In this document: piece after piece, positions 1 to 64,000 of the stretch
Numbering within the stretch: the stretch's first letter is position 1
How the letters are laid out: each line of letters starts with the position of its first letter
Assembly (NCBI GenBank): GCA_018657385.1
Contig: JABHXF010000009.1
Coordinates: forward strand, 2,554 to 66,553
Reading direction: 5' to 3'
Origin: Candidatus Woesearchaeota archaeon
Lineage (GTDB): Archaea; Nanobdellota; Nanobdellia; Woesearchaeales; DSVV01
Length of the DNA: 64,000 nucleotides
Made by a program: the position numbers and the translations under genes
Notes under the pieces: model-generated
Database searches by the model: none
What the model was told of the DNA's origin: nothing
What the model saw: only the letters and a program-made list of their open reading frames with translations

Positions 1-641
1 CACATTTGGTATAATGATTGACTTTTCATGTAACTAGCATCAATTTTATTTCCCATGATGTTAGCAAAGACTGCTTCTCTAATGTATTTGTCATCATTTT
101 CCAAAAGATCCCATTTAACTTTATTCCATCTAGGTTGACCTTCTTTCCAGTTGAATACTTTATTAAAGATCTCTTTTGAATCATCAGCTCTAAGTCCACC
201 CATGTAAATCTCTTTCTTTAATCCTAATTGTTGCTGTATAGTTCTTTCATAATCTTTCATCATTGCTTGATCAGAAAATAAATCACCACGCACTTTAATT
301 GTGTTTTCTAATTGATCTGATGTAAAACCAAGTGTATTGTAAATTGCTTCCTCTTGTCTTACTGTATCCCAACTATCAAAATCAGAAAACATTGATCTTA
401 CTTTATCATAAGCTAATTTTTTCCCAACCTCTGCAGCTAATGCAATAGCTTCTGGATTGTCATTTAATGCAGACATGTCATATCCTAGTCCGCCTTCTCT
501 AGCTTTTACAAAACCTTTTTCTTTTAAGGCTTCTAAAATACCATGATTAATCATACTATATTCTTGTGAATAACCTTGTTGATCAAGTCTAAAATCTTTT
601 TCAACACCTTTAATATATTCCTCTAAATTTCTTTCAGTCAT
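1..641 (-). CDS. hypothetical protein, truncated by the window edge (N-terminus MTERNLEEYIKGVEKDFRLDQQGYSQEYSMINHGILEALKEKGF...)
   Basis: Absent from the ORF track because it runs off the window. The reverse frame is open from the ATG at 639-641 down to position 1. A GGGGGT Shine-Dalgarno-like motif (complement of 650-655) lies 8 nt upstream. Confidence 0.5.
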   Translation of the reverse strand, partial: MTERNLEEYIKGVEKDFRLDQQGYSQEYSMINHGILEALKEKGFVKAREGGLGYDMSALNDNPEAIALAAEVGKKLAYDKVRSMFSDFDSWDTVRQEEAIYNTLGFTSDQLENTIKVRGDLFSDQAMMKDYERTIQQQLGLKKEIYMGGLRADDSKEIFNKVFNWKEGQPRWNKVKWDLLENDDKYIREAVFANIMGNKIDASYMKSQSLYQM

Positions 642-701
642 TTTGTTTTACCCCCAATTGGTTTTGTTTAAATTTTATTTTTGTTTATTATATGTTAAAC
701 A

Positions 702-1979
702 TTAATAACATACATGATGAATATTAAGTTTTGATTCGATTCCTGTTGGTCTTCCTTCTTTGTCTTTGCCTATTTCTCTAACTTCTAAAACAGCATAGGC
801 TCCTTCACTCATGCCTGCTCCTAAATTTAAATGTCTTTCAGCACTCCAATCATTTCCTACTGCTTCATTTCCTTTTCTATTACAACTTCTCATTGATTTG
901 CTTGAATTTCCGCCAGATATAAGATGGGAAACATTACATATCTTTAAAGTTTTTTCTAAATCTTCATTTCCTAAATTTCCATATATTGGTCTTTTTTCAT
1001 ATTCAATATCAGCATCTAAATCATCAATTTCTCTTAACGGAACAACAACTTCTTCCATTTCTGGAGCTTGTCCAACAATTATTACAGCATCTCTTTTTTC
1101 CCTCATATAAAATGCTTCTTCAAACTCAACTTCTGCACCATATTTTTCCATTGTTTTTCCTTGTTCATATGGAACTATCTTGTATTTCTTATCTTTTTGA
1201 TTATATACACGAGCTGCACTTCCCCTATCAATCCCCTGTTCTTCATATTTTGGAAGCTCATGAGTAATTGCAATTGTTCTTGCACCTTGTTCAGGTGATA
1301 AAAAACTGAAATGATCATCCAGTCCAATAATCCTTACATTTCCTCTTACTTCGTGCTTAAATGTTTCTGTTTTAACTTCTTTTCCTGGAATAACAACATA
1401 ATTTCCTCCAGCTTGTTGATCAAATGTTCCAGGTAGGAATAATAAAAAATGATTTTGTGATCTTACTCTTGGATTATAATGCGCCATATCTCTTATTTTT
1501 TCATCAAACAAAGCTTCTCCAAATTTATCTCTCATTGCTGCCATTACTTCTTTCCAATCATCAACTTTTTCAAATTTCCCAGGTGCTATATAAGCAGGAA
1601 TTTCTTGTTTTGCAAGCATTTCAACTGATCTTTCAATATTATATTTAGTATTACCTAAACCAAAAGCAATTACAGCATCACATCCATGTTGTGACATCTT
1701 TTTTTCAATCTGTCCAATAGTATGTGGGTTATAAGCGTGACCAATTATAAGATATTTTACAACATCTTCATTAGCCCATTCAACTCTTGGAGCTGTAATC
1801 CTTGAAACAGCTCTGTCTTCACCATCTGAACCAACAACTATTAATCCACCTTCGGTTTTTCTAATGTCACCACCAAATATACCTGCTTTTTTTAAAGCAG
1901 CTTCATCACTAGTAACAATACCACCTACTTCATCTGGTGTTTCGTTTCTTCCAAATCTGTCTTTTATAATTCCTGACAT
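702..1979 (-). CDS. hypothetical protein (425 aa)
   Basis: Long ORF; the overlapping + strand ORFs are short, low-complexity shadows. No family recognised with confidence. Confidence 0.6.
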   Translation of the reverse strand: MSGIIKDRFGRNETPDEVGGIVTSDEAALKKAGIFGGDIRKTEGGLIVVGSDGEDRAVSRITAPRVEWANEDVVKYLIIGHAYNPHTIGQIEKKMSQHGCDAVIAFGLGNTKYNIERSVEMLAKQEIPAYIAPGKFEKVDDWKEVMAAMRDKFGEALFDEKIRDMAHYNPRVRSQNHFLLFLPGTFDQQAGGNYVVIPGKEVKTETFKHEVRGNVRIIGLDDHFSFLSPEQGARTIAITHELPKYEEQGIDRGSAARVYNQKDKKYKIVPYEQGKTMEKYGAEVEFEEAFYMREKRDAVIIVGQAPEMEEVVVPLREIDDLDADIEYEKRPIYGNLGNEDLEKTLKICNVSHLISGGNSSKSMRSCNRKGNEAVGNDWSAERHLNLGAGMSEGAYAVLEVREIGKDKEGRPTGIESKLNIHHVCY

Positions 1980-2200
1980 TTTTCACCAATTTTTAACATG
2001 ATTTGTTGTTGTTTTACTCCTAAATTAGGTCTTTTTTACCTAATTTTAACTATATAGTATTCCATGATATAACTAGTATTTAAAGTTTACTATTGTATAG
2101 TGGTTAAATGTGTGACATTTTAGATCTAGTGAGTAGTACATTTATAAATAAATAGAGACAATATAGGTAGAATTGTGAATATTTAAGAAATTAAACCAAA

Positions 2201-3178
2201 TTAATGACTAGCTTGCCATTCTAGGACTGCTTCAATTGCTTGTTTTACTTGCTTTTCAGTGTCTGTTGTATCATTTGAAAATCTTCCTATCTTGATATTT
2301 GGAATACCTGCATTTAATAAAGTGTGAACGTCTTTCCTAACATTCCTTGTTTTCATAGCACATTTAGTTTTAGATGATTCATGTATGTTTTTTAGCATTT
2401 TTTCATATTTATGTGAAAATTCAGTGAAAAATCCAGTAGCTGTTAAAATATTCACTGCTGATGCTTGTGCATAATGCCAATATGAATTACATACCTCTAC
2501 ACAAGGAGAACCTGCAACTCCAACAACCCTATCAAGTGTGTCTCTATCTAATGCTTCAAGCTGTTCAGGAATTGCTGTTTCAGGAGGGGTAATTACAACT
2601 AAATCAAAGTTTTCTAGTTTTCTTCTGTATCCATTAAGTCTTTCTTCTCTTGTTAATATCTTTTCTTCATTATAAAAAGAAGTACATGAACAAACAAAAT
2701 CTAATGAATCTTTTGTAATATCTTTTGCCCAAGATTCTATTCCTGGATTTGCAACAGTGATACTATTTTTCCCATGCATTTTATCTTTATGTTTCTTTCC
2801 CTTTTTTTTCAACACACGTACTGCTCTTGCATTACCTAAGTCCCAATAAGTAGCATCTGGAAAATAATTTGTAAATGTCAAACTTACAGGTATACCTAAT
2901 GAGTTTGCTTCCTCTACACAATTATAGAAATGTTTTCTTATTCTCAGTAATCTACCATATCTACAAATTGTTTTTAGACCTGAAGTTTGAGTTCCGGGAT
3001 CATAAACAAATGCATTTGAATCATCAGAATTTATATTTGGTCTTCCCCCATTAATTCCTGAACCAGGAAAACCAGCGAATAGAACATAATTAATTCCTTT
3101 TGGAAGATCAATAGGTCTTGAATCTCTATAAGTTCCTGTAATAGCATACATTGGAATATGGAGGGTTATTTGTTTCAT
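2201..3178 (-). CDS. hypothetical protein (325 aa)
   Basis: Long ORF with a 4-nt overlap with the upstream gene 3175..3753, suggesting an operon. Confidence 0.6.
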   Translation of the reverse strand: MKQITLHIPMYAITGTYRDSRPIDLPKGINYVLFAGFPGSGINGGRPNINSDDSNAFVYDPGTQTSGLKTICRYGRLLRIRKHFYNCVEEANSLGIPVSLTFTNYFPDATYWDLGNARAVRVLKKKGKKHKDKMHGKNSITVANPGIESWAKDITKDSLDFVCSCTSFYNEEKILTREERLNGYRRKLENFDLVVITPPETAIPEQLEALDRDTLDRVVGVAGSPCVEVCNSYWHYAQASAVNILTATGFFTEFSHKYEKMLKNIHESSKTKCAMKTRNVRKDVHTLLNAGIPNIKIGRFSNDTTDTEKQVKQAIEAVLEWQASH

Positions 3179-3753
3179 TTTAATGCCCCTAAGAATAATC
3201 TTTCAATGGGATGATATGTACTATGGGTTTTTATTTCTTCAGGAGTAGCTTTTCTAGACCATCTGCATAATGACTTTACAATTCTTGCTTCATTACCTAA
3301 CACAACAGACTTAGAATGTGGTTTTGCATATTGATCTGGCAAACCAACAACATTACTAAAAACTGATTGAGCAAACATTGCAACACATGCACTATGATAT
3401 ATGCCACCTACTACTGCATTAATTTCTGAAGATGGAATCTCCCTACCTTGACCTAATAGCTCCAAAATAAATTCAGGATAATACCTTGTTTGAACTTCTG
3501 ACCATTCTGATGTTAATCTTGATGGTAATTTATCAGGATATGTAAATGATGTTTCATAAAGAATGGGTAATGCCTTGCTTTTTGCAATTTCTGTTGCTAT
3601 TGTAAGATTTTCAATGTAAACACCCAAATTAGGGAAAATACAATGTTGGATATGTCCAGTGTAAGGTCCTAATACATGATCTGGATGAATAAGTACTAAT
3701 CCATGAGCCCCTTCAAATGCCTGCTCTAATTGTTCTAATTCTGCCTTGTCCAT
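3175..3753 (-). CDS. hypothetical protein (192 aa)
   Basis: ORF whose stop overlaps the start of 2201..3178 (ATGA-type coupling). Confidence 0.6.
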   Translation of the reverse strand: MDKAELEQLEQAFEGAHGLVLIHPDHVLGPYTGHIQHCIFPNLGVYIENLTIATEIAKSKALPILYETSFTYPDKLPSRLTSEWSEVQTRYYPEFILELLGQGREIPSSEINAVVGGIYHSACVAMFAQSVFSNVVGLPDQYAKPHSKSVVLGNEARIVKSLCRWSRKATPEEIKTHSTYHPIERLFLGALK

Positions 3754-3815
3754 ATACCTAAGAATCAGCTATTTATATATAAATGTTAGTATATTTACTA
3801 CTTAAGAATAAATAA

Positions 3816-4361
3816 TTACTTAACACCAAACAAGCCCTTAAACCATTCAACAAACCTTTTGATAATTGACTTTTCAGTTTGCTTAATTGGAGAATTATTA
3901 ATATCATCAATAATTGTTGTGTTTGTTTTATTTGTTTGATTTGAATCTAATTCTTCTTTTACAACTTCAACAACATCTTTTACTTTCTCAACACCTTTTT
4001 CAAGTTTTTCAGTTGTTTCAGCAGTAATTGTTTTTAATGTTGAATATGAATCAGTTGCTTTATCTTTATTTGTACCACTAGTTAGAATAAATTCACATGC
4101 ATTATCCTCGTCAGAATGCAAAACATAAGCATTTTTCACCCAAATAGTTACCCCATTATGTGTTTCCTTTTGATGTTCTTCAATAATAACTAATTCACCA
4201 TCAACCTTAAATATGCAAGATCCATCCTCAGAAACATCTAATACTTCTATTTCATGACCATTTTGTTCAATAACTTGGTTTTTATTAACAGTTGCAGCAC
4301 TAACAAAAGATGCCATTAACACAACTACAAATAGTGAAATAATTAGTATTTTCTTGTTCAT
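3816..4361 (-). CDS. small secreted or membrane-anchored protein (181 aa)
   Basis: N-terminal signal-like segment MNKKILIISLFVVVLMASFVSAA followed by a hydrophilic T/N/K/E-rich sequence. Confidence 0.6.
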   Translation of the reverse strand: MNKKILIISLFVVVLMASFVSAATVNKNQVIEQNGHEIEVLDVSEDGSCIFKVDGELVIIEEHQKETHNGVTIWVKNAYVLHSDEDNACEFILTSGTNKDKATDSYSTLKTITAETTEKLEKGVEKVKDVVEVVKEELDSNQTNKTNTTIIDDINNSPIKQTEKSIIKRFVEWFKGLFGVK

Positions 4362-4527
4362 ATAGATAGTATTAGTATTCTAGTATATAAATTTTTCATT
4401 AAATTGGGGAAATAAGGGTTTGTAGGACTTGAATGGCTAGAGCTTGAAAGGTATATTTGTCATACAAACCTTCTAAACCTTCTTAAATATACATTAAATT
4501 TAAAAGACAAACTATAATTCTATGTAG

Positions 4528-5622
4528 ATGGCAGTGCGTAGAAGAAGAAATGCAGTAACAACTATAAGTGAAAATGGAGTGTCCAGATTGGATTGTTCTG
4601 GTTGGATGGGAACCATGTATTCTAATGTATTAAATGATTGGAACAGAGGTATTGCTTTACTAAATTCTCCTACTAGATTTCAAACAAGAAATGAAATAAG
4701 ATTAAAATTAGCAGAACTACTTCCACATTTAGCTAGACAAAAAAATCACGATTTTAAAAAAACAACATTAGATCCATTAAAAAAAATTGGTTTACTAGAT
4801 GTTGATTTAACTGAATCTGAAAAAAGATATGCATTGAGTAAACATGGCAGAGAATTAGCAGTCCCAATAGTTGCTTATACACTAATGTGGATGCATGATA
4901 ATTCTTCAAGATGTTTAAAAGAAATATTAGGGCCACCTACATCAAAACCAGTAAATGTTGTTGAAGTAATAAAAACTATTGAAGGTTATTATAATGGAGA
5001 AACAAGAGAAAATGTAGAATTATCCATCGAAGATATTGCTAATGGTGTTACTTTCAGTCAAGATAATTACCATACACAATCAAGTTTTATAAGAAAATTA
5101 CTAGCAAGATATGGTAAACTTGGTTTAGTAGACTATGATTCTGTAGACAAGAATGAACCACTTGTAACTTACAGATGGAATAAACCAGCACCATATTATT
5201 TTATGTTTGATATAATGCCAAGAACAAAATCAGATGAAATTATCTTGTTTCTATACGAAAATAGAGAGAAAAAACCATTATCTGGTGTTGATGTTGCAAA
5301 TGAAACTAGGATATTTCCTGCAGGAGATGTTTACAAAGTATTAGATGCATTAGTTGAACATGGATGCTTGACAAAAGTAGGAGATAGAAAATCACATGTA
5401 ATTGTAAAATCTACTGATGAATTAAAAACAATATATGATTTCTTTTTAAATGTTGAAGAAGCTGTTAATGCCTACTTTTCTGGAACAACTTCTCCAAATT
5501 ATGATGAAATGAAAAAAGCAGATGAAATGTTTAAATCAAGTTTTTTCAAAAATGTACGAATAGTAAAAGGTATTCACAGAGAGATGAAACAAAGATATGA
5601 TAAACAAGTTGGTGTTAGGTAA
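4528..5622 (+). CDS. hypothetical protein (364 aa)
   Basis: Long ORF. The antisense ORF 4754..4936 is a shadow. Confidence 0.6.
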   Translation: MAVRRRRNAVTTISENGVSRLDCSGWMGTMYSNVLNDWNRGIALLNSPTRFQTRNEIRLKLAELLPHLARQKNHDFKKTTLDPLKKIGLLDVDLTESEKRYALSKHGRELAVPIVAYTLMWMHDNSSRCLKEILGPPTSKPVNVVEVIKTIEGYYNGETRENVELSIEDIANGVTFSQDNYHTQSSFIRKLLARYGKLGLVDYDSVDKNEPLVTYRWNKPAPYYFMFDIMPRTKSDEIILFLYENREKKPLSGVDVANETRIFPAGDVYKVLDALVEHGCLTKVGDRKSHVIVKSTDELKTIYDFFLNVEEAVNAYFSGTTSPNYDEMKKADEMFKSSFFKNVRIVKGIHREMKQRYDKQVGVR

Positions 5623-5705
5623 GAATTCTGGGATTATACAATAATTTAAATTTTATTTTATGGTGGGTAACTTTATGTCTCACTTTTGTAATTGAAAAAA
5701 ATGAG

Positions 5706-5736
5706 ATTAACGCCCTTGCGAGGATTTTCACGGACC
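5706..5736 (-). repeat. partial duplicate of the 3' part of tRNA-Arg (att-like direct repeat)
   Basis: ATTAACGCCCTTGCGAGGATT at 5706..5726 is identical to 5796..5816, which covers the tRNA 3' end plus 5 flanking nt. CGGACC at 5731..5736 matches 5824..5829. Confidence 0.8.
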
Positions 5737-5800
5737 TTAATTAAGCTCCACCAAGATATGCGGGTTACGCTTCGCTAACCCACAAAAAAAAAACAATTAA

Positions 5801-5875
5801 CGCCCTTGCGAGGATTCGAACCCCGGACCTCTCGGACCGCAACCGAACGCACCATCCAGACTATGCTACAAGGGC
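5801..5875 (-). tRNA. tRNA-Arg (anticodon GCG), 75 nt, CCA not encoded
   Basis: Reverse complement GCCCUUG-UA-GCAU-AGUCUGGAUG-GUGC-G-UUCGG-UUGCGGU-CCGAG-AGGUC-CGGGG-UUCGAAU-CCUCG-CAAGGGC-G folds as a canonical cloverleaf with a UUCGAAU T-loop. Confidence 0.85.
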
Positions 5876-5918
5876 ATGAAGTAGTGAATTAGTGAGATGT
5901 TTAAATATTTATCTCTGA

Positions 5919-5962
5919 TTTTTTTTAACTAGGTCCGGAGGACATGTTTCTTTGGAATTTTC
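5919..5962 (+). terminator. conserved T-run/ACTAG/hairpin/ATGTTTCT..GAATTT motif (family F2)
   Basis: GATTTTTTTTAACTAGGTCCGGAGGACATGTTTCTTTGGAATTTT. Same motif as the complements of 23236..23282, 24393..24434, 26892..26930 and 34616..34658. Confidence 0.4.
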
Positions 5963-6044
5963 TTTGTTGTTAATTAAAACATTTCAAATTAATTAAAATT
6001 AATTAAATCAGAACAAAAAGAGCCTAACGGCCTGTTATTATTTT

Positions 6045-6854
6045 CTATGCAGTTCTTTGAAAAACATAGCCGTATATGTCATTTCTTTCTATCGGAAAAG
6101 TCCTTTCTTCTTTTTTAAGCAATAATCCATCAGGGAAATGTGAAGAATCTAACCTAGTTATTCCTTCTAAAATTAAATAACCTTCTTTTTTTGTCCTGAC
6201 TCTAATTTTATCCAAGAAATTTTTTATTGTATCAACATCAAGTGTCGTATCAGGTAATGGACTTCTCGTATACAAAATATCTGCAGATTCTAATTCAATT
6301 TGTTTAGGATTAAAATAATCACCATGATGAAACTCTACATTACCATTATTATATTTAGATGCTCGTTCTCTTGCCATCATTAATTTTATTGATTCTATAT
6401 CATATCCCCTAAACTTATTTCCAGAATTTTGAGCTAAAAAACAAAGATTATAACCAAATCCACACCCATAATCAACAACAACTAAACCATCTTTAGGTTG
6501 AGTATCTAAAAAACCACTAAGAAATTTTAATGCATTAATTCTTCCATCATATGATATCTCATCTGACTCAAATATATGGTTGGTTTGACTATGATTTTGT
6601 AATAATTTCATCAATTTTATTTTATTTGTTTGACTTTGGGAAAATACCATCCCTAGATATAATATATTAAGGAGGGGATTAACAAGTGCTTTATCCATTA
6701 AAGCAATTCGAGATTGAGCATGATCCATTCTTTTTATGTCATTCTCTGCTAAATACTTCTTTATCCTCACTTCAAGTTCTCTCATTAAGGAAAGAAGTAA
6801 TGTTTGGTTTTTAAATGTTCGTGATTTTATTTTTTTACTAGATTTGAAGGGCAT
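6045..6854 (-). CDS. class I SAM-dependent methyltransferase
   Basis: Motif I VVVDYGCGFGYNLCFLA, followed by an acidic motif II-like RGYDIE and a HHGDYF motif. Confidence 0.7.
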   Translation of the reverse strand: MPFKSSKKIKSRTFKNQTLLLSLMRELEVRIKKYLAENDIKRMDHAQSRIALMDKALVNPLLNILYLGMVFSQSQTNKIKLMKLLQNHSQTNHIFESDEISYDGRINALKFLSGFLDTQPKDGLVVVDYGCGFGYNLCFLAQNSGNKFRGYDIESIKLMMARERASKYNNGNVEFHHGDYFNPKQIELESADILYTRSPLPDTTLDVDTIKNFLDKIRVRTKKEGYLILEGITRLDSSHFPDGLLLKKEERTFPIERNDIYGYVFQRTA

Positions 6855-6892
6855 GTATTCTTAGGGATTCTTTTTTTATTGTGTTTATTGAG

Positions 6893-6979
6893 AAAAAACA
6901 ACAATGGCAGGCGAGCCGATAGGCGAGTAGGATATTTTCTTTAAGAAAATGTCCGTCTGTGCCATTGTTGTTGTTTTTT
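6893..6979 (+). repeat. structured intergenic repeat family 1, copy A (candidate ncRNA or MITE-like element)
   Basis: Outer inverted repeat AAAAAACAACAATGGC / GCCATTGTTGTTGTTTTTT encloses two hairpins: GAGCC-GAUA-GGCGA and GGAUAUUUUC-UUUAA-GAAAAUGUCC. Confidence 0.75.
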
Positions 6980-7481
6980 CATTATAATTATAATTAATAT
7001 AAAATAAAAAATCACAACAAAAAGAGCCTGACAGCCTGTTTTCTCTGAAATCCATACTTAACTCTCACTTTATGTTTAATTTTTTGCTTATTTCTTATTA
7101 GATTTTCTTGTCTGCATCATTTCGACTAGTGTATTATCTTTTATCATCATAATTCAACAAAAACCAAACAATTATCGTTAAAAACTATTCAATAAAACAC
7201 CAAAACTAGACAATAAAATCCAGAAAGTAGACTAAATTATCTCAACAATTAGTAATTGAAAGATTTAAGCAAGAATTAGATATTAAGAGATTTAATAGCT
7301 AATAAGATTTAAGTAATTATTGAACCTTAAGAGCTATAAAAAACATAACAATTCAATCAAATCTTATATCTTTTCATCTTAATCTGTATACTAAAACATA
7401 TAAATCTTTATAAAGAAAGGGTGTTGTTACTTAGTAATAAGTAATTACTACATAGTAAAAACTAAAATAAAGGTGAAAAAT

Positions 7482-7679
7482 ATGTTTGCAGCATCTCATA
7501 ATGTGAAAAAAGGCTTTAAATCTGTAAAAAAGGACATGGTTTCATTAAAAGATACAATGAATGATTGGACTATTTACATGCAAAAAAATCAGCTTGAAGT
7601 TGAAGAAAGAATTGCTCAAATGGAGCAAAGATTAGCTAGATTAGATGGTATGATAAGCCAAAAAGTGAGGAAAAAATAA
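7482..7679 (+). CDS. small coiled-coil protein (65 aa from the ATG; the track starts at GTG 7473)
   Basis: AAAGGTGA Shine-Dalgarno 5 nt upstream of ATG 7482. The stop overlaps the next start (TAATG). Confidence 0.45.
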   Translation: MFAASHNVKKGFKSVKKDMVSLKDTMNDWTIYMQKNQLEVEERIAQMEQRLARLDGMISQKVRKK

Positions 7680-8197
7680 TGCGTTCAGACGTTGAAATAG
7701 TTAAAACACTTGCTGATGTTTTAGATAATGTAAATAATACTTTTCTATTCGGTATGACTAGTAAAGAATATTCAAGAATTGGTGAATATTTACAACATGC
7801 AACAGACCATAGTGGTGTTAATTTTTATAAATTTCTAGAAGGGAAATTTGAGGTTCCTAGACTTCCACAAATGAATGATATTGTTCAAGAATGTTATGGG
7901 TGGGAAATATCTAGAGGAAGAACTGCAAGTTCTGAAAATCCTAAACAAAAAGCTACAATTATTATTAATAGTATGTTTGATCCATCAGTATTTGGTGGAG
8001 ATACTGAGAACTATTTTGATCGATTTAGAAAGATGATTTCTGATGAAAGGTATAATCCAGGAATTAGATTTATACTTGTAGAAGATCCATTATTAAGCCC
8101 TAAAATCAGTGAAAAAAAGGGTGAAGAGAATCAATTATATCAAGCTGTAACCTATGTAAACATGGCTACAGGTGAATCTAGTAGATTATTGAAGTAA
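7679..8197 (+). CDS. hypothetical protein (172 aa)
   Basis: ORF translationally coupled to 7482..7679. Confidence 0.55.
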   Translation: MRSDVEIVKTLADVLDNVNNTFLFGMTSKEYSRIGEYLQHATDHSGVNFYKFLEGKFEVPRLPQMNDIVQECYGWEISRGRTASSENPKQKATIIINSMFDPSVFGGDTENYFDRFRKMISDERYNPGIRFILVEDPLLSPKISEKKGEENQLYQAVTYVNMATGESSRLLK

Positions 8198-8273
8198 TCT
8201 TACTTAAATATTTCTTGAAATATAGATTAAATCACAGAAGAATTTAAATAAAACCTAAATTTGTAATATTTTT

Positions 8274-8825
8274 ATGGATAAAGAAATAATAGAATGCAAA
8301 TTTGATTCTACTGAGCCAATAGATGAAGCAAGTGTATATAATGCGAATAAAGATCAATTTCTTGATACAGCCAGGTCATATATAGGTCAAGGTCATGTTT
8401 ATTTTTGCAGCTCATTTGAAGGTACTACACAGGTTGCAGTGGAATTTGCAACTCAACAACAAGGAATACCAGTAGTTAAGCTTACAAACATAGTGGGGAT
8501 TGCAAAAACAGGAAGTCCTGGAGAAAATGGAGAAATAGCTGAATTAGAAGCAGATCAATATAATGTTTCTGCTTTGGAAGAATTTCTAAATAGATATTGT
8601 GGTAAAAGTTTAGTGATAAAAGACAATTACCCACTAAATGAAAGAAGTGATACTGTAGATCTTGTTATAGCAACTTTAAGGTATACATTTGCCAATTATA
8701 GTAATAGAGGAGGAGATGTTTTTATATTTGGTCAAAGTGAATTACAACAAGATCAAATAGGTGGATCTTCATATTTAAGAAAGTTAAAATTAGTTGAATT
8801 TGTTCCATATACAACATCAGACTAA
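8274..8825 (+). CDS. hypothetical protein (183 aa)
   Basis: ORF in the same orientation as its neighbours; no recognisable motifs. Confidence 0.55.
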   Translation: MDKEIIECKFDSTEPIDEASVYNANKDQFLDTARSYIGQGHVYFCSSFEGTTQVAVEFATQQQGIPVVKLTNIVGIAKTGSPGENGEIAELEADQYNVSALEEFLNRYCGKSLVIKDNYPLNERSDTVDLVIATLRYTFANYSNRGGDVFIFGQSELQQDQIGGSSYLRKLKLVEFVPYTTSD

Positions 8826-9273
8826 TATTCTACATAATTAGTATACTAACATATAGCTGTCGGTAAAATAGCATAACATAGCCACGAACTACCTTAAAAT
8901 TACGTTGAAGCATATATTTGCATGTTTACCCTGGGTTATACAATCAAGCTATAATAAACTCATTTCTTGGAAATTGTCGGGATTATCCTTTACATTATTG
9001 TATCATTTCATAATCTAGTTTCAGATTCGGGATTTTGTCAGAATTTGATAGTTTAGTGGTATTTGTGTTATTCGGGATTTTCTCGAATTTTTTGAGAACT
9101 AAAATATTTAAGCATTTTTTGAGAAATATTTGATACATTATACTGCATTTATGTGTAAAAATGCCTTAAAATCCATTTATTTCGTTATGCCATTAAGGTT
9201 TAAGCATTGATTGAATGTTTCTAGCTGTATTTTGGCTGTATTTTAGATGTGATTTTGATAAATTTTAAACAAT

Positions 9274-9327
9274 ATTATTTTAACCCTTATTTTAATCATT
9301 ATTTTAACCATTATTTTAACCATTATT
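9274..9327. repeat. 12-bp tandem repeat (ATTATTTTAACC x about 4.5), iteron-like
   Basis: ATTATTTTAACC CTTATTTTAATC ATTATTTTAACC ATTATTTTAACC ATTATT read directly, about 50 nt upstream of the 9379 start. Confidence 0.85.
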
Positions 9328-9341
9328 AAGTAGTTATAAAC

Positions 9342-9355
9342 GAAAGCTTTATAAA
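9342..9355 (+). promoter_or_regulatory. BRE/TATA-like promoter (GAAAGCTTTATAAA) for a leaderless or short-leader transcript of 9379..10782
   Basis: The TATA-like box ends 24 nt before the ATG and no Shine-Dalgarno lies between them. Confidence 0.5.
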
Positions 9356-9378
9356 AAGTAAAGCAACGCCAATATACA

Positions 9379-10782
9379 ATGGCAAAGAAAACATCAAAGC
9401 TTCAAAAGCCTGCAAAATATAATGGTTTAGTTAAAGCTAGAAATCAAATATTAGATGCAATTGGTTTAACACCAGGTCATATTACAACTCTTCCAATGTA
9501 TCAAGCTATGGAAGAAATTTCCACAATGACATCTGGAAGATTAATGTATGAATTTCTTGATTATGCTAATGAAAATAAATGGGGTCATACATTAGATGAT
9601 GTTATGGGTGAAGCTCAATCATATCAAGATTTTGTATTAGGAAGAATTGATACTGGAAGAGATGTTCTTGGAGGGATAGTTAATTCTTTAGTTGAAATAG
9701 TAGGTATGAGAAAAAAGAATTTAAGATTAGAAAGATATAGTTCTGCAGGAAGTATGTTAAAAGAAATTTTTATGTTCTTAAACGAAGATCAGCCAGAAAA
9801 CTCAAGAAGAGGAATTATTAAAAGTCTGTGCAGATCAAAAAACGAAGGGGAAAATGAATTAGGAGAAAGCATGCTTGAACTTATCAAACTTGCAAGAACT
9901 ACTAAATTTGATGAAGATGGAAAAATAATCAAAAGTCCTGGTGGATATGTTGGAAATCTTATGAGTTCTCCTACAAAAGTTGAAGTATTATATGATTCAT
10001 TAAATAAAGATGTATGTTTCCAAATTTTTAGAAGAAAAAGTAATGTGAGAATTGCTGAAAAACTTGCTTATAGAATAGTAATTGCAGAAGAAGCACTTTA
10101 TGATCTATTATTTAATTTTTCATCATTTGAAAAACAAGCAAAACTTTATCCAAAATATAAAAACAGTACAAATTCAGAAGAAAGAATAAAAGCAAGAAGA
10201 TATAAACTATATGATCAAGTTTATAGAGCAATTAAAAAATCAAGATCACCTGGTAAAACAAATTTTCAAAAAGCATTTGATACATTTTGTAAAGTATATA
10301 AAGATTTTATTATTGATGATTTTTTTGGAGTGAAAATTGGTACAAGAACAAGAAATGCAGCCCTAAGAGTTTATAATCAATTAAGTCCAATACATGCAAC
10401 ATCATATGAATCAATACCTAATTGGAAACCTGGAGAAGGTATTACATTAGAAAGTAAAATACCTGGTTATACTATAGTTGAAATTGATAATCATGCTTCT
10501 CAAGATAGGTTAAGCTCAATGGTACAAATTGTTTTAAGAAAAGAAGCTTCAGATAAGAATAGAATGCCTGGTCCTGATTTATATGAAATTGTAATTCAAC
10601 CTGTAAAAGATGTAACTTTTGATATGTTCCATCCTGAAATTGGACATTTTAGATATGAAAGTGAGAGAAAAGCTGCTGTTGAAGACTTAAAACCATGGAA
10701 TAAAAAAAGATTTGAAGCATATAGTACATACTTAGAAAAAATGTTTGAAAAAGTTACACCACAAAATATTTTAGAATTGTAA
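9379..10782 (+). CDS. hypothetical protein (467 aa)
   Basis: Long ORF preceded by a repeat-rich 550-bp non-coding region. Confidence 0.6.
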   Translation: MAKKTSKLQKPAKYNGLVKARNQILDAIGLTPGHITTLPMYQAMEEISTMTSGRLMYEFLDYANENKWGHTLDDVMGEAQSYQDFVLGRIDTGRDVLGGIVNSLVEIVGMRKKNLRLERYSSAGSMLKEIFMFLNEDQPENSRRGIIKSLCRSKNEGENELGESMLELIKLARTTKFDEDGKIIKSPGGYVGNLMSSPTKVEVLYDSLNKDVCFQIFRRKSNVRIAEKLAYRIVIAEEALYDLLFNFSSFEKQAKLYPKYKNSTNSEERIKARRYKLYDQVYRAIKKSRSPGKTNFQKAFDTFCKVYKDFIIDDFFGVKIGTRTRNAALRVYNQLSPIHATSYESIPNWKPGEGITLESKIPGYTIVEIDNHASQDRLSSMVQIVLRKEASDKNRMPGPDLYEIVIQPVKDVTFDMFHPEIGHFRYESERKAAVEDLKPWNKKRFEAYSTYLEKMFEKVTPQNILEL

Positions 10783-10811
10783 TTTTTATTTATTTATTTC
10801 TTAGCTATTAA

Positions 10812-11987
10812 TCATTTCAATAATAATATTGCATCACCAAAACTAAAGAATCTATATTTTTCTTTAATTGCAGTGTTGTAAATATTTAACATGTTTTCTC
10901 GTCCCCAATAAGCACTTAACATCATTAATAATGTTGATTTAGGTAGATGAAAATTAGTTATAAACCCTTTAATTTCATTCTTTAATTTAAATTCATAACC
11001 AGGATAAATAAATATTTTACTCCATCCTTCACCTGGTTTTATTATTACTTTTGTTTTTCCACTTTCTACATTTTTATTTTTTTCTTTCTCATCAACAACT
11101 GCAACAGTTTCTAAAGTTTTTAATGTTGTAGTACCAACAACAAATAACCTACCTTGCCTATTATTAATTGTATCTGCTGCTTCTTTATCCACAATATAAT
11201 ATTCAGGATGCATTTTATGTTTAGTAATGTCATCATATCTTACAGGTTTGAATGTTTCAAAACTTACATGTAAACAAATTGTAACTATTTTAATTCCTTT
11301 TTTTTTAATTTCATCTAAAAGCTCGTCTGTAAAATGTAAACCTGCAGTTGGTGCTGCAATACTTCCTGCTATTCTTTTTTCTTTAATTAATTTATCATCA
11401 ATTAATTTATTTTGTTTTATTTTTTCATTTATTTTGTCTTTACTATAAACTGTTTGATACCTTTTAAAATCTCCTTTATAATTTTCAATGTATGGTGGTA
11501 GAGGTAAATTTCCAAACTCATTTAATTTTTTTTCTAATTCTTTCTCACTAAGATCATCAGTGAATTTGATTGTATACCTTCCACCTATTTTATCAATTAC
11601 TTTAAATGTTAATTTTTCTTCTGGGTTATTTTTGTTAATAATAAACTCCTCATGTCCTTTTTGTGTATTTGTTGATTTAATTCTTGCTTCAAATTGTTTA
11701 GAAGAAATTTTGTTTACTAAAATTAAATCAATTTTCCCTCCTGAAACTTTTTGACCTTGAAAATGATAAGGTAAAACTTTAGTATTATTAACAACTAATA
11801 CGTCTCCTTTTTTTAAGTAATCAAGAATATTATGAAAATGTTTGTGTTGAATATTATCATTTGTTTGTCTTGTTTTATTTTCGACTTTTCTTTCAACAAC
11901 CATTAATCTAGATTCATCTCTTTTATCAACAGGAAATTGTGCAATTAATTCCTTTGGCAAATTATAGTCAAAATCAGATTGTTTCAT
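10812..11987 (-). CDS. queA: S-adenosylmethionine:tRNA ribosyltransferase-isomerase (QueA)
   Basis: N-terminus FDYNLPKELIAQFPVDKRDESRLMVV, plus YQTVYS, GSIAAPTAGLHFT, VGTTTLKTLE, ITNFHLPKSTLLMMLSA and YRFFSFGDAILL. These are the QueA family signature blocks. Confidence 0.85.
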   Translation of the reverse strand: MKQSDFDYNLPKELIAQFPVDKRDESRLMVVERKVENKTRQTNDNIQHKHFHNILDYLKKGDVLVVNNTKVLPYHFQGQKVSGGKIDLILVNKISSKQFEARIKSTNTQKGHEEFIINKNNPEEKLTFKVIDKIGGRYTIKFTDDLSEKELEKKLNEFGNLPLPPYIENYKGDFKRYQTVYSKDKINEKIKQNKLIDDKLIKEKRIAGSIAAPTAGLHFTDELLDEIKKKGIKIVTICLHVSFETFKPVRYDDITKHKMHPEYYIVDKEAADTINNRQGRLFVVGTTTLKTLETVAVVDEKEKNKNVESGKTKVIIKPGEGWSKIFIYPGYEFKLKNEIKGFITNFHLPKSTLLMMLSAYWGRENMLNIYNTAIKEKYRFFSFGDAILLLK

Positions 11988-12093
11988 ATTGTTAAGAAAA
12001 AGGTTTTGTTTTATATGTTTAATTGATAATATTCTTAGACTATCCTATAGTAATAATTAATTAAATATATATTATATTTTAATATAATAAACC

Positions 12094-12108
12094 AAAAGGT
12101 TTATATAT
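12094..12108 (+). promoter_or_regulatory. BRE/TATA-like promoter of locus 1 (AAAAGGTTTATATAT)
   Basis: About 52 nt upstream of ATG 12159. The 16-mer CCAAAAGGTTTATATA (12092..12107) is identical to the complement of 50826..50841 upstream of locus 2. Confidence 0.55.
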
Positions 12109-12158
12109 GACTTTACAAAGAGTAGGTATATTGAGTGGGTTAAAAAAGGGTGTATTTA

Positions 12159-15100
12159 ATGAATAAACAATTAGAGTACATTGCAATGTTTATGGCGCTA
12201 TTAGTTATTTCTCTCCCATTTTGTATCTCTTCAGTATATGCTGACCAAGCAAATATAATCAAAAAAGCAACTGTTTATGATGAAAATGATGTTGAAGGAG
12301 CAGTAAATGCTAAAGAAGGTACAATATTTGTTGAAGTTGAACTTGAATCAGGAGAAGAATTATTAAAAGAAGAAATATTCTATGAAAGTGATAATAATTT
12401 CTTAGGTACTATTAATAATATATTTGATTATTGTACAGGTGGAGTATGTGTTTTTTCCCATCCAATATATTCTAAAAATAATGGCCAATTTACTGCAAAT
12501 ATTAAAGTTGATACAATTGACACTAATGAGCAAGATAGTATTTCTGTTATATTTTGTGCAGATGATGTTCCACCAACAGTATTAATAAAAAGTGTTAAAC
12601 AACAAAAATCAAGTATTGAAATTGCATATAGTGTAGAAGACAATGTTGGCAATAATAAACAATGTGCACAAGGGATTAAAGAAGCTGTTTTATTAATTGA
12701 TGGAATCCCACAAGGAGTTAATAGTTATGATGGTGATAGTAAATCTGAGAGTGGAGTATTTACTAAAAGTATTTCAGAGTTAAGTGAATCTGAAGAATTA
12801 GTTGGTAGTATTAGTATTGTTGTACAAGGAATAGATGTTCTTGGAAATAAAGGAGAAAGTAATACAAAAACAAAAAATTTTGATTCTGCTAATCCTGAAA
12901 TATTAGCAGATACTTTAGCTGTTACAGATGAATTAGGTAACCCATTAGATCACATAGCAGGATCATTAGAAGGAGATGATTATGTTACAGTTATTAATAT
13001 TATGGTAGACATATTAGAAGATGATCTAAAATCTGCAGAAGCTGATTTATCAGGAATTACTTTAGAAATGGATGATAATACAGTTAAGGCAGAATGCACT
13101 AAAGATCAAACTCTTGAAGGAACAATTAATCATTGTGTATGGTCAGAAGTTAAGTTTGATGGAAAAGCTCAAGGAAATATTAAGATTGTTGCAAAAGATA
13201 AAGTTGGCAATAAAGTAACAGTTGAAAAAACTTTACCTATTACTAAAATAGAAGGTGGACCTGTTATTGATTCTATATTTATAGTAGGACAAGAAGGAAT
13301 GAGTAAGTCATATGTTAAAGATGAATTTGATGTAGGTATAAGATTAGCTGATCCTGTTGGATTTAATATAAGCAAACAAATTTATTTGAAAGGGAGTGGT
13401 GTTACAGGATTAAGTGATGCTGAAAGTAGTTTAGGGAAAAAACCAACAAAATGTATTGAACCTGTCCCAGGAACATGGGAATGTTATTTTGAAAAGTTGA
13501 AATCAACTAATGATAAAGAAGGAGTCTTAATAATTAATCCAAAAACTAAAAATGATCTTAATCAAAAAGTAAATATTGAAGGTTCAGCAATGACTTCATT
13601 AGAATTTATTATAGATAAATCACCTCCAACTTTAGTTGGCTTTAAACCAAACACACCTGATAAAATAACAGCTGAAGCAGTACAGAAAAAGAGTGGTACA
13701 GATTATAGTGAATTCCATGTTTATGAATCATTAGATTGTCCAACATATGAACAATCTTTAGACATAATAATGCTTATTGCAGATTATAACAAACCAAATA
13801 TTATTGCTGATGTCAGCTCAATTTCTTCAAAAAATATTGTTAAAGGTCAATGTAGTCAAGTTGATCAACAAGATTATCCTTATGCTGAATATAGCGTGCT
13901 AACAAATGGTTTTTTGTATGAATGTGATATTAGTATTGGTGAGATAAGACCTGCTGAGCAAAAAAATAACCCTATTTACATTAATGTAACAGATCCTGCA
14001 GGAAATATGATTATTGGTGGTGATGAAGATCAAGGTCTTACTTATAATGTTGACTTATGTACAACTGATTATGCTTTATTGCCACCTGATGAAATTGAAT
14101 ATATCAAAGTTGAACCTTATGATTCAACTTCAGATAGTTTAAAAGTTATGGCAATTTCATTAAGAAATTCTGATTATCCTTTAATGGTTAATATTGTTTA
14201 TAAGTTTAGAAGTAGTAATACTAAAATTTTATCTCAATCAATTACTTGTGATGGTGCATCAAGTATTGTATTCCCACATGGAGATAATGTAGTTGGTAAA
14301 TCTGGAGGAGATGAAGAGAAATTTGCAATTATCAAACTTAAAAAGAAAAAAACAGATGAAGATGACCCTAATGCAGATTGGGATCCTGAAACAGGGGAAG
14401 CAATAACTGATGGTTATGGATTAGATTGTACTGCACAACTTAGTATAAGACAAGGAGAAACAATTTATAGTCAATTGGAAGAAGAGAAGTTTGCATTAGA
14501 TATTGACCTAGTCGAGCCTGCTTTAGGTGGTTCTGAAGCAAGTGCTGATGCAAAATTCAAAGCACTTGAATATGAAATTGATAATCAACAAAGTGAAATT
14601 GATAAATGGCAAGATGTTGTAACTACATTTGATTGGATTTGTGGAATAGCAGAAGTATTAGGTATTGTTGCAACATTATTAAATACTGTAAAATCCACAG
14701 TACAAGGAATTTTAATGTTAATTCAGTGGACTGGTAATTCAGATTCAGCATGGAATAGTATTTGTACTGTTGTTAATAAAATAGTTTCAGCAATTAACCA
14801 ATTCATTTGGCCAACTAATTCCTTGCCAATTCCTCCACAAATAGGTCATATTTTCATGTATGTTTGTGCTTATTTCCATTGCACTTTTTCAGATCCTGAA
14901 TTCTGGGGAAGTATGGCTGGAGATTTAGTAAGTGCTGCATTAACTCCTTTAGCTGGAGCAATGTACGAAAATGCTGATAAGAAAGTAACAGAAGTTCCTA
15001 AAACAGAAGAGCAAGTAAATAAAGAAATGAAACAGTATGAAGAGAGTAATAAAGGCGATTTAGATAAAATGGACCCAGAACAAAAAGAAAAACATTTAGC

Positions 15101-16190
15101 TGATCTTAAATCACAAGTTGCAAAAGAAAAAACATTAGTTGTAACTGATATTGCAGATGCGGGTACTAAAAATGATGATTGGGATGAGAACGTTTTTGGT
15201 GAAAGTAAAAAAGATATTGAAGGCGGAACTATGATTGATTCAGAGATTAAACCAGGTGTCCCAAAAACAATAGGTGGTGATAAAGGATACTCTACAGGAG
15301 CTAAACAAAGCTTTGGAGATGTATATGGGCAACAAATGCTTAATAATTTCAAAGGAGTATATGCACCATCAATTCATAATTATTATACTACAGCAACTGG
15401 TGCTTATTCATTGACAGACCCAATTATGGGATTTGTAGGATTAACATTGGATGAAGAGGAAAAAAGTGCATGGTGGTTTGAATCCCTATCTCATCAAGAT
15501 GTTTATCATGGTTCAGGTTCATGGGGAGATGAGAAAAAAGCAATGGACAAACAAGTAAATAGATATTATGATGATTATGGAGAAGGAATAACATCAAATC
15601 ACCTAGAAGAGATTGACAAAGGAGTTAGCAAATATGTAGAAGATTTAGACATATTTAATCCATATAGGGTACAATCAATAGGTAATTTGTGTCCTAAAGC
15701 ATTATTATTTGAAGCAAAAAAACATAAACAACTATTATGTGTTAAAAAATTGTGTTATGATGCTGCAGCTGAGATTGGAAGCAACATGGCAAGATGTGAT
15801 AATGCATATAAAGTTCATGAATGTTTATATATAAAAAGTGCAGCAGAAACATTGCTTACTGCTGATAAAATAGAAAGTCTATGGTGGACAGCAATGGGGA
15901 CTAGTGCTGGATGGTCAGCTTTGTATGCTGCAGGCTCATTTGTACTTATTACCCTGCCATGTTATGATTATTATAAAGTTTCATCATCTACATCAGATTG
16001 TACTAAAGGTGTTAATGCAGGTGGAATTAGGTCTGCTTATTGTGGACTTGCAATGAGTGGGACTGCTATTTATGAATTTATTAATGTAATAACTGATTGG
16101 GAAGATGTAGGGGCAAAGTATTGGGAAAACTGGCTTGAAGGAGATGCTGCAGATGTTAAAAATTATTGTAAACTTGCGGATGTGGATTAA
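12159..16190 (+). CDS. giant secreted protein, family B (B1). Signal peptide, multiple Ig-like-looking segments, C-terminal Cys-rich hydrophobic module.
   Basis: ATG 12159 follows AAAGGGTG (the track starts at GTG 12150). Signal ...LPFCISSVYA/DQ with an AXA-type site. Recurring D-x-x-x-P-P segment boundaries. C-terminal 450 aa have several hydrophobic stretches and many Cys. Collinear with 44694..48458. Confidence 0.75.
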   Translation: MNKQLEYIAMFMALLVISLPFCISSVYADQANIIKKATVYDENDVEGAVNAKEGTIFVEVELESGEELLKEEIFYESDNNFLGTINNIFDYCTGGVCVFSHPIYSKNNGQFTANIKVDTIDTNEQDSISVIFCADDVPPTVLIKSVKQQKSSIEIAYSVEDNVGNNKQCAQGIKEAVLLIDGIPQGVNSYDGDSKSESGVFTKSISELSESEELVGSISIVVQGIDVLGNKGESNTKTKNFDSANPEILADTLAVTDELGNPLDHIAGSLEGDDYVTVINIMVDILEDDLKSAEADLSGITLEMDDNTVKAECTKDQTLEGTINHCVWSEVKFDGKAQGNIKIVAKDKVGNKVTVEKTLPITKIEGGPVIDSIFIVGQEGMSKSYVKDEFDVGIRLADPVGFNISKQIYLKGSGVTGLSDAESSLGKKPTKCIEPVPGTWECYFEKLKSTNDKEGVLIINPKTKNDLNQKVNIEGSAMTSLEFIIDKSPPTLVGFKPNTPDKITAEAVQKKSGTDYSEFHVYESLDCPTYEQSLDIIMLIADYNKPNIIADVSSISSKNIVKGQCSQVDQQDYPYAEYSVLTNGFLYECDISIGEIRPAEQKNNPIYINVTDPAGNMIIGGDEDQGLTYNVDLCTTDYALLPPDEIEYIKVEPYDSTSDSLKVMAISLRNSDYPLMVNIVYKFRSSNTKILSQSITCDGASSIVFPHGDNVVGKSGGDEEKFAIIKLKKKKTDEDDPNADWDPETGEAITDGYGLDCTAQLSIRQGETIYSQLEEEKFALDIDLVEPALGGSEASADAKFKALEYEIDNQQSEIDKWQDVVTTFDWICGIAEVLGIVATLLNTVKSTVQGILMLIQWTGNSDSAWNSICTVVNKIVSAINQFIWPTNSLPIPPQIGHIFMYVCAYFHCTFSDPEFWGSMAGDLVSAALTPLAGAMYENADKKVTEVPKTEEQVNKEMKQYEESNKGDLDKMDPEQKEKHLADLKSQVAKEKTLVVTDIADAGTKNDDWDENVFGESKKDIEGGTMIDSEIKPGVPKTIGGDKGYSTGAKQSFGDVYGQQMLNNFKGVYAPSIHNYYTTATGAYSLTDPIMGFVGLTLDEEEKSAWWFESLSHQDVYHGSGSWGDEKKAMDKQVNRYYDDYGEGITSNHLEEIDKGVSKYVEDLDIFNPYRVQSIGNLCPKALLFEAKKHKQLLCVKKLCYDAAAEIGSNMARCDNAYKVHECLYIKSAAETLLTADKIESLWWTAMGTSAGWSALYAAGSFVLITLPCYDYYKVSSSTSDCTKGVNAGGIRSAYCGLAMSGTAIYEFINVITDWEDVGAKYWENWLEGDAADVKNYCKLADVD

Positions 16191-16192
16191 AA

Positions 16193-16852
16193 ATGAAAAC
16201 AAGGATTAAAAAAAGTGTAATATTATGTTTGCTTATAATTTGTTTTAGTTTGTTCTCTACTTTAACTTACCCAATAACAGATCAAAAACCTAGCTCAAAT
16301 GATATGTATCCAACTACTGAAAATGATTTGCAATCAGCAGGATGGGGTGTTTATCCAGTTATTCCAGGATTTTATGATGTAGCTGATTGGGAAATTGCTG
16401 TATGTATGTATTATACTGGGCCAGGTAAAACTGTAGACAAAACTTTTACTGGAATAGGACTCTCTAAAGATTATCCTGGACAAGTTGATTTTATAGATGC
16501 ATATAGAGAAACAACATATGATCCTGATACAGATGCTGACACTAACTTATATACTGTTTGCTGGGGAGTTATTCCTTTTGAAGATTCAGTTACATTTAAT
16601 GTAATATTAAAAGGTGATGGATCACCAGTAAAAGTAACTAAATCTCCAAGAACAGCTCAAGAAATATCTGGAGATGTTGATTGTGATACTGTAATTGATG
16701 ATAAAATTTTTACAGACGCAGCAATTGTACTCCCAGGAAATACTTTTATTAAAGTACCTGTAGTTGACAAAGAAACAGGTAATCTAGTTACATTAGAAGA
16801 TGAATCTAATACTAATGTAGAATATGATGGTGATATAGACTTAGAAACTTAA
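16193..16852 (+). CDS. secreted protein (219 aa), possible short member of family C
   Basis: Start lies 2 nt after the B1 stop. Has a signal peptide. The motif W-x4-C-x-YY-x-G (ADWEIAVCMYYTGPG) resembles EYWLYDSVCTMDYYNTG in the C-domains of 35572..37899 and 38198..44596. Confidence 0.6.
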   Translation: MKTRIKKSVILCLLIICFSLFSTLTYPITDQKPSSNDMYPTTENDLQSAGWGVYPVIPGFYDVADWEIAVCMYYTGPGKTVDKTFTGIGLSKDYPGQVDFIDAYRETTYDPDTDADTNLYTVCWGVIPFEDSVTFNVILKGDGSPVKVTKSPRTAQEISGDVDCDTVIDDKIFTDAAIVLPGNTFIKVPVVDKETGNLVTLEDESNTNVEYDGDIDLET

Positions 16853-16894
16853 AAAATTAAAAAATAATTCCAATTAAGAGTAAATATTTCAAAA

Positions 16895-17782
16895 ATGAAT
16901 AAAATTAAAAAAAACTTTAAAATATTATTTCAAGATTATTTTGATTCATTTAAAAAAATTAGTTGGAGCTTTATCTTAATGATGATTACTGATTTTTTAT
17001 TTGTAATGTTATTGGTAGTTTTAATAACTTATTCATTTGGTTCTTTATCATCATATTATCAAGAAGCAATACCAGGGTTAGAAGAATATAAAAGTTTGTC
17101 TTTTTCCGAATTAAAAGAAAAAACCCCAGAGATTATCTCAAAAATTGAAGAAAATAAAGAAGAATTAGCAGCATCTGGTGTATATGATAATATTCAAATG
17201 AAAATAATAATGACATTATTATTGTCTGGTCTTCTTTTTTGTCTTTTATCTTCTTTGAGCAGATCAATTGTATGGGCACTAGTTAAAAAAAGCTTTAAAA
17301 AGTTCAATAGATTATTCATTTATAATTTTATATGGATTGTTTTCTGGGTTTTAGTGTTCATATTATTATTACTTATAATAAATCAAGAAACGATCATACA
17401 AGTATCATTATCTTTTATTTTTGTTTATGTTATACTTGCTTTGTTTTTTAGACTTAATTATAATATGAAAATCTATTCAAAAAATTCAATTACCGACGAG
17501 AAAATAAATAAAAATAGATTAATTAAACTTATTTTTTCAAAACCGGCAAAAGATATAATTGGTAGTTTGAAATTTTTTATATATTATTTTATTAGCTTTA
17601 TTTTAATTTTATTAACTTTTTCAATTGTTTTATCTATATCTAACTTATTCCAACGCATTATTATAAGTAATGAATTGATTATTGGCATTATTCAAATTAT
17701 TATAATTCTTGCATTAATTTCATGGGCAAGAATTTATCTAAATATAAGAATCCCATCAATTGTTGGAAAAACTCAAAATTAA
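16895..17782 (+). CDS. polytopic membrane protein, family D (D1)
   Basis: Multiple hydrophobic helices. Shares SIVWALVKKSFKKF and ISWARIYL motifs with GLIWAKIFNKKLDF and FSWAKRYL of 34674..35441. Confidence 0.65.
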   Translation: MNKIKKNFKILFQDYFDSFKKISWSFILMMITDFLFVMLLVVLITYSFGSLSSYYQEAIPGLEEYKSLSFSELKEKTPEIISKIEENKEELAASGVYDNIQMKIIMTLLLSGLLFCLLSSLSRSIVWALVKKSFKKFNRLFIYNFIWIVFWVLVFILLLLIINQETIIQVSLSFIFVYVILALFFRLNYNMKIYSKNSITDEKINKNRLIKLIFSKPAKDIIGSLKFFIYYFISFILILLTFSIVLSISNLFQRIIISNELIIGIIQIIIILALISWARIYLNIRIPSIVGKTQN

Positions 17783-17839
17783 AATTGTCATATTAAAGTT
17801 CATATAATATTAATAAAAACAAAAAAAGAGGAGATTACA

Positions 17840-20227
17840 TTGAGAATTAATTTAAAAAATAAAAAATCACAAGTTGCATTATTCATAATATTAGGGTTAC
17901 TAATATTAATTGGAGCAATTTTTCTAATTTATATTAGATCTACATCTGTAACACCTGAAAAATCATTAAGTATAATACAAGAACAATTACCAAATGATTT
18001 TAAACCTGTACAAACATTAGTTACACAATGTATTACTGATCTTTCAAAAGAAGCAATTATTAAAATTGGCTTAAATGGAGGATACATTGATCCAACAATT
18101 ACACAGTATTCTTCATCGTCATTTAATTTTGAAAAACAAAATCCAACAGAATCAGATGGAATAACAGTTTCTGATGAACATCATGTCCCATATTGGTATC
18201 ATATGCCTTCCCCAAGTAATTGTGAATTTTCAGATTGCTATACTGAACTTGATTATCCTCTTGCTATTTTCATGGAAGAACAAATATCTAAATATGTTGA
18301 TTTTAATCTAAATAATTGCCTTAATGATTTTGAAGCAATTAAAGAAATGGAGATTACTGTTACTCAAATAACAGAACCAGAAACAACAACAATTATTGCA
18401 AAAAATGATATTGTAGTCCAAACAAATTACAAATTAAGCCTTAAGAAAGGTAATTCAAAATCTGAAACAAATTATTATAATGTAATTCATAATTTAGAAA
18501 TGACTGAAATATATATGTTGGCAATTAACATTTTAAGATCTGAAGCAAATCATAGAACATTTGAAAAAATATTATTTAACACCATGAATTATTATATGGG
18601 TGCAGACCAAAACTTATTACCACCATTATATTCAACATTAGGTGAAGCATCATATATTATGTGGATGAAACATGATGTTAAAAATAAGATTGAAGAACTC
18701 ATATATGCATATCTTCCTTTAGTTAGAATTGAAAATACAAGGAATGCTGAATTATTTACATCTGAACAAGTAATTGAAAATAATATATTGAATTTTTTAT
18801 ACTTAAAAAATGATTTAGCTTTTAATAATTATGAGGTCTATTTCCATTATAATCAATGGCCAATCTATTTAGATATAAAACCACATATTGAAGATGGTTC
18901 AATTATAAGGGCTCAAAAAACAGTTTTTAGTTCAAGTATAGATATGATGCCTGATAAAATAATTTCAACATTTGAATCTAGATATGATATTGCATACCCT
19001 ATTTTAGTTGAAGTTAGAGATCCAGATGCATTTGATGGTCAAGGATATAGTTTATTTTTTGCATTAGAAGCAAATATCAAAGAAAATCAAGATATTGCAT
19101 TATATCGAAAATATGGCACACCAGAATGGCCAACAGACGCAGAGTTATCATTAACTGGAGTTGATGTAGAAAAAGTCAAAACTTATGATGAAGATGGTAA
19201 TGAAATGGAATTAGTTACACCACCTAAACCACCAGGAGAAATGTTTTTCTGTGATGAAGCACAAAGAGTTGCACAAGAAGTTAAATTTATTGTTAAAGAA
19301 TCTCATCCAATAAATATCCCAGTAGAAGAAGCAATGATATACTATGTATGTGGTCCTTTTGCAACATGTCTTCTCGGATTAACTGCAGAAGATGGAACAC
19401 TTACTACTAAATTGCCAATGTGTAATGGTGGTGCAGTAAAAGTTGCCTTAAAAGGTTATGATACCAAATATGTTCCTTTTGATTCAGAAGTAGGCTTTGG
19501 TTCTAAAACACAATTAATTGAAATTTACAAACCAATGAGAAAATTAGTTCAATTTCAAATTTTACCCATTCCAGAATTAGAAACATTTGATGCTGATGAG
19601 ATAACCAATAAAATTGAAATTAAAGAAATTATTGATGAAATTTCATTTGTTGAATCAAGTGAAAATTTAGCCTTGGGTCCTGATGATGATTTTAATATGG
19701 GTCTTATGTTAATGTTCATAAAAGAAAAAGAAAATGCTTATGATTCAGAATATATTTTTACAACATACCTTAATTTAAGTAAAAACTCTCCTGAAACAGT
19801 AGTTGAATTAGTTCCTGGAGATTATAGAGCAGAGATTAATTATTTTAATTATTCTGTTCATGAAGTATTAGGAGATAGTATATGTACTAGTGAATGGGCA
19901 GGTACATGTTGGGATAGTAAGTGGGTGGATGGAGTGAATATTAGTACAACTGTTCCAGGAATGGTTTCAATGAATTATGAAAATAATTACATGTTCCATG
20001 TTAAATATGATGATTTAGTAGATGAAGAAAAAGATACATTAATATTTTATATTCCAAAGGGACAATTGCCAGAAAAGATTACAGGGATGGAAATAATGAA
20101 TAAAATTACAGAAGCATCTGATAAATATAGATTATTTATTGAACCAAAATGGATGGACTCAAATGATGTAGAATGGATTATTCCACCAGAACACTGGGCC
20201 CTAGAAGAAGCATATGGTACCTCATAA
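17840..20227 (+). CDS. large extracellular protein with a prepilin/TadG-like N-terminus, family A (A1)
   Basis: TTG start 6 nt after AGAGGAG. N-terminus KNKKSQVALFIILGLLILIGAIFLIYI. Conserved block P-x5-V-x2-C-x8-EAI-x4-G-x2-GGY is shared with 48463..50733 and 32948..34411. Confidence 0.7.
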   Translation: MRINLKNKKSQVALFIILGLLILIGAIFLIYIRSTSVTPEKSLSIIQEQLPNDFKPVQTLVTQCITDLSKEAIIKIGLNGGYIDPTITQYSSSSFNFEKQNPTESDGITVSDEHHVPYWYHMPSPSNCEFSDCYTELDYPLAIFMEEQISKYVDFNLNNCLNDFEAIKEMEITVTQITEPETTTIIAKNDIVVQTNYKLSLKKGNSKSETNYYNVIHNLEMTEIYMLAINILRSEANHRTFEKILFNTMNYYMGADQNLLPPLYSTLGEASYIMWMKHDVKNKIEELIYAYLPLVRIENTRNAELFTSEQVIENNILNFLYLKNDLAFNNYEVYFHYNQWPIYLDIKPHIEDGSIIRAQKTVFSSSIDMMPDKIISTFESRYDIAYPILVEVRDPDAFDGQGYSLFFALEANIKENQDIALYRKYGTPEWPTDAELSLTGVDVEKVKTYDEDGNEMELVTPPKPPGEMFFCDEAQRVAQEVKFIVKESHPINIPVEEAMIYYVCGPFATCLLGLTAEDGTLTTKLPMCNGGAVKVALKGYDTKYVPFDSEVGFGSKTQLIEIYKPMRKLVQFQILPIPELETFDADEITNKIEIKEIIDEISFVESSENLALGPDDDFNMGLMLMFIKEKENAYDSEYIFTTYLNLSKNSPETVVELVPGDYRAEINYFNYSVHEVLGDSICTSEWAGTCWDSKWVDGVNISTTVPGMVSMNYENNYMFHVKYDDLVDEEKDTLIFYIPKGQLPEKITGMEIMNKITEASDKYRLFIEPKWMDSNDVEWIIPPEHWALEEAYGTS

Positions 20228-20337
20228 GAATTTAATTATATTATAATCATTAAATTAGATTATAATAATTATTAAAATAATTAATATAATTTTAAGATGA
20301 TGGGTATAGAATGTAAAATAATAGATACAGAATAAAA

Positions 20338-22521
20338 ATGCCAAACCAAACTATAGTTAATTTCATTAAACAGCATGTTAAACAAGGTTATAGTATTGAG
20401 CAGATTAAAGATTATTTGAAAAAGTATGGATTTAAAGAAAAAGAAATGGAAGAAGCTATTGATTTCTATTACCAAGAGCAAAATAAACATAAAAAAGCAA
20501 ATAAAGAAGCAAAAAAATCAGGAACATCTGGTCAAGCTAGCCCACAATTAATTACTTATGTCAAAGATAATTTGGCAAAAGGATATGATGAACAACAAAT
20601 TAGAAATTACTTATTGCAATATGGTTATGATCATAGTACAGTAGAACAAGCAATGCATGCTGCACAACCCCACCATATTAAACATACATTAGAAATACAC
20701 CCAGCAACTGTAATGCATATTCTTTTGATTGTAGCTGTTATTGGTGGTCTCGTATTAGGTGGCTACTTTTTATTTGGAATATCTGATAGTACACCAGAAC
20801 TATTAGACTACTCTATTCAAGTAGATAATACAGATGTTAATCCAGGAGAAATGCTTTATTTTGTTAATAAAATTACAAATATGGGAGATAAAAGAAGATA
20901 TGATATTTTTATAGAATTTAAAATAATAAATAAAGATACATTAGATGAAATAACATCTTGGAGTAAAACATTTGCAATAGATGTTGTTGTTGACAAACCA
21001 GAATCTGTTCTTATTCCTGCAAATACTAAACCAGGAAAGTATTTATTACATGGAGAGGTTCATTATGGAGATATGAAAAATAAGGCATCTAACAGCTTTA
21101 AAATCCTTTCTACAGGTTCTCAACCAAGTTGTTTTGATAATATAAAAAATCAAGATGAACTTGGAATTGATTGTGGTGGAACATGTAATACATGTGAAAC
21201 ATGTTATGATGGAATCCAAAATCAAAATGAAGAAGGAACTGATTGTGGGGGAATATGTAATACATGTGAAACATGTTTTGATAATATAAAAAATCAAGAT
21301 GAAACAGGAATAGATTGTGGTGGAGTTTGTAATATACCATGTAGTGGAGAAGATAGTGAAGATGATAATGATTATAAAAAAGATTATGATAGTGATGTGG
21401 ATGAAGATTATAGTTATACACCAAGTGTTTATGATGGTGGTAAAGCAAATATAGTTGAACAAATAATAGAAGCAAAAGAATTAGCTAAAACAAATCCAGG
21501 CAATGCATTAGGTATTTGTAATAATTTAGTGGTTAAATCATCAACAGACAGCTGTATTACCAGTGTTGCTAAAATTAGTAATCAATCTAGTTATTGTTAT
21601 CAAATTAATAATGACAAAAAATTAGATGCGTGTTACATGTATTTTGTAACAAATTATAATGATTATACATTATGTGATAGTATTGTAAATGATTTATATA
21701 AAAGTAGTTGTGATAATCTGAAAAAATTAGCTAATCTGCAGAAAAATTATGGAGAAAAAACAGAACCAGGAACACAACAAGGTAGTGGTTCACAAGTTGT
21801 ACTGCCTGGAGATATAAAACCAACATCATCTCCAGATCCAGTTGGTGTTCCATCAAGTAGTGGGGATTTATTTAATAATGTTAAAGTACAACAAATTGAT
21901 GCAACATCTTATGTAATTACATGGACAACTGGTACAAGTGAAAAAAGTGTTGTTAAGTATGGAACAAAACCACATCTACTTAAAAAAACAGAATTTGATT
22001 TTACTTCTACTAAAAATCATGAAGTTACATTAAGTAATCTTGATCCTGCTAAAAAATATTATTTTGCAATGAACACTGTTATAGCTAATAATATAGTTGA
22101 GAGTGATGTTTATGATTTAAGTACTGGAAATAAATGGATTGTTACATCAGAGCCAGTTCAAGAACCTTCACCTCTTGAACCTACTCCTGGACCAACTCCA
22201 TCTCCACAACCTGGTCCTGAACCTACTCCAGATCCTACACCAACTCAACAAATACAATTTAACAGTATGAAAGCAATAAAAGTTGGTTATGGCACATATA
22301 AAATAAGTTGGACAACTAATTTTGCTACAGCAAGTATTCTAAAATATGGAAAACATCCAGATGTATTAGTAAATGTTGAATCTGATGCAGAAGAAAAAAC
22401 ATCACATAGTATTACTATTTCTAGTTTAGAATTAAACAAAAAATATTATTATCAAGTTGCTGGTATTGTAAATGAAATTGCAATTGGTAGTGAAGTTGAA
22501 AGTTTTGATGTAGAAATTTAA
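20338..22521 (+). CDS. single-pass membrane protein: two cytoplasmic 40-aa repeats, TM, CARDB-like segment, three Cys-rich repeats, two FN3-like domains joined by a Pro-rich linker
   Basis: Repeats IVNFIKQHVKQGYSIEQIKDYLKKYGF and LITYVKDNLAKGYDEQQIRNYLLQYGY. TM LLIVAVIGGLVLGGYFLF. 3x C-x13-CGG-x-C-x2-C. Two copies of the Y-x-I-(T/S)-W-T-T...KYG...KKYY pattern. Linker PSPLEPTPGPTPSPQPGPEPTPDPTP. Confidence 0.7.
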   Translation: MPNQTIVNFIKQHVKQGYSIEQIKDYLKKYGFKEKEMEEAIDFYYQEQNKHKKANKEAKKSGTSGQASPQLITYVKDNLAKGYDEQQIRNYLLQYGYDHSTVEQAMHAAQPHHIKHTLEIHPATVMHILLIVAVIGGLVLGGYFLFGISDSTPELLDYSIQVDNTDVNPGEMLYFVNKITNMGDKRRYDIFIEFKIINKDTLDEITSWSKTFAIDVVVDKPESVLIPANTKPGKYLLHGEVHYGDMKNKASNSFKILSTGSQPSCFDNIKNQDELGIDCGGTCNTCETCYDGIQNQNEEGTDCGGICNTCETCFDNIKNQDETGIDCGGVCNIPCSGEDSEDDNDYKKDYDSDVDEDYSYTPSVYDGGKANIVEQIIEAKELAKTNPGNALGICNNLVVKSSTDSCITSVAKISNQSSYCYQINNDKKLDACYMYFVTNYNDYTLCDSIVNDLYKSSCDNLKKLANLQKNYGEKTEPGTQQGSGSQVVLPGDIKPTSSPDPVGVPSSSGDLFNNVKVQQIDATSYVITWTTGTSEKSVVKYGTKPHLLKKTEFDFTSTKNHEVTLSNLDPAKKYYFAMNTVIANNIVESDVYDLSTGNKWIVTSEPVQEPSPLEPTPGPTPSPQPGPEPTPDPTPTQQIQFNSMKAIKVGYGTYKISWTTNFATASILKYGKHPDVLVNVESDAEEKTSHSITISSLELNKKYYYQVAGIVNEIAIGSEVESFDVEI
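21130..21345 (+). repeat. in-frame 75-bp tandem repeat x3 (25-aa Cys-rich unit)
   Basis: TGTTTTGATAATATAAAAAATCAAGATGAA...TGTGGTGGA...TGTAATACATGTGAAACA recurs three times with few substitutions. Confidence 0.85.
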
Positions 22522-22965
22522 GTCTTTTCCCTATTCTGTTATAGGGTGGGAAGAAGGGGTTCTTGGAGGATTGTATTGTTTGTGAAGGTTCTTTTAATTA
22601 ATTTGAAATTACTAACTGAATTTATTTTAAGTATGAAAAAACAACAACAATAATATAAAAATAAAAAATTCAGTAGAAACACACAAAAATAATCCAGACT
22701 TCATCGAGATTATTGAGCTTCCAAACAAGTTTGAAAGTACTCCGAATCTAGTTAAAAAAGGATTTTTACTAAAAAACATTTTTCTAACTGAAATATTTAA
22801 TTTGACTCTATTTTCTCCGGAAAATTTCCAAAGAAATTGGAAATATTTCATATATAATTTGTATTCTGAAAATTTTCTGACTAATTCCGAAAAACTTTCA
22901 ATCTCGTCGGAGAATTTACAAAAAATATTCAATCAAACTTATTAAGAAGTTAGTTTATAAAAAAT

Positions 22966-23011
22966 TAAGTGCCTAATGTGGCACCTGCTGAAAAGCAAAT
23001 AAAACCTCACC
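22966..23011 (+). pseudogene. degenerate copy of the 5' half of the downstream tRNA-like gene
   Basis: TAAGTGCCTAATGTGGCACCTGCTGAAAAGCAAATAAAACCTCACC aligns by eye with GTAAGCCTAATGGTAAGGCACCTGTTTGAAAAGCAGGCGAGACCTCACC at 23072..23120. Confidence 0.55.
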
Positions 23012-23065
23012 AAATATATTATTATCAAAACAAATATATAAAATTTTTGTTTTGGGATATGCAAT

Positions 23066-23173
23066 GCCAGAGTAAGCCTAATGGTAAGGCACCTGTTTGA
23101 AAAGCAGGCGAGACCTCACCGTCCCTTGCGGGTTCAAGGTCAATGGGGGTTGATGAAATTCCCGTCTCTGGCG
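23066..23173 (+). tRNA. tRNA-like gene, probable intron-containing tRNA-Phe (GAA), 108 nt
   Basis: Acceptor GCCAGAG/CUCUGGC plus discriminator G. D-arm with GG. Anticodon arm CCUGU-UUGAAAA-GCAGG. T-arm halves GCGGG-UUCAA and CCCGU are split by about 21 nt, and about 14 extra nt lie in the variable region. The exact splice sites (BHB) could not be resolved by eye. Confidence 0.5.
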
Positions 23174-23235
23174 CATTTTATCCTTTTTTAACTGGCCGAC
23201 AGGCTACTTTTGTTCTGTTTTTAATTTATTAAAAA

Positions 23236-23282
23236 GAAAAAATTCATGAGCTACATTGGCTTCGCCCTAGTTAAAAAAAAAA
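23236..23282 (-). terminator. family F2 downstream motif after the PAC2 gene
   Basis: In mRNA sense: T10-AACTAGGGCGAAGCCAATGTAGCTCATGAATTTTTT, starting directly after the stop at 23284. Confidence 0.45.
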
Positions 23283-23283
23283 T

Positions 23284-24078
23284 CTATCCAATATAAGACA
23301 TTTCACTCTTTAATTTGCCTTTTAGCTTATTAATAGCTGTATCATTACTAACTTCTGCTAATTCTTGAGTTGTTTTTAGCATCTCTTTTTCTAATCCTGT
23401 AATTTCTTTATCTAATTCTTTCAAATTTACTTTCAATGCTAACTTTTTCTCTAAAATTTTTAGAATTTCTCTTGCTCCTTTCACTCCTAAATACATTGGA
23501 TGACCAATTGTCTCTGCTAATAAAGCAATTGCATCTATTTTTGCTAATCCTACTAACAAACCAGTAACACCAACTATTGGACCAACAACACCATATATTT
23601 TACTTGTTGCTTTTGTATTAGTTGTATATTTCTTAACTATTTTCTCATTATTACCTGTACAATATACTTTTGGAGTTTTTGGAACATCTTGTAGTCCTAT
23701 CCCCCCTAAAGTAATTATTTCTTTACAACCAGTTTTATGACATAAATCTAAGATTGCTTCGCAAAATTCATAAGAACTTTCTTCATCAATGGGTTGAACA
23801 TCTCCAACTAGCATAATTAAATCATTTTTCTTTTTGTCATTGAATTTTTTATAATAAATATTAATTGAAGATAACTCTACTAAGTTTTTATCATTAACAA
23901 AAACTGAATGAGGCATTGTATTAGAAAAAACACTATATAATTTCTTTGCCTTAAGATCATCAACTAGAAAATCAACAACTACTTTACCAACATTACCCAT
24001 ACCTGGCAATCCCTCTAAGAAAACAGGATTGTTAAACTTTGGTAAATTTTTTTCTTTTAATGTTAATTTCCATTTCAT
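23284..24078 (-). CDS. PAC2-family (proteasome assembly chaperone-like) protein
   Basis: N-terminal FLEGLPGMGNVGKVVVDFL motif and overall architecture typical of archaeal PAC2/PbaA-B proteins. Lies downstream of nop10, as in many archaea. Confidence 0.65.
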   Translation of the reverse strand: MKWKLTLKEKNLPKFNNPVFLEGLPGMGNVGKVVVDFLVDDLKAKKLYSVFSNTMPHSVFVNDKNLVELSSINIYYKKFNDKKKNDLIMLVGDVQPIDEESSYEFCEAILDLCHKTGCKEIITLGGIGLQDVPKTPKVYCTGNNEKIVKKYTTNTKATSKIYGVVGPIVGVTGLLVGLAKIDAIALLAETIGHPMYLGVKGAREILKILEKKLALKVNLKELDKEITGLEKEMLKTTQELAEVSNDTAINKLKGKLKSEMSYIG

Positions 24079-24135
24079 TTTTGTTATTTAAGATAGGTTT
24101 TCGTTACGAAGAACGAACAACGAATAACCTTTATT

Positions 24136-24303
24136 TTATAATAATCCTTGCTCCTTTCTTTCCTTTTCCTTAACTTCCCTTCTATACTTCCCATATTTAT
24201 CATCTGGAGAGTACTTAGGTGGTTTAGGATCAATTGTAGTCTTCCCACAACATTCCTCTTTCATAGTATAACCATGTTCAGGACATTTCTTAATATGTTT
24301 CAT
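24136..24303 (-). CDS. nop10: H/ACA RNP subunit Nop10 (55 aa, below the ORF-track cut-off)
   Basis: Hand translation of the reverse strand gives MKHIKKCPEHGYTMKEECCGKTTIDPKPPKYSPDDKYGKYRREVKEKERKEQGLL. The zinc-ribbon-like N-terminus and the P-P-(K/R)-(Y/F)-S-P-(D/E)-D-x-Y-x-x-Y-R-R signature are typical of Nop10. Confidence 0.8.
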   Translation of the reverse strand: MKHIKKCPEHGYTMKEECCGKTTIDPKPPKYSPDDKYGKYRREVKEKERKEQGLL

Positions 24304-24392
24304 GTTATAAAAGTTAGGGGTGGTGTTTAAATAGTTTTTGGCTGATTAGGGTTATAATTTATAGATAATTAATAAGTACAAATAAAAAATAT

Positions 24393-24434
24393 AAATTCAT
24401 GAGCTACATATCGTCAGGAATCAGTAAAAAAAAG
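24393..24434 (-). terminator. family F2 downstream motif after gyrB
   Basis: In mRNA sense: TTTTTTTTACTGATTCCTGACGATATGTAGCTCATGAATTTAT. The ATGTAGCTCATGAATTT part is identical to the copy at 23236..23282. Confidence 0.45.
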
Positions 24435-24457
24435 AATTATAGATTTAGAAAAAAGAA

Positions 24458-26665
<2,208 letters not shown>

Positions 26666-26676
26666 TCAAAAATAGA

Positions 26677-26693
26677 TTTTCTCGACGAGAAAA
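26677..26693. promoter_or_regulatory. perfect 17-nt palindrome TTTTCTCG-A-CGAGAAAA upstream of gyrB
   Basis: Read directly; lies 78-94 nt upstream of the gyrB start codon. Confidence 0.4.
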
Positions 26694-26789
26694 AACATCT
26701 TAATTTACTAAAATTGAATGTGTTTTTGTTTATAAACTTTTTGATTTTCAAGTATAATATTCATGTCAAAAACAACATGGCTGTGTGAG

Positions 26790-26878
26790 AAAATTACAAC
26801 ATTGGCCAGGCGAGACGAAGTCGAGTAGGATATTTTCTCAAAGAAAATGTCCGTCTGTGCCAATCTTGTTGTTATTTT
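26790..26878 (+). repeat. structured repeat family 1, copy B
   Basis: AAAATTACAACATTGGCC...GAGAC-GAA-GUCGA...GGAUAUUUUC-UCAAA-GAAAAUGUCC-GUCUGUGCCAATCTTGTTGTTATTTT. Confidence 0.75.
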
Positions 26879-26891
26879 CTTAATATATATT

Positions 26892-26930
26892 AAAAATTCA
26901 GTAGAAACATGGACTCCATCCCTAGTAAAA
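26892..26930 (-). terminator. family F2 motif
   Basis: The + strand reads AAAAATTCAGTAGAAACATGGACTCCATCCCTAGTAAAA. Confidence 0.35.
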
Positions 26931-26936
26931 TTAAAA

Positions 26937-26974
26937 GAAAAAGTCCGTCTGTGCCTTGGTTGTTGTTGTTTTTT
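26937..26974 (+). repeat. structured repeat family 1, 3' half only (partial copy F)
   Basis: GAAAAAGTCCGTCTGTGCCTTGGTTGTTGTTGTTTTTT matches the right arm of the other copies but has no left arm. Confidence 0.6.
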
Positions 26975-27074
26975 ACTGAGAATTAAAAAAAATTACAAGA
27001 ATAAGGCCCTAGCAGTGATGATTTCTCTATTAATTAAAACAAAGAATATCTAAAATTATCAAAATAAAAATGTC

Positions 27075-27473
27075 CTAAAACAAAGTAATACCACTAAACC
27101 AATAAACTATTACCCAGAATAAGGCTATAATACCTAATTGTATTAGCCATGCAATTACAGCTCTAAACCATCCAATTCTAAACATTACTTTATAGACTAA
27201 TAACAAGATCACGAATGATAATAATCCTGCAAAATTATCAACTTTCAACCCAATGATATAACTTAAAACAGCAACAACCATATTTACTATTATTGCTTTA
27301 ATCCAATTAGATTTTCCCTCTAACATTTTAACAGCAATGTTCAATGGTATTGCAGAAATTGCAAAAGTTAATAACAAATAAAGTAATTTTGAAATCATAA
27401 TATTTCTTGATATGTTCTTATTTATATGTTTTTTGAGAAAAAGTCTTATTTTATGAATTAGAAGAAAATCCAT
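27075..27473 (-). CDS. small polytopic membrane protein; the true start is probably Met26 (27398)
   Basis: Hydrophobic helices run throughout. The first codons of the track ORF lie inside repeat copy G (27466..27567), so the upstream start is doubtful. Confidence 0.5.
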   Translation of the reverse strand: MDFLLIHKIRLFLKKHINKNISRNIMISKLLYLLLTFAISAIPLNIAVKMLEGKSNWIKAIIVNMVVAVLSYIIGLKVDNFAGLLSFVILLLVYKVMFRIGWFRAVIAWLIQLGIIALFWVIVYWFSGITLF

Positions 27474-27567
27474 TCATCCATGGCAGGGCTCACGGACTTT
27501 TTGCTTTGCAAAAAATCCTATTCAGCTCGTTACACTCGCTTCATCAGCCCGCCATGAATGGATTTTT
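27466..27567 (-). repeat. structured repeat family 1, copy G
   Basis: The reverse complement reads AAAAATCCATTCATGGCGGGCUGAUGAAGCGAGUGUAACGAGCUGAAUAGGAUUUUUUGC-AAA-GCAAAAAGUCCGUGAGCCCUGCCATGGATGAATGGATTT. Confidence 0.7.
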
Positions 27568-27582
27568 AGATTGGTGTTTTCT

Positions 27583-27695
27583 AAAAATCCAACAACAATG
27601 ACGCAGATGGGGGGAGGGTTGGCTCCTCTGGAGTCCCCCATAAGACAAATCGTTTACAATTTGACTGTCTGCTGTCTTTGTTGTTGTTGGATTTT
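27583..27695 (+). repeat. divergent member of repeat family 1 (copy H): same outer arms, different cargo
   Basis: Outer arms AAAAATCCAACAACAATGAC / GTCTTTGTTGTTGTTGGATTTTT. Inner GCAGAUG-(GGGGGA...UCCCCC hairpin)-AUA-(AGACAAAU...AUUUGACUGUCU hairpin)-GC. Confidence 0.55.
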
Positions 27696-27878
27696 TGATT
27701 TTTAATTATCTATTTTTATCATTTCACCAATCTCTACTTTACAATAAAAACAACATATAAACACACATAAAGTTATGAAAAGGATTATATATTAGCTAAT
27801 CTAGTACCTAGATATAATACAATTTGGCACATGTTAAGCTTTTCAAGTTTAACAATTCAAAAAGTGGAGGTAAATAAA

Positions 27879-28028
27879 ATGGCAGACAAATTAAGTTTCT
27901 ATGATGTAAAGGGTAAAACTAAATTTGAATCAGACAAATATGAAATCAAAGTAAGAAAAGGTCGAAAATTTGCAGTTGCAGATGCCCCATCAGGTATTAA
28001 AGCATGGAGAATCCTAGGAAGAGCATAA
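27879..28028 (+). CDS. small basic protein (49 aa), possible nucleic-acid-binding protein
   Basis: GGAGGT Shine-Dalgarno upstream of ATG 27879. Sequence MADKLSFYDVKGKTKFESDKYEIKVRKGRKFAVADAPSGIKAWRILGRA. The pattern resembles small zinc-ribbon proteins but lacks the cysteines. Confidence 0.5.
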   Translation: MADKLSFYDVKGKTKFESDKYEIKVRKGRKFAVADAPSGIKAWRILGRA

Positions 28029-28203
28029 ATTTATGCTTTCTTTTTAATTTTTTCTTTTAATTATTAAATTATAATGCTTTCTCAAAATTAACTATTTTTA
28101 CCACCTATTTTAGGTAAAAAGGCCATAATTGTTATCAATCGGTAAATAAATTATATAAATGGTGGGATGATTCTTTGTATATATATGAATTTGGGGGATT
28201 TTA

Positions 28204-29757
28204 ATGAGATTTAGGTGGCAAGAAGTATCTACATTGATTAGTTCTGCAGTACTTGGTGCAGCTGGTATGTTTACAGCAGGTGCTATTGGTTGTTTTGGTG
28301 AAAATGCACAAACCACAATAATTGATTATATTTCTCCTGAAACTGCAAATATTGAAACAATACCAGATAAAACAGCAGAAACATTAACATCTAAAGTTGA
28401 TAAACAAATACATGATGCTGCCATAGATACTGGAAATAGAGACAATACCCCACAAAACCCAAGTGATATTGAAAAAGTAATAATAGAAAATCCAAATAAT
28501 CTAAGCACACAAGATGATAGTAATTTAACCAAACATATTAATTATAAGCATAATAATGTGGTTATTCCATTTACTGGTTTATTAGAAAATAAATACTTTG
28601 AAAATTTTCTTATTAATTCTGGAATCTATAAATCCATGCTTAATATGCATATATCCCAATTATTAGAATCAATCCCAGCAGAGTTATTACCAAGAGAACA
28701 TACTAACAAATATTTTGAAAAGTTCTTTGAAGCATATTACAAAGAGATTAGAAAAAAAAGAAGAGAAATGGGTGTAGTAAGAGATTTTTTCTGCAGAGTT
28801 TATGATGAAAAAGCAGCAGCAATATGTAATAATTTTGAAGATCGTGCTTTATTTTTCCCTCAGCAATTATTTGTTATTGATAAATCTGAATTTAAAGCTT
28901 ATTATTTTGATTTTTCTACTGAAATTGATCTAAGCAAAATAATTGTAAGTGTTGATGGAAGAAGAACAGCATATGATATAATTGAAGAACCAGGAGAAAT
29001 AGTAGTTAAAACAAAATCATATAAAACCAGAGCAAAAGCAAGACCAACATTAGATGAAATAATTGATGGAAATGATCATGAAGTTAGTGTAATAGGAGTA
29101 AAAGAAGTTCAGAAACAATATTCAACTACCTTTGCTCATGATAATCTAATGATTTACTTTGATGATAATATGAATCCTGTTGCTTATTCAAAAGATGCTG
29201 GTAAAACACAAAAACTTTACAATTCAAAAAGATCTGAAAAAATTGCGAGAGCAATTAAAAAAGCTTTCTTAAAAAGAAAACAACAAAATGAAGATTCAGA
29301 AGGGACAATAGTTGCCCCTGAAATGATATATTCAGTTGCAATTGGTGAAGATGAATATAATCATTCAAAAAAAAATAAAACATCAATTACACCAAATGGA
29401 ATATTGTGGGTAGATAAGATGGAATTTAGCCCAACTGAATACTATAGAGCTTATTATGAAATGTTTTACAAAGATAATCCTAAAAAATATGAAGAGAAAA
29501 AAGATGCAGGTAAAAAATATGGACCTAGATTAATATCATTTAACGGACCACTTGAATTCCATGATTTAATTGCATTTCATGGAACTGCTCCAAATGTGCA
29601 ATGGAGTGTTGGTAAAGCAGAATCATGGGGATGCTTAAGAATGTATAATAACGAAAGAAACAGTAAAAGAGAAGGAGATCATATCCTAGATTTATTTGAC
29701 AGATTAATTAGTACAAAATATAAAGGTCTTGGTGTGCCAGTTGTTATTGTACCTTAA
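28204..29757 (+). CDS. lipoprotein-like protein with a C-terminal L,D-transpeptidase (YkuD)-like domain
   Basis: N-terminal hydrophobic segment ending AGAIGC (lipobox-like). C-terminal FHGTAPNVQWSVGKAESWGCLRMYNNE matches the H-G-x(n)-S-x-G-C-(I/L)-R-M catalytic signature of YkuD. Confidence 0.6.
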   Translation: MRFRWQEVSTLISSAVLGAAGMFTAGAIGCFGENAQTTIIDYISPETANIETIPDKTAETLTSKVDKQIHDAAIDTGNRDNTPQNPSDIEKVIIENPNNLSTQDDSNLTKHINYKHNNVVIPFTGLLENKYFENFLINSGIYKSMLNMHISQLLESIPAELLPREHTNKYFEKFFEAYYKEIRKKRREMGVVRDFFCRVYDEKAAAICNNFEDRALFFPQQLFVIDKSEFKAYYFDFSTEIDLSKIIVSVDGRRTAYDIIEEPGEIVVKTKSYKTRAKARPTLDEIIDGNDHEVSVIGVKEVQKQYSTTFAHDNLMIYFDDNMNPVAYSKDAGKTQKLYNSKRSEKIARAIKKAFLKRKQQNEDSEGTIVAPEMIYSVAIGEDEYNHSKKNKTSITPNGILWVDKMEFSPTEYYRAYYEMFYKDNPKKYEEKKDAGKKYGPRLISFNGPLEFHDLIAFHGTAPNVQWSVGKAESWGCLRMYNNERNSKREGDHILDLFDRLISTKYKGLGVPVVIVP

Positions 29758-32700
29758 CTACCATCTTTCTTATACACATATGCACCCTTTCTTGTGCCTT
29801 CTTCGATATCAGAAATATAAGCAATTTCTTTTCCAGATCTTCCTGTTAATAACCCATTTAAAACAATAGTTGCAGAATCCCCACTAATACTTCTCTCAGT
29901 AGTAATTGTGTTCACACCCCTACCTAAACCCCTTAATTTTGAACCTGTTCTTCTTTCACTCATACAACCAGATATACTAACCAAGGCAGGTTTCTGATCA
30001 TTGTTTAATTTTTTAATAGCTGGATAATTCCAAGGTCTAAATACACCTCTTTTGATACCTTCTTCATCTGTGCTAAAACTAAACCCAGAATATCTTCCAC
30101 CATATGTATGTGAACTTGTATGGAATACATCATAACCACCTTTTGCAAATTCATTAGCAGCATCTTGAGCAGTATATACTACAGTCATTTCAACTTCAAC
30201 ATCACTGCCATCTTTTGTTTTGTATTTTTTAGGTGAAGATCGTTTTATTTTTCTGTCATCAGCTAAAACACCATTGCTGTCATAAGTCATGGGAACAATC
30301 CTACCACCACTTTGTTTTTCTCGTGAAGCACCAGGTGCATATAATATTCTTATTTTACCATCATCCACCATATTCTCAAAATCAGGATGTAATTCTATGT
30401 AACCACCTTGTTCTTTAATTAAATCAGGGTTAACAAAAGCATCTACAAAATCAAGATCTGTTGATGGTGATATTGTTGGACCTATAAGTTTTTCTACTGA
30501 ATCTTCACCAGATATAAGTGCTTTTCTTGAAGGAAAATCAAAATATCTTCTATATAAATTATATTCACTTTCTGAAACTCTTTCACTAGGGTAAATAGAT
30601 TTGTCCTGTCTAAATGTTATTGGGAATGTTACTTCTTTTTCTTTATCAGGATCAACTGCAACAACTTTTTCTAATTTGCTTGTAGGTCCAGTATCACCTT
30701 TTGGTTTGTCTTCAAAAGATTTTTTAATAAGTTCCAAAGGGGCTTCTTGTTTTCCATTAGATGCTTCTGCAAATTTAATACTAGTATGTTTGTATAGTTC
30801 TCTCCCTTTTCTAACATTAGTATCACCAAAAATATCTGAAATAATTTCTCCTTTCTCAAACTTAATCTTAACCTCTGCATCAGTTGACTTACCTTCTACA
30901 ACTATTCTACCTTGAGAAGAGCTAAGAATCGCATTTAATGATTCTTGTCCAAAAAAACCATCAACACCAATTTTATTCCCATCTAAAACTTGTGTTTCCT
31001 GCCAGTCTTTAACTTTTGCAGATGTTTGTTTATCATAAACTCCTGTTTGTTTAGAACCAACAACTTTTTGTATATTAAGAATATCATTATATTTTCTTGA
31101 ACCTTTTGATGCTTTATCTCCAGGACTAAAATAACCTCTGCTTGGAAAATCCATAAAGTCCTTTACATTTCTGCCTAATGCTTTTTCATGCTGTACATAC
31201 GCCCCTGGAGACATACTTGTTTTAACATTTTTACCATGAGTTATAATTCCATCTTTTGTAAATCCAACATATTCAGAAGTTGAATAAAGTGGCTTTTTCA
31301 TGATTTTTTCTTGGTTAGGAAAAAATAATCGTGTTGCAAATTTATTATGGGGTGTTATTTCAACACCATTAACAGATAAAGTTTTTTCATCTGATTTACC
31401 AGAATAAAGATATAATCTTCTGGATGAACTAACATCATCATAATCATCAACAATAAATTCTCCTTCTAAATAAATTCCCTTCCTTCCCCTATATGGATCA
31501 GGTCCATAACTTTTTACTTTAGTAATTCCTTTGTTGTCTGTAGTGTAATATTCATAGCCACCTATTGTTGTAGCTTTTACTTTTTTAATTTTTGCACCAT
31601 GACCTTCAATTATAGGCGCGACTCTGTGTACTCTAGTTGCCCCACCAGATTGAATATTATAAGCAGTTGCATATTTATCATGCACTGTAATGATTGGAGG
31701 GACCCTTACCTTTTTACCAGCAATATCTACTTTCTCCCTCTCAAACTCGATTCCTTCAACTTCCCCAATTCTTCCAGTAAAAGAAGATGGTCCAACTTCA
31801 ATATCTCTTGCATCCCTTACATTAATTTCTCTTATTTTTCCTTTTTTAATAGAAATTCTACCATTATCACCATTAATTTTAATATCTCCTTCCAAAGGAA
31901 TTGCTTTTCTCAGGTCTTCTTCAACTATTTTTTTAGATTCTGCAAATTCATCTCCTACACTTTCTAATGTTTCTTCTTCAATTGTTAAAGCTTGAACTAT
32001 TTCATTATCACCATAAGCACCTACAAAATCATTCCAACCTTTACCTAAACCAGCCAAAGCTTTTTTAGCCACTTCCTTCTCTTTTGCTGTTTTAAAAACT
32101 TCTATTTCTTTTTCTTTTTTATATTTCAATATTAACTTAAGTTTCCCATTACTAGTAACTTCCATTGCATACTTATCTTTTGCACTACCTTTTTTTAAAT
32201 CATAAACATTAATTGTAGATCCTTTGCACTTTAACTTACCATCTGATGAGAAAGAGATAATATTACCACTAATTGCATTAACATCAACACCTTCTGCCCG
32301 AAGATATTTTGAAAAAATAATTTTCCCCTGTATATCATTATTAATATATTTCCCATTGTTCTTTATTAAATATTTCTTTGTTATTGCCCTATCCTTTGAT
32401 GTTAGTGGATGTAATGTTAAAAGATGTGATGCAAGTATTTCCCTATCATTTAAATCATTAAAATTTACATCATTAAGATATTTTCTTGCAACTTTATGAT
32501 TATCACCAGAGATACTAAGTGGAAGCATAAACCCTCTGAGATATTTTTTCATCAATACTCTGTCGGGGTTTTTTGTTTCTAAAAAATAATTCTTTGCACC
32601 TTCTGGATAAAAAAGCATTTTATTTGGATTGGCTTTAAAATAACTATAAGCTATTTGTGGCCTTGTTTTTAAAAATTCATCACCTAATGTAGTAATTGTA

Positions 32701-32885
32701 TATTCTGGATCAAATGAATAAGCCAAATCAGGATCAGTAAAGATTAAGTCTGGAACATCAGCAATACTACAATCAGGCGGACAACCAGGATTTAAAGCTA
32801 AAGCATTGAAAGAAAATAGAATTAAAACTATTAAACTAATAAGTGTAAATATTAAAATTGAATATTTATTTATTTTTGAATTCAT
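29754..32885 (-). CDS. 1043-aa secreted protein with a PG_binding_1-like repeat and a possible C-terminal caspase-like (clan CD) His/Cys module
   Basis: Signal peptide. GVYDKQTSAKVKDWQETQVLDGNKIGVDGFFGQESLNAI resembles peptidoglycan-binding domain 1. C-terminal DVFHTSSHTYGG ... ALVSISGCMSE resembles a His-Gly / Cys dyad. Confidence 0.6.
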   Translation of the reverse strand: MNSKINKYSILIFTLISLIVLILFSFNALALNPGCPPDCSIADVPDLIFTDPDLAYSFDPEYTITTLGDEFLKTRPQIAYSYFKANPNKMLFYPEGAKNYFLETKNPDRVLMKKYLRGFMLPLSISGDNHKVARKYLNDVNFNDLNDREILASHLLTLHPLTSKDRAITKKYLIKNNGKYINNDIQGKIIFSKYLRAEGVDVNAISGNIISFSSDGKLKCKGSTINVYDLKKGSAKDKYAMEVTSNGKLKLILKYKKEKEIEVFKTAKEKEVAKKALAGLGKGWNDFVGAYGDNEIVQALTIEEETLESVGDEFAESKKIVEEDLRKAIPLEGDIKINGDNGRISIKKGKIREINVRDARDIEVGPSSFTGRIGEVEGIEFEREKVDIAGKKVRVPPIITVHDKYATAYNIQSGGATRVHRVAPIIEGHGAKIKKVKATTIGGYEYYTTDNKGITKVKSYGPDPYRGRKGIYLEGEFIVDDYDDVSSSRRLYLYSGKSDEKTLSVNGVEITPHNKFATRLFFPNQEKIMKKPLYSTSEYVGFTKDGIITHGKNVKTSMSPGAYVQHEKALGRNVKDFMDFPSRGYFSPGDKASKGSRKYNDILNIQKVVGSKQTGVYDKQTSAKVKDWQETQVLDGNKIGVDGFFGQESLNAILSSSQGRIVVEGKSTDAEVKIKFEKGEIISDIFGDTNVRKGRELYKHTSIKFAEASNGKQEAPLELIKKSFEDKPKGDTGPTSKLEKVVAVDPDKEKEVTFPITFRQDKSIYPSERVSESEYNLYRRYFDFPSRKALISGEDSVEKLIGPTISPSTDLDFVDAFVNPDLIKEQGGYIELHPDFENMVDDGKIRILYAPGASREKQSGGRIVPMTYDSNGVLADDRKIKRSSPKKYKTKDGSDVEVEMTVVYTAQDAANEFAKGGYDVFHTSSHTYGGRYSGFSFSTDEEGIKRGVFRPWNYPAIKKLNNDQKPALVSISGCMSERRTGSKLRGLGRGVNTITTERSISGDSATIVLNGLLTGRSGKEIAYISDIEEGTRKGAYVYKKDGS

Positions 32886-32947
32886 TTTTTATGTGTCAAT
32901 TTCTTTTATTTTATGTATTAATTAAATTTTTGTTTTAATTTTAATCC

Positions 32948-34411
32948 TTACTCTAATTCTTTATATGCTTCTTCCTCTACAAACAAAGTCATTTCTTGTT
33001 CACCAACATAACCATTTTGGTCTACAACAGTAATCCTGATTGTATGTTCCCCAATGTTTTCTTCAACAGGAATAAAACCAATTATCCCTGTTTTTTCATC
33101 AATATTAAATAAATCAGTATCATCGTAATAAGTAAATATAGTTTCTTCTGCTTCAGTTATTTCTCCAAGCTCTTCATCTGAATTAACTCCAGCAATAACT
33201 TGATAACTATATACATCCCCAATATATGCTGTTTGATAATCAATATATTCAATAGTTGGCTCATTAAATGATTTAACAACGTCTAACATCATTTTTTCTG
33301 CTCTCATTTCTTCATCTTCACTAACAATACCAATTGTAACTATATAACTTCCAATGTCAGTTTCAGCAGGTGTAAATTGTATTAATCCTGTTAGTTCATC
33401 AATTTCAAATAATTCAGTATTATCATAATATCCTTTGATATTACCAACAGCCTCTACTTGATAGCTATACAAATAACCTGCTTCTGTTACCTGCTTTGGG
33501 ATTGGCAATAAATCTAATGCATCTTCTTTATACTCATCTTCAATATCAAAGAAATGTACAAACATAAAAGTTACGTTATCTCCACCATATTCTTCCTTTG
33601 TGAAAAAATAAAGAATTTGTGAAGTATGGTCAGGAACAGGATCAAGACCAATAAAATTACCTTCTTCATCAGATTCATGGAATACAATGCCATAATCCTC
33701 AACTTCTGCTGTTTTTACTACAATATCATATATTTCTGTTAAATCCCTAATACAACTTAAACAGATAAGATTATCATTTGCTGCTTGATATTCTGAATAT
33801 TCTTTTGCAGCTTGATATAGTTCAGGATAAATAGATTGTACCTCAGTTTCAAATAAACTCCATGTCTTAATTGTTTCTCCAATTTTAACTTCAATTGGAT
33901 AAATCATCTTAACAATAATATTGTCTTCATACATTTCTGAATTAACTTCCAATTGTAATGGCTGAGCTGTAACCTCATAATTTAAATTTGAAAAATCTAA
34001 ACAATCTAAAACAAATGATTTAATCCTTAATGAAAGCTGTTTTTGAAGCTCATCTTTTGTTGGAATAACAGATTCAGAATCATAAACATAAAAAGGAATA
34101 TTAAAAAATGTACTATCGCCAAGATCATTAGTAACTGTAAAAGGCATTGATATTAAACCACCATCTTGATTTGTTCTTACTTCCTTGAATCCACCTTGAA
34201 CAGAATTCCATATGATTGCTTCTTTTGTTGCTTGCTCCATACATGATGTGACATAATTATATATTGGCTTTAGTTCATTAGGAACATCTTGTATTTTTGT
34301 AACCCGAACTCCTTGAGTAAGATAATTTTGAAAATAAATACCTAAACTAAATAAAATTAAGAAAACCATACCTATTATGATGAATAATGTAATTGCGCCT
34401 CTTTTATTCAT
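32948..34411 (-). CDS. family A protein (A3, 487 aa): prepilin/TadG-like N-terminus plus two cadherin-like (He_PIG-type) Ig repeats
   Basis: MNKRGAITLFIIIGMVFLILFSLGIYF. Conserved block P-x5-V-x2-C-x8-EAI-x4-(V/G)-x2-GG(Y/F), here PIYNYVTSCMEQATKEAIIWNSVQGGF. Repeats YSYQV-x(n)-LF-x-ID-x-TG-x-I-x-F-x-P. Confidence 0.7.
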   Translation of the reverse strand: MNKRGAITLFIIIGMVFLILFSLGIYFQNYLTQGVRVTKIQDVPNELKPIYNYVTSCMEQATKEAIIWNSVQGGFKEVRTNQDGGLISMPFTVTNDLGDSTFFNIPFYVYDSESVIPTKDELQKQLSLRIKSFVLDCLDFSNLNYEVTAQPLQLEVNSEMYEDNIIVKMIYPIEVKIGETIKTWSLFETEVQSIYPELYQAAKEYSEYQAANDNLICLSCIRDLTEIYDIVVKTAEVEDYGIVFHESDEEGNFIGLDPVPDHTSQILYFFTKEEYGGDNVTFMFVHFFDIEDEYKEDALDLLPIPKQVTEAGYLYSYQVEAVGNIKGYYDNTELFEIDELTGLIQFTPAETDIGSYIVTIGIVSEDEEMRAEKMMLDVVKSFNEPTIEYIDYQTAYIGDVYSYQVIAGVNSDEELGEITEAEETIFTYYDDTDLFNIDEKTGIIGFIPVEENIGEHTIRITVVDQNGYVGEQEMTLFVEEEAYKELE

Positions 34412-34496
34412 ATATATTAATTATTATATAATATGTTTATATAGTTTTTGGTAGATATATATACATATTTTCTTTTTTATACATTATTGGTGATTT

Positions 34497-34592
34497 AAAT
34501 CCAACAACATTGGCCGGACGAGCCGATAGGCGAGTAGGATTTTTCGAACAGAGTGAGAAAAGTCCGTCCGTGTCATTGTTGTTGTTGGATTT
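34497..34592 (+). repeat. structured repeat family 1, copy C
   Basis: AAATCCAACAACATTGGCC-GGAC-GAGCC-GAUA-GGCGA-GUA-GGAUUUUUC...GAAAAGUCC-GUCCGUGUCATTGTTGTTGTTGGATTT. Confidence 0.75.
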
Positions 34593-34615
34593 GTTATTGA
34601 CATACTAAGAAAATA

Positions 34616-34658
34616 AAAACCTTCAATAGAAACATGTCCTCCGGACCTAGTAAAAAAA
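34616..34658 (-). terminator. family F2 downstream motif after 34674..35441
   Basis: In mRNA sense: TTTTTTTACTAGGTCCGGAGGACATGTTTCTATTGAAGGTT, about 15 nt after the stop. Confidence 0.45.
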
Positions 34659-34673
34659 GAAAAATTAAGAATA

Positions 34674-35441
34674 TTATAATGCTTTATTAAAAACAAGACC
34701 TAAATATCTCTTTGCCCAACTGAAATATATTATAAATACAAGAAGATTAATGAACATTCTAACATTAAAAGGAATAAAATTCATGTATATTGCAATCTGT
34801 GATAATAAGAATAGAACAACTAAAGTAAGAGCAGTAATTATTATATAGGGCAATATGAACAAATAAATCTTTTTGAAAGTTACCTTAAAGAAACTTTTTA
34901 ATTTACCCAATACGAATAATGCATTAGCACTATGAGTTATATAAATTATCGCTGGCAATATGACAAGAACAAAGAACCATGCTTGAATTTTAGCAACCAC
35001 ATAATTCGCTGTAATTGCAAAGAATAATATAAATAATAACATTAAACAAAAATTCAATATACTTAAGTATAAAACTTTTTTAAAATCTAATTTTTTATTG
35101 AATATCTTAGCCCAAATTAAGCCCTTGAAAAAACTGAAATTTGCTAATAACAATATAAATATTAAAGCAGTGAAGATCCCAAAAACATATAGTGATGATT
35201 TAATTTGTTGGCCCATAACCATTAATGCTTCTAAAGGTAAGTTTTGCATACCCTCGACAAAACTATTTGTTTGGAATAAAAAAGTTGCTTCAGGTAAAAT
35301 ATATTTAATAAAAATTGCTAATGAGAAAATAAAGATAAAATAGTAAATTAAATCATATACAACTGTAAATAAATATTGCGGTAAATTCTTTTTTCTAAAG
35401 CAATCTAAGCTTTTAATGAATAATGAATTTTTTATGTGCAT
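34674..35441 (-). CDS. polytopic membrane protein, family D (D2)
   Basis: Six or so hydrophobic helices, with motifs shared with 16895..17782. Confidence 0.65.
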   Translation of the reverse strand: MHIKNSLFIKSLDCFRKKNLPQYLFTVVYDLIYYFIFIFSLAIFIKYILPEATFLFQTNSFVEGMQNLPLEALMVMGQQIKSSLYVFGIFTALIFILLLANFSFFKGLIWAKIFNKKLDFKKVLYLSILNFCLMLLFILFFAITANYVVAKIQAWFFVLVILPAIIYITHSANALFVLGKLKSFFKVTFKKIYLFILPYIIITALTLVVLFLLSQIAIYMNFIPFNVRMFINLLVFIIYFSWAKRYLGLVFNKAL

Positions 35442-35571
35442 GTTTAATATCCCCTGTTTATTCTTTGTAAAGTTTTATGTGTTTATATATTTAATGGGTT
35501 TTGAAGGTTAGGATGGTATGGAATGTTTAGATGGTAAAGAACCTTCCTTACCTTCCAAACTCCAAACCTTC

Positions 35572-37899
35572 CTAGCTCTTATAATAATTAGCTGGCATTT
35601 GACCACAACTATAATCTCCATTATCAACATCAATTATGAATTCTTCTCCACCTAAGACATTACATATAGGCTTAACATACTTATCATTATCTAATATTTT
35701 CAAACAAACATGATCAAATCTACATTCTTGTTTTTTAAAGTTAGTACCATCACCATCACATACAAAAGTTGTTTCATCTCCTGCATAATGGATTCTATGA
35801 ACTCCTAAAGGATTGTTTACAGCAAACTCATCCATCCAACCATATGCACCAGTATATTCTGATCCAAATGATTTTTTCTTTGTACAATGATTGTATAAAT
35901 AAACAATACCATGTATTGGTCCAATTGTTTGTAAAGTAAAAGAATATCTAAATGCATTTTCATCTACTACTTCTTTTTCTCCACCTAAAGTTACAATTAC
36001 TTCTCCTTCATCTAAATAACCAAGATTAAAGCCAAAATTATGTTCTTGTGTTATTGTTAATCCTGAAATAACATCAGTTTCACTCTCACCAGTATTATAA
36101 TAATCCATTGTACAAACAGAATCATACAACCAATACTCTAATCTTGAAAAAGCATTTTCAGTCCAATCATCTAATAAAGTTCCAAAAACACTTTCTACTC
36201 TAGATCTAAACTCAAAATTAAGATTATCATATGTTGCATCCATTTTTTTTTGTGCTCCTGTACATTCTGGACCAGCATAAGCTTTTTTGTCACATGCTTC
36301 AATTGTCTTTTCAATATAACCAGTTGGATCACCAGCACATCTTTTTAAGCCATCGAAAGTAGTACAATAAATACTTCCTTCTGATTCATGAACACATCCT
36401 TTAACATTATCACACTTTCTTTTTGCACAATCTCCACCAGAAGCAGCATCTGCTGCAGTACATCTTTTACCATCTGCAGTTGCATAAACATAACCTTCTG
36501 TTCCTTGGAAAACACTATGATGTTTAAACGTAAAAGAAGCTTTACCAGCATCGCAATTATCATCATCTTCACAAACAAATACATCTCCCTCTGTATCTAA
36601 CCCACCTATTTTAGATGATGATTTTTGTTCTTTAGGTTTTTGTTCTTCTTTTGTTTCTTCTTTCTTTTCTTCTTCTTCATTAGGTGAATTTAGTGGTACA
36701 GTTTTAGTTACAGCCATACTATCTTTAGCAAGTTGGCCTAATTTATTGTATTTGTTAAGATCATCTCCTAAATTATTAGCCATTGTACAATCATTTTTTT
36801 TACATACTAATATTACCTTACCTTCCTGATCATAATAAGCAGTTTCATCATCATCAGTAAGGGAAAAATCAAAACTAACACCCTTTTTATCTCCAGACTT
36901 TTCATTTAAAGTATAACCTTTTCCCTTTTCCCCATCAACATAATAGATTAACTTTTCCTGAGCTTCTTCTTCACCATCATCAGCATCTTCTTCTTCTTCT
37001 CCTGGAGTGTTTGATTTTGGTGGTTTAGCATAAGTGTCTAGTTTCTCTTGATTATTCTTTGCAGTTTTTTTAAGTTGATTTGCTTCTTTAGTTAATTTAT
37101 CTGCAAGTTCTATTTTTCCTTGCTTTTTAGCTTCTTCTGCCGCTTTTTCATAATCATTAGCTAATTCCTTTACTTTTTCATTGTATTCTTCTAACTCTGT
37201 TACTAATTCCTTTCTTTTTTCCTCATCAGGGGACACAGTAAGTACAAATGAAAGTTCATCAGAAAGTTCAGTAATCTTTTGATCATATTCATCTTTTTTC
37301 TTGTCTGCATCTTCAATTGCTTTTTCTAAATTCTCAATTGGTTGTTCTTCTTCAGATGCTTCATCTTCCCCATCTTCATCATCATCATCATCCTCATCTT
37401 CTTCTACATTTGATTCAGGTGGAGGAGCAGGTTCAGTAGAAGGATTTTGTTGTGCATATCCTGTTTCAAATGCACCAACCATTTTATTAAAATCATCTTT
37501 ATCTTTTGGTTCCATCTCAGTGTCCATCATTTGTTTACATTGATTTGCATTACCACATTCACGTTCATCACCACCCATAATAAAAGGTTTTTTTGCATAA
37601 GCTTTAACTAAAGTTGCTTTACCAGAATCATCAACCTTAAATTTAACTTTAAGCTTCCCAGTACCAGCTTCTTTGTAACCTTCATAATTACCTTCATCAT
37701 CAACAGGATATAATGTAATTTCTTTCATCCCTTGACCAATAGTAATTGGATTACCATTTTGTGTTACAGGTTCATCTTTCCAATCTGCCATTCCTGCCAG
37801 ATTACTTTGATAGCTAGGACTATAGAAAACTGCCATTGAAAATAGAAACATGACTAGTACAATCATGCTTACTGCCTTTCTAAAATGCTGTTTTGGCAT
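35572..37899 (-). CDS. family C protein (775 aa): signal anchor, acidic and K/E-rich coiled-coil-like region, conserved roughly 335-aa Cys-rich C-terminal domain
   Basis: The C-terminal 335 aa align almost continuously with the C-terminus of 38198..44596 (for example NFEFRSRVESVFGTLLDDWT, YWLYDSVCTMDYYNTG, ISGLTITQEHNFGFNLGYLDEGE, HYAGDETTF). Confidence 0.75.
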   Translation of the reverse strand: MPKQHFRKAVSMIVLVMFLFSMAVFYSPSYQSNLAGMADWKDEPVTQNGNPITIGQGMKEITLYPVDDEGNYEGYKEAGTGKLKVKFKVDDSGKATLVKAYAKKPFIMGGDERECGNANQCKQMMDTEMEPKDKDDFNKMVGAFETGYAQQNPSTEPAPPPESNVEEDEDDDDDEDGEDEASEEEQPIENLEKAIEDADKKKDEYDQKITELSDELSFVLTVSPDEEKRKELVTELEEYNEKVKELANDYEKAAEEAKKQGKIELADKLTKEANQLKKTAKNNQEKLDTYAKPPKSNTPGEEEEDADDGEEEAQEKLIYYVDGEKGKGYTLNEKSGDKKGVSFDFSLTDDDETAYYDQEGKVILVCKKNDCTMANNLGDDLNKYNKLGQLAKDSMAVTKTVPLNSPNEEEEKKEETKEEQKPKEQKSSSKIGGLDTEGDVFVCEDDDNCDAGKASFTFKHHSVFQGTEGYVYATADGKRCTAADAASGGDCAKRKCDNVKGCVHESEGSIYCTTFDGLKRCAGDPTGYIEKTIEACDKKAYAGPECTGAQKKMDATYDNLNFEFRSRVESVFGTLLDDWTENAFSRLEYWLYDSVCTMDYYNTGESETDVISGLTITQEHNFGFNLGYLDEGEVIVTLGGEKEVVDENAFRYSFTLQTIGPIHGIVYLYNHCTKKKSFGSEYTGAYGWMDEFAVNNPLGVHRIHYAGDETTFVCDGDGTNFKKQECRFDHVCLKILDNDKYVKPICNVLGGEEFIIDVDNGDYSCGQMPANYYKS

Positions 37900-38081
37900 T
37901 AATTAACCCCTTTTATTCACTCTTTTTATTATAATAATACTATATTAAACCAAAATTAATTGATTTTTATTTATTATTCATTTATAGATAAATCTATCTA
38001 TATCAAACATTCTGTAGAAATTGATTTATAAATTTTATTATAGATATATGCAATAATATGATTTTTTATTAATATATGAAT

Positions 38082-38169
38082 AAAAAACAACAACCAAGGC
38101 ACAGACGGACTTTCTTCGAAAGTCCTATTCGCCTCGCTTTGCTCGTCTCATCTGGCCATGTTGTTTTTT
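38082..38169 (-). repeat. structured repeat family 1, copy D
   Basis: The reverse complement reads AAAAAACAACAUGGCCAGAUGAGACGAGCAAAGCGAGGCGAAUAGGACUUUC-GAA-GAAAGUCCGUCUGUGCCUUGGUUGUUGUUUUUU. Confidence 0.75.
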
Positions 38170-38197
38170 GTAGATCTAAAAAATTTAATTGATTCAA

Positions 38198-41100
38198 TTA
38201 ACAGCCATAATCGCCTTCATCAGTGATTACAAACTCATCTCCACCTAATTGAGTGCAAATAGGTGCAGTATATTTTTCTTTTTGTGAATCTGTCCAAGTA
38301 TCCACGTCCATGATTTTCAAACAAACATAATCAAACCTACATTCTGTATCAATTTCATCACATATAAAAGTTGTTTCATCACCAGCATAATGTGTTCTAT
38401 GAACACCCTTAGGATTATTCACAACAAACTCATCATTCCAACCAATTTGTCCAGTTGCTTTGCTTTCAAAAGATTTTTCAGAATCACATTTATTATAAAG
38501 ATAAACAATACCATGCAGTGCCCCAATTGTTTGAAGACTAAATGAATATCTATAAATTCCTTCATCAACGATTTCTCGTTCACCACCAATTGTTGCAATT
38601 ATCTCTCCTTCATCCAAATATCCTAAATTAAAACCAAAATTATGTTCTTGTGTTATAGTTAGTCCTGAAATTACATCAGTTTCACTACTTCCAGTATTAT
38701 AATAATCCATAGTACAAACAGAATCATACAACCAATATTCCATTTTATTGAAAAAGTTTCCTGTCCAATCATCCAACAAAGTTCCAAACACACTTTCTAC
38801 TCTAGATCTAAATTCAAAGTTTAATGTATCATAAACTTTATCCATTCTTTTTTGTGCTCCTGGACAATTTGGTCCTTTATAACTATTTTTATCACAATCT
38901 TCAATCATTTTTTCAATTGAATCAACTGGATTTGTTGCACATGCTTTTTCTCCTTGATATGTTGTACAAAAAGTATCACCATCATAATCATGTTTACATC
39001 CTGTTAATTTATCACATTTAACAGCTGAACAACCAGAATTAGGATTTGATGCTTCTGCTGCTGAACAAGGAACTTTTTTACCTTTTTCTTCTTTCACGTA
39101 TACAAAACCTTCTGTTCCTTGGAAAACACTATCATGTTTAAACATAAATGAAGCTTTAGTAGGATCACACTCCTCTACTTTAGCGTCGCAAACAGCCAAA
39201 TCACCATTACTATCTAAGCCAGCAATATTTTCAGGTGGTTTGTATTCTTTTTTAGCTTTTGCTGCTGCTTCAGCTTCTGCTTTTTTCTTTGCTTCTTCTT
39301 CTGCTTTTTTCTTTTTTTCTTCTTCAGCTTTCTTTTTCTCTTCTTCAGCTTTTTTCTTTTCTGCAGCTTCTTTTGCTTTTTCTTCTTCTGTTTTTTCTTT
39401 TCCTTCTTTCTTTTCTTCTTCAGCTTTTGCTTCTACTTCTTTAGCTTTTGCTGCTGCTTCTTTTTCTGCCTTTGCTTTTGCTTCATTCTCTTCTTTAACT
39501 TTTTCATCAATAACTTCTTCTTTCAATGCTTTTGCTTGTGGTCCTAATTCACCATCTTTATATTTAATTAATTTTGTTTTATCTTTTTCTGTATAACCAA
39601 CAGGATCACCTTTAGCATCATAATAAATTGTTTCTCCTGTTTTTTTATTTTTAAAAGCTTTAGTATGTTCTCCTGCATCAACAACTTCATAAGTTCCTTT
39701 ACTTGTTGTTATAATTTGTCCAGAAGTAAATGAAGCAGTCCATGGAGTTACTGGAATTATTGGAGTTGGTGAAACACCACCAGGCATTGTTCCTGATTTT
39801 TGTTTTAATTCCTGTTTCTTTTTCTGTTCCTCAACTAATTCTTTTGCTCCCTCTAGAACATCATTTCTTTCATTAAAATTCTGAACATCTTCTTGAGCTA
39901 ATTTTGTTAAGAATGCAAGATTCATATCATCCTCTTCAATTGTATCAACTAAATCATCAAAATGATCATCTAAACCTTTACATAGTTTTGGATCACACTC
40001 TGTGTATGTAACTTGATCTTTATTAACACCTGCCTGAAAAGAATCAACTATACCTACAACTTTTCCTTTATTGTTAATAACAACATATTGGTTATCTATT
40101 TTAGTATTACCAAAATATAAGGATTCACCAGATTTTGGATTAGAACTAAATTTTTGATAAGTACTGCCACCATAAATTATATCCCCTAACTGAGGCGAAT
40201 TAGGATAATAAACCATTTCAACTCTTTCATCTCCTTTACCAACACCAACTTTTACTTTTCTGACATTACCATCTTCGTCAAATGTTAGTGTTCTTGCATT
40301 ATCAAAACTTTCAATATTTTTTTGTGAGCCAGTAAAACCACCCCAATTATTAGGATTAACTTCACCATCTCCTTCAGATAATATTGTCAATTCTGTTTCT
40401 CCTTCATTATTCTCAGAAAATTCATAAACATGTTCATCAGTATCCCAACCAGCAATTGCAACATAACATCTTTTTCCTTTACAAACGAAACCATCATCTT
40501 CAAAACTTCTACCTTGCATATCTTGAGAAATTCTTCCGTAAAGCAAAGCAATTTCTTTTTCTGATAATTTAGAATCTTTAAAAGCAGTTTCATAAACTCT
40601 TTGTGGAATTTCAACTTCATTCCCCCCTATATCTGTATATTTATAATGGGTTATTCCATCATCATCTACATGTGTTCTAATATATTTTCCAGACACCTCT
40701 GAACCTAATCCTTTTGACGAAGAACCAAGTCTAAGTTTATAGTTACTATGACCTAATTTCAAAGAATCTTTGTCTAGATAAGCTTTAACATCCCTCTGGA
40801 TTAAGTCTAAAACAGCTCCAATTTGTTCTTTTGCAGATTCACATTTATCAGGAAATTGTGTACAATCTAGAGAACCAACAGATTTAATAACTCCAAAATT
40901 ATCTACTACAACTTCTTTGTCTTCCCCATCAATTTCTACTTTACCTTTCCATCTACCTTGAGTTCCATCACCTACAAATTCAAAGTTTCTTCCATCAGTA
41001 TCTTTAATATTTCTTTTCCCTGTTAGAGGGGAATAAGATGCAATTAATCCATTATTCATTTTAATTTCATATTCATCTAAAGCAGTGCCTGTTTTGAATT

Positions 41101-44100
41101 TATAGGTTAAAACCCCATTATATCTTAAATTTTCAAGACCTGTATTTTCATCAGACATGCCTCGTTGATAATTTTCTTCGAAAAATTCTAATCTATCAGA
41201 ATCATCATCACCAACCCTAGGTCCGATTAGAGTATCTTCAGAATGTTTACTTCTAAAATCTTCATATATTCTTACAACTTTTTCACCATTAACAATGTCT
41301 ACTGTAAAAACATTACCATCAACTGCACATGCAAAACTTCCACATTTCATTTTCATTGCTGCACCATTTAATGTTTTATCATCATATCTTGTTGCAATTG
41401 CTTCATACAATAATGCAACATCTTCTTCTTCCATAATTGTTTGATCTAAAATATTTTTAGAAGTATCAATCTTTGTCATTTGCATTAATTCATTATATGC
41501 ACCTTTTGGAATCTTTAATTTTTTATCTTGATCTGATGTTGGATTTAAATAATATTCAACAATACCATTGTTTGTTTCTTTTTTGAATTTAGAGAAAAGC
41601 TGAGGAGTTATTGGCTCTGTTCCTTGAGCCATAAATTGTTTTAGTCTTAGTTCATCTCTCATTACCCTTAAATCAGCAACCATAGCATTTTGTGTTTGAG
41701 GATCTGCTATCCCACTTGGAACACATTTTGAATCTGCTATATTACCATAACATGAAACTTCTTTATTCTTATCTTTAGTTTTATAACACTTCTTTTCTTC
41801 ACAATAATGCTTATTTCCTAAATCTCTGTCAATGATTCTTTGTTGGTATTCTTTCAAACTTAAAGTTCCATCTTGATCTGATTTAACATCTAAAAATATT
41901 AGAGCTGATTGAATTTCTTTAGCATCTCCAAACTCAAACTGGCCAGGTCCTTTATCTAATCCCTTTAAACCATCAATAACAGGATTCATTCCAGTGTCTG
42001 CTTCTGAAACATAACCAACTTTAATTGTATCAGCAACACCTGTTGCAGCTTCTTCAGCTACTTGTTGAGATAAACCAGGCACAGTTTTGGTTGGTGCTTC
42101 TGTTAGTGTTATTAATTTACCAATAACCTCACTAGGATCACCAGTTGTTAATTCTCCTGTTACCATACTTGCTCTATCCCCATTTTGATCATAACAATAT
42201 TGTTTATCATAACAATAAACATTTCCTTTATTTGTTTCTACAATATCGTAAAATAATGTTTCATCTTCAACTTTAATAGTCAAAACAGTTCCAGTTACTG
42301 ATGCAGTTCCTCCTGTTGCCTCAAATAGTTTAATAGGAGCTTTAGTTTCAACTACAACTTGAGAAACAATACTAACATCTGGAGCAGCTTGTAATGCAGC
42401 AGTTTTAGCAAAATCACCAATGTTTTCTTCAGCATATTGTTCTGTTATAACACCATTTTGATAAACATCTCTTCTTTCTTTCCCAAGTGCATCTATATAT
42501 GCTAATGTTCCTGTTTGGAAAGGAACTATATTTCCATCTTCTTGTAAAATTTGCATATCACCACTCAAACTTTTAAAAATTCTCTGCCCATCATATGAAC
42601 CCCCACCTATTTTTGTTCCAACAGGACTAAAAAATTCACCTTTACCCCCACCAGAAATAACAAGAATAGAATCTTCACCAGTAAATCTACCATTATCAAC
42701 AACTTGATAATTTCCTTGATTATCTACAACTATGAATTCAGTGGTTACCTGCTTTGTTTTTTTATCAATACTTTTTTTTACATAAACTCTTCCTGATGGT
42801 GTTAAAAACTCAGTGGATTCAACACTAAAAAGACCATAACCATTATCAACCCCAAGAAGAATACCATCATTAGTTGTATCAACCATTTCTTTTTGTGCAT
42901 TACGAAACTTACCAGCTGCAGAATTATCCTTCTCATCTAATTTTCCAGATAATAATGCATAACGTACTTTTCCACTTGCATCAAAACTTTTTACAGGAAC
43001 AGTGGAACTAGAAGGCAACTTGAAATATTCTTTTCCCATCTTCAAACAAAAATTATTACTACCACAAGAATAAACTTGTTTTCCTGTTGCAGTAGAATAT
43101 GATGTTGGTGTTGGTTTTTTAACATCTTCTGTTGGTTCCCACTTTTGTGTCAGTTTTACACCTGCACTTTTAAGTGAATCTGGAGTACCATCACTAATTG
43201 GTTTTGGTTTTTTTAATTTCAAATCAATAACTTGTTGTTGTGGAGCTTCTTCAATATATACTAAATCATCTGGTAAAATATCAGGTTCGTTTGCTAATTC
43301 CATAACTTGGTCATAATTAACCTTTTTTATAACCATACCAGTAGAGGTGATAACAACCTGCTCGCCGTTATTATTAACCATCATTAATTTACCTTCATTA
43401 TCACGTTTATAACCAAACATTCCATCTACTTCAAGATAAGCACCATTCTTTTTTGTTTTAACCCTATATGTTTCAATAAATCCTAAACTATCAAGAACTA
43501 TTTGGCCATTATTAAGTGTTAATGTTTGACCTTTAACTTGGTTTCCACTTAAATCATAAACTTCACCTGCAGTTGTTTTAAAATATTTTTTAGTTGACTT
43601 CCCACCAATACTTAATGGTGTAACATCATGTGTAACATCATCATTATCAAATAATAATGTATGTTCTTCAATACCTTGTGGAGTAACTTTCTGCAACTTG
43701 AATGTTTTTTTACCTGGATTAGAAATCTTTTTCCATTCTAAATTAGTAGAAAGATAATATAGATGACCATCAACACCCTCAATAACAGTTTGTTCCTGCC
43801 TTGCATCATCAATTGCACTTGATGGATGAAAAATATAAGGTATTCCAACAGGTTCAGGAGGAATAATTGAATTCTGCTTTTCAAGAGCTATTCTCATTGC
43901 TTTTTGTTGTGCTTCACTATATTTTTGTTCTTCAATATCATCTGAAGTTAAAACTTTATTCCCTTTATTAGTATCAACCCAAACTTGTTCATTATTACTA
44001 TTAACTGTTAATATTTGCCCATTTGAATCTTTTACAAGTCCTAATTGAGAATCTCTTACAGTATATACACCATTTAATCCTGTAGGAACTAAAACATTAT

Positions 44101-44596
44101 TAACATATCCATTTTTTGTTATCTTAACTTGGCCACCACCTAATGAAAATGATTGTGTAACAATCTCTGAGTCTAAGCCAATAACAACATTATCAGATCT
44201 TAAAAAATAATTATTACTTGTTTTACTACCAACTGTGATAGGTTTTATAGAAATTACTTTGTTAGCCTTGTCAATAATATAAGTCTTCTTTTTCTGAGTT
44301 GCTGTTGTATCAATAATAGTAACTCTCCTATCTGATGTTTTTGGTTGATATAATACTAATGGTTTTCCTGTTCCTAAAACATAAAGTTTCCCATCATTTC
44401 CTAATGTTGCGGGGATAATCTTTTTACCTTCTAAAATATTTACTTCTTTACCTTCTATTGATTTTTTTGCAAAGCCAACAACATCATCTGATTTATTAGA
44501 TTGTTGATACTCTTGGCTGTTAAACATTAAGAAAGCAGAAGCTATGATAACTAATGTAATCATAAACATTGCTAATCTGAACTTTCTCTTTGGCAT
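38198..44596 (-). CDS. family C giant protein (2132 aa): signal anchor, internally duplicated beta-rich N-terminal region, repeated C-x(n)-C-Y knuckles, K/E/A-rich low-complexity region, conserved Cys-rich C-terminal domain
   Basis: Uninterrupted 6.4-kb ORF. N-terminus MPKRKFRLAMFMITLVIIASAF parallels MPKQHFRKAVSMIVLVMFLFSM of the 775-aa paralog. The C-terminal domain is shared with it. Confidence 0.8.
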   Translation of the reverse strand: MPKRKFRLAMFMITLVIIASAFLMFNSQEYQQSNKSDDVVGFAKKSIEGKEVNILEGKKIIPATLGNDGKLYVLGTGKPLVLYQPKTSDRRVTIIDTTATQKKKTYIIDKANKVISIKPITVGSKTSNNYFLRSDNVVIGLDSEIVTQSFSLGGGQVKITKNGYVNNVLVPTGLNGVYTVRDSQLGLVKDSNGQILTVNSNNEQVWVDTNKGNKVLTSDDIEEQKYSEAQQKAMRIALEKQNSIIPPEPVGIPYIFHPSSAIDDARQEQTVIEGVDGHLYYLSTNLEWKKISNPGKKTFKLQKVTPQGIEEHTLLFDNDDVTHDVTPLSIGGKSTKKYFKTTAGEVYDLSGNQVKGQTLTLNNGQIVLDSLGFIETYRVKTKKNGAYLEVDGMFGYKRDNEGKLMMVNNNGEQVVITSTGMVIKKVNYDQVMELANEPDILPDDLVYIEEAPQQQVIDLKLKKPKPISDGTPDSLKSAGVKLTQKWEPTEDVKKPTPTSYSTATGKQVYSCGSNNFCLKMGKEYFKLPSSSTVPVKSFDASGKVRYALLSGKLDEKDNSAAGKFRNAQKEMVDTTNDGILLGVDNGYGLFSVESTEFLTPSGRVYVKKSIDKKTKQVTTEFIVVDNQGNYQVVDNGRFTGEDSILVISGGGKGEFFSPVGTKIGGGSYDGQRIFKSLSGDMQILQEDGNIVPFQTGTLAYIDALGKERRDVYQNGVITEQYAEENIGDFAKTAALQAAPDVSIVSQVVVETKAPIKLFEATGGTASVTGTVLTIKVEDETLFYDIVETNKGNVYCYDKQYCYDQNGDRASMVTGELTTGDPSEVIGKLITLTEAPTKTVPGLSQQVAEEAATGVADTIKVGYVSEADTGMNPVIDGLKGLDKGPGQFEFGDAKEIQSALIFLDVKSDQDGTLSLKEYQQRIIDRDLGNKHYCEEKKCYKTKDKNKEVSCYGNIADSKCVPSGIADPQTQNAMVADLRVMRDELRLKQFMAQGTEPITPQLFSKFKKETNNGIVEYYLNPTSDQDKKLKIPKGAYNELMQMTKIDTSKNILDQTIMEEEDVALLYEAIATRYDDKTLNGAAMKMKCGSFACAVDGNVFTVDIVNGEKVVRIYEDFRSKHSEDTLIGPRVGDDDSDRLEFFEENYQRGMSDENTGLENLRYNGVLTYKFKTGTALDEYEIKMNNGLIASYSPLTGKRNIKDTDGRNFEFVGDGTQGRWKGKVEIDGEDKEVVVDNFGVIKSVGSLDCTQFPDKCESAKEQIGAVLDLIQRDVKAYLDKDSLKLGHSNYKLRLGSSSKGLGSEVSGKYIRTHVDDDGITHYKYTDIGGNEVEIPQRVYETAFKDSKLSEKEIALLYGRISQDMQGRSFEDDGFVCKGKRCYVAIAGWDTDEHVYEFSENNEGETELTILSEGDGEVNPNNWGGFTGSQKNIESFDNARTLTFDEDGNVRKVKVGVGKGDERVEMVYYPNSPQLGDIIYGGSTYQKFSSNPKSGESLYFGNTKIDNQYVVINNKGKVVGIVDSFQAGVNKDQVTYTECDPKLCKGLDDHFDDLVDTIEEDDMNLAFLTKLAQEDVQNFNERNDVLEGAKELVEEQKKKQELKQKSGTMPGGVSPTPIIPVTPWTASFTSGQIITTSKGTYEVVDAGEHTKAFKNKKTGETIYYDAKGDPVGYTEKDKTKLIKYKDGELGPQAKALKEEVIDEKVKEENEAKAKAEKEAAAKAKEVEAKAEEEKKEGKEKTEEEKAKEAAEKKKAEEEKKKAEEEKKKKAEEEAKKKAEAEAAAKAKKEYKPPENIAGLDSNGDLAVCDAKVEECDPTKASFMFKHDSVFQGTEGFVYVKEEKGKKVPCSAAEASNPNSGCSAVKCDKLTGCKHDYDGDTFCTTYQGEKACATNPVDSIEKMIEDCDKNSYKGPNCPGAQKRMDKVYDTLNFEFRSRVESVFGTLLDDWTGNFFNKMEYWLYDSVCTMDYYNTGSSETDVISGLTITQEHNFGFNLGYLDEGEIIATIGGEREIVDEGIYRYSFSLQTIGALHGIVYLYNKCDSEKSFESKATGQIGWNDEFVVNNPKGVHRTHYAGDETTFICDEIDTECRFDYVCLKIMDVDTWTDSQKEKYTAPICTQLGGDEFVITDEGDYGC

Positions 44597-44693
44597 TCAA
44601 CTCACTCTATATAATAAAGCTTGTAAGGCTAGTAGGGCTTGTAAGGCAAATTTGCCTCAATCCTTTCAAGCTCCAAACCATCCTAACTTCTTA

Positions 44694-47600
44694 TTAATCA
44701 TACTCTGGAATAGTCCCATACTCTTTTGCTTGATCACTAAATTCTTTATCTACTTCATCATCATCATCACTACTACCGCCCCAATCAAAGGCATCATCCA
44801 TCTCTTCATATAGCTGTTTAACATTTGTAATTAAGTCTAATATACTTAAAACACCAACAATGAAGTTTCTTACCCTTACTCCACCACAACTTAATCTTTG
44901 TGCCTTAGTTACTCCTGTACAACCAATTTCAAATGCTCTTGTCACTAATGATGAAACAAGTTTAGTAGCATATTGTTTTAATAAATCAGGTAAAATATGC
45001 ATGAATTGACCAAATGTTAACATACAAAATATTCTCCAACCCATATTAGGACAATCTTCAATATCTTCCCCTAATAAATAAGCTTTATTGTAACAAGTAT
45101 TTTGCGCAACTAATATTCTCTTAACCATTTCTAATGTTCTAATAATCGTAGGAACACAAGGTGGCCAACATATCAAAGCTACCCAAAAGTTTTTATGAGG
45201 ATCAAATGGGAACCTTATTTGCGAACTTCCAGTCCAATATTCAGCAGGATCAATTGGATTTCCTGAAACTTCATTAAGTGTTGCAGGATCAATACCTTTT
45301 TTACCAAACAGTGAATATGTTAATTGATCTGGTGTCCATTCATCAATATTCCATTTTCCACCAGTAATTTTACTATTCCAAACACTACTACATTCTGAAC
45401 ATAATGTTAGATCACAAATAAAACCTAAACTTAAAGCATTTTTACTGTTCCATTGGTTTTTCATATTACCTACTTCACCAACATCAGCTGGATCACCATC
45501 TTTACCATACCAAATCTTAGTCAACAAATCAACTCCTAACTTACACTCATGAGCTGCTGCTGTAGCAGGTGAAAATGCTGCTGTAAAACCTTCATAGATC
45601 ATACAAATATTATTCCATATTTGCATTACAAGATTAATCATCTTACAATATGGTGCAATATATTCAACATATTTTAAGACATCAATAATAGTATTTAATG
45701 TATCAATGGTATCTTTATATTCTAAAACCTTATCTAATGTACTATCAGCTGGATTGCTAAATATTTCTTTTCCCAATGGAACTTCTAAAGAAAATACAAG
45801 AACTTCATTAGGTGAATAAGCTTTTTTACCAGCATAAGAACTTTGAATAATTTCAGCTTTACATGCAATTGTTAATGGCTCAGGTGTTTCATCATAATCT
45901 TTTTCAGTAGCTGCTTTTAATTCTGCTTCTGTTGCCTCAAACTGGGGTATTGCAAGCATTACTTCTTTTTGTTCTCTACTTTGTAATAAACTATCAGTCA
46001 TATAAGTTTGAGAAATAATTGCTGCTGGCTTAATATCTTCAGCAGTAAAAGCTTCTCCCCTTGCAACTGTACATTCACCAATATTAATATCATGAACAAA
46101 TGACCCTGAAATTTTCCTATATTCTGATAAGTCAAGTTCCATCCTAAAAAAGGTTTGAGTTGACATGTGCAAAAAGTTTCTATTTAATTCATAGCCATAA
46201 TCATAAATGTCTGTAATATCTAATTCAAATTCATCTTCGAAAAAATCAACATTACCCTCAACAAGGTCATAAATTTTAAATTTGTCAGTATTATCCTCAT
46301 TAGTGTTGCCTGCTGCATCTGTTGCTTGTAAATTAAAAAAGTATGTGCCTGCAATTGGCACTGTAGGAAGCTCCCATGTACATAAATAAAGATATTCTCT
46401 GTAAGGGAAATTTCTATATTTATCATCTATGCCTTCTACTAATGCTGGTTCAACTAAATCACAACTTGTAGCAGGAGTTGGAGTTGGCCAATGCTCTTCA
46501 ATATTTAATTGTGCAAAAACCTTTGAAGGATCTAAAATACTACCATACTCCATAACATATGCATTAATTACTATTATTTCTTCAGGTGAAGTTGTAATTA
46601 TTTGCCCAGCTTTTGTTGAGCCACCACCATAGGCTTGTCCTGCTGTATCAGCTTCTGCTGCTGAATCTTCTGGAGTAAAACCAGGAGCTGGTTCTTGTAT
46701 TGGTGCCTCATCACTTGGAGTAAAACCAACTGCTTGCCCACCTAATGCACCTGCAGAAGTAACATCCATTAAAATAATTTCAGGAGCAAGGTTATCAAAT
46801 ATTAAATCTTGCTCTAATGATTCTGAATATTCTGTAGAAACTTTGTTTCCTGCAATATCAGCTGTATCAAAATGAACTCTTGCTTTTTGCTTAACATAAT
46901 ATAGTCCTGTTAATGGATCTCCTTTTGGATTTTCTTGAGCAAGCTTACTAGGATTAATATTTTTCCAAACACATGAAAATAATCCAGAATCACCAGAACT
47001 ACAATTATATGCTTTTTTCTTTGCTTCTCCTGTAACATCTTTTAAGTCAAGGAAAACATCATTTGCATCTAACCCAGAGCCAATCTCAATAAAATCAACA
47101 TAAATAACATTTTTATTTGTGTCGTTAAGATAAAGAATAGTTTTATCAGTATAAATTGCTCCAACTTCAGGTGGTTTATCATCAATATTAACTGAAAGTG
47201 TAAAATCACCTTCTGCTTTGTTTTCATCTATATCTGAAACAGAAACTTTTGCAGATAAACCTTCAGGATTATTTAACTTAATTCCATTCCAAACAAATTC
47301 ATAAATAGTTATAGTATTATCTTCACCTTCACCAACATCACCTAAATCAAGTTCATAAGTTTTAAAGGAAGAAGGTTTTTTGTTTTCATAACTTGTTTCT
47401 GAAGGGTTTAAGCCTAAGAAATCTGCTGTAACATCACTTGTACTAAGAAGATTATCATCTGAAATATTTAAATAAAGATCTACTTGAGGTATTTCATCCT
47501 TTATTATATAATTTAGTGGCAGTCCATTTTTCTTTGCAGTTAAATCACCCATAAAAATTGGAGCAGTTAAATCTAAATTAATTGGTTTACATTTTTCATC

Positions 47601-48458
47601 TTCATTTCCTACTTTATCTTTTCCAGAAATACAAAATTCAGTAATACCACCTGTAATACCTAATGATTCATAAGTAAACTCTATATCATCTTCTGTATAT
47701 TCACATTCATCAAAAGTAGTAATTGTATGGAATGGATCTAATGCTTCTCCTTCTTCTTTAAGAAATAAATTTAATTCTCCTAATCCTGCACACTTATTTT
47801 TACAACCTGAAGTACATGCAAAATCCTCTCCATAAACATCAATAAAAATTTTACCTTCTTCTGCACTTTTTGAGGGATATATATTTACTTTTGGTGATAA
47901 ACCATCAACATACATTTCTCCATTAGCACTATCAATTATTGCTAAATATTGATCAGTTAAAGTAACATCATACCCAAGTTTTCCTGCGTAATTATTATAT
48001 GCAGGGTGTTCAATTATACATGTATAAGTACTTGTGCCTTCACCATCTGATGTACACTCAGGGAATAATGTTGGACCTTCATTAAATCTAATTCTTACTT
48101 GATTGTTTTCAAGTTCTTCTAAAGTATAAATTATAGACATTGTGAGTTTAACAAAATCATCATCATTTGTTGAGGTATAATCTTCAATGTCATCTGCACC
48201 AGAAGCAAAAACAGATGATATTTGTCCTTCAATATCTTCATCAATTACATCTCCAATATCGCCGTTATCGGCGTAAGCAGAGCTAACATAGAAGGGTAAT
48301 AAGATGATCAAACATATCATAAATGATGCTAAAAATCTCTTTGTTGACTTACTTTGGATATCACTTCCTAAACTATTTTCTAAGTTATTTCCAAGGCCAG
48401 TTCCATTCTTGTTTGTTACTGTATTATTTGATTGGTTTTTTTCTTGCATTTTGATCAC
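44694..48458 (-). CDS. giant secreted protein, family B (B2, 1254 aa)
   Basis: Signal ...LLPFYVSSAYA/DNG parallels B1. Recurring D-x3-P segment boundaries. Cys-rich hydrophobic C-terminal module collinear with B1. Confidence 0.75.
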   Translation of the reverse strand: MIKMQEKNQSNNTVTNKNGTGLGNNLENSLGSDIQSKSTKRFLASFMICLIILLPFYVSSAYADNGDIGDVIDEDIEGQISSVFASGADDIEDYTSTNDDDFVKLTMSIIYTLEELENNQVRIRFNEGPTLFPECTSDGEGTSTYTCIIEHPAYNNYAGKLGYDVTLTDQYLAIIDSANGEMYVDGLSPKVNIYPSKSAEEGKIFIDVYGEDFACTSGCKNKCAGLGELNLFLKEEGEALDPFHTITTFDECEYTEDDIEFTYESLGITGGITEFCISGKDKVGNEDEKCKPINLDLTAPIFMGDLTAKKNGLPLNYIIKDEIPQVDLYLNISDDNLLSTSDVTADFLGLNPSETSYENKKPSSFKTYELDLGDVGEGEDNTITIYEFVWNGIKLNNPEGLSAKVSVSDIDENKAEGDFTLSVNIDDKPPEVGAIYTDKTILYLNDTNKNVIYVDFIEIGSGLDANDVFLDLKDVTGEAKKKAYNCSSGDSGLFSCVWKNINPSKLAQENPKGDPLTGLYYVKQKARVHFDTADIAGNKVSTEYSESLEQDLIFDNLAPEIILMDVTSAGALGGQAVGFTPSDEAPIQEPAPGFTPEDSAAEADTAGQAYGGGSTKAGQIITTSPEEIIVINAYVMEYGSILDPSKVFAQLNIEEHWPTPTPATSCDLVEPALVEGIDDKYRNFPYREYLYLCTWELPTVPIAGTYFFNLQATDAAGNTNEDNTDKFKIYDLVEGNVDFFEDEFELDITDIYDYGYELNRNFLHMSTQTFFRMELDLSEYRKISGSFVHDINIGECTVARGEAFTAEDIKPAAIISQTYMTDSLLQSREQKEVMLAIPQFEATEAELKAATEKDYDETPEPLTIACKAEIIQSSYAGKKAYSPNEVLVFSLEVPLGKEIFSNPADSTLDKVLEYKDTIDTLNTIIDVLKYVEYIAPYCKMINLVMQIWNNICMIYEGFTAAFSPATAAAHECKLGVDLLTKIWYGKDGDPADVGEVGNMKNQWNSKNALSLGFICDLTLCSECSSVWNSKITGGKWNIDEWTPDQLTYSLFGKKGIDPATLNEVSGNPIDPAEYWTGSSQIRFPFDPHKNFWVALICWPPCVPTIIRTLEMVKRILVAQNTCYNKAYLLGEDIEDCPNMGWRIFCMLTFGQFMHILPDLLKQYATKLVSSLVTRAFEIGCTGVTKAQRLSCGGVRVRNFIVGVLSILDLITNVKQLYEEMDDAFDWGGSSDDDDEVDKEFSDQAKEYGTIPEYD

Positions 48459-48462
48459 AATC

Positions 48463-50733
48463 TCATTCCTTTGTTACAATTGGTTTTATTTCATTATAAT
48501 TAAGCCCTGAACATGCATCTCTATGCCCTAGAGCTCCGAAATATTGTTTAATTTTTTGAGGTTTTCCCTCGTCAAACACATAAAAAGTAATGGTATTTCC
48601 TTCTGCTAAATCATCTTCATTTAACGATGTGATATAAATTGCACCACCATTCATTATAGATTCAACTTCTATTTCTTCATCAGGATAATAAATATCTTTG
48701 TCATCTGTAAATAAAGTTCCTTCAATATGAATTTTTTCAGATTCAGCTTTAATATCCATTTCCCCACCATATTTTTCATTTCTTACAAGCAAAATATCAA
48801 CTTGGTATGTTCCTGGACCAACATTGATTTCAGAAACATTTTTTGGATTGTAAAAAGTAAAGGTATAAGGGTTTGAAGGAGATAATGTTGGATCAACTTT
48901 TCTCATTGTAATAATTGCTTCTTCATTTGCATCTAATTGTCCAGGTGGTGTGTATAAATTACATTCTGTAACACTACCTGCATCATCTAAAACAATACCT
49001 TGTTTTGGATTTAATCCTGCTAATTTTGCCTGAGTAATTTCATCTTTTTCAAGAGAAGGAATTACATAATATTTTTTAACATCAACTTTTAATTTTGTTA
49101 ATGGTGTCATTTCTAATAATGTTGTAAACAATTTGCCAGGAACAACATCACCAATTAAAATTGCTTCATCACTATATCCTATTTTTTCTGTTGTAACAAT
49201 ACTACCACCAATACATGGAGGGAATTTTGAAACTAGCTTTCCAGAAGCATCTGTTTTCCCTATAAAACATTTTGAACTAAAAGGAGTACTATTAATTAAT
49301 GTGCCATTTTCATCATATTCTTCAACAAAAGCTGGCCCACATTGGAAATTAACCATTGCATCTGCAATTGGTTCAGAAGTTACTTGATTAATTACATTAA
49401 CAACACTTTCTTCGCTTGTTCTTTGATCAATATCACACAAATAAGATTCTCTTTCTGCCCCCTCTAGTGAAAATACATCACCTAAAGAAACTCTAGGGAA
49501 ATTTGATTTTGTAACAGCCATTAAAGGAAATTGAAATACATAAGGTTGGTTGTTAATATTTGATCCTGAATCAATTAAAGTTGTTAGAACTGGAAATTTA
49601 TATGAATAAGCATATTTGTAAACAAACACACATTTTCTTCCAAATAAATAATTAAAATCAACTTGTGTAGTTGGTTTAATCATTCCCCTTTGTCCTAAAT
49701 CTAATTCTAATGGAAATCCTGGTCGATATTCAAATAAAACATTTATATCAGGTTGAGAAACTCCTTCAATTTGATGACTCATCATATCAAAAATACCTTG
49801 CATTGTATCTCTTTTTTCTTGATCTTTCTGATCATCTTTTGAGACAACTAATCTTTCAAAATCACTATCTCTAATTTTTAAATAAGGCATATTTAAATTT
49901 AGAATTTGTTTAAATGATGATATAACATCATCTTCCATCCAATAAACTAATTCACTACAATCTTCTACTTGCATACCCCCAAATAATGGTGGTAGGTAAT
50001 CAGAATTAACTCTACTAAACATTGTAATAAGATTCATTGTATTTTGTTCAATAAATGCTGTTTTTTGTTCGTAACTTGCAATATCTTTTGCATAATTGTA
50101 TATCTTTTTGAAATCAACATTAATGTTAGCTCCAAAACTGTCTAAAGTTCTGGATTCATCTACTCCTTTAATTTCTAAAGGATAATAGATTGTAATAACT
50201 ACATCCTCGTCTGTAAAAATAACTGTGGGATCCATTTCACCTTTAACACTTACAACAGTTCCTTTCTCTGCAAAAGAATTATAATCATTTAAACAAAGAA
50301 TTAATTCCTGTTTAATGTATCTTTCTAATTGATCTTGTATAGAATCATCCCCAATAGATGTTTTTTCTAGTCTTGGCATTTCAGTTCTGTCTAAACCTGC
50401 CTGTTTTTGATAAAACCAATATGGAGCTGCTTGATAATCACTTATTTTTAAAATAGGAGAATTAAATGGTGCAATATCTGCGGTTTCAACTGGATAATCA
50501 TCAAGATAAATATAACCACCTTGTTGACCTAGTCTAATTAAACCTTGTTCAGCTACTTCACCCAAACATTGTTGAGTATATGCAATTATAGGATCTGATG
50601 AACCTGTTTGAAAAACATCATCTTTTGTCACCACACCTGTGATGTAAACAACACCTACAATCGCTAGAATTAGAATAAGTCCAATAATAATAAACGTTGT
50701 AGTTTGACCTAATTTATCCTCTTTTTTAAACAT
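48463..50733 (-). CDS. family A protein (A2, 756 aa): prepilin/TadG-like N-terminus and a CarboxypepD_reg-like segment
   Basis: MFKKEDKLGQTTTFIIIGLILILAIVGVVYI; conserved C-x8-(E)-x5-G-x2-GGY block; CFIGKTDASGKLVSKFPPCIGGSIVTTEKIGY. The stop lies 4 nt before the B2 start. Confidence 0.75.
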   Translation of the reverse strand: MFKKEDKLGQTTTFIIIGLILILAIVGVVYITGVVTKDDVFQTGSSDPIIAYTQQCLGEVAEQGLIRLGQQGGYIYLDDYPVETADIAPFNSPILKISDYQAAPYWFYQKQAGLDRTEMPRLEKTSIGDDSIQDQLERYIKQELILCLNDYNSFAEKGTVVSVKGEMDPTVIFTDEDVVITIYYPLEIKGVDESRTLDSFGANINVDFKKIYNYAKDIASYEQKTAFIEQNTMNLITMFSRVNSDYLPPLFGGMQVEDCSELVYWMEDDVISSFKQILNLNMPYLKIRDSDFERLVVSKDDQKDQEKRDTMQGIFDMMSHQIEGVSQPDINVLFEYRPGFPLELDLGQRGMIKPTTQVDFNYLFGRKCVFVYKYAYSYKFPVLTTLIDSGSNINNQPYVFQFPLMAVTKSNFPRVSLGDVFSLEGAERESYLCDIDQRTSEESVVNVINQVTSEPIADAMVNFQCGPAFVEEYDENGTLINSTPFSSKCFIGKTDASGKLVSKFPPCIGGSIVTTEKIGYSDEAILIGDVVPGKLFTTLLEMTPLTKLKVDVKKYYVIPSLEKDEITQAKLAGLNPKQGIVLDDAGSVTECNLYTPPGQLDANEEAIITMRKVDPTLSPSNPYTFTFYNPKNVSEINVGPGTYQVDILLVRNEKYGGEMDIKAESEKIHIEGTLFTDDKDIYYPDEEIEVESIMNGGAIYITSLNEDDLAEGNTITFYVFDEGKPQKIKQYFGALGHRDACSGLNYNEIKPIVTKE

Positions 50734-50825
50734 CCTAACACCTTTTTTTTATTTGAAATTATAATAATAAATAATACACTACACCCATCACTATATTTAT
50801 TTATATTATATTCTTTAAGTATTAG

Positions 50826-50841
50826 TATATAAACCTTTTGG
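50826..50841 (-). promoter_or_regulatory. BRE/TATA-like promoter of locus 2 (CCAAAAGGTTTATATA on the minus strand)
   Basis: Identical 16-mer to 12092..12107. Lies 93 nt upstream of ATG 50733, which is preceded by AGGTG. Confidence 0.55.
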
Positions 50842-50972
50842 TGTGTAAATTTAATGATATAGTAGGTAAATCACCATGTTTTTTAATAAAAATGGCGAAA
50901 TACCTCATGAAAATAGCCTATCGGCAAGCTAAAAAAAGGACAATATATCATCAAAAAGTAGTGAATTTGGGC

Positions 50973-50986
50973 AAAAGCTTTATATA
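50973..50986 (+). promoter_or_regulatory. BRE/TATA-like promoter (AAAAGCTTTATATA) for 51013..53865
   Basis: The TATA-like box ends 27 nt before ATG 51013, consistent with a leaderless transcript. Confidence 0.5.
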
Positions 50987-51012
50987 TTGTTTTGATATTC
51001 TTTATATATATA

Positions 51013-53865
51013 ATGAGGGAAGACTTAGAAACACAATTAAATGCTCATTTAGATGCATTAGTTCTCAAACTAGAGAGAAATTTATCTGAGGAAGAAAACA
51101 GAAGAAGAAAAAAAGAATTAGAACTTTCTAAAGTAGCTTTGGCTCCGGATGTTTGTTTTACCTTTTTTAGGTTATATGAAAAAGAACTTGATGAAATAAT
51201 CCAAGAAAGAAGAATTATCTTTCAGGACTTTGATGAAGTAATGAGAAATTATGATCAGGAAGCAAGACAATTAGCAAACAGAATAGTAATTGGAGAAACA
51301 GAAGCACCTGTTCTAGATTTAACAGAAATTATGAAGAATCAATATTTGACTAAAGATCAAGTTGAATATTGGAAAGGGATTACTGATGGAGAAGACTTGG
51401 AAATTATTTCCATATTGGCAAAGTTGTCTAAACATCATTTGTCAAGATTAAAGAATGTTGCAGATTATGGCTGTGGGGAAGGACATAAGAGCTTAGCTGT
51501 GTACAGATTAATAAACAATAGCGCTTTTGAAGGAAACCTAAACCTAATTGACTTTAGCAGCAGAATGTTATGGGAAGCACGTTCTTATTGTATTGGGGAG
51601 GGAAATACAGAAGAAGAATGTATAGAAGAAGGAAAGATTCCAAAAAAAAATGTACATGTACATGATCCTGTCAACCTTGAAAAGATGGGGAAGATTTTGA
51701 AAGATAAATATCCAACCCTGCATTTATTCATAGGACAAACAATAGGCAATTTTGAAGATGAAATAAGAGTTGTTGATAATATTGCCGCCAATATGAAAAT
51801 GCATGATTATCTTGCTGTTGAATGGTTCAGAAAAGAACCTGAAGACTACAAAGGCAAAAAGTTTGAAAATTTTTATCGTGAACTTCTTAATAATATCCTA
51901 GGTATTCCAGAAGAAGCAATTAGTGGGTATGATGTTGAGTTAGATACATCAGAAGGTATAGAAGCAAATGTAATGTCATTTACAGTGAACGATGTTCCTG
52001 AAGACAATAGTAATGGTTATTGGGAAATCAACCAAGAAAGAACAGAAAATGAGGTATACAAACTTTACCCTGGAACAAAAATAGTTGTTTCAAAATCAAA
52101 AAGATTCAGTGATAGAGAAGTTACTAGTCTATTTGAAAAAGCAAATCTTGAAACTGTTTTAACAGATGGTAAAAAAGTTTATGTACCTTCTGATGGCAGA
52201 GAGAAAAGATATGCATTGTTTAGGAAAAAGAAAGAAAAGAAAACTAGACCTTGGTTAATTGCTGGAGGATTGACTTTATGTGCTATCCTTGCTACAATTG
52301 GTATTTTTGGTGATTCTAATAACAATACTCCTTCTAACCAAACATTAACACCACAAGTTATAGTAGCAGAAGCAGATATTCCTGAACAAAAACCATTAGA
52401 TGTAATAAATAATGATGGTAGAGATGACGATAATTTACTCACCCCGAAATATAATGTAAAAGGCGATAAAGAAAAAGAAGATCCAAACATATACAAAGGT
52501 AAAATATTAGAAGACACATCATTTACAGAGTTATCAACAAGAACAAATGAATTATTAAAAATGTATTGTGATTCAGGAAGGTTTGTTAAAGAAGAAATTT
52601 TAGAATGTACGTCAAAAAGATGTGGCCATTGGTCAAATATAAGTATGGAATGGAAACAAAAAGAAGATTGTTCTGAAATTGATGAAAAAGATAAATTTAA
52701 AGTTTATTATTCTGATTTAATTGACGTCTCTGGTAAAATAAATGATGCTGATCCTAGCATTGAAGTCACATATAAAGGAGGGGAATCTCGTCTATCAGAA
52801 TGTGGAAGAAAAAGCATAATTGATTTTTATATAAAAATCGTTGCTGCACCTCCAAAATATGTTATGGGGATGAAAGATTATAGTGGAACTATCCATCCTA
52901 ATTTCTTTTTTCAAATACTAGAATCAAGAAAAAAGGAAAAAATAAACATACCATATGACTGGAGAGATATTAATGAATATACATTAAGACTTGATGATAA
53001 ATCAGATGATCAATTAGTTTTAAAACTTGTTTTAGAAAATGGGGATGAAGATGAAATTTATCTTAAAAAAGATAGTAGTAGAATTGCAGGCTTAATATTA
53101 GATTGTCATTCTGAAACAGAATTTGGAAAAATTGAAGCTTATTACAAAGATGATATTATTAGTTGGAAAAAAATAAAGAAAAAGATCAGATTAGAAGGGA
53201 AAAAAGATTTAACTAGAGAAGAAAAAATAGAAACAATTAAAAGATTAACCGATGTAATTAGAACATACATCCAAAATTATGGATCAAGTGCTGAAAAAGT
53301 TATAGAAAATCCAACTGTTTCTCCAAAAGATGACCAAATAGTTGATGCAGAAGCATCTAAGACACAAGAGAATTATAGAAATGAAGGTGGATTAAGTTTA
53401 GTAGAGAAAGATAAAAAATCATCTAGAACAATGGAAGAGATTGTTCAATGTATTTGTAAAGAATCTCCAGTGATGAGATATGAAGTTGCTGATTGTAGAT
53501 ATAGTAAAAGAGAATATATTGATAATCAAAGTTTAAGACAATATGAGATTAGGGCAGATAGAGGAATGTTAATTGAATTTTCTTCTGATCCAATGGGAAT
53601 AGATCAAAAAAAACCATGTACATATGATTGTATAGGATTTTATTTAGATACACAATATGTTAAAAATGCTACAATAACACCAATATCGAATTCATCATTA
53701 GTTGAAATGACAATAACTCATAATTTTTCAAGTAAATGGAAACCATTTAATGGAGTTAAAAGATTTGAAAGTAAAACATACATAATACTTGGAAATGATG
53801 CAGAAGTTATTAAAGAGTTTCTGAAACCATGGGTTAAAATAGAATATCTAAAAGAAAGAAAATGA
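51013..53865 (+). CDS. EgtD-like (Methyltransf_33-type) SAM methyltransferase domain fused to a TM helix and a roughly 520-aa C-terminal region
   Basis: VADYGCGEGHKSLAV (motif I), NLIDFSSRML and HLFIGQTIGNF (the G-S/Q-T-I-G-N-F signature of EgtD-like enzymes). TM PWLIAGGLTLCAILATIGIF. Start moved to ATG 51013 (the track starts at TTG 50992). Confidence 0.65.
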   Translation: MREDLETQLNAHLDALVLKLERNLSEEENRRRKKELELSKVALAPDVCFTFFRLYEKELDEIIQERRIIFQDFDEVMRNYDQEARQLANRIVIGETEAPVLDLTEIMKNQYLTKDQVEYWKGITDGEDLEIISILAKLSKHHLSRLKNVADYGCGEGHKSLAVYRLINNSAFEGNLNLIDFSSRMLWEARSYCIGEGNTEEECIEEGKIPKKNVHVHDPVNLEKMGKILKDKYPTLHLFIGQTIGNFEDEIRVVDNIAANMKMHDYLAVEWFRKEPEDYKGKKFENFYRELLNNILGIPEEAISGYDVELDTSEGIEANVMSFTVNDVPEDNSNGYWEINQERTENEVYKLYPGTKIVVSKSKRFSDREVTSLFEKANLETVLTDGKKVYVPSDGREKRYALFRKKKEKKTRPWLIAGGLTLCAILATIGIFGDSNNNTPSNQTLTPQVIVAEADIPEQKPLDVINNDGRDDDNLLTPKYNVKGDKEKEDPNIYKGKILEDTSFTELSTRTNELLKMYCDSGRFVKEEILECTSKRCGHWSNISMEWKQKEDCSEIDEKDKFKVYYSDLIDVSGKINDADPSIEVTYKGGESRLSECGRKSIIDFYIKIVAAPPKYVMGMKDYSGTIHPNFFFQILESRKKEKINIPYDWRDINEYTLRLDDKSDDQLVLKLVLENGDEDEIYLKKDSSRIAGLILDCHSETEFGKIEAYYKDDIISWKKIKKKIRLEGKKDLTREEKIETIKRLTDVIRTYIQNYGSSAEKVIENPTVSPKDDQIVDAEASKTQENYRNEGGLSLVEKDKKSSRTMEEIVQCICKESPVMRYEVADCRYSKREYIDNQSLRQYEIRADRGMLIEFSSDPMGIDQKKPCTYDCIGFYLDTQYVKNATITPISNSSLVEMTITHNFSSKWKPFNGVKRFESKTYIILGNDAEVIKEFLKPWVKIEYLKERK

Positions 53866-53945
53866 TTTGCACATATTTCAATTGATTAAAAACAATAATA
53901 TAACTTTAAAATAATAATGAATCAACAACAACTAAAAAGAAATTT

Positions 53946-54905
53946 CTAAAAATCACCAGGTACATATCTTATTATTTCTTCACGATAAAAAGGGAAGCTT
54001 TCAAAAGATTTTATTTCTGGAAACTTTTTTCTCATTTCTTTCATGAACTCATATAGGTGAGCCATTGATTTAACCTGTACTTCAAACTCTAGATCACAGC
54101 TATCAAGCACCTCTACAACATAAACTGCATTAGGATGCATTCTAAGAAACTGAAGCAAAGTCAATTTTCTGGCAAAAGAAAAGTTTTCCATAAAAAGCAT
54201 GATTTTATGATGAGAGTACCCTAACTTTTCTAAATTCAGGCTGCACCTATACCCTAAAATAAGTTTTTCTCTTTCCATACGCTTAATCCTATTGCTTACA
54301 GCCATAGATGTAAACCCAACTTTTTTAGCTATTTCTGTTGAAGGTACTCTCACATCTTTAGTCAAGGAATGTAGAATTTTTTTATCTGTTTCATCTATTT
54401 TAACTAGTCCAACGCCACCCCAAACTAATTCTTCATCATCTTTTTTGTTATACAAATAATTTCTCTTAAAATGATAAATCTTTGTTGCTATAGATGGTTT
54501 TTTAGTTCTAATCACTGAATAAAAATTTTTTTCAAGACTATCCATAACCATCTTTATCTCTTCAATACTTTTAAAAAATCCTGATAAACATATATTCATA
54601 TTGTCTCTAACAACAAACCAACCTAATTGTGAAGTTTTTTTTGTAAAATCAAGAAATTTTTCTTCTATCTCTGGACCAACTCTCTCTAATTCAATATTAC
54701 ACCTACAATAAATATAACCAAGCTTACTTAAATCTATAATTGGATAATACCCAGTTATAACACCTTTTTTCTCTAATTGTTTTATTCTATAATTAGTTAC
54801 TTCCTTAGATAATCCAACCTTCTTTGCAATCTGTGAAATTGGTTGTCTTGCCTTAAAGTCTAATTCGCTTAATATCTTCATATCCTTAATTGTTAGTTTA
54901 ACCAT
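53946..54905 (-). CDS. tandem-domain Lrp/AsnC-family transcriptional regulator
   Basis: Two HTH_AsnC-like segments (ILSELDFKARQPISQIAKKVGLSKEVTNYRIKQLEKKGVI and ILHSLTKDVRVPSTEIAKKVGFTSMAVSNRIKRMEREKLI), each followed by a RAM-like segment. Confidence 0.8.
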   Translation of the reverse strand: MVKLTIKDMKILSELDFKARQPISQIAKKVGLSKEVTNYRIKQLEKKGVITGYYPIIDLSKLGYIYCRCNIELERVGPEIEEKFLDFTKKTSQLGWFVVRDNMNICLSGFFKSIEEIKMVMDSLEKNFYSVIRTKKPSIATKIYHFKRNYLYNKKDDEELVWGGVGLVKIDETDKKILHSLTKDVRVPSTEIAKKVGFTSMAVSNRIKRMEREKLILGYRCSLNLEKLGYSHHKIMLFMENFSFARKLTLLQFLRMHPNAVYVVEVLDSCDLEFEVQVKSMAHLYEFMKEMRKKFPEIKSFESFPFYREEIIRYVPGDF

Positions 54906-55055
54906 CTTATTAAGTGTTCCCTCTTATTTTTTAGTAAATTAAACTTATTTATATGTTTTTCTTTAATTTGATGCATTTTTTTAAAAGAAGTTTTATCATT
55001 GTCCTTAGCCACCATATACCTTATGAAGAGGATTTAATCAAATAGAGGTAAAAAA

Positions 55056-55391
55056 ATGGCAAGACAAAATATACAAGCAAAAAATGTTCAAACAAACTTA
55101 GAACAACGAACCGAAGGTAATTTTCTAAGCAGATTAGGAAATACTGCAAAAAAATATGCAACAATTGCGGTTGTAGGTGCAGGATTAGCAATGGGTGCTA
55201 CATCATGCTCACCATATTTTATGGGAGTTAGAGATGGGAACTCGGTTTGTTTAGAAAAATATTGTAGTGGCGGAACAAAAACAGTTGAAGAATGTAGTGG
55301 TTCATTTCGTGATAGAGAATGTAAAAATGTTACATCATGCTTGGGATACTCAACAAGAACAGTCCCAGATCACTATTGTGATCAAAAATAA
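55056..55391 (+). CDS. Cys-rich lipoprotein-like protein, family P (P1)
   Basis: Leader MARQNIQAKNVQTNLEQR..., hydrophobic segment ending GATSC (lipobox-like), Cys-rich tail. Confidence 0.6.
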   Translation: MARQNIQAKNVQTNLEQRTEGNFLSRLGNTAKKYATIAVVGAGLAMGATSCSPYFMGVRDGNSVCLEKYCSGGTKTVEECSGSFRDRECKNVTSCLGYSTRTVPDHYCDQK

Positions 55392-55408
55392 TATGGAGGG
55401 AAAACAAA

Positions 55409-55762
55409 ATGGCAGGAAATGTACAAGCAAGTCAAGCAAAAAATGTTCAAGTAAACTTAGAACAAAAACTGGGAAATACAACAAAATTAGGTGGATTAGG
55501 TAATACAATAAAACAATACGCAGCAAAAGTTGTTGTTGCAGCAGCATTGGTTGCTGGAGCTGGTTATGCAGCAGGATGTGGTGGTGAGGCAAGTGAATGT
55601 TGTCAAGAATTGAATTGTGGTTATGAACAAAGTTGTAATGATCATTATGATGATACCTGCGCATGTGTAAATGATCCAAGTACCAAATATCAAACACAAG
55701 AATTTGGATTAACTAGTGATGATGTATTTGAAAATGATGCAACAACCTATGACGGGTTATAA
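55409..55762 (+). CDS. Cys-rich lipoprotein-like protein, family P (P2)
   Basis: GGAGGG Shine-Dalgarno. Leader MAGNVQASQAKNVQVNLEQKLGNTTKLGG. Hydrophobic segment ending YAAGC. Cys-rich acidic tail. Confidence 0.6.
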   Translation: MAGNVQASQAKNVQVNLEQKLGNTTKLGGLGNTIKQYAAKVVVAAALVAGAGYAAGCGGEASECCQELNCGYEQSCNDHYDDTCACVNDPSTKYQTQEFGLTSDDVFENDATTYDGL

Positions 55763-55776
55763 ATCTTTGGTGAAAA

Positions 55777-56139
55777 ATGAATTCAATAGATGATATTACA
55801 ATTCCACAACGAAGTTTAAAAGAAAAAGTAAAAGAAACTTTACAGAATATTGTAGGAGCTACAATAATAATTGCTCTTGGTGGCTTATGTTATCAAACAT
55901 GTTTTGGTTCAAGAACAATTGAAAACACAACAATCACTGGCAAGGATATATTCGAAGTTACAGATTATGACACAAATTATTCAGAAACTCAAAACACAAT
56001 AGATATTGACAAACATAAAAGATGCATACGTGGACCTTATCCTTTTGGATCTAGTTTTGATGTAGGAGACAAGTTAAAAGAAATTAAATATCGACCAGGA
56101 TTGGGGCCATGTGATTATTATGTAAGCCATAAAAGGTGA
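55777..56139 (+). CDS. small membrane-anchored protein, family Q (Q1)
   Basis: GGTGAAAAATGAATTCAATAGATGA start context is almost identical to Q2. One TM, then C-x3-CF-x3-TI. Confidence 0.55.
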   Translation: MNSIDDITIPQRSLKEKVKETLQNIVGATIIIALGGLCYQTCFGSRTIENTTITGKDIFEVTDYDTNYSETQNTIDIDKHKRCIRGPYPFGSSFDVGDKLKEIKYRPGLGPCDYYVSHKR

Positions 56140-56143
56140 AAAA

Positions 56144-56509
56144 ATGAATTCAATAGATGACCTTGCACATATGGATAATAAGAGTAAGCTTGGGAAAGTA
56201 GGATATGTCTTAGGAAGAATGATTTTAGGAGGAATGATCTTTCTTTCAGCAGGCATGGCGTACAAAGCATGTTTTGCTCCAAAAACAATTAACGACGTAA
56301 CAATTGTTGAAAATGGCAGAGAAGTCATGTATGAAGCAATGTTTAATGATGCAACATATTTCAACACAATAACAACTGATGACGACAAATGTTTTATTGT
56401 CTCTGATGAGAAAAGAGGCCAATTAGAAGAAGGTGATCATCTAAAATCATTGAAATATAAACTAAGCATAAGACATATGTGTAATTATCTAGAGAGTTAT
56501 GAAAAATAA
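56144..56509 (+). CDS. small membrane-anchored protein, family Q (Q2)
   Basis: Paralog of Q1 (MNSIDD..., TM, ACFAPKTINDVTI). Confidence 0.55.
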   Translation: MNSIDDLAHMDNKSKLGKVGYVLGRMILGGMIFLSAGMAYKACFAPKTINDVTIVENGREVMYEAMFNDATYFNTITTDDDKCFIVSDEKRGQLEEGDHLKSLKYKLSIRHMCNYLESYEK

Positions 56510-56527
56510 ACAATTGGAGGGAATAAA

Positions 56528-56887
56528 ATGGCAGGAAATGTACAAGTACAAGCAAAAAATGTTCAAGTAAATTTAGAGCAAAGAGTTGGAAATACAACAA
56601 AATTAGGTGGAGTTGGAAAGTTAGCAGAACTGGGAAATTCAATCAAAAGATATGCAACAAGAGTTGTTTTAGCAACAGCATTAGTTGCAAGTGCTGGTTA
56701 TGTAGCAGGATGTTTAGACAATGATGATAGTGAATGTTGTGATGAATTAAAATGTGAAAGTCAAGGTTATGGTAATGAAGAATGTTATTGTACTTTTTCA
56801 TCTCCTCACAAAGCAGATAATTGTGTCACAAATAGTGATGGAGAACAAGAATGTTGCAGCTGTGAATGTTACAATATTAACTATTAA
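56528..56887 (+). CDS. Cys-rich lipoprotein-like protein, family P (P3)
   Basis: The first roughly 85 nt are nearly identical to P2. Lipobox-like YVAGC. The tail has 11 Cys. Confidence 0.6.
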   Translation: MAGNVQVQAKNVQVNLEQRVGNTTKLGGVGKLAELGNSIKRYATRVVLATALVASAGYVAGCLDNDDSECCDELKCESQGYGNEECYCTFSSPHKADNCVTNSDGEQECCSCECYNINY

Positions 56888-56922
56888 ACAAACAATGAAA
56901 AATAAATTGTAGGAAATAAAAA

Positions 56923-58059
56923 ATGTTTGAAAAAATAAAGAAATATACAAACTTAGCGATGCTTGTTGCAGCACTTTCATTGAGTACTGGTGTTGCAACT
57001 AGTTGTGTTAATGGATTTGGAGAAAGTGGTGTTGTAGGAAATGAATATAATAAAAATGATGATGCACAAGATGCTAAAGAAGATATAAGACCACAATCAC
57101 ACAAATCATTTTGTTATTCTGATCTTGATGGAGATAAATTTTATGGGAAAAATCAATGTTTAGATAAAAATAATAATGGAATTGAAATTGAAATATTTGA
57201 GGATGGAACATATTTTCCAGAATGTCCAGCAGGTTGTTTAGCACCATTAAATTTTGATTGTAATGATCAAGAAAAATCAATCAATAGTGGAGCTATTGAA
57301 AAATGTAATAATATCGACGATAATTGTAATGGTATCGTAGATGAAGGATTAGAAGTTGAATGTTTTTCTGAGTGTGATATTGGAAAAATTGTTTGTGAAG
57401 AAGGAGAATGGCAGGAATGTAATGCAGTAATTGATTGTTGTGAACCAGGAGAAATAAAAGATGAAATACCATGCCCATACAACCCACACCAATTCATATT
57501 TGTAATTGACAATTCTGGAAGTATGGAAGGTAGTGATTACAATAACATTAGATGTGACGGATTATATTTATTTGTTGATGAAATGAAAAATGAAGATGAA
57601 GCTCTATTGATTACATTTGATGATAATCCTAAACAAATTGGTTCGTTCACGTCTAATAAAGATGAACTCAAATCATACATCAGTAATGCATGTGGTCATT
57701 ATAATGGAACAGATATTGGACAAGCAATGCAGCTTGCCATAAGTAAATTTGAAGGAGATAATTTTGATAACGTAATCATGTTATTAACTGATGGACATGG
57801 AAGTAGTGTTTCTGCAGAAGAAATAAAAAAACATGCTGAAGACAAAAAAGTTACAATTGATTCTATTGGTTTAGGCAGTGGAGTAGAAGATAATTTTTTA
57901 AAATCAATGATAACAAAAGATGGAAAATATTATTTCATTAGTCAAGCTGACCAAATACCTTCTATTTATAATGAAATTTTTATGAAAACTAAATACAAAG
58001 CATGGACAGAATGTAAAGAAAATGGTAAATGGAAACAAGAATATGGGGTGTGTAACTAA
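56923..58059 (+). CDS. lipoprotein-like protein with Cys-rich putative metal-binding repeats and a von Willebrand factor A domain
   Basis: Signal ending VATSC. CN-x-IDDNCNGIVDEG motif. MIDAS-like FIFVIDNSGSMEG, with downstream LLTDG. Confidence 0.7.
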   Translation: MFEKIKKYTNLAMLVAALSLSTGVATSCVNGFGESGVVGNEYNKNDDAQDAKEDIRPQSHKSFCYSDLDGDKFYGKNQCLDKNNNGIEIEIFEDGTYFPECPAGCLAPLNFDCNDQEKSINSGAIEKCNNIDDNCNGIVDEGLEVECFSECDIGKIVCEEGEWQECNAVIDCCEPGEIKDEIPCPYNPHQFIFVIDNSGSMEGSDYNNIRCDGLYLFVDEMKNEDEALLITFDDNPKQIGSFTSNKDELKSYISNACGHYNGTDIGQAMQLAISKFEGDNFDNVIMLLTDGHGSSVSAEEIKKHAEDKKVTIDSIGLGSGVEDNFLKSMITKDGKYYFISQADQIPSIYNEIFMKTKYKAWTECKENGKWKQEYGVCN

Positions 58060-59012
58060 TGAGAATTATAAAAAATATAAAAAAATATGTTGGTATTGGT
58101 TTACTTGCAGGTGTAATTGGCATTGGTGCAGCTTGTGGAACAGGAGACATAGGTTTTTCAAACTATGATAGAAATGATAGTGTTAATTCATCTGTTATTG
58201 AAGATGTTATTGAAGAAACAGATGATGAAAAATGTGATAAATATTTCTTTAGAGATAATGATGGAGATGGTTATGGAGATGTTTCTGTTTATGTTTGTCA
58301 GAAGATTCCAGGATATGTTGAGAATAATCTTGATTGTGATGATAACAATATGGATCTAAATCCAGACACAATTGAGAAATGTAATACAATTGATGATAAT
58401 TGTGATGGGAATATAGATGATGTTACACAACCATGCTCTTCTGCCTGTGGAGATGCTGGAGTTGAAGAATGTATTGATGGTAAATGGCAAAATTGCAATG
58501 CCGCAGGTCTTGAGGAAATTTGCAATGGTAAAGATGATGATTGTAATGGAGTAGTTGATGATAATATTGATTGTCCTGAATTTTATTGCAATGAAGCATT
58601 AGTTGGATATTTAGAATGTAATGATCAAGATTGTAAAGATTTGTATTTATCTGGCATTATTGAAAATGACATACAAAGATTTTATGATGTCCTTGAATGT
58701 TTTGAAAATAATGGGTGTAATGAATATCCAACAGAACCTTGTAATTATATAGGTAATCAGAAACAAGGAAACATTTGTATGATGAACAATTGTTTTGATG
58801 AATATTATTGGTGTATTGCTGGTAGTATTAATGGCGAAAAAGATATGCTAGATTTATTTATGAATTGCTATAGTGATAATCATAAAGGTGAAGAATGCAT
58901 AACATGTTATGACCAAACAACTGAGGAAGGAAAGAAAGGATTTTTAGAATTAATGAAATGCATAATGACAGGGAAAGAAGAAGAATGCATGATGCTAATG
59001 TTTGGACAATAA
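58059..59012 (+). CDS. lipoprotein-like Cys-rich protein with repeated D-x-D-G-D-G-Y and C-N-x-x-D-D-(N/D)-C-(D/N)-G motifs
   Basis: Signal ending GAACG. DNDGDGYGD, DCDDNNMDLNPDTIEKCNTIDDNCDGNIDD and EICNGKDDDCNGVVDD. The start overlaps the previous stop (TAATG). Confidence 0.65.
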   Translation: MRIIKNIKKYVGIGLLAGVIGIGAACGTGDIGFSNYDRNDSVNSSVIEDVIEETDDEKCDKYFFRDNDGDGYGDVSVYVCQKIPGYVENNLDCDDNNMDLNPDTIEKCNTIDDNCDGNIDDVTQPCSSACGDAGVEECIDGKWQNCNAAGLEEICNGKDDDCNGVVDDNIDCPEFYCNEALVGYLECNDQDCKDLYLSGIIENDIQRFYDVLECFENNGCNEYPTEPCNYIGNQKQGNICMMNNCFDEYYWCIAGSINGEKDMLDLFMNCYSDNHKGEECITCYDQTTEEGKKGFLELMKCIMTGKEEECMMLMFGQ

Positions 59013-59117
59013 ATAACAATCATCTGAATAAAATTCAAACATTTATTGTGAAAACACAACAAACTTTTTAAATATCCACACCCAACTTAACCATATTATT
59101 GAATATTGGATGATATT

Positions 59118-61424
59118 ATGGCTAATGAGGGTAAAAAACTAACAAAAACAACCAAATCAACTGAAAAAGTTAGTAAATCAAGTGGAAAGAAGAGTAATAA
59201 ACCACATAAGATAGTTGTAACTAGTGCTCTGCCATATGCAAATGGTTCAATTCACCTTGGTCATTTAGTTGAATATATTCAAACAGATATATTTGTAAGA
59301 TTTCTTAAATTGATTGGAAAGGATGCAATCTATTGTTGTGCAGATGATACTCATGGAACACCTATTGAGTTAAAGGCAAAACAGCTTGGTATTAAACCTG
59401 AAAAATTAATAGAACAAATCTGGAAAGAACACACTAAAGATTTTTCTGATTTTCATATTGAATTTGATAGTTATTATTCTACTAACAGCAAAGAAAATAA
59501 AGAATATGCAGAATTTATTTATAATGAATTAAGGAAAAAAGATTTAATTTATACAAAAGCAATGCAATTAGTTTATTGTGAACATTGTAAAAGATTTTTA
59601 CCAGATAGATTTGTTAAAGGTACATGTCCAGAATGTAAAGCAGAAGATCAATACGGAGATGTTTGTGAAAAATGTGGTAATGCACATAAAACAACTGATT
59701 TAATTAATCCAAAATGTACAATATGTAATGGAAAACCAATAGAAAAAGAAAGTAAACATTATTTTTTCAAGTTAAGCAAATGTAAAAAACAATTAACTAA
59801 ATTTTTACAAAAGAAAACATTACAAAAAGAAGTTGTGAATTTCTGTATGAATTGGATTGAAAAGCTTGAAGATTGGTGTATCAGCAGAGATGCTCCTTAC
59901 TTTGGATTTGAAATACCTAATTCTGTAAAAGAAACAGGTTCTACAAAATATTTTTATGTTTGGTTAGATGCACCTGTTGGTTATATTAGTAGTACTGCTA
60001 ATTATTGTAAAAATATTGCTAAAGGAAAAGGTAAAGATGGAAAAGCATTGAATGAAAAAGATTATTGGATGCCAAAAAATAAAGAAGAAAGTGAAATCAT
60101 TCATGTTATTGGTAAAGATATAATCTATTTCCATTATTTATTCTGGCCTGCAATGTTAGAAAATTCAGGAATTAAACAACCTGACCAGATTATGACTCAT
60201 GGTTTCCTAACAGTAGGAAAAGAAAAGATGTCAAAGACAAGAGGAACATTTGTTTCTGCAAGACATTATCTGAATTATTTAAATCCACAATATTTAAGAT
60301 TTTATTATGCAGCTAATTTAACAGCTAAAATGGAAGATATTGATTTAGATATTGCTGATTTCAAAACTAGAATTAACACAGAGTTAATTGGAAACCTAGG
60401 TAATTTTGGATATAGAACAATTAGTTTCCTTAACAAGAACTTTGATAATAAAATTGAAGAGTTTGATGTAGAAGATAAAGAAGTTCAAAAAATAATTAAT
60501 GAATTTACAGAAACTGCTGTTAAAATTAGAAATAATTATAGACATTTTGAATTCAGAGAAGTTATTAAAGATATTTTACATTTAAGCAGTTTAGGCAATA
60601 AATATTTCCAAGACAAAGAGCCATGGGCATTATTGAAAGGAACAAAAGAAGAAAAAGAACAAGCGCATAAAGTTTTAAGCTTTTGTTTCCATTTATTGAA
60701 AAATTTAGGAATAATTATTTCTCCAATCATGCCAAAATTTGCAGAGAAATTACAGAAGCAGCTTAATCTTAAGAATTTAACATGGGATGATATACATTTT
60801 GATATGAAAAGCCATAAAATTAACAAAGGAGAAATTCTTGTCAATAAAATAGAAGATGAAATAAAGAAAATGATTCAAGATAATGCTCCAAAAGATTCTA
60901 AAAAAGATAATAAGTCTGGTGAAAATACAAGCAATGAGTTTTTATTAGATTTAAGAGTAGCTAAAATTGAATCTGTTGAAGATCATCCTGATGCTGACAG
61001 ATTATATGTTATTAAGATAGATTTAGGAAAAGAGAAAAGACAATTAGTAGCAGGAATTAAAAAGTATTATTCTAAAGAGGATTTAGAAGGTAAAAAAGTT
61101 GTAGTTATTACTAATCTAGAACCAGTTAAATTAAAAGGAGTAAAAAGTGAAGGAATGATGCTAGCAGCTGAAAAGAAAAAGGATGTTGTAGTATTAGAAG
61201 CTGATAAATCAAAAGTTGGAGACCAAGTGTATATTGATGGAATCAAACTAGTTGATAAATTTAAAACTATTAAATTTGATGATTTCTTAAAGTATAAAAT
61301 GAAAGTAAAAGATAAGAAAGTATTTTTAGTTGGAAATGAAGAAGAAGGAAAAGAAAGTAAATTCTTAAGAACTAAAAAAGAAGAGATTAAAGCTAGTATT
61401 AATGATAATGCTAAGGTTTGTTAG
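59118..61424 (+). CDS. metG: methionine--tRNA ligase with a Lys-rich N-terminal extension and a C-terminal EMAP/Trbp111-like tRNA-binding domain
   Basis: ALPYANGSIHLGH (HIGH), zinc knuckles CPECK and CEKCG, KMSKTRG (KMSKS), C-terminal LDLRVAKIESVEDHPDADRLYVIKIDLG. ATG 59118 is preferred over TTG 59106. Confidence 0.9.
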   Translation: MANEGKKLTKTTKSTEKVSKSSGKKSNKPHKIVVTSALPYANGSIHLGHLVEYIQTDIFVRFLKLIGKDAIYCCADDTHGTPIELKAKQLGIKPEKLIEQIWKEHTKDFSDFHIEFDSYYSTNSKENKEYAEFIYNELRKKDLIYTKAMQLVYCEHCKRFLPDRFVKGTCPECKAEDQYGDVCEKCGNAHKTTDLINPKCTICNGKPIEKESKHYFFKLSKCKKQLTKFLQKKTLQKEVVNFCMNWIEKLEDWCISRDAPYFGFEIPNSVKETGSTKYFYVWLDAPVGYISSTANYCKNIAKGKGKDGKALNEKDYWMPKNKEESEIIHVIGKDIIYFHYLFWPAMLENSGIKQPDQIMTHGFLTVGKEKMSKTRGTFVSARHYLNYLNPQYLRFYYAANLTAKMEDIDLDIADFKTRINTELIGNLGNFGYRTISFLNKNFDNKIEEFDVEDKEVQKIINEFTETAVKIRNNYRHFEFREVIKDILHLSSLGNKYFQDKEPWALLKGTKEEKEQAHKVLSFCFHLLKNLGIIISPIMPKFAEKLQKQLNLKNLTWDDIHFDMKSHKINKGEILVNKIEDEIKKMIQDNAPKDSKKDNKSGENTSNEFLLDLRVAKIESVEDHPDADRLYVIKIDLGKEKRQLVAGIKKYYSKEDLEGKKVVVITNLEPVKLKGVKSEGMMLAAEKKKDVVVLEADKSKVGDQVYIDGIKLVDKFKTIKFDDFLKYKMKVKDKKVFLVGNEEEGKESKFLRTKKEEIKASINDNAKVC

Positions 61425-62647
61425 AGATTATTCTTCTGTTCTCTTAAAGAATAAAGTAATGCATCCATATTTCTTTCTTCTTCTTTGCCTAATGCATTAG
61501 ACATAGGAGCAGATAATTTATCATATCCCATAATATCAAAGCAATCATACATACTTCTTTTATTAATTTCTCTAAATTCATCAACACCACGTGCTCTTGC
61601 AACTGAAAAACCTCTGGCATTTGAGTAAACAAAGAATGGCGTTCCTGTTAATATATGAAAAACAGACAATGCATAAGAGTAAATATCACCTGTAATACGT
61701 GCTGATATATCTTTAGCATGTTCAGGAGCAACAAATTCTCTTGTTGCCCTAAGATTTGTTTGTTTTTTATAATCTTGATTTAAATTTTCCCATTTACCCT
61801 CATCAATTATAGGAAAGCCCCCTTCATCTATAACACATGCACTTCCATAATCATGAAGTTTTAACTGATAATCTTTACTTAATGGATCTCCTGAAACCAT
61901 TACATTATTTGGTTTAATATCCCTATGAACTATTCCTTTACCCCATAAAAGCTTTAGTGTTTCCCCTAATTTAATTGCAGCTTCAAACCTTTGTTCTTCA
62001 TTATATGGAACAGCATTATCATCTTTTAAATGTATTCCAAAATGTTCTTCCTCAATTCTTATATATTCTTCATGAGCAAGCCTTTCCATTTCCATCCAAT
62101 CACCAGCAACACCTTGGCTTAATTTAGTTGGTTCTCCAATAACATCCATTAAATTATCACCATCAAAATAATCAAATAAGAATGCAGATCCTAAAAATAA
62201 TTCAAAACCTAAAGGAGTCCCATATACAAGAAATCGCTGTTCTTTAGCTGATAAAACATAATCTAAACCTTGTAAATGCCTTCCTATTTCAACTTCAGCA
62301 ATAATTGCCCCCAATGTATTACTATCTGCTCTGTTAAGGTGATGTAATTGAGGTTTTACTCCATCCATAAATAAATTGATACTTCTATGCCCATTTTCTT
62401 TATTATATCCTATCTCAGCCCCATATATGTTATCTTCTTCAACACCTATTCTACCTGCCATTTCATTTAATGGGATAGTAAAGCCATTAACAACTTTGAT
62501 AACATCTTTACCCGAACGATATATGCCACCAAAGCCACCCCTACTTATTCTATCCTTTACAGAGATGACTCTATCTCCCAATAATACCTTATAATCAAGC
62601 TTTTCAATAATATCTAGCATTGAATCAAGATTAGTTATATTAGCCAT
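61421..62647 (-). CDS. eukaryotic-type Ser/Thr protein kinase
   Basis: Gly-rich loop RGGFGGIY, VIKV lysine, catalytic loop IVHRDIKPNNVMV, DYG (DFG-like), VAPE. Confidence 0.8.
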   Translation of the reverse strand: MANITNLDSMLDIIEKLDYKVLLGDRVISVKDRISRGGFGGIYRSGKDVIKVVNGFTIPLNEMAGRIGVEEDNIYGAEIGYNKENGHRSINLFMDGVKPQLHHLNRADSNTLGAIIAEVEIGRHLQGLDYVLSAKEQRFLVYGTPLGFELFLGSAFLFDYFDGDNLMDVIGEPTKLSQGVAGDWMEMERLAHEEYIRIEEEHFGIHLKDDNAVPYNEEQRFEAAIKLGETLKLLWGKGIVHRDIKPNNVMVSGDPLSKDYQLKLHDYGSACVIDEGGFPIIDEGKWENLNQDYKKQTNLRATREFVAPEHAKDISARITGDIYSYALSVFHILTGTPFFVYSNARGFSVARARGVDEFREINKRSMYDCFDIMGYDKLSAPMSNALGKEEERNMDALLYSLREQKNNL

Positions 62648-62813
62648 ATTACTACTAAATAATAGTTAATAGTTTATAAATGTTATGGGCATAATATATA
62701 AGAAGATTATTTAGTTCAAAATAGCTTATTTTAATAGATTGATTGATTTAATCTAAGCAACAAGGATTATGTATAAAAATAGAGTATTTTTAAAGATTAT
62801 GGTCAATTTACGC

Positions 62814-63869
62814 CTATTTCTGCTTTTTAGAAGCTAATTTAGGAGTTTCAGAATAAGATTTATCCTTATTCAGCAACTTAAACCATAAAACACCAGCTGT
62901 TCCTAATAATATAAAGAATATCCCTATCAAAAATATACCTAATGGATATAGTTGTTTTAATACTATTGGTAACATCATAAAAAATGCAGATTTCTCATCT
63001 AAATCTGGTTGTGATAAGCCAGATGATTGCCCTTCAATTGGCAAACCATCAACCATTAATTGCATTAATGGAGTTGTATCAATTGGGTTCACTGCTGTCC
63101 AAATTAATAAAATAATAAATGGAATTACTAGCCATATTCCAGTTCTTAATACCATCTTTGCAATATGTCTCAAATATCTTTTTGGTTCATGCATAAAAAA
63201 TAGAAATAATAAACCAAGTAAAATTAAAATAAAGACTGGCAAAGAAATACCTAATACTTTCCATAGTGTTTTTATCTTAGAAGTAATTCCAGTAATTGGA
63301 TTATCTGCTAATGGTGAATCTTTATTATCTAAATCATTTAATTCTGGCAAACCACCTGGCATGAAAGTATCCATCATTGATAAAAAGAATTCTTTTTTAG
63401 GAGTTTTTTCATCATAAAATGTTTCACATAAAGAAACATATTTGTTCATCATATCTATTTCATTTGATACACCCTTATTTGATATACCATTATTTCCTGA
63501 ATTAGTTTTTCTTATTTCTCTTACATCACTTTCATCTAATCCAAATCTTTTAAGATCAGATTCATCAATATCATCTAAATTATATCCCCCTGCTACAGCA
63601 AGGTCAATTAATTCATCTAAACTTTTCCCTTGATCAGCTGCTTGTTTTTTTGCATCTGCTAATTTATCCTCCATACCTTTTAATTGAACACATAACCCAT
63701 CAATTCTAGAACTAAATTCAGTTTTCACATCATCATCTGCATATTCATAAATATCCCCAACAGCTTCTTTAATACTAATATGTGCAAAACTTCCAAAGAT
63801 TAATGAGAATAGACAAATAGATAAGATAAGAGATACAACCCATATACCTAATTTACGAAGGAATGACAT
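62814..63869 (-). CDS. membrane protein (351 aa)
   Basis: N-terminal TM, a hydrophilic coiled-coil-like region, then several C-terminal TM helices. Confidence 0.6.
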   Translation of the reverse strand: MSFLRKLGIWVVSLILSICLFSLIFGSFAHISIKEAVGDIYEYADDDVKTEFSSRIDGLCVQLKGMEDKLADAKKQAADQGKSLDELIDLAVAGGYNLDDIDESDLKRFGLDESDVREIRKTNSGNNGISNKGVSNEIDMMNKYVSLCETFYDEKTPKKEFFLSMMDTFMPGGLPELNDLDNKDSPLADNPITGITSKIKTLWKVLGISLPVFILILLGLLFLFFMHEPKRYLRHIAKMVLRTGIWLVIPFIILLIWTAVNPIDTTPLMQLMVDGLPIEGQSSGLSQPDLDEKSAFFMMLPIVLKQLYPLGIFLIGIFFILLGTAGVLWFKLLNKDKSYSETPKLASKKQK

Positions 63870-63950
63870 ATGAGATTGTTTTGTTTAGTAGTTTAAATAG
63901 TTTTAGTTAAAAAAGAGGTTTCTTAATTGTATAGATGATAGTATGATTGG

Positions 63951-64000
63951 AAAATAACAACTTGGCCAGATGAGCCGAAGGCGAATAGGATATTTGCGTA
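63951..64000 (+). repeat. structured repeat family 1, copy E (truncated by the window end)
   Basis: AAAATAACAACTTGGCCAGATGAGCCGAAGGCGAATAGGATATTT... matches the left half of copies A-D. Confidence 0.65.

Follow-up and report, generated by a model that had tools for sequence, protein, structure and literature searches.

In the Candidatus Woesearchaeota genome analyzed here, locus 1 comprises five envelope genes arranged like an operon, B-c-D-A-E, and is the canonical form of a cassette that is conserved across Woesearchaeota and 'Nanoarchaeota' (DPANN). Judged from sequence, a second locus on the same contig is a genuine paralogue of locus 1: the two cassettes have diverged deeply but have kept their gene order. 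Such cassettes are common among relatives of this archaeon, and their members have no characterized homologue. We propose, with a probability of about 45%, that the cassette products form a membrane-anchored surface complex mediating adhesion or attachment, either between cells or to a surface. The source organism is a tiny symbiotic DPANN archaeon, presumably an episymbiont. The window, i.e., the whole stretch of DNA analyzed, spans 64,000 nt (assembly GCA_018657385.1, contig JABHXF010000009.1, positions 2,554-66,553, forward strand).

Locus 1 lies on the + strand at 12159-22521, and its ORF coordinates bear out the order proposed in the first-pass annotation: B1, a 219-aa protein (c1), D1, A1 and a 727-aa protein (E1). 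The 2-nt spacing reported between the B1 stop and the next start is correct (16190/16193), and the following gaps measure 42, 57 and 110 nt. A BRE/TATA-like element, AAAGGTTTATATA (12095..12108, + strand), read from the sequence ~50 nt upstream of the B1 start, is a putative archaeal promoter of the cassette and, together with the short intergenic gaps, fits a single operon. All cassette products are extracytoplasmic or membrane proteins, with a signal peptide, a TM anchor or several TM segments predicted for each. The gene order of locus 2, on the - strand, is A2-B2-C2-C2'-D2-A3, which contains B-C-D-A; the description of B-C-D-A cassettes on opposite strands is thus accurate.

About a dozen genomes of Woesearchaeota/Nanoarchaeota contain the cassette. 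Loci L002/3/4, L005, L006, L007 and L010 have B-c-D-A-E or close variants of it, L001, L013 and L014 the arrangement A-B-C-D(-A'), L009 B-A and L008 A..B. B adjoins A wherever the contig is long enough, except at L015, where a giant SLT protein is adjacent to A, and at L012, where B is absent upstream and the downstream side is off the contig. The context of locus 1 is syntenic with queA/gyrB/Nop10/PAC2 in a relative, and we abandon its earlier description as a "second, shorter copy" and regard it as the canonical form. A1 and B1 are 32-38% identical to orthologues elsewhere vs. 21-24% to A2 and B2. In crude NJ trees, A1 and B1 group with the B-c-D-A-type loci of other genomes while A2 and B2 branch deeply outside, which suggests that the A1/A2 and B1/B2 splits predate the divergence of those genomes. 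The old duplication put forward in the first-pass annotation is supported by A1 and B1 being nearer to foreign orthologues than to A2 and B2, and its maintenance by selection is consistent with the intact ORFs and with the invariant Cys and motifs of both copies. Relative to their syntenic counterparts, B, c, D and A are 25-35% identical, vs. 71-72% for GyrB and PAC2; these four proteins are evolving much faster than their neighbors, as expected for exposed interaction proteins. A role of the two loci as alternative surface variants would be plausible.

B1 (12159..16190, +) is a secreted protein of 1343 aa with a Sec signal peptide. Its start was placed at ATG 12159 rather than at the mechanical ORF start, GTG 12150, because of a GGGTG Shine-Dalgarno-like site 5 nt before this ATG (first base 11 nt before) and agreement with database protein P0030. 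Its Ig-like repeats, about five in number, follow the pattern 'xDxxGN...DxxxP' and contain one Cys pair each; after them come a helical coiled-coil/hydrophobic region, a linker that is charged and variable, and a Cys-rich module at the C-terminus. B2 (44694..48458, -; 1254 aa) is a paralogue collinear with B1 over its full length. BLASTP aligns the two at E=1e-10 (24% identity, 410 columns), including the signal-peptide ends SSVYA-D and SSAYA-D that had been noticed by eye, and a B profile made without B2 recovers B2 (E=1e-56) as three collinear segments, namely the N-terminal repeats, the middle and the Cys-rich C-terminus. The last of these substantiates the proposed collinear Cys-rich module, in which six Cys are invariant among seven sequences. 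The D-x3-P segment boundaries claimed for both proteins are present, 8 in B1 and 6 in B2 vs. ~4-5 expected by shuffling, which makes the count alone weak; in the family consensus, the motif recurs as part of the 'xDxxGN...DxxxP' modules. Two B family members match Pfam Big_13 (9.5e-6), and the family profile weakly matches the Ig-like adhesin domains of R28 and beta protein in PDB (1.4e-4).

The small secreted protein c1 (16193..16852, +; 219 aa, Sec-type signal) has orthologues at the same gene position in L002, L005, L006, L007 and L010. Its reading as a minimal C-domain holds by way of other genomes, as the c1 family resembles the C-terminal domain of the large C proteins encoded there between B and D (hhalign E=1.1e-4) and its profile matches the C tails of L014 and L013. 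It fails against the C proteins of the window itself, to which c1 shows no significant likeness (BLASTP E>10; hhalign E ~0.5). These are C2 (38198..44596, -), a secreted protein of 2132 aa in the 'C' position whose C-terminal 350 aa are Cys-rich, and C2' (35572..37899, -; 775 aa), whose C-terminal domain and that of C2 share 63% identity. A search for relatives of the C2 C-terminal tail found none. In L009, B and C are one fused protein, which we count as a physical link between them.

D1 (16895..17782, +; 295 aa) is a polytopic membrane protein with six hydrophobic segments and zero Pfam, NCBIfam or PDB matches; D2 (34674..35441, -; 255 aa) is its paralogue. Compared directly, the two reach an E of only 0.043, and a profile of the D proteins of three other genomes matches D2 at 5e-21 and D1 at 2.6e-12. 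Invariant residues are D33, W127, N197, W277 and Y281, and catalytic-type invariants are absent. The IVWA/LIWA and SWARIYL/SWAKRYL motifs singled out earlier sit on the invariant W127, W277 and Y281 columns.

A1 (17840..20227, +; 795 aa) begins with a class III (prepilin-like) signal peptide motif, KKS-QVALFIILG, followed by a novel alpha/beta domain (~residues 52-420) and CnaB/transthyretin-like beta-sandwich domains. Its paralogue A2 (48463..50733, -; 756 aa; KLG-QTTTFIIIG) aligns at E=4e-25 over ~580 columns. The short family member A3 (32948..34411, -; 487 aa; KRG-AITLFIIIG) has the A N-terminal region in common, to which its similarity with A1 (E=2e-10) is confined, and carries Ig-like C-terminal repeats. 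The sequence block proposed for A1, A2 and A3 is present, but its real spacing is P-x4-V-x2-C-x6-EAI-x3-G-x2-GGY and EAI is missing from A2. In public data, the A family comprises 9,813 cluster representatives at E<=1e-3; it matches no Pfam or NCBIfam model and has no invariant catalytic-type residues. The AF2 model of A1 (pLDDT 80) yields Foldseek matches limited to beta-sandwich domains of adhesin/pilin type (SpaC, BcpA, SdrD, streptococcal ancillary pilin).

The similarity of the paralogues is thus real and not compositional (A1/A2 and B1/B2 directly, B2, D1 and D2 through profiles). That the two loci are alike by chance or AT-rich compositional bias, or are mobile-element or viral cargo, is extremely improbable, even with a genome of ~30% GC, the poor direct D1/D2 score and weak matches to Mycoplasma membrane families that look compositional. 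Against it stand the independent profile matches (1e-56 for B2, 3e-12 for D1), the collinearity of the matched pieces, the invariant Cys, the conserved synteny with housekeeping genes, zero PHROGs matches, and no integrase or repeats evident among the ORFs scanned. We consider this explanation refuted by the B2 and D1 profile matches, the invariant Cys and the NJ trees.

The N-terminus of A has a leader that is short and positively charged, with a small residue at -1, and a ~20-residue hydrophobic helix. The family motif is [KR][KR][GAS]-Q[VIL]T[VIL]F (looser: Q-x-T-x-F), its Q invariant in 27/27 members, and among 779 ORFs it is confined to those of the A family; 'prepilin-like' is thus an apt label. 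'TadG-like' is not, as A has no VWA domain and zero Pfam/NCBIfam matches. A does resemble TadG of the bacterial Tad pilus and other large minor pseudopilins in its size, its pilin-like N-terminal helix and its place in a surface-structure gene cluster, but TadG is defined by its VWA domain and tad-locus context (TadA/B/C/V), neither of which A has. A VWA protein is encoded elsewhere in the window (56923-58059); it is unrelated to A and lacks the class III motif.

In archaeal pilins of the EppA type, the class III motif likewise has Q at +1. Archaeal class III proteins (type IV pilins, archaellins, EppA/PibD substrates, the Sulfolobus bindosome) have the leader, the small residue at -1, the Q at +1 and the ~20-residue helix in common with A, and in the bindosome, too, a large globular protein is joined to a pilin-like N-terminus, its gene lying at a distance from the assembly machinery. 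Unlike class III proteins, A is 700-800 aa long with a novel alpha/beta domain and matches no pilin Pfam family (e.g., DUF361, archaeal pilin families). The cassette might specify a tip or minor-pilin assembly for a type IV filament, the motor of which (ATPase, platform, peptidase) is encoded elsewhere, with A a giant minor pilin priming or capping the fiber and B and c adhesin cargo. TFF systems are reported in DPANN, and class III protein genes often lie apart from the machinery (bioRxiv 10.64898/2026.04.22.720090). We nevertheless hold this reading to be unlikely: genes for the ATPase, the platform protein and the prepilin peptidase of a type IV filament are missing from the window and from within 10 kb of the cassette at the other loci inspected, the cassette has no small major-pilin gene, the constant companions of A (B, c and D) are unknown in TFF systems, and the helix with its class III motif could also be an uncleaved signal anchor.

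E1 (20338..22521, +; 727 aa) is a single-pass membrane protein (TM segment 128-146) adjoining the cassette, an association conserved in L001, L002, L005, L006, L007, L008 and L013. Its cytoplasmic part contains two three-helix repeats (weak RecX_HTH1 match), and there are two FN3-like domains with a Pro-rich linker between them. Among the modules previously assigned to it, the FN3-like ones are upheld (Pur_ac_phosph_N 1.2e-15, fn3 1.4e-5), as are the Cys-rich repeats (three of 24 aa each, visible in the sequence), whereas the CARDB-like one finds no support in Pfam.

We infer the function of the cassette from these architectures. As an attachment complex, it would have B exported by Sec as an Ig-like stalk or adhesin, its Cys-rich C-terminal module perhaps docking at the membrane, a guess given the poor AF2 model of this module (pLDDT 37). 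The small c, or the large C proteins of locus 2, would bind B, and the 6-TM D would serve as membrane platform. A would be processed by a prepilin-type peptidase encoded elsewhere, its N-terminal helix held in the membrane or in a pilus-like fiber and its beta-sandwich domains displayed. E, its FN3 domains outside the cell and its helical repeats within, would connect the complex with the cytoplasm, and the second cassette, with its far larger C proteins, may confer an alternative surface specificity. The folds counted for attachment are the A1 beta-sandwiches, the Big_13 and R28/beta-protein Ig-like domains of B and the FN3 domains of E; as no component has a characterized homologue, the case for 'adhesion' is one of generic fold types. 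Most protein families specific to Woesearchaeota/Pacearchaeota are reported to be membrane or extracellular proteins without a known function (Castelle et al., 2021; PMC8204110), which accords with a surface complex. The absence of type IV filament machinery genes from the window and the other loci, and the lack of significant similarity between c1 and C2/C2', count against it. Like A and B, the fibrillar Ig-like adhesins and the pilins of Gram-positive bacteria (SpaC, BcpA, SdrD, R28/Alp family) are secreted, repeat-rich and fast-evolving, with tandem Ig-like, CnaB-like and transthyretin-like beta-sandwiches. The cassette differs from them in its archaeal envelope and the absence of a sortase signal, and the TM-scores are low (0.1-0.25), the matches being single generic domains.

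The housekeeping-gene position and near-universal presence of the cassette in the lineage also fit a constitutive envelope role, e.g., S-layer. The cassette would then be a scaffold, as an S-layer or S-layer-anchoring complex, with B (~1,300 aa) as lattice or stalk, A, D and E as anchors and locus 2 as a spare or alternative set. Its core-genome context (queA, gyrB, Nop10, PAC2) and wide spread speak for such a role, as does the architecture of B (beta-sandwich, coiled coil, C-terminal hydrophobic part), which resembles the beta-sandwich, coiled-coil and membrane-anchored stalk of the multi-component (at least two) Sulfolobus SlaA/SlaB assembly; SlaB (8qox_B) is matched by the A1 model (E=2e-4) and the B C-terminal profile (E=0.25). 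These matches are weak and generic, and neither in sequence nor in the fold as a whole is the similarity to SlaA/SlaB significant. Known archaeal S-layer loci consist of one or two genes, without a 6-TM or class III signal peptide protein, as opposed to the five genes of the cassette, and a C protein that ranges so widely in size (170-2,100 aa), together with the rapid divergence, would be more usual among interaction proteins. The scaffold is thus a doubtful alternative to the attachment complex.

Giant extracellular SLT-domain proteins of Woesearchaeota/Pacearchaeota form fam00969 (Castelle et al., 2021; PMC8204110). At L015, an A-family gene is directly followed by one for a 2,329-aa protein with SLT and Peptidase_M10 domains, which matches the coiled-coil and Cys-rich segments of B collinearly and weakly (E=0.011-0.075, set of 779 ORFs) and in which a C-like stretch is visible by eye. 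One could thus picture the cassette as a display platform for effector enzymes attacking a host envelope, B-C being the core carrier and this window holding only binding domains. We deem this quite improbable, given that the similarity of B to the SLT protein is below statistical significance and that domain searches found no enzyme domain in B1, B2, c1 or C2, B1 and B2 differing from the giant proteins in having neither SLT nor peptidase domain. On the side of such a platform, a YkuD-domain protein adjoins locus 2.

Two gene sets of the same kind lie in the window. The first, locus 1, occupies the forward strand and consists of B1 (12159-16190, 1343 aa), which begins with an ATG preceded by GGGTG and agrees with P0030, a matching database protein, followed by c1 (16193-16852, 219 aa), D1 (16895-17782, 295 aa, six hydrophobic segments), A1 (17840-20227, 795 aa) and E1 (20338-22521, 727 aa), all of them where the first-pass annotation had placed them. 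The intergenic gaps of 2, 42, 57 and 110 nt, together with a BRE/TATA-like AAAGGTTTATATA read from the sequence at 12095-12108, make it plausible that locus 1 is a single operon. Locus 2, on the reverse strand, comprises A2 (48463-50733), B2 (44694-48458), C2 (38198-44596, 2132 aa), C2' (35572-37899, 775 aa), D2 (34674-35441) and A3 (32948-34411), and contains the same B-C-D-A order, as had been claimed. With the cassette defined as adjacent, same-strand B, c/C, D and A genes, locus 1 has all four plus E, and locus 2 has A, B, D and a second A-family gene (A'), with C2 and C2' occupying the C position. The window, with a GC content of ~30%, carries archaeal markers (PAC2 and a double-HTH Lrp/AsnC regulator) adjoining bacterial-type QueA and GyrB. 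QueA (queuosine biosynthesis, Pfam E = 3e-105; 10812-11987, reverse strand) lies directly upstream of the cassette, also in the syntenic locus L002 of another genome; passages of PMC8204110 report queuosine genes in some DPANN, which the window QueA fits.

Sequence comparison places the likeness of the A, B and D proteins between the two loci beyond chance. A1 and A2 align over ~580 columns (E = 4e-25), and A3 resembles the other A proteins in its N-terminal part (2e-10 against A1, 1e-19 against orthologues). B1 and B2 match over the first 410 columns at E = 1e-10; a B profile of six sequences, with B2 left out, recovers B2 at 1e-56 in three collinear pieces, namely the N-terminal repeats, the middle helical region and the C-terminal module, in which six Cys are invariant in 7/7 sequences, both window copies among them. 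For D1 and D2 the pairwise match is marginal (E = 0.043), and a D profile drawn from three other genomes only finds D2 at 5e-21 and D1 at 2.6e-12. The paralogy proposed for the three families at first pass is thereby upheld, and the IVWA/LIWA and SWA(R/K)xYL motifs it pointed to in D1 and D2 fall on invariant W and Y columns. The block it described in A1, A2 and A3 exists, with a spacing slightly different from the one proposed and with EAI absent from A2. Chance or compositional likeness of the loci is ruled out by the B and D profile E-values and the invariant Cys. The heptapeptide DLVEPAL is identical in both B paralogues (residue 786 in B1, 667 in B2), where it marks the point at which the repeat region gives way to the helical C-terminal half.

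Loci of other genomes were fetched with A homologues and their ORFs classified by profiles. B relatives were drawn from these A-fetched loci; a word-indexed homologue search gave only 2 matches for B1 and 0 for the B C-terminal alignment. All named homologues of the studied proteins come from Candidatus Woesearchaeota or 'Nanoarchaeota' MAGs, which assigns the window to a Woesearchaeales-type DPANN archaeon. The order B-c-D-A-E occurs in L002, L003 and L004 (one Rifle Woesearchaeon) and in L005, and shorter or rearranged forms are B-c-D-A (L010), B-c-A with E on the opposite strand (L006, L007), B-A (L009) and A..B (L008). The other arrangement is represented by A-B-C-D in L001, from the 1-Mb B3_Woes genome, A-B-C-D-A' in L013 and A-B-C in L014; locus 2 is of the A-B-C-D-A' type. 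Locus 1 is syntenic with L002, with queA upstream and gyrB/PAC2 past E, and the description of locus 1 as a second, shorter copy does not hold: it is the canonical form rather than a derived one. This synteny with housekeeping genes, together with the absence of PHROGs matches, rules out a mobile-element or viral origin.

The cassette evolves fast. Between the window and its syntenic relative, identity is 32% for B, 27% for c, 25% for D and 35% for A, against 72% for GyrB and 71% for PAC2. A1 is 34-38% identical to its orthologues and only 21% to A2, while B1 is 32% identical to its L002 orthologue and 24% to B2. In crude NJ trees A1 and B1 group with B-c-D-A-type loci of other genomes, A-B-C-D-type sequences fall in other groups, and A2 and B2 branch deeply. 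These identities and groupings place the split of the two cassettes before the divergence of the compared genomes, in keeping with the old duplication first suggested; judged from these comparisons, either an ancient duplication or an old lateral acquisition would fit as the source of the two copies. In the syntenic relative, a ~3.5 kb insertion between A and E (L002:12688-15780, also in L003) carries AAA_14/DUF4143, an AbiEii toxin-like gene and a small HTH gene, which indicates that E is separable from B-c-D-A and that this spot tolerates a defence/toxin-antitoxin island. In two A-B-C-type loci, small ORFs that look ribbon-helix-helix-like (L013:9805-10011, 68 aa; L015:6653-6790, 45 aa) overlap the start of A and may encode dedicated regulators; upstream of A2 in the window they have no counterpart.

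A1, A2, A3 and 27 aligned homologues share [KR][KR][GAS]|Q/A followed by a hydrophobic helix. Positions -3 and -2 are K/R and -1 is G/A/S; the Q at +1, invariant in 27/27 full-length members, is followed by T-x-F-[IV]-I-x-G. Among 779 ORFs of the window and the fetched loci, the strict class III motif is confined to A-family proteins. The 'prepilin-like' part of the first description thus stands, the N-terminus being a textbook class III signal motif with predicted processing, and the 'TadG-like' part falls: A1, A2 and A3 give no match to Pfam or NCBIfam, VWA or other, and a TadG-type minor pilin identity is ruled out because A lacks the VWA domain. An AlphaFold2 (AF2) model of A1 (pLDDT 80) consists of a transmembrane helix, an alpha/beta domain (~residues 52-420) and beta-sandwich domains, the last resembling, by Foldseek, CnaB/transthyretin-like modules of pilins and adhesins. 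Against PDB and BFVD all TM-scores are <=0.24, with no strong specific match, and the matches, judged from their descriptions, fall on the beta-sandwich domains only and none on the N-terminal alpha/beta domain, which the model suggests to be a novel fold. Cys, aromatic residues, Pro and Gly make up the invariant positions of A, and no catalytic-type set is among them. An exhaustive profile search yielded 9,813 cluster representatives with a threshold of E<=1e-3, of which 2,123 pass E<=1e-30, and the named members found are all labelled 'hypothetical protein'.

A class III signal raises the possibility that the cassette forms the tip or minor-pilin complex of a type IV filament with motor genes elsewhere. 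The neighbourhood makes this unlikely: no secretion ATPase, platform protein or peptidase turns up in the window, nor in the <=10 kb around the cassette in other loci. The PilB/FlaI-type ATPase (Pfam T2SSE) is lacking among the scanned window ORFs and in Pfam annotations <=10 kb of the cassette in L001, L002, L003, L013, L014 and L015. Likewise, the window has no match to a PilC/FlaJ-type platform (Pfam T2SSF) and no A24 prepilin peptidase; it is part of a genome, and such machinery may lie elsewhere. The polytopic D protein, with six TM segments and no catalytic-type invariant residues, has no Pfam or NCBIfam match, and its profile finds none in PDB.

The B proteins have a Sec signal and ~five 'xDxxGN...DxxxP' modules, each with a Cys pair, followed by a helical region of coiled-coil/hydrophobic character, a charged linker that varies between members and the Cys-rich module. 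In a Pfam scan of 11 B-family members two match Big_13 at 9.5e-6 and one Big_3_3, B1 itself giving none, and the B profile matches the Ig-like domains of streptococcal R28 and IgA-Fc-receptor in PDB at 1.4e-4; the family thus has the tandem Ig-like beta-sandwiches on a secreted protein that characterize Ig-repeat adhesins. Across A, B, c and D no significant match to Pfam, NCBIfam or PHROGs and no PDB family was found. Weak matches to the Mycoplasma membrane families MG_279/280 and MSC_0624 and to DUF4064 were far under the cut-offs and judged compositional. A constitutive envelope or S-layer scaffold would be another, less probable role for such proteins. Likeness to SlaB is weak and partial: the PDB search with the B C-terminal module gave no match of note, SlaB appearing at a profile E of 0.25, and Foldseek of the A1 model gave E = 2e-4 with TM 0.11-0.17. 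The AF2 model of the B1 C-terminal 557 aa, from a 3-sequence alignment, is all-helical with pLDDT 37 and unusable.

The suggestion that c1 is a minimal C-domain finds support across genomes and none within the window. Neither BLASTP, hhalign (with or without extra sequences) nor hmmsearch links c1 significantly to C2 or C2'. The c-family profile nevertheless matches the C-terminal domain of the 715-aa C-position protein of L014 and, once that tail is included, also picks up the tail of L013's 988-aa C protein (iE 4.8e-6). When the c profile is aligned by hhalign with the tails of the large C proteins of L001, L011, L009 and L013, E is 1.1e-4 over 116 columns. In a Nanoarchaeota MAG (L009:6025-10008) a B gene is fused to a C-like tail in a 1,327-aa protein, with the B-type Cys-rich module mid-protein (~residues 620-790), then ~500 aa ending in the tail YNKVCIEF...LCQTIV, and A directly after; the fusion provides Rosetta-stone evidence for joint action of B and C. 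C2 and C2' have a Cys-rich C-terminal domain in common, 63% identical over ~350 aa, similar N-terminal anchors and unrelated middles, a pattern suggestive of tandem duplication in the recent past with exchange of the head. Their tail domain has no relatives in metagenome scans.

All cassette products are membrane-bound or extracellular. From the homology, gene order and sequence features observed we infer, with a probability of about 0.45, that they assemble into a membrane-anchored surface attachment complex. In support of this reading are the membrane or extracellular location of the products, the adhesin-type domains, the absence of catalytic signatures, the fast evolution, the variable C position and the conservation of the set in a lineage thought to be attached to other cells. 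B would be the stalk or adhesin, c/C its partner or head, D the platform, and A a pilin-like anchored subunit that relies for its processing on a peptidase encoded elsewhere. E, which combines two three-helix repeats on the cytoplasmic side with one TM segment, three repeats rich in Cys and two FN3-like domains, would provide a transmembrane link to the cytoplasm.

One locus points instead to a platform displaying host-attacking enzymes. At L015:6780-15612 a distant member of the A family (613 aa) stands directly before a secreted protein of 2,329 aa; the latter has Peptidase_M10 and SLT (lytic transglycosylase) domains, matches the B coiled-coil and Cys-rich segments weakly and collinearly and contains a C-like stretch. 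Its similarity to B, at E = 0.011-0.075, is only suggestive, and enzyme display seems improbable as the role of the cassette. L015 may, on this similarity, tie the cassette to the giant SLT proteins that passages of PMC8204110 describe for Woese/Pacearchaeota.

Among known systems the closest are archaeal class III signal peptide proteins (pilins, bindosome), TadG-like large minor pilins, Ig-repeat fibrillar adhesins and SlaA/SlaB, and the cassette shares with them no more than the class III signal and beta-sandwich domains of a generic kind. It differs from a type IV filament locus by the absence of the defining machinery, and from TadG in lacking the tad-locus context as well as VWA. No description of the cassette was found in the literature searched. 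A large share of archaeal diversity belongs to the DPANN archaea, which are believed to live in attachment to other cells. Castelle et al. 2021 state, in passages of PMC8204110, that most families specific to Woese/Pacearchaeota are extracellular or membrane-bound, their function being unknown. Cryo-ET has revealed attachment organelles in cultivated relatives (e.g. PMC11420986), and a search of that paper for gene-related terms found none. As far as its sequences tell, the cassette is an ancient, widely conserved and uncharacterised archaeal surface-structure gene cluster using a predicted pilin-like protein. Being conserved, fast-evolving and all-envelope, with an A family of ~9,800 clusters without a Pfam or NCBIfam model, it is a concrete candidate for an attachment structure. 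[quoted passage not shown] At minimum, A, a large family as yet unannotated, merits a definition as a family, and a small genome holding two copies of the cassette that parted long ago lends itself to a natural comparison of structural and specificity parts.

At the end of locus 2, A3 is followed by X (29754-32885, reverse strand), a secreted 1043-aa protein with no significant Pfam match (weak PG_binding_1, E = 0.055). Converging on it is a 517-aa YkuD (L,D-transpeptidase) protein (28204-29757, forward strand), a peptidoglycan-related fold in an archaeon. Divergent from A2 lies a 957-aa protein (50992-53865, forward strand) with a single TM segment; its N-terminus gives a weak match of methyltransferase type, and its large extracellular part contains Cys. 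In L013 this place, divergent from A, is taken by E; the window protein is not E-like by profile search. Further downstream, at 55056-59012 (forward strand), are five small paralogous proteins in a row (111-121 aa), three with the N-terminus 'AKNVQVNLEQ...' and a Cys-rich tail and two with 'MNSIDD...', followed by a protein with VWA and MopE motif (56923-58059) and a Cys-rich protein with MopE motif (58059-59012). The class III motif is absent from all proteins of this group, which is predicted to be another secreted Cys-rich cluster.

Follow-up and report, generated by a model that had tools for sequence, protein, structure and literature searches.

We analysed a 64,000-nucleotide stretch of DNA (the window) in which seven minus-strand open reading frames form one cluster, locus 2 (Table 1). 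The coordinates, strand and lengths given for these genes by the first-pass annotation were reproduced, as was the 4 nt gap between A2 and B2; the remaining gaps measure 62–298 nt. All cassette products are extracytoplasmic or membrane proteins, and the GC content of the locus equals that of the genome. Genes for an ATPase, secretin, prepilin peptidase or sortase had been noted as missing, and no such domain was found in the window ORFs or in the 10 kb past either edge. Of the type IV filament (TFF) machinery, neither the ATPase nor a platform protein nor the prepilin peptidase lies in these regions or, as far as Pfam annotates them, in the flanks of related loci.

The gaps had been described as mostly containing repeats, which held for four of the six, where hairpin-forming inverted repeats occur (fold z = -2.1 to -5.0). 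Two of these four hairpins are copies of a dispersed palindromic repeat family of ~90 nt, with related copies at ~6.9, 26.8–27.0, 27.7 and 63.95 kb of the window; the D2/A3 copy lies in the opposite orientation to the C2/C1 copy. Each gap hairpin is followed by an AT-rich TATA-like stretch, which suggests several transcription units. Since the gaps contain both elements, a single promoter for all seven genes, as initially proposed, is doubtful.

Table 1 Features of locus 2 and locus 1 (positions in the window; a slash marks the signal cleavage site).
Feature	Position	Strand	Basis or remark
A2, 756 aa, first-position A-type protein	48463..50733	-	ORF
A2 class III (prepilin-type) signal, aa 1-34	50632..50733	-	K-L-G/Q-T-T-T-F-I-I-I-G, then hydrophobic helix
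B2, 1254 aa	44694..48458	-	ORF
B2 C-terminal all-helical Cys-rich module, ~aa 903-1254	44697..45752	-	AF2
C2, 2132 aa	38198..44596	-	ORF
C2 E/K-rich (~60%) spacer directly before head	39197..39529	-	Low-complexity repeat at DNA level
C2 head, conserved Cys-rich C-terminal module	38201..39100	-	Family alignment
C1, 775 aa, tandem paralog of C2	35572..37899	-	ORF; head 35575-36474
D2, 255 aa, 5-6-TM membrane protein	34674..35441	-	TM prediction
A3, 487 aa, second-position A' protein	32948..34411	-	ORF; A-family paralogy
X, 1043 aa, lineage-specific tail gene, N-terminal TM/signal	29754..32885	-	ORF
Upstream AT-rich region (24% GC), TATA-like boxes, candidate promoter	50734..50991	-	Shared with divergent gene
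Divergent gene	50992-53865		Shares upstream region with A2
B2/C2 intergenic hairpin	44597..44693	-	RNA fold -21.1 kcal/mol, z = -2.1
C2/C1 intergenic palindromic repeat copy (~90-nt family)	38080..38180	-	Fold z = -3.1
C1/D2 intergenic hairpin	35480..35571	-	Fold -28.5 kcal/mol, z = -4.2
D2/A3 intergenic palindromic repeat copy	34470..34590	-	Fold z = -5.0; alignment
Locus 1	12150..22521	+	
B1	12150-16190	+	
Orphan	16193-16852	+	
D1	16895-17782	+	
A1	17840-20227	+	
Membrane protein	20338-22521	+	

The A-type proteins A1, A2 and A3 are paralogous, as proposed (BLASTP 6e-24, 1e-7 and 4e-9). In A2 the class III-type signal and the TM helix are followed by a novel α/β domain of ~360 aa and, C-terminally, by β-sandwich domains of CnaB/transthyretin-like type; the 43 homologs of A2 are all "hypothetical" proteins of Woesearchaeota/Nanobdellota. 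The AF2 model of A2 (pLDDT 83) returned only local β-sandwich matches in Foldseek (TMq ~0.1). Because a low-confidence loop parts the N-terminal helix from the globular part, a canonical pilin fold is not demonstrated for A2. The prepilin-like N-terminus suggested for the A-type proteins is borne out by a class III-type motif, [KR][KR][GAS]-Q-[VI]-T-x-F-I-I-I-G-L, sharply conserved across A and A' (~45 proteins), with Gln at +1 of the signal and near-invariant Q10 and G18. The Pfam Tad profile PF13400 aligned to A N-termini in register from the cleavage site in three of ten sequences, below threshold (13–18 bits; cut-off 22.3), and none of the curated pilin or class III signal models scored above threshold on A/A' proteins. 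A3 carries the signal K-R-G/A-I-T-L-F-I-I-I-G, a shortened A N-domain and two Ig-like repeats of ~100 aa each, and its gene has DNA repeats at 300-nt spacing; the Ig-like repeats had been called cadherin-like, but they matched only He_PIG, below threshold (E=0.004). A3 sits on a long branch of the A tree, in which the A and A' clades mirror each other in species topology, and A and A' are ancient paralogs.

B2 begins with a Sec signal peptide (..AYA/D), followed by an array of weak bacterial-Ig-like domains and a β-sandwich; a helical tail rich in disulfides comes next, then an acidic linker whose final residues are G-x-x-P-x-Y. Both the linker and the terminal peptide are conserved. A Sec signal is present in B and in F. 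Big_13/Big_3_3 matches occur in part of the B family, whose alignment holds ~19 invariant Cys. B1 and B2 are paralogous over the N-terminal ~400 aa (1e-9; B-family profile against B1, 6e-100). The B2 tail is Cys-rich, as first described, but its hydrophobicity remains under the TM threshold. Its AF2 model (pLDDT 75) shows long helical hairpins and had no match in structure searches (best PDB E=0.014, best BFVD E=5e-3). Among 1.84 billion representatives the tail occurs in only 45 clusters, always at the C-terminus of 1000–1200-aa proteins.

From its N-terminal TM/signal anchor, C2 extends through a long GNSTQ-rich stalk, in which C-x4-8-C loops recur periodically, to an E/K spacer and finally a Cys-rich head; a close relative has an ortholog of 2110 aa. 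A TolA-like NCBIfam match falls on the E/K-rich spacer and is spurious. C1 joins a short acidic/coiled stalk to the same head, in agreement with the relationship claimed for the two C-terminal modules (63% identical, 2e-144). The head, with invariant C121, R176, Y177, N195, C197 and C290, had no Pfam or PDB match. Family C spans 362–2132 aa, the stalk varying 6-fold in length across species. C also has a TM segment together with a "TGMA" motif, and may be cut at the G-M-A site and shed instead of staying anchored. N-x-S/T sequons are scarce: one in C2 against 13.8 expected, none in C1 against 4.4, none in X against 6.4, and 19 against 69 across the cluster in the window. Family C in other species has 20 sequons against 80 expected, a 4-fold depletion, with the reversed motif, used as control, at expectation. 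Such avoidance indicates exposure to glycosylation machinery together with selection for naked surfaces.

D2 is polytopic, as stated, with 5–6 TM segments; its family has an invariant Asp (D30) inside TM1, and follows C in 13 other loci; none of its members matched Pfam or PDB. X occupies the slot that a giant fn3 protein takes elsewhere. It had been called PG-binding/caspase-like, which we did not recover: Pfam PG_binding_1 matches at E=0.055 over 20 residues, and PDB sequences gave no match. Homologs of X are absent from 29 loci, whereas an X-like protein (1024 aa) occupies the same position in a close relative; a C1-like protein (541 aa) adjoins D in a close relative. X is a lineage-specific tail gene confined to close relatives, not a core part.

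Comparison across species revealed complete A-B-C-D-A'-fn3 synteny in 10 distinct loci of other Woesearchaeota/Nanobdellota species (L001, L003, L011, L013, L014, L015, L017, L018, L021 and L022). This order replaces the B-C-D-A unit originally proposed. L005 keeps the gene order, but its C slot is filled by a non-homologous gene. A and B are adjacent in all 20 loci having downstream sequence, and the gaps in L003 (12, 14, 2, -4 and 5 nt) are consistent with an operon. Since order and tight packing are kept at only 20–40% identity between species, the cassette is a functional module and not a chance group of adhesins. The earlier proposal of a functional module of unrecognised families was supported, and STRENGTHENED. 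The A N-domain, B helical tail, C head and D were unrecognised by Pfam, NCBIfam, PHROGs, PDB sequences and Foldseek (PDB, BFVD), none mapping to a known system, and no core family corresponds to one already described. Genomes carry one cassette, sometimes two, among housekeeping genes that vary between species. We read locus 2 as one of the window's two copies of a vertically inherited cassette restricted to Woesearchaeota/Nanobdellota.

The second copy, locus 1, had been said to repeat the B-C-D-A order; B, D and A were recovered, whereas no resemblance of its supposed C gene (219 aa) to family C or another locus was detectable. B1 matches the B N-region profile (9e-49) and lacks the canonical B tail, D1 joins the D family at profile level only (hhalign 96%, E=1e-9), A1 falls in the L005/L025 variant clade of the A tree, and the last gene encodes an fn3/Cys-repeat membrane protein (fn3/Pur_ac_phosph_N). 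Locus 1 is a divergent variant in which the leading A, C module and canonical B tail are missing. In locus 1 and L005, B tail and C head are jointly absent or degenerate, which speaks for a B–C partnership, but these two loci may represent a single evolutionary event.

We compared the cassette to known surface systems. As in TFF pilins, A and A' open with a basic stretch and [GAS]/Q, have T conserved at +3 and continue into an unbroken hydrophobic helix; they share Gln at +1 with the archaeal pilin-like proteins of Epd/EppA type from Methanococcus. This "TFF system 1" is reported also in DPANN, and TFF systems have been reported from the lineage. Unlike the ~100–150-aa TFF pilins, A and A' have 490–800 aa with a novel globular domain, lack a nearby ATPase, platform protein or peptidase, and score below threshold with curated pilin models. 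With the bacterial Tad pseudopilins TadE/TadG the similarity lies in PF13400, a TadE/G-like N-terminus model that alone matched A N-termini repeatedly; TadG-type proteins, too, are large, but the match is sub-threshold (in the same three of ten sequences), tad genes are absent and the organism is an archaeon. The C-terminal half of A2 resembles the CnaB/transthyretin-like β-sandwich string of sortase-pilus adhesins (SpaC, RrgA, PitA and TIE; Foldseek E=1e-5 to 1e-3), matches that are local to domains given TM-scores of ~0.1; unlike these adhesins, A2 has no LPXTG signal, no sortase and an unmatched N-terminal domain. The predicted archaeal arCOG01314 secretion/remodelling system (Makarova et al. 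2015, PMC5898192) is, like the cassette, a context-predicted cluster combining secreted Ig-like and small membrane proteins, but none of its hallmarks (DUF4350/arCOG01314, MoxR AAA+ ATPase, secreted vWA protein, pfam07760 proteins) occurs here. The Sulfolobales bindosome consists of large sugar-binding proteins with class III signals, assembled by BasEF, and its cargo genes lie away from the TFF core genes (preprint 10.64898/2026.04.22.720090). Both systems have large globular surface proteins with pilin-type N-termini and no adjacent TFF core machinery; the cassette differs in lacking a substrate-binding-protein fold and a neighbouring ABC transporter, and adds four dedicated families (B, C, D and the tail giant).

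Woesearchaeota are tiny, probably symbiotic archaea, and DPANN archaea are metabolically dependent on hosts. The cassette is a strong candidate for the cell-contact machinery of Woesearchaeota, and its earlier reading as a host-attachment machine is plausible. We tentatively favour, at slightly less than an even chance, a surface contact complex that depends on TFF machinery encoded elsewhere. Prepilin peptidase would cleave A and A', and the distant TFF machinery would handle them as in the bindosome. Both proteins would be retained in, or lifted from, the membrane by way of the N-terminal helix and might dock on D. The tail of B would bind the C head, and the whole would form a protruding, partly unglycosylated adhesion complex that binds a partner cell or surface, with stalk length and the tail genes (X, fn3 giants) tuning reach and specificity. 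Assembly by genes elsewhere, which we infer, accords with the bindosome precedent, and DPANN possess TFF systems (10.64898/2026.04.22.720090). Woesearchaeota express archaellins (PMC11606122), and a class III peptidase should therefore exist in the lineage.

It is unlikely, though the best of the other explanations, that the cassette instead builds the cell's own S-layer-type wall, with B as lattice or canopy, C as membrane-anchored stalk and A, A' and D as anchoring parts. As in SlaA/SlaB, a large secreted protein, here rich in Ig domains, has a stalked partner anchored in the membrane, and the cassette's low copy number, vertical inheritance, housekeeping neighbours and rapid sequence divergence, typical for envelope proteins, would fit such a scaffold. 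Archaeal S-layer proteins are typically glycoproteins, unlike the sequon-depleted family C. Similarity to SlaA/SlaB in sequence or fold, or to any solved S-layer protein, is absent, and the anchor is N-terminal. The variable stalk, with two lengths coexisting in the present genome, is difficult to square with a constant envelope spacing. Moreover, S-layer genes of Woesearchaeota are annotated separately and highly expressed (PMC11606122).

Less probable again is a set of adhesins clustered for co-expression only, each acting alone and forming no multi-protein apparatus. The many adhesin-like domains (Ig, CnaB-like, fn3), the variable stalks and tail genes, and the hairpins and promoter-like stretches between genes of the present genome would all agree with independent products. 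Against it stand the strict order of overlapping or near-abutting genes at such low identity, the constant presence of a small polytopic membrane protein without adhesin features, the joint loss of B tail and C head, and the co-divergence of A and A'.

We give still lower probability to a device active on the partner membrane, in which a disulfide-locked B tail of long amphipathic hairpins on an unglycosylated C stalk, based on A, A' and D, would insert into or remodel the partner envelope as a translocon, fusion device or bridge to acquire metabolites. The unmatched helical bundle with long hairpins, the conserved linker and terminal peptide of B, and sequon avoidance by C are in keeping with it, as is the metabolic dependence of DPANN on hosts (PMC11606122). 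However, the tail helices are too weakly hydrophobic for TM prediction, the many invariant Cys point to an extracellular fold that is rigid and stable and not one that refolds, the tail is unlike known pore formers, fusogens or translocators, and the mechanism is purely speculative.

A remnant of a virus or mobile element with structural or entry proteins is very improbable: large, orphan, Cys-rich proteins, two divergent copies in one genome and palindromic repeats within the locus might recall one, but PHROGs gave no hits and IMG/VR, INPHARED phages and PLSDB plasmids no relatives, integrase, capsid and replication genes are absent, the housekeeping flanks differ between species, the GC content matches the genome, and the A and A' trees are mirrored, as expected under vertical descent.

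ORF calling reproduced exactly the coordinates and lengths that the first-pass annotation had assigned to the seven minus-strand genes of locus 2, transcribed in the order A2, B2, C2, C1, D2, A3 and X. By BLASTP, A2 is paralogous to A1 of the divergent second cassette, locus 1 (6e-24), and A3 is paralogous to both, while B1/B2 paralogy is limited to ~400 N-terminal residues and the C-terminal modules of C1 and C2 share 63% identity. Kinship of D1 and D2 is detected only via profiles (D-family HMM, 3e-6; hhalign 96%, E=1e-9). The B-C-D-A order that had been claimed for locus 1 as well holds for B, D and A; the 219-aa gene in the C position has no relative detectable anywhere by BLASTP or hhalign, so the recurrence is really B-?-D-A. 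The window has a GC content of 30% and is archaeal, encoding a PAC2 proteasome chaperone and a double Lrp/AsnC regulator, and its proteins have their nearest relatives in Candidatus Woesearchaeota/Nanobdellota MAGs. It also encodes a 108-nt tRNA (Rfam, 44 bits), missed by ARAGORN and presumably intron-containing, and the presumed intron fits an archaeal origin. With 21 kb for the cassette and 10 kb for the second copy, the two loci together fill about half of the 64 kb of the window, itself part of a small genome.

Positions of cassette genes, motifs, repeats and other features within the window
Feature	Position	Strand	Remark
A2	48463-50733	minus	ORF
B2	44694-48458	minus	ORF
C2	38198-44596	minus	ORF
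C1	35572-37899	minus	ORF
D2	34674-35441	minus	ORF
A3	32948-34411	minus	ORF
X	29754-32885	minus	ORF
Candidate docking peptide, B2	44697-44800		also in B orthologs of L001-L024, P0045-P0086
'TGMA' motif region, C1	37780-37899		also L001, L011, L013, L018, L022, others
'TGMA' motif region, C2	44470-44596		as for C1
Dispersed ~90-nt palindromic intergenic repeat	38080-38180, 34470-34590, 6895-6995, 26740-27000, 27640-27740, 63920-64000		MITE/REP-like, long hairpin
Locus-1 gene in the C position	16193-16852		219 aa
Locus-1 tail protein	20338-22521	plus
tRNA	23066-23173	plus
YkuD-domain protein	28204-29757	plus	517 aa
Region of the 957-aa protein	50992-54905
Cys-rich secreted cluster	55056-59012	plus
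vWA protein	56923-58059
Ser/Thr protein kinase	61421-62647	minus	also L031, 1-2735

Next, we explored related loci in other genomes. A2 has 43 homolog clusters, none of them annotated, and we examined the neighbourhoods of three distant homologs (27–39% identity) and of 23 loci from species-representative genomes; these 23 were mapped with iterated family HMMs, and the query of the genome scan was an alignment of 14 closer sequences. For B and the C head, a word-indexed search picked up almost nothing, just 3 matches each. Comparison of the loci reveals a canonical unit of A (~760 aa), B (~1050–1250), C (362–2132), D (~260–290), A' (~640–690) and a giant fn3-repeat protein (~2000), complete in 10 distinct loci (L001, L003, L011, L013, L014, L015, L017, L018, L021 and L022). 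B directly follows A in 20 of the 20 loci where the sequence continues, and L005 keeps the canonical order, its C slot being filled by a non-homologous gene. The genes flanking the cassette vary between species. In a neighbour-joining tree, first-position A and second-position A' proteins form separate clades whose species topologies mirror each other, which indicates an ancient duplication followed by vertical co-inheritance.

Locus 2 is the canonical unit with C duplicated (C2 and C1) and the lineage-specific X in the tail slot. The same layout is found on two contigs of a close relative, the first reading AsnC regulator, methyltransferase-like protein, A, B and a C2-like protein (2110 aa), the second C1-like, D, A3-like and X-like (1024 aa). 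Locus 1 is a divergent variant of the cassette, and A1 clusters with L005/L025 in the neighbour-joining tree. Beside locus 2, and transcribed divergently from A2, is a gene for a 957-aa protein with a single TM segment; its N-terminal half is weakly SAM-methyltransferase-like and its C-terminal half contains Cys. The double-HTH Lrp/AsnC regulator adjoins it; both stay next to the cassette in the close relative, where the methyltransferase-like neighbour has 1441 aa. The GenBank TPA MAG records for L011, L012, L013, L015, L018, L021, L022 and L025 are labelled 'uncultured Methanosarcinales archaeon'; they carry a Woesearchaeota-type cassette (A identity 32–39%) and the organism labels are probably wrong.

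The A and A' proteins share an N-terminal motif, [KR][KR][GAS]-Q-[VI]-T-x-F-I-I-I-G-L, conserved in ~45 sequences with Q10 and G18 near-invariant. At the level of pattern (a short basic n-region, G/A/S at -1 and an uninterrupted hydrophobic helix of ~20 residues), the N-terminus looks like a class III (prepilin-type) signal of archaea in which Gln occupies +1, and we take it to resemble that of the QxSxEF pilins cleaved by EppA. The 38 full-length A-family members have no Pfam match, and no curated pilin or class III model scored above threshold against full-length proteins or N-termini. With the N-termini alone, the sole match was PF13400 Tad (TadE/G-like), aligned in register in 3 of 10 sequences at 13–18 bits, under its cut-off of 22.3. 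The AF2 model of A2 (pLDDT 83) comprises a TM helix, an α/β domain of ~360 aa, probably bridged by a C56–C147 disulfide and carrying the conserved 'LGxQGGYI' motif, and a C-terminal string of β-sandwiches; its helices span residues 7–34 and, after a low-confidence loop, 48–70, leading into the α/β elements. Foldseek matches to A2 in the PDB include no pilin and are confined to sandwiches of the C-terminal half, which resemble CnaB/transthyretin-like domains of SpaC, PitA, RrgA and CnaB2; these are local matches (E=1e-5 to 2e-3, probability up to 1.0, TMq ~0.1).

Elsewhere, Pfam, NCBIfam and PHROGs gave nothing significant for any cassette protein, Pfam searches with every A, B, C-head and D member returned only sporadic Ig-like matches in B, and profile-versus-PDB sequence searches with A, B, C head, D and X returned nothing. 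Matches to TolA, PEP-carboxylase and MSC_0624 were discarded as compositional, arising from E/K-rich or hydrophobic stretches far under the cut-offs. B begins with a Sec signal and ~830 aa of weak Big_13/Big_3_3-type Ig-like domains, followed by a β-sandwich and an all-helical bundle of ~350 aa with long hairpins (AF2 pLDDT 75, predicted with homologs from an exhaustive HMMER search); ~19 cysteines are invariant in the family alignment. Foldseek of the tail model against PDB and BFVD found no structural match for the helical module, only generic β-sandwiches, and among 1.84 billion representative clusters just 45 contain the module, all with the same architecture. The C-terminus carries an acidic linker of 25–35 aa and, in most species, G-x-x-P-x-Y (EYGTIPEYD, QLGTTPTYG), a candidate docking peptide.

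C proteins start with a hydrophobic segment, followed in most members after 5–35 residues by [LTV]-[TAV]-G-[MLF]-[AS] ('TGMA'), which may be a signal-peptidase site or a processing or anchoring motif of another kind. A class III signal on C was dropped as its N-termini fit the pattern inconsistently. Stalk length varies widely; the C2 stalk is rich in GNSTQ, has C-x4-8-C loops at periodic intervals and includes a 60% E/K spacer, and the head is a Cys-rich region of ~280 aa. By hhalign, the C head is unrelated to the B tail, and the C-slot genes of locus 1 and L005 are unrelated to family C. D has 5–6 TM segments; an Asp in TM1 is invariant, and 'GLIW' is nearly so. Identification of D as a prepilin peptidase, sortase, rhomboid or CPBP protease was rejected because it has a single invariant acidic residue and no conserved Cys, His or Ser; it shows no conserved catalytic-looking residue set. 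Apart from an N-terminal anchor, nothing recognisable was seen in X. Its description as a PG-binding/caspase-like protein is unsupported: the PG_binding_1 match (E=0.055) covers 20 residues and scores 14 bits, short of the cut-off of 23, and for a caspase-like (clan CD) protein we found no peptidase family in Pfam or NCBIfam and no PDB relative. The locus-1 tail protein differs in architecture, combining two cytoplasmic RecX_HTH1-like repeats and a single TM segment with three 'NQDE.GIDCGG.C' Cys repeats and two fn3/Pur_ac_phosph_N domains; what it shares with the giant tail proteins found in other species is limited to the fn3 domain.

B1 retains the Ig-like region (9e-49) and lacks the canonical helical tail, and the B protein of L005 keeps only a fragment of the tail (2e-11). 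In precisely these two loci the C-slot gene is without a C head, a joint loss that is consistent with a B tail–C head partnership, with the caveat that two loci of one clade may count as a single event. A second signature came from N-x-S/T sequons, compared with per-protein shuffles and with the reversed motif [ST]-x-N as control. The 12 cluster proteins of the window hold 19 sequons against 69±8 expected (control 74 versus 68), including X (0 versus 6.4), B1 (2 versus 9.3) and the locus-1 fn3 protein (2 versus 7.4), whereas the other 21 window ORFs are at expectation (53 versus ~50). In other species avoidance is strong in family C only, with 20 sequons against 80±7 expected, a 4-fold depletion (control 80 versus 79); A/A' show it mildly, B and D not at all. 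This pattern implies that C meets the oligosaccharyltransferase yet is selected to stay unglycosylated, a state unusual among archaeal surface proteins, and a predicted lack of glycans argues against an S-layer role for C.

Stable hairpins occupy 4 of the 6 gaps in locus 2 (z = -2.1 to -5.0), each followed by an AT-rich TATA-like sequence. Those between C2 and C1 and between D2 and A3 are copies, in opposite orientations, of the dispersed repeat, whose consensus is ..AACAACATTGGCCAG.CGAG.CGA..AGGCGAGTAGGAT...AAAGTCCGTCTGTGCC.TTGTTGTTGTT.... Given the hairpins and TATA-like stretches, the cassette is probably divided into several transcription units in this genome. In other species it has the look of a single operon; the gaps between the L003 genes are 12, 14, 2, -4 and 5 nt, so that neighbours abut or overlap.

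Beyond export, topology and conservation, all that can be said of function is what we infer. We tentatively favour, at a little short of an even chance, a surface contact complex whose two pilin-like subunits rely on type IV filament (TFF) machinery encoded elsewhere. The 84 kb examined, made up of the window and its 10-kb extensions, contain no ATPase, platform protein or peptidase gene, and TFF ATPase and platform genes are also missing from the flanks of L001–L006 as annotated with Pfam. Their absence is not decisive, since bindosome cargo proteins are encoded apart from the core machinery, so that proximity to TFF genes is not obligatory, and DPANN are reported with TFF systems (both preprint 10.64898/2026.04.22.720090), and since Woesearchaeota express archaellins (PMC11606122).

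It is unlikely that the cassette encodes something categorically new, a hitherto unrecognised, self-contained organelle for cell-cell contact in Woesearchaeales. On that view D would be a dedicated membrane dock whose intramembrane Asp holds the processed A/A' N-termini, and on this D/A/A' base would stand a C stalk-and-head that is unglycosylated and disulfide-locked; its head would hold the B helical tail, so that the B Ig array and the tail giants are shown to the host, and assembly would proceed without canonical pilus ATPases. If true, this would be the attachment or bridge apparatus that has long been sought in a major DPANN lineage without cultivated members, and would comprise four protein folds missing from all structure libraries. 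Also unlikely is an envelope or S-layer scaffold, against which stand the sequon avoidance, the variable C stalk length and the separate annotation of S-layer genes (PMC11606122); even so, such a cassette would define how the cell surface of a major archaeal clade is built. Independent, co-regulated adhesins are a rather poor prospect in view of the strict gene order, the constant presence of D and the B tail/C head covariation. Poorer again, and speculative, is a partner-membrane-active device based on the B tail. That the cassette is the remnant of a mobile element is scarcely credible: a viral or plasmid origin is unsupported, with relatives absent from viral contigs, phages and plasmids and no matches in PHROGs.

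Among known systems, A/A' share their signal pattern with class III-signal surface proteins (Epd-type pilins), but neighbouring ATPase and platform genes, expected of TFF pilin-like proteins, are absent at the cassette. The hallmarks of the bindosome, an SBP fold and an adjacent ABC transporter, are found neither in the cassette nor in its neighbours. The DUF4350 anchored protein, MoxR-type AAA+ ATPase and secreted vWA protein of the arCOG01314 system, itself predicted from gene context (PMC5898192), are absent from the cassette proteins; the vWA protein of the window is part of a separate cluster. CnaB/CnaA-type β-sandwich stalk domains, as in sortase-assembled pilus adhesins, are present in the C-terminal half of A2, but the A, A' and B tails lack an LPXTG-type or PGF-CTERM signal, and no sortase or archaeosortase domain was found in the cassette proteins. 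TadG-like pseudopilins are among the nearest concepts, the A matches being sub-threshold, and the cassette has no PDB, Pfam or NCBIfam match to archaeal S-layer glycoproteins. With the signal pattern and generic β-sandwiches as the shared features, membership in the Epd-type pilins, bindosome, TadG or CnaB adhesins is not established. No description of the cassette was found in the literature searched. We regard the cassette as a pilin-signal-bearing archaeal surface system of four novel families.

Woesearchaeota, assumed to be host-attached, rank with the most abundant and diverse of the uncultivated archaea, and we know of no attachment machinery identified for them. The cassette offers a concrete target, being lineage-wide, vertically inherited and built of four families without sequence or structural relatives. 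It also provides handles in the putative prepilin-type cleavage motif, the predicted B tail–C head pairing, the intramembrane Asp of D and the sequon avoidance of C.

Convergent with X lies a gene whose product contains the catalytic domain of a YkuD L,D-transpeptidase (E=1.3e-7), here in an archaeon; the protein may act on the bacterial or pseudomurein wall of a partner. The Cys-rich secreted cluster starts with five small membrane-anchored ORFs (111–121 aa) of two alternating paralog types, followed by two Cys-rich proteins with MopE-type metal-binding motifs, one with a vWA domain, and is kept on related contigs. We considered the five small ORFs, at 55–57 kb, as pilins and dropped this in favour of Cys-rich anchored proteins. 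Near the end of the window is a eukaryotic-type Ser/Thr protein kinase gene, and three further kinase paralogs lie on the source contig just past the window edge.

What the first reader, a model, noticed from the sequence alone, without database searches (positions are those of the whole stretch)
34497..34592. Eight-copy family of roughly 90-nt intergenic structured elements with compensatory base changes (candidate novel ncRNA or RNA-bearing MITE)
Copies lie at 6893..6979(+), 26790..26878(+), 26937..26974(+, right half only), 27466..27567(-), 27583..27695(+, divergent), 34497..34592(+), 38082..38169(-) and 63951..64000(+, cut by the window). All share the same architecture: an outer stem from A-rich/T-rich arms ((A)AAAACAACAAUGGC ... 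GCCAUUGUUGUUUUU), then two internal hairpins forming a three-way junction.
Hairpin 1 always has tandem G.A/A.G pairs at its base, and its helix covaries:
- GAG-CC-GAUA-GG-CGA
- GAG-AC-GAA-GU-CGA
- GAG-CC-GAA-GG-CGA
- longer versions in copies D and G with a second tandem GA
Hairpin 2 keeps GGA...UCC but changes length and sequence in a compensatory way:
- GGAUAUUUUC/GAAAAUGUCC
- GGAUUUUUC/GAAAAGUCC
- GGACUUUC/GAAAGUCC
- GGAUUUUUUGC/GCAAAAAGUCC
A U.G wobble is conserved in hairpin 2. It is a pair only on one strand, which argues for function at the RNA level in the orientation given. The junction strands UAGGA and GUCCGUCUG are nearly invariant. The tandem sheared-GA hairpin is the hallmark of K-turn/K-loop motifs bound by archaeal L7Ae. 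I do not recognise the element as any described RNA family.
Basis: seen in the sequence. Interest (0 to 1): 0.8.

Follow-up and report, generated by a model that had tools for sequence, protein, structure and literature searches.

The report
Folded palindromic repeat family in Woesearchaeota
The finding is one copy of an abundant, roughly 95-base repeat that sits between genes in a group of tiny archaea (Woesearchaeota) and folds on one strand into a conserved three-armed structure; it behaves like a mobile or recombining repeat, not a fixed RNA gene, and matches no described family.

Summary
The window has five full copies, one cut copy, one half copy and one variant with the same arms. A covariance model finds nothing else in the window. 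The same element occurs as 98 distinct copies in Woesearchaeota MAGs and marine metagenome contigs. The three-way junction is strongly supported: 97% of cells are paired, 19 of 24 pairs change on both sides, and no shuffle reaches this. It is strand-specific (G.U 188 cells, A.C 17). No Rfam family matches.

The K-turn/L7Ae reading is not supported. The base 5' of the first GA pairs with the base 3' of the second GA (C-G 57, U-A 38), so the 3-nt bulge is missing.

The copies do not behave like RNA genes:
- no conserved promoter
- symmetric A/T runs
- orientation neutral to neighbouring genes (29 sense, 27 antisense)
- at orthologous sites in related genomes, copies are kept, inverted or absent

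No target-site duplication or transposase was found. One orthologous copy is as conserved as the adjacent gene. Hairpin 1 loops fit the stable DNA mini-hairpin class, not GNRA.

Best reading: a REP/MITE-like palindromic repeat whose single-strand fold (ssDNA or RNA, unresolved) is under selection. It is a new variant of a known kind.

The parts
34497..34592 (+). Copy F, the finding itself. Outer arms 34497-34509 / 34575-34592. GGC/GUC 34512-34514 / 34572-34574. Bulged U 34571. Helix P1b CGGA 34515-34518 / UCCG 34567-34570. Closing pair C34519-G34534. Tandem GA 34520-34521 and 34532-34533. Hairpin 1 GCC-GAUA-GGC 34522-34531. Junction UA 34535-34536. Hairpin 2 34537-34565. Junction G 34566.
   Evidence: Sequence. 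R1 82.3 bits. RNA fold -42 kcal/mol, z = -7.1. Positions assigned from alignment A4 and the structure tested.
6893..6979 (+). Copy A, full copy, GC-G subtype, GAUA loop in hairpin 1.
   Evidence: 84 bits; z = -6.8.
26768..26789 (+). Fragment of a 5' arm (AAAAACAACAUGGCUGUGUGAG) directly abutting copy B.
   Evidence: Seen in sequence. Together with half-copy C it brackets copy B, which suggests a nested insertion or recombination between copies.
26790..26878 (+). Copy B, full copy, GAA triloop in hairpin 1.
   Evidence: 86.8 bits. Identical score in the 99%-GyrB relative L052.
26937..26974 (+). Copy C, 3' half only: 3' strand of hairpin 2, GUCUGUGCC and the 3' arm.
   Evidence: (repeat family D11).
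27466..27567 (-). Copy D, full copy. Its arms are changed compensatorily (AUCCAUUCAUGGC / GCCAUGGAUGAAUGGAU), hairpin 1 is long with a second tandem GA, and it carries a local UGAUGA...CUGA.
   Evidence: 61.4 bits.
27583..27695 (+). Copy E, variant subfamily. It has the same arms and the same CAGAU/GUCUG helix. Hairpin 1 is replaced by a long GC-rich hairpin without tandem GA. The base of hairpin 2 is AGAC/GUCU.
   Evidence: 33 bits. Relatives L069 1867-1981 and L134 5188-5307 show covariation. An interior match lies in L035.
38082..38169 (-). Copy G, full copy, AU-A subtype, long hairpin 1, C-G in place of U.G in hairpin 2.
   Evidence: 88.3 bits.
63951..64000 (+). Copy H, 5' half, cut by the end of the window.
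   Evidence: 40.2 bits, model positions 1-55, truncated at the 3' end.

Best explanation
The element is a member of a REP/MITE-like family of intergenic palindromic repeats in Woesearchaeota (DPANN archaea).

Each copy has two parts:
- A long A/T-rich palindromic stem, bounded by an A-run and a T-run, which reads the same from either side.
- An asymmetric core of about 60 nt that folds on one defined strand into a three-way junction. The order is: helix P1b; hairpin 1 with a Y-R pair, tandem sheared G.A and a C-G(N)NA-G cap; linker UA; hairpin 2 starting GGA/UCC; linker G.

Shown:
- The fold is under selection on one strand.
- Copies are gained, lost and inverted between related genomes.
- At least one copy is kept at an orthologous gene boundary, as well conserved as the gene beside it.

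Inferred:
- The folded single strand, more likely DNA than RNA in my estimate (about 55:45), is the substrate of a trans-acting protein. That protein copies, moves or recombines the element, in the manner of REP/REPIN-RAYT, IS200/IS605 ends or integron attC sites.
- The symmetric outer stem with its T-runs serves the host as an orientation-independent stop or 3'-end hairpin at gene boundaries, which lets copies persist.
For: Family and fold:
- 150 hits, 98 distinct, in Woesearchaeota MAGs (JABJHR01, JACQSP01, JAGVYP01, JAGVYH01), marine metagenome contigs and the window.

Strand specificity:
- G.U 188 cells against A.C 17.
- Forward against reverse model scores are 82-88 against at most 20 bits.

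Mobility and turnover:
- The operon [1315 aa][193][280][805] carries three copies in JABJHR01 (L054). The syntenic genes of the window (12150-20227) and of L056 carry none.
- L056, a relative with 83% GyrB identity, has no copy in 22 kb.
- Across pairs of related genomes, orthologous sites are about 5 same orientation, 4 inverted and 8 empty.
- Fragments and nested copies occur.
- Copies B-E lie where gene order differs from relatives.

Orientation:
- All 98 copies are intergenic.
- 29 are sense and 27 antisense between co-directional genes, 17 lie between convergent genes and 10 between divergent genes.

Not a simple RNA gene:
- Information content is about 0 upstream of position -15.
- T-runs of at least 5 occur in 47 of 97 copies, A-runs of at least 5 in 52 of 97.

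Persistence under constraint:
- The copy downstream of a ribC-like gene is 83-91% identical among three genomes. The gene is 85-86% identical and the flanking spacers 23-75%.
- Its differences are compensatory.

Lean towards DNA:
- Hairpin 1 caps are GAA 63 of 98, GAUA 11, GUUA 5, GACA 1.
- That is the C-G(N)NA-G class described as extraordinarily stable DNA mini-hairpins, whose RNA versions are much less stable (PMC13037366).
- None of the 18 tetraloops (GAUA 11, GUUA 5, GACA 1, GAAU 1) is GNRA.
Against: - No enzyme was found. No transposase, HUH or recombinase domain turned up in the window ORFs tested.
- There is no multi-copy ORF family in about 0.8 Mb of element-bearing loci. Whole genomes could not be scanned.
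- No conserved target sequence lies at the left boundary, unlike IS200/IS605.
- The core of a resident orthologous copy is conserved better than its arms. A purely selfish core does not predict this. It fits a locus-level function such as a protein-binding RNA.
- G.U is the majority state at two pairs, which is more comfortable in RNA than in DNA.
- Only about half of the copies have a run of 5 or more T, so a terminator role cannot hold for all.
- RNA and DNA folding cannot be told apart from sequence alone.
Confidence: 0.4

Rival explanations
1. It is a family of small structured RNAs, either independent sRNA genes or RNA modules. The GA-rich three-way junction binds a protein (L7Ae or another), and the copies have multiplied in these genomes.
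For: - Covariation is strong and includes wobble-only substitutions.
- Junction nucleotides are invariant even in copies not selected by my search pattern.
- The forward strand folds 4-11 kcal/mol better than the reverse as RNA, but only 2-3.4 kcal/mol better as DNA.
- An orthologous copy is conserved like a gene, its core better than its arms.
- Orientation independent of neighbours is also what independently transcribed sRNA or tRNA genes show.
Against: - No conserved promoter at any fixed distance.
- No excess of T-runs on the forward strand.
- Whole-element inversion occurs at the same site in related genomes, and many orthologous sites are empty.
- The K-turn geometry needed for L7Ae is absent.
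- Hairpin 1 caps are GAA triloops and non-GNRA tetraloops.
- No Rfam match.
Confidence: 0.3
2. It is a host gene-boundary signal only: a bidirectional transcription terminator or 3'-end hairpin that spreads by duplication and gene conversion, with no dedicated mobility enzyme.
For: - All copies are intergenic, often 10-100 nt from stop codons.
- The arms are palindromic, with A-run and T-run symmetric.
- Orientation neutrality and in-situ flips would be harmless for such a signal.
- Copies are kept on both sides of a ribC-like gene in three genomes.
- Archaeal RNA polymerase terminates at oligo-T (general knowledge).
- Mosaic differences between orthologous copies look like segmental conversion.
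Against: - It does not explain the conserved, strand-specific asymmetric core or its invariant junction bases.
- Only about half of the copies carry 5 or more T.
- 10 copies lie between divergent genes, where no terminator is needed.
- The same genomes have a separate, simpler hairpin-plus-U-run motif after genes (window 6011-6035, 23192-23216).
Confidence: 0.15
3. It is an ordinary cut-and-paste MITE, mobilised by a DDE transposase through its terminal inverted repeats. The internal hairpins are incidental.
For: - Small size, terminal inverted repeats, many copies, intergenic location and patchy distribution.
- A second subfamily (copy E) shares the arms but has a different interior.
Against: - There is no target-site duplication: direct repeats of 4 or more nt occur at 5 of 97 copies against 5.0 expected.
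- The arms themselves covary rather than keeping one sequence (copy D, L035, L045).
- The interior is more conserved than the arms and is strand-specific.
- No transposase or longer parent element with the same ends was found in about 0.8 Mb.
Confidence: 0.05

Closest known systems
REP / REPIN elements with their RAYT (HUH Y1) transposases in bacteria
   Same: - Short (about 70-110 nt) imperfect palindromes, tens to hundreds of copies, strictly intergenic and in either orientation.
- They persist at orthologous sites and have no target-site duplication.
- The fold is read on a single DNA strand.
- A GTAG-like tetranucleotide lies next to a hairpin (GAGUAGGA in 58 of 98 copies).
- The REP/RAYT properties listed here are from my own knowledge.
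   Different: - The core here is an asymmetric three-way junction, not two inverted simple hairpins.
- The host is a DPANN archaeon.
- No RAYT or other HUH gene was found (not testable genome-wide here).
- 40 of 98 copies have AUAG instead of GUAG.
Prokaryotic MITEs that are also transcribed and structured (Correia/NEMIS, ERIC, RUP, BOX); archaeal MITEs of Sulfolobus, Halobacterium and Haloquadratum (review PMC10969869)
   Same: Non-coding, about 100 nt, terminal inverted repeats, multi-copy and intergenic. They affect gene boundaries.
   Different: - No target-site duplication and no cognate insertion sequence.
- The interior is under strand-specific structural selection.
- No MITE is listed for DPANN archaea in that review.
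Integron attC recombination sites
   Same: - Imperfect palindromes of about 60-140 nt whose structure, rather than sequence, is conserved.
- They are recombined as a folded single DNA strand, so they are strand-specific.
- Their outer arms contain ...AAC / GTT... like the CAAC/GUUG arms here.
- The attC properties listed here are from my own knowledge.
   Different: - Copies here are not in co-oriented arrays of cassettes next to an integrase. Neighbouring copies differ in orientation.
- They sit between core genes such as gyrB.
- The core is a three-way junction.
K-turn / K-loop motifs bound by L7Ae
   Same: Tandem sheared-type G.A/A.G next to a Watson-Crick helix. Copy D even has UGAUGA...CUGA.
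   Different: - There is no 3-nt bulge 5' of the GA. That position is a covarying Watson-Crick pair (C-G 57, U-A 38).
- The three unpaired bases (RUA) lie 3' of the GA on the other strand, which is the wrong polarity.
Hammerhead ribozyme core
   Same: A three-way junction in which one hairpin is extended by tandem G.A pairs plus a pair between the flanking bases (like G8.A13, A9.G12, U7-A14). GUC follows the second hairpin.
   Different: - The bases corresponding to C3-A6 are in a covarying helix (A-U 49 / G-C 46).
- There is no A15.1-U16.1 pair.
- U4 is A in most copies.
- No Rfam hammerhead model matches even at E <= 10.
T-shaped terminal hairpins of parvoviruses (AAV ITR) and single-strand initiation sites with GCGAAGC-type mini-hairpins
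   Same: - A long stem carrying two small internal hairpins, which is a three-way junction in single-stranded DNA.
- Both orientations of the asymmetric core occur ('flip/flop').
- CCGAAGG / GCGAAGC caps occur at ssDNA priming sites (PMC13037366).
   Different: - The copies here are chromosomal, interstitial and multi-copy.
- No Rep or primase partner is known.
- No copy was found in viral contigs.

Membership tests
K-turn / K-loop (L7Ae site) | Tandem trans sugar-Hoogsteen G.A and A.G pairs at the start of the non-canonical stem | tested here: met
   GA...GA flanks hairpin 1 in 96-98 of 98 copies, and in 17-19 of the 19 copies not selected by the search pattern. The pair geometry itself is inferred.
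K-turn / K-loop (L7Ae site) | Three-nucleotide bulge on the strand 5' of the G.A pairs, between the canonical and non-canonical stems | tested here: not met
   No unpaired bases lie 5' of the GA. The preceding base pairs with the base after the second GA (C-G 57, U-A 38, U.G 1, other 2). Only copy D could form a GAU bulge.
K-turn / K-loop (L7Ae site) | Binding by L7Ae | not testable with these tools
   Needs EMSA or a structure.
Box C/D sRNA | C (RUGAUGA), D' , C' and D (CUGA) boxes with 10-12 nt guides | tested here: not met
   Only copy D has UGAUGA...CUGA, 15 nt apart. No second box pair exists in any copy. Rfam C/D models give only sub-threshold chance hits elsewhere.
Hammerhead ribozyme | Unpaired core CUGANGA ... 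GAAA, A15.1-U16.1 pair and H17 cleavage site around a three-way junction | tested here: not met
   The CAGR bases are in a covarying helix. The linker is R-U-A, not A15.1 paired. No Rfam hammerhead hit.
Any Rfam 15 family | Match to a curated covariance model | tested here: not met
   The gathering-threshold scan of the window gives only two tRNAs. E <= 10 scans of 26600-27900 and of L045 4400-4900 give only chance hits away from the copies.
MITE (DDE cut-and-paste) | Terminal inverted repeats, small size, many copies, intergenic | tested here: met
   Arms of 12-19 nt. 98 distinct copies, none inside ORFs.
MITE (DDE cut-and-paste) | Target-site duplication | tested here: not met
   Direct repeats at the boundaries are no more frequent than in shuffled pairings.
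MITE (DDE cut-and-paste) | Autonomous parent element with the same ends and a transposase | tested here: inconclusive
   None was found in the window ORFs tested. About 0.8 Mb of loci has no orphan arm pairs around ORFs and no multi-copy ORF family. Whole genomes were not scanned.
REP/REPIN-RAYT | Intergenic palindromic repeats read as single-stranded DNA, persisting at orthologous sites, in either orientation | tested here: met
   The identity of the strand as DNA rather than RNA is inferred.
REP/REPIN-RAYT | A single-copy RAYT (HUH Y1) gene in each genome that carries the repeats | not tested
   This needs complete genomes.
Integron attC | Co-oriented arrays of cassettes adjacent to an intI integrase | tested here: not met
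   Adjacent copies differ in orientation (L054: -,+,+,-; L110: +,-,+,+). They separate core genes such as gyrB.
Ribosomal-protein leader (S8e) | Conserved position upstream of the same r-protein gene in different lineages | tested here: not met
   One copy lies 85 nt upstream of rps8e in L045. Three other DPANN/Asgard rps8e loci have none.

The most novel reading that the evidence does not exclude
The element could define a previously undescribed system in Archaea, in one of two forms. One is the first REP/attC-like repeat read as folded single-stranded DNA by an as yet unidentified archaeal HUH or recombinase enzyme. The other is a new protein-binding structured RNA class, with a GA-rich three-way junction unrelated to K-turns, expanded to roughly a hundred copies in a reduced DPANN genome. 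That copy number is an extrapolation from 7 copies in 64 kb and a guessed genome of about 1 Mb; it was not measured. In either form it would have a host-level role at gene boundaries.
Probability: 0.35. Interest if true: 0.8.

Novelty: new variant of a known kind. Interest (0 to 1): 0.6.

Why it matters
DPANN archaea have very small genomes and are thought to carry few mobile elements and little spare DNA. Yet this window carries about one copy per 9 kb, and copies are also frequent in related genomes.

The family offers three things:
- a clean, covariation-proven three-way junction with invariant junction bases, which is a well-defined target for finding its protein partner
- a natural data set for telling apart selection on folded DNA and on RNA
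- markers of genome rearrangement and of gene-boundary organisation in an uncultivated lineage

If the partner turns out to be an HUH or recombinase enzyme, this would extend REP/RAYT- or attC-like biology to Archaea. If the element is an RNA, it is a new abundant archaeal RNA class.

The practical lesson for genome scans is that tandem G.A pairs and one-strand wobble pairs do not by themselves indicate a K-turn or an RNA.

Tried and rejected
1. K-turn / L7Ae: rejected on geometry.
2. Box C/D sRNA and hammerhead ribozyme: the defining cores are absent.
3. Known RNA family: no Rfam match at the gathering threshold or at E <= 10.
4. Ribosomal protein S8e leader. This idea came from the copy upstream of rps8e in L045.
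   - Three other rps8e loci lack the element.
   - L045 itself looks like a DPANN contig despite its 'Methanosarcinales' label. Its best named S8e relatives are Heimdall-, Woese- and Nanoarchaeia (60-68% identity), and its synteny resembles Woesearchaeota locus L138.
5. Own promoter. A conserved module (GTGAGTGACATTGGCTCCGCCCTAGTGTTGTAGAG plus an AT-rich spacer) precedes 11 copies in JABJHR01 and resembles the region upstream of the tRNA-Arg promoter in the window. However, it accompanies only 11 of 98 distinct copies, and the pooled upstream profile carries no information.
6. Forward-strand terminator asymmetry: none.
7. Target-site duplication: none.
8. Parent transposon or transposase: none found.
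9. Virus or plasmid origin: only two chance-level matches in IMG/VR.
10. Literature: searches for Woesearchaeota/DPANN with MITE, REP, or noncoding RNA plus covariation found nothing relevant.
11. Aligning filled against empty orthologous intergenic sites between the window and L056 to define exact termini: the genomes are too diverged (neighbouring proteins 30-47% identical).

Full report
**1. What is in the window**

The window is about 30% G+C. It carries an intron-containing tRNA. Its GyrB is 82-83% identical to proteins named Candidatus Woesearchaeota, so the organism is a DPANN archaeon.

A covariance model (R1) was built from 28 copies (alignment A2). It finds five full copies, the divergent copy E and weaker partial matches, and nothing else in 64 kb with filters off. 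Forward strands score 61-88 bits; the reverse strands of the same loci score at most 20. Each copy folds much better than its shuffles (z = -3.8 to -7.1).

**2. The family elsewhere**

I scanned one genome per species with an exact pattern for the core that left the covarying positions free. This returned 51 loci:
- 22 in four Woesearchaeota MAGs (JABJHR01, JACQSP01, JAGVYP01, JAGVYH01)
- one in a contig labelled Methanosarcinales (L045)
- 28 high-GC bacterial hits, about the number expected by chance

The metagenome scan returned 81 loci. All but three are at most 33% G+C. R1 then found 150 copies, of which 98 are distinct (alignment A4). None is identical to the window, which is therefore a separate lineage. 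IMG/VR gave only two chance-level matches.

**3. Structure**

RNAalifold and pair counting agree on a three-way junction:
- 97.3% of 2330 cells are standard pairs.
- 19 of 24 pairs change on both sides.
- None of 500 shuffles reaches the observed values.
- Sliding the partner by 1-3 columns collapses pairing to 39-53%.

Clear examples of covarying pairs:

| Pair (A4 columns) | Counts |
|---|---|
| 32-50 | G-C 41, C-G 37, U-A 13, U.G 3 |
| 24-143 | A-U 49, G-C 46 |
| 62-135 | U-A 63, A-U 32 |

A new point concerns the base just 5' of the first GA (column 27). It covaries with the base just 3' of the second GA (column 55): C-G 57, U-A 38, with three exceptions. The coupling holds in the 10 copies where the neighbouring column 26 has recombined. 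The tandem GA is therefore a symmetric 2x2 internal loop inside hairpin 1.

The refined architecture, 5' to 3', is:
- P1 arms
- GGC/GCC, with a conserved bulged U on the 3' strand
- P1b
- hairpin 1: Y-R pair, GA/GA, G-C, N-N, C-G, cap
- linker UA
- hairpin 2: GGA(Y)U-rich ... A-rich(G)UCC
- linker G

The junction bases are nearly invariant even in the 19 copies that my fishing pattern did not select.

**4. Strand**

Within pairs there are 188 G.U cells against 17 A.C cells. At two pairs one partner is fixed (U141, G136) and the other varies only between the two bases that can pair with it. This holds equally for RNA and for single-stranded DNA.

**5. Known motifs**

- No Rfam family matches.
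- The K-turn needs a 3-nt bulge 5' of the GA pairs, which is absent (section 3).
- Box C/D and hammerhead cores are absent. The bases that a hammerhead would leave unpaired are in a covarying helix.

**6. Behaviour in genomes**

- All 98 copies are intergenic.
- Between co-directional genes 29 are sense and 27 antisense; 17 lie between convergent and 10 between divergent genes.
- The pooled flanks show that conservation starts 14-15 nt before GGCC and ends 19 nt after GCC. Nothing upstream is conserved.
- A-runs and T-runs are symmetric.
- There is no target-site duplication.
- No orphan arm pairs enclose an ORF.
- No multi-copy ORF family exists in about 0.8 Mb.
- No transposase domain occurs in the window ORFs tested.

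**7. Comparative evidence**

*Presence and absence.* In JABJHR01 three consecutive intergenic spacers of an operon each hold a copy (L054). The syntenic genes in the window and in L056 have none. L056 (83% GyrB identity) has no copy in 22 kb. In the window, copies B-E lie where gene order around gyrB differs from L054 and L056.

*Orthologous sites.* Among related marine genomes (65-86% DNA identity), orthologous sites are occupied in the same orientation about 5 times, in the opposite orientation about 4 times, and empty about 8 times.

*The best case* is a ribC-like gene flanked by copies in three genomes.
- The downstream copy is orthologous and 83-91% identical. The gene is 85-86% identical and the neighbouring spacers 23-75%. 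Its differences are compensatory, including matched insertions on both sides of hairpin 2.
- The upstream copy keeps the same unusual termini (AAUUCAACAAC...GUUGUUGAAUU). In one genome, relative to the other two, it is inverted as a whole and belongs to a different subtype.

So copies turn over and flip, yet some persist under constraint.

**8. RNA or DNA?**

Against a discrete RNA gene:
- no promoter
- no strand-biased T-run
- flips at the same site

For DNA:
- The caps of hairpin 1 are GAA (63 of 98), GAUA (11), GUUA (5) and GACA (1).
- This is the C-G(N)NA-G class of extraordinarily stable DNA mini-hairpins, found at single-strand replication and priming sites. Their RNA versions melt far lower (PMC13037366).
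- None of the tetraloops is GNRA.

For RNA:
- G.U is the majority state at two pairs.
- The forward strand is favoured more strongly with RNA than with DNA energy parameters.
- The core of a resident copy is conserved better than its arms.

I consider the question open, leaning slightly towards DNA.

**9. Explanation adopted**

It is a REP/MITE-like palindromic repeat family. The asymmetric core is selected as a folded single strand, most simply because a trans-acting protein uses it to copy, move or recombine the element. The symmetric outer stem with its A/T runs is tolerated or used at gene boundaries in either orientation.

The steps shown are the fold, its strand specificity, the turnover, the flips and the persistence. 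The steps inferred are the nature of the strand, the existence of the protein and the boundary function.

**10. Side observations**

- A second repeated module ('motif 2') and a third (a mini-hairpin plus U-run after genes) share these spacers.
- Copy E represents a sister subfamily with the same arms.
- Tandem arrays of the right arm occur in two loci.
- L045's copy lies upstream of rps8e, but that association is not general.

Noticed in passing
window 5925-5952(-), 6825-6856(-), 23245-23272(+), 26906-26930(+), 34631-34655(+); L001 3140-3248, L008 1440-1553, L029 2232-2341: A second repeated module: CAU, then a small covarying hairpin (GUCC-UCC-GGAC / GGC-UYC-GCC), then CUAGU. In JABJHR01 its long form (GTGAGTGACATTGGCTCCGCCCTAGTGTTGTAGAG plus about 27 nt of AT-rich spacer) precedes 11 of 98 element copies. 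It also occurs as inverted pairs without an element. In the window one copy lies just upstream of the AGAG+TATA region of tRNA-Arg. Its function is unknown (promoter-upstream site?).
   Followed up: partly
window 6011-6035(-), 7018-7046(-), 23192-23216(+): A third repeated motif: a mini-hairpin GGCY-GNNA-GGCU followed by CUUUUUGUUCUG. It lies right after the 3' end of ORF 6045-6854 and of the intron-containing tRNA, and looks like an intrinsic-terminator-type signal in an archaeon.
   Followed up: no
window 23066-23173(+): A tRNA gene with inserted segments, probably introns. Rfam tRNA finds it at 44 bits, but ARAGORN misses it and reports only tRNA-Arg at 5800-5876(-).
   Followed up: no
window 27583-27695(+); L069 1867-1981(-); L134 5188-5307(-); L035 8-45: A sister subfamily ('E-type'). 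It has the same arms and the same CAGAU/GUCUG helix and AUA linker. Hairpin 1 is a long GC-rich hairpin without tandem GA, and the base of hairpin 2 is AGAC/GUCU. It covaries between genomes.
   Followed up: partly
L070 3434-3733; L097 196-336: Tandem arrays (units of about 57 nt) made of the element's right arm (GCCATGAATGTTGTTGTTTTTTG) plus a constant 34-nt flank, lying next to a full copy. The 'spacers' are identical, so this is a tandem duplication and not a CRISPR array.
   Followed up: no
window 22600-28200 compared with L056 10001-15654 and L054 10001-14800: Gene order and orientation around gyrB (PAC2, Nop10, a 107-aa membrane protein, YkuD) differ between the window and its relatives. 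Element copies B-E occupy the junctions. QueA (10812-11987) is also inverted relative to L110/L020, where a copy follows it.
   Followed up: partly
L045 4528-4706(-): A single copy with quite different arms (AAAAUUACUAUUCCUGGCC...) lies 85 nt upstream of rps8e, in the sense orientation. The contig is labelled Methanosarcinales, but its S8e relatives and synteny look DPANN-like. This may be a mis-binned contig.
   Followed up: yes
L058 9778-9921; L066 2403-2540: Copies carrying about 50-nt insertions of other small palindromic sequences, one inside hairpin 2 and one inside the 3' arm. This shows that several small palindromic repeat families nest into each other in these genomes.
   Followed up: no
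window 55056-56887(+); 21130-21345(+); 35754-36250 and 38356-38851: Three further repeats inside coding regions: five adjacent paralogous ORFs of about 111-121 aa with no Pfam match; a 72-nt x3 in-frame Cys-rich repeat inside ORF 20338-22521; and 77-80% identical segments shared by the two large neighbouring ORFs 35572-37899 and 38198-44596.
   Followed up: no

What the first reader, a model, noticed from the sequence alone, without database searches (positions are those of the whole stretch)
35575..36591. Roughly 335-aa Cys-rich C-terminal domain shared by the 775-aa and 2132-aa proteins, with a near-identical DNA patch suggesting gene conversion
The C-terminal thirds of 35572..37899 and 38198..44596 (DNA about 35575..36591 and 38201..39215) align almost without gaps. 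Shared strings include ASF(T/M)FKH, SVFQGTEG, NFEFRSRVESVFGTLLDDWT, YWLYDSVCTMDYYNTG, ISGLTITQEHNFGFNLGYLDEGE and HYAGDETTF. The rest of the two proteins is unrelated in length. At the DNA level, 36003..36138 and 38605..38740 are identical at roughly nine of ten positions by eye, far above the rest of the genes. Both proteins also carry K/E-rich low-complexity segments directly before the domain. I recognise no known fold. The many conserved Cys and aromatic residues suggest a disulfide-stabilised extracellular module, possibly the anchoring or interaction end of the protein. The 219-aa protein at 16193..16852 may be a stand-alone divergent version (W-x4-C-x-YY-x-G).
Basis: seen in the sequence. 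Interest (0 to 1): 0.65.

Follow-up and report, generated by a model that had tools for sequence, protein, structure and literature searches.

The report
Undescribed seven-cysteine domain in archaeal surface proteins
Two neighbouring surface-protein genes of a tiny marine archaeon end in the same, previously undescribed cysteine-rich domain, which belongs to a conserved but uncharacterised cell-surface gene cluster, and one 150-base stretch of it has been copied between the two genes.

Summary
ORFs 35572..37899 (775 aa) and 38198..44596 (2132 aa) share a C-terminal ~340-aa domain (63% identity, E 4e-145).

The domain matches nothing in Pfam, NCBIfam, PHROGs, PDB sequences, or PDB/BFVD folds. 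An exhaustive profile search finds about 41 genuine cluster representatives among 1.84 billion. The domain is almost always C-terminal. The named relatives are Woesearchaeota, and the other loci are low-GC metagenome contigs.

In every locus examined the domain protein sits in one slot of a conserved operon: pilin-like protein, large Cys-rich protein, domain protein(s), 6-7-TM protein, pilin-like protein, giant secreted protein.

The core has seven conserved Cys. The domain total is odd in nearly all members, and the last Cys is usually the final residue.

A sister genome with both paralogs gives 19 concerted and 0 orthologous sites inside codons 586-635, against 17 and 66 outside (p = 4e-11).

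The 219-aa ORF has only positional support. Function is inferred: a head or docking module on a variable stalk.

The parts
35572..37899 (-). Gene for the 775-aa protein: N-terminal anchor, strain-variable middle, short K/E linker, C-terminal 7-Cys domain
   Evidence: ORF list; hydropathy; ortholog P0001 and the L007 second gene
38198..44596 (-). Gene for the 2132-aa protein: N-terminal anchor, ~1650-aa variable region, ~100-aa K/E/A-rich linker, C-terminal 7-Cys domain ending on Cys
   Evidence: ORF list; identical to P0005; ortholog P0006, 2110 aa
35575..36624 (-). C-terminal domain of the 775-aa protein (aa 426-775): Cys-rich beta N-lobe, three helices, beta-sandwich, Cys-rich tail
   Evidence: BLASTP; alignments A1 and A2; AlphaFold2 model, pLDDT 81
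38201..39241 (-). C-terminal domain of the 2132-aa protein (aa 1786-2132)
   Evidence: BLASTP; profile envelope
35995..36144 (-). Gene-conversion tract in the 775-aa gene (codons 586-635)
   Evidence: Four-taxon nucleotide sites: 19 concerted, 0 orthologous; tree flip
38597..38746 (-). Matching gene-conversion tract in the 2132-aa gene (offset +2602)
39242..39538 (-). K/E/A-rich linker of the 2132-aa protein (aa ~1687-1785), presumed helical spacer
   Evidence: Sequence; weak sub-threshold TolA match at aa 1687-1792
36625..36687 (-). Short K/E-rich linker of the 775-aa protein (aa ~405-425)
   Evidence: Sequence
36678..37390 (-). Strain-variable middle cassette of the 775-aa gene (aa ~170-407), replaced by an unrelated 394 nt in strain L008
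   Evidence: BLASTN of L008 against the window; assembly-graph branch at 37391 in seawater runs
37801..37899 (-). N-terminal basic and hydrophobic anchor of the 775-aa protein (MPKQHFRKA + helix)
44498..44596 (-). N-terminal basic and hydrophobic anchor of the 2132-aa protein (MPKRKFRLA + helix)
48463..50733 (-). Operon partner: 756-aa pilin-like protein A (class-III-type N-terminus)
44694..48458 (-). Operon partner: 1254-aa Cys-rich secreted protein directly upstream of the domain genes
34674..35441 (-). Operon partner: 255-aa six-TM membrane protein directly downstream
32948..34411 (-). Operon partner: 487-aa pilin-like protein B (MNKRG|AITLFIIIG)
29754..32885 (-). Operon partner: 1043-aa secreted protein
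16193..16852 (+). 219-aa orphan ORF in the domain-protein slot of the second (+ strand) paralogous cluster; relationship unproven
   Evidence: Synteny; negative sequence and structure tests

Best explanation
The shared region is an undescribed extracellular domain. It has a Cys-rich beta N-lobe, three helices, a beta-sandwich and a Cys-rich tail, with seven conserved core cysteines. It forms the C-terminal end of N-terminally anchored, stalk-like surface proteins of Woesearchaeota-type DPANN archaea. These proteins are a fixed component of a conserved six-to-seven-gene cell-surface operon: two large pilin-like proteins, a large Cys-rich protein, a 6-7-TM protein and a giant secreted protein. 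The window's lineage carries a tandem duplication, a long (2132 aa) and a short (775 aa) version. After that duplication, a ~150-nt segment (codons 586-635) was homogenised between the two copies by gene conversion, independently in this genome and in a sister genome.

Inferred mechanism: the N-terminus holds the protein in the membrane. The variable middle and the K/E-rich helical spacer project the C-terminal domain away from the cell. The domain is the conserved docking head that binds one shared, lineage-specific partner, most likely another product of the operon. The converted segment would be the specificity-determining part, and one unpaired cysteine (possibly the terminal one) may make an intermolecular bond.

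Shown: the domain, the family, the operon, the duplication and the mosaic history. Inferred: topology, spacer, docking role and the role of the odd cysteine.
For: - Domain and significance.
- No described family or fold: Pfam, NCBIfam, PHROGs, PDB sequences, Foldseek PDB best E 0.012 at TM 0.20 (51), BFVD best E 0.025 (55).
- Family: 43 representatives at E <= 1e-3 among 1.84 billion, two of them spurious. The domain is C-terminal in nearly all, behind 0-1800 variable residues with N-terminal signals or anchors.
- Relatives named Candidatus Woesearchaeota.
- Same gene order in L003/L006, L004, L005, L007, L008, L010, L012, L013/L014, and in part L009 and the P0001 contig.
- Seven core Cys, odd totals, terminal Cys as last residue in 30 of 40.
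- Conversion: protein sites 29 O / 13 C / 2 x, with 8 consecutive C at aa 591-631. Nucleotide sites 0 O / 19 C in the patch against 66 O / 17 C outside, Fisher p = 4e-11. Ser570 and Ser594 codon-family switches agree within each genome. The NJ topology flips.
- Docking and specificity reading: the patch is the least conserved core segment in distant members (0.33 against 0.53) and the least confident part of the model (pLDDT 64 against 84), yet is 92% identical between the paralogs. The domain diverges at about the rate of the other operon proteins (51-54% against 45-58% to L003/L005), while the rest of the same proteins is ~22% identical or unalignable, and even swapped between strains.
Against: - There is no experimental or expression evidence; no RNA run holds the locus.
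- The partner is not identified.
- Disulfide pairing could not be read from the model, so which Cys is unpaired is unknown.
- Synonymous sites show no excess identity in the patch, so the conversion is old. Only three synonymous codons carry the within-genome signal, so convergent co-evolution of the protein segment is not fully excluded.
- pTM is only 0.49, and the AlphaFold database of cellular proteins could not be searched, so fold novelty is not fully established.
- In many adhesins the conserved distal domain is itself the ligand-binding part, which would fit the rival reading equally well.
Confidence: 0.5

Rival explanations
1. The domain is the distal adhesive head itself. It binds a conserved structure on the host cell of this episymbiotic archaeon, and the rest of the protein is only a stalk of adjustable length (long and short versions).
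For: C-terminal position opposite the N-terminal anchor, with a spacer directly before it. Long and short tandem pairs occur in two distant lineages. TSP3-type calcium-binding repeats in some members indicate extracellular proteins. DPANN archaea are thought to depend on host attachment (background from the paper read).
Against: Ligand-binding tips of adhesins are usually the fast-evolving part. Here the domain is the conserved part, and the middle is hypervariable even between strains that are 99.7-100% identical on either side of the swapped segment. Within-genome homogenisation of a lineage-variable segment fits a self-encoded partner at least as well. Only 1-2 copies occur per genome, always inside the operon.
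Confidence: 0.25
2. The domain is a C-terminal sorting or attachment signal. It would be recognised, and perhaps cleaved, by the operon-encoded membrane machinery, in the manner of the type IX secretion C-terminal domain or sortase signals. The terminal Cys would be the attachment point.
For: Conserved C-terminal module behind unrelated N-terminal 'cargo'. Conserved extreme C-terminal motif G-x-TGS-x-x-C. An adjacent conserved 6-7-TM protein.
Against: At 210-350 aa it is far larger than known sorting signals. The family HMM finds only the two proteins in the window, and 1-2 per locus elsewhere, rather than many cargo proteins. There is no match to any sorting-domain family in Pfam or NCBIfam. 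Several close members carry 10-14 residues after the last Cys.
Confidence: 0.1
3. The high-identity patch reflects only stronger purifying or convergent selection on that protein segment, with no DNA exchange between the paralogs.
For: Amino-acid identity in the patch is 92-97%. Synonymous codon identity is not elevated (75% against 69%, p = 0.58; saturation expectation 64%).
Against: Purifying selection alone would keep orthologs alike as well. Inside the patch, though, every one of the 19 informative nucleotide sites groups the within-genome paralogs against their orthologs, and both genome pairs share derived states relative to three outgroups. Two serine codons switch between the AGY and TCN families in step within each genome, which selection on the protein cannot explain.
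Confidence: 0.12

Closest known systems
TolA / TonB-type envelope-spanning proteins (architecture only)
   Same: N-terminal membrane anchor, a long charged K/E/A-rich helical spacer, and a small globular C-terminal domain that contacts a partner in another envelope layer. The linker of the 2132-aa protein gives a weak hit to TolA models.
   Different: The hit is far below the curated cut-off (27 bits against 213) and lies in low-complexity sequence. The C-terminal domain is unrelated, Cys-rich and much larger. This is an archaeon without an outer membrane, and no TolQR/ExbBD partners are present.
C-terminal sorting or attachment domains of secreted proteins (type IX secretion CTD, PGF-CTERM/archaeosortase, LPXTG/sortase)
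   Same: A conserved module at the extreme C-terminus of otherwise unrelated surface proteins, next to dedicated membrane proteins.
   Different: No sequence match. It is 210-350 aa rather than 30-100. There is no C-terminal TM helix. Only one or two carriers occur per genome, and they are encoded inside the operon itself.
Segmental concerted evolution of tandem paralogs by gene conversion (for example duplicated tuf genes or bacterial surface-antigen families; from general knowledge)
   Same: Tandem, same-strand paralogs. A short contiguous tract has a phylogeny that groups paralogs within a genome instead of orthologs.
   Different: The tract is old (about 10% diverged, synonymous sites near saturation) and appears to have been converted independently in two lineages at the same place, which suggests selection to keep that segment matched.
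Large surface proteins of other DPANN archaea implicated in host contact (for example SPEARE proteins of Nanohaloarchaeota; from memory, not checked here)
   Same: Very large, secreted or anchored, lineage-specific proteins in ultrasmall archaea with reduced genomes.
   Different: No sequence relationship was found. The present family is defined by a specific 7-Cys C-terminal domain and a fixed operon context, with no recognisable enzymatic or adhesin domains.

Membership tests
Any curated protein family (Pfam-A, NCBIfam, PHROGs) | Profile match at or near the curated threshold over the domain | tested here: not met
   There are no hits on the domain in the two window proteins or in 9 distant members.
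Any solved or predicted viral structure (PDB, BFVD) | Significant sequence or fold similarity | tested here: not met
   phmmer against the PDB gives 0 hits at E <= 1. Foldseek against the PDB gives a best E of 0.012 at TM 0.20, and against BFVD a best E of 0.025. The AlphaFold database of cellular proteins was not available.
TolA | N-terminal TM anchor | tested here: met
   Both proteins have a hydrophobic segment at aa ~5-25.
TolA | Match to the TolA models above the curated cut-off, including C-terminal domain III | tested here: not met
   The scores are 26.9 bits against a cut-off of 213, and 19.6 against 59.45, and only the K/E/A linker matches.
Type IX secretion / sortase / archaeosortase C-terminal sorting domains | Short C-terminal signal matching a sorting-domain model, present on many cargo proteins per genome | tested here: not met
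   No Pfam or NCBIfam match was found. The family HMM finds only 2 carriers in the 64-kb window, and loci elsewhere hold 1-2. Whole genomes were not scanned.
Archaeal type IV pilin-like proteins (class III signal peptide) | [KR]-[GAS] cleavage motif followed by a ~20-aa hydrophobic helix at the N-terminus | tested here: inconclusive
   FRKA|VSMIVLV.. and FRLA|MFMITLV.. fit the motif by eye, but distant members have ordinary Sec-type signals. No pilin N-terminal Pfam model matched, and no prepilin peptidase is seen in the window.
Thioester-domain adhesins | Match to the thioester domain with its Cys-Gln pair | tested here: not met
   No Pfam match of any kind was found on the domain.
Gene conversion between paralogs (process) | A contiguous tract whose phylogeny groups within-genome paralogs against orthologs | tested here: met
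   There are 19 concerted and 0 orthologous sites in codons 586-635, against 17 and 66 outside, p = 4e-11. The tree topology flips.
Gene conversion between paralogs (process) | Reduced synonymous divergence inside the tract | tested here: not met
   Identical codons number 33/44 in the patch against 122/176 elsewhere, p = 0.58, and synonymous sites are near saturation.
Gene conversion between paralogs (process) | Synonymous states shared within a genome that protein-level selection cannot explain | tested here: met
   Ser570 is AGT/AGT in genome A and TCT/TCT in genome B. Ser594 is TCT/TCT in A and AGT/AGT in B. Thr617 is ACA/ACA in A and ACT/ACT in B. This rests on few sites.
The 7-Cys C-terminal domain family itself (for the 219-aa ORF) | Detectable profile similarity or the seven-Cys pattern | tested here: not met
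   hhalign gives 0.07-0.1% probability. The HMM gives no hit with filters off. The mature part has 3 Cys. The ORF is an orphan and its model has pLDDT 36.6. Only the syntenic position agrees.

The most novel reading that the evidence does not exclude
The operon encodes an undescribed cell-surface apparatus of Woesearchaeota-type DPANN archaea. In it, stalk proteins of very different length are plugged in through the 7-Cys head. The unpaired (terminal) cysteine would make a covalent intermolecular link. The homogenised segment (codons 586-635) would be the lock-and-key surface that co-evolves with a genome-specific partner. This would be a first molecular handle on how these uncultured ultrasmall archaea build the structure with which they contact other cells.
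Probability: 0.15. Interest if true: 0.75.

Novelty: categorically new. Interest (0 to 1): 0.55.

Why it matters
Woesearchaeota and related DPANN archaea are abundant, uncultured and thought to live attached to other cells, yet almost nothing is known about their surface machinery. This analysis turns an anonymous pair of ORFs into a defined domain family with:
- a diagnostic pattern of seven cysteines and a terminal Cys;
- a fixed place in a conserved multi-gene surface operon;
- a strain-variable exposed region;
- a short segment kept matched between paralogs by repeated gene conversion.

Together these give concrete targets (domain, partner candidates, specificity segment) for structure prediction of complexes, metaproteomics and cryo-tomography. 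'New' here means undescribed in the libraries searched. It does not establish a new biological principle, and such dark-matter families are common in DPANN genomes.

Tried and rejected
2. Sequence tests of the 219-aa ORF against the family all came back negative: hhalign against A1 and A2, hmmsearch with filters off, and phmmer. A homolog search found only the ORF itself, and the single-sequence AlphaFold model is unusable (pLDDT 36.6).
3. Pfam, NCBIfam and PHROGs scans of every operon protein found nothing above threshold. Sub-threshold hits were rejected as compositional: PEPcase, PBCV basic adaptor, TolA, Mycoplasma MSC_0624 and MG_279/280.
4. Foldseek hits (GbpA, cobra venom factor, GH2 Ig-like domains, TEAD) are generic beta-sandwich matches at TM ~0.2, and no inference was drawn.
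5. Two literature searches found no description of the domain or operon.
6. A search for RNA evidence found none.
7. A check for the same homogenisation in the independent short + long pair of L013 was only suggestive: within-genome identity of 0.90 exceeds the ortholog's 0.83 in two windows.
8. An assembly artefact was considered for the mosaic and rejected. Two independent assemblies of the window strain agree at 99.7-100%. The patch still carries 14 differences. The sister genome has both paralogs on one contig.
Full report
**1. The observation**

ORFs 35572..37899 (-, 775 aa) and 38198..44596 (-, 2132 aa) exist. The DNA is 72.8% identical over 1008 nt. The first 33 residues (MPKQHFRKA.. 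/ MPKRKFRLA.. plus a hydrophobic helix) are also alike. The rest is unrelated. Both proteins have a K/E-rich stretch directly before the domain, about 20 aa in the short protein and about 100 aa in the long one.

**2. The organism**

The window is cellular. It has ~30% GC and encodes GyrB, MetRS, QueA, an Lrp/AsnC regulator and a PAC2 proteasome chaperone. Rfam finds two tRNAs, one of them intron-containing. The only genomes with close relatives of the domain are three MAGs titled Candidatus Woesearchaeota. The locus occurs in at least 20 seawater or marine metagenome runs. I therefore read it as a marine Woesearchaeota-type DPANN archaeon.

**3. The domain family**

- **No described relative.** Pfam, NCBIfam, PHROGs and PDB sequences give nothing on the domain.
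- **Rare but real.** A word-indexed search of 5.8 billion proteins found three relatives. An exhaustive profile search of 1.84 billion representatives found 43 at E <= 1e-3, 15 of them at E <= 1e-30, and two are spurious repeat proteins.
- **Position in the protein.** The domain sits at the extreme C-terminus in nearly all members, behind 0-1800 residues of unrelated sequence that starts with a signal peptide or anchor.
- **Conserved core.** The universally conserved core is the last ~210 residues, with motifs YRYAxSLKLIG, YLYNSCT and CRF[ND]xxC, and a C-terminal G-x-TGS-x-x-C. The Cys-rich N-lobe is present only in a subset.
- **Structure model.** An AlphaFold2 model built on a 29-sequence alignment has mean pLDDT 81 and pTM 0.49. 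It shows a beta-rich N-lobe (residues 1-98), three helices (100-170), a beta-sandwich (175-290) and a Cys-rich tail. Foldseek finds no significant match in the PDB (best E 0.012, TM 0.20) or BFVD (best E 0.025). The AlphaFold database could not be searched.

**4. The cysteine pattern**

Seven Cys are conserved in essentially all 40 members: C596, C672, C714, C726, C732, C746 and C765 in 775-aa numbering. The N-lobe adds Cys only in even numbers, so domain totals are 7, 11, 13, 15 or 17, odd in nearly all members. C765 is the very last residue in 30 of 40 proteins. At least one Cys therefore cannot sit in an intradomain disulfide. Which one is unknown.

**5. Genomic context**

All-against-all comparison shows two paralogous clusters in the window:

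| Cluster | Gene order (aa) |
|---|---|
| - strand, 50733..29754 | 756 (pilin-like; class-III-type N-terminus) -> 1254 (Cys-rich) -> 2132 -> 775 -> 255 (six TM) -> 487 (pilin-like; KRG\|AITLF) -> 1043 |
| + strand, 12150..22521 | 1346 -> 219 -> 295 (seven TM) -> 795 (pilin-like) -> 727 (fn3 / purple-acid-phosphatase-N) |

The - strand order recurs in the Woesearchaeota MAGs (L003, L004, L005), in a metagenome contig (L006), in the P0001 contig, and in distant members (L010, L012, L013/L014, partly L009). Homology of the neighbours was confirmed by BLASTP. The domain protein always occupies the slot between the large Cys-rich protein and the 6-7-TM protein. Most genomes have one domain protein. 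The window, its sister genome (L007) and L013 have a long + short tandem pair.

**6. Gene conversion**

Among codons with the same amino acid, 33/44 are identical in the patch against 122/176 elsewhere (p = 0.58). The overall 70% is close to the 64% expected at saturation from codon usage.
- **A sister genome makes a four-taxon test possible.** Contig L007 carries both paralogs in tandem: P0006 (2110 aa) and a protein 99% identical to P0001.
- **Protein sites.** 29 sites support orthology, 13 support within-genome grouping and 2 support the third split. Eight consecutive concerted sites fall at aa 591-631, and no orthology site lies between aa 586 and 635.
- **Nucleotide sites.** Before the patch the counts are 55 O / 15 C / 4 x. 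In the patch (codons 586-635) they are 0 / 19 / 0. After it they are 11 / 2 / 2. Fisher p = 4e-11.
- **Identity and tree.** In the patch the window's paralogs are 85-88% identical in DNA, while the orthologs are 62-78%; outside it the relation is reversed. NJ trees flip from ((775,P0001),(2132,P0006)) to ((775,2132),(P0001,P0006)).
- **DNA-level evidence.** Ser570 and Ser594 use different codon families (AGT and TCT) in the two genomes but the same family within each genome. This argues for DNA exchange rather than convergent protein evolution.
- **More than one event.** Both genome pairs share derived states relative to three outgroups, so the tract was converted in both lineages.
- **Age.** The event is old, with about 10% divergence since.

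**7. What the converted segment is**

Across distant members this segment is the least conserved part of the core (mean top-residue frequency 0.33, against 0.53 for the sandwich and the tail). It varies in length (32-65 residues between C596 and the GEK motif). It is also the least confident part of the model (pLDDT 64 against 84). Within a genome, however, it is kept 92% identical between the paralogs. That pattern is what one expects of a specificity-determining surface that must match one partner in the same cell.

**8. Strain variation**

Contig L008 (94.6 kb, an independent assembly) is 100% identical to the window over 6.2 kb and 99.7% identical over 11.1 kb. Between those blocks, window 36678..37390 (aa ~170-407 of the 775-aa protein) is replaced by an unrelated 394 nt, giving the 669-aa protein P0004. 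Assembly graphs of seawater runs branch exactly at 37391, and one branch encodes the P0004 allele, so both alleles coexist in a single sample. The middle of the protein is therefore hypervariable while both ends are fixed.

**9. Interpretation**

Shown:
- an undescribed C-terminal domain family;
- its fixed operon context;
- a lineage-specific tandem duplication;
- a segmental mosaic history best explained by gene conversion;
- a variable middle region.

Inferred:
- The proteins are anchored by the N-terminus.
- The K/E-rich stretch is a helical spacer. The only computed support is a weak, sub-threshold TolA hit.
- The C-terminal domain is the conserved docking head for a shared partner, probably operon-encoded, with the converted segment as specificity determinant and an unpaired Cys available for an intermolecular bond.

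Rivals are a host-binding adhesive head, a sorting or attachment signal, and selection without DNA exchange. They are weighed in the Rival explanations section.

**10. The 219-aa ORF**

No sequence method links it to the family. It has no homologs beyond its own cluster, and its model is unusable. It may be a degenerate remnant or an unrelated replacement. I cannot tell which.

**11. Verdict**

The domain and its operon are undescribed in every library available here. Interest is moderate: dark-matter families are common in DPANN genomes. This one, though, comes with a conserved operon, a distinctive odd-Cys signature, strain-level cassette variation and a well-supported conversion tract that points to a functional surface.

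Noticed in passing
window 12150..22521 (+): A second, divergent paralogous copy of the surface operon: 1346 aa, 219 aa, 295 aa (7 TM), 795 aa (pilin-like) and 727 aa (fn3 / purple-acid-phosphatase-N). The 1346-aa protein resembles the 1254-aa one, and the 795-aa protein resembles the 756- and 487-aa ones.
   Followed up: partly
window 36678..37390 (-): The middle of the 775-aa gene is a strain-level cassette. It is replaced by an unrelated 394 nt in an otherwise 99.7-100% identical contig (L008). Both alleles are present in one seawater run, and further graph branches at 37390 and 37372 hint at more alleles.
   Followed up: partly
window 38075..38175 (-), intergenic between the two genes: A GC-rich nested hairpin followed by a T-run (dG -30.1 kcal/mol, z -2.96) with no Rfam match. 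Its 32-nt core (38082..38113) appears at several-fold higher depth in many unrelated contigs of four metagenome runs, so it is a repeated element of unknown nature, perhaps a terminator or small RNA.
   Followed up: partly
window 23066..23173 (+): Rfam detects a 108-nt tRNA, evidently intron-containing, that ARAGORN in its default bacterial mode missed.
   Followed up: no
L009 1..8096 (+), upstream of the domain gene P0012: The source annotation calls a single gene product of 24,485 aa running off the locus. If real, this is an extraordinarily large ORF in a low-GC archaeal contig.
   Followed up: no
L003 11429..12700 and 13777..14874, L004 7495..8766, L013 11273..12544 and 16077..16917: In several relatives the operon is interrupted right after the domain gene by an AAA_14/DUF4143 ATPase gene and by small nucleotidyltransferase/DUF6932-type ORFs. 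This looks like an insertion hot spot for mobile or defence-like genes.
   Followed up: no
window 56923..59012 (+): Two tandem paralogous Cys-rich secreted proteins (378 and 317 aa) carry MopE-type putative metal-binding motifs, and one also has a VWA domain.
   Followed up: no
window 34674..35441 (-) and 12150..16190 (+): Sub-threshold NCBIfam hits to Mycoplasma families linked to F1-like ATPase clusters: MSC_0624 12-TM protein (E 3e-6, 26 bits against a cut-off of 70) and the MG_279/MG_280 family (E 1e-3). These are probably compositional, but both fall in the same operon type.
   Followed up: no
L013 10001..16076: An independent short (396 aa) + long (1163 aa) tandem pair of domain proteins in a distant lineage. 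Within-genome identity slightly exceeds ortholog identity in two central windows, which hints at similar homogenisation.
   Followed up: partly
window 39240..39596 (+): A 118-aa F/S/A-rich ORF lies antisense to the K/E/A-rich linker of the 2132-aa gene. It is a mirror artefact of low-complexity coding sequence, not a gene.
   Followed up: no
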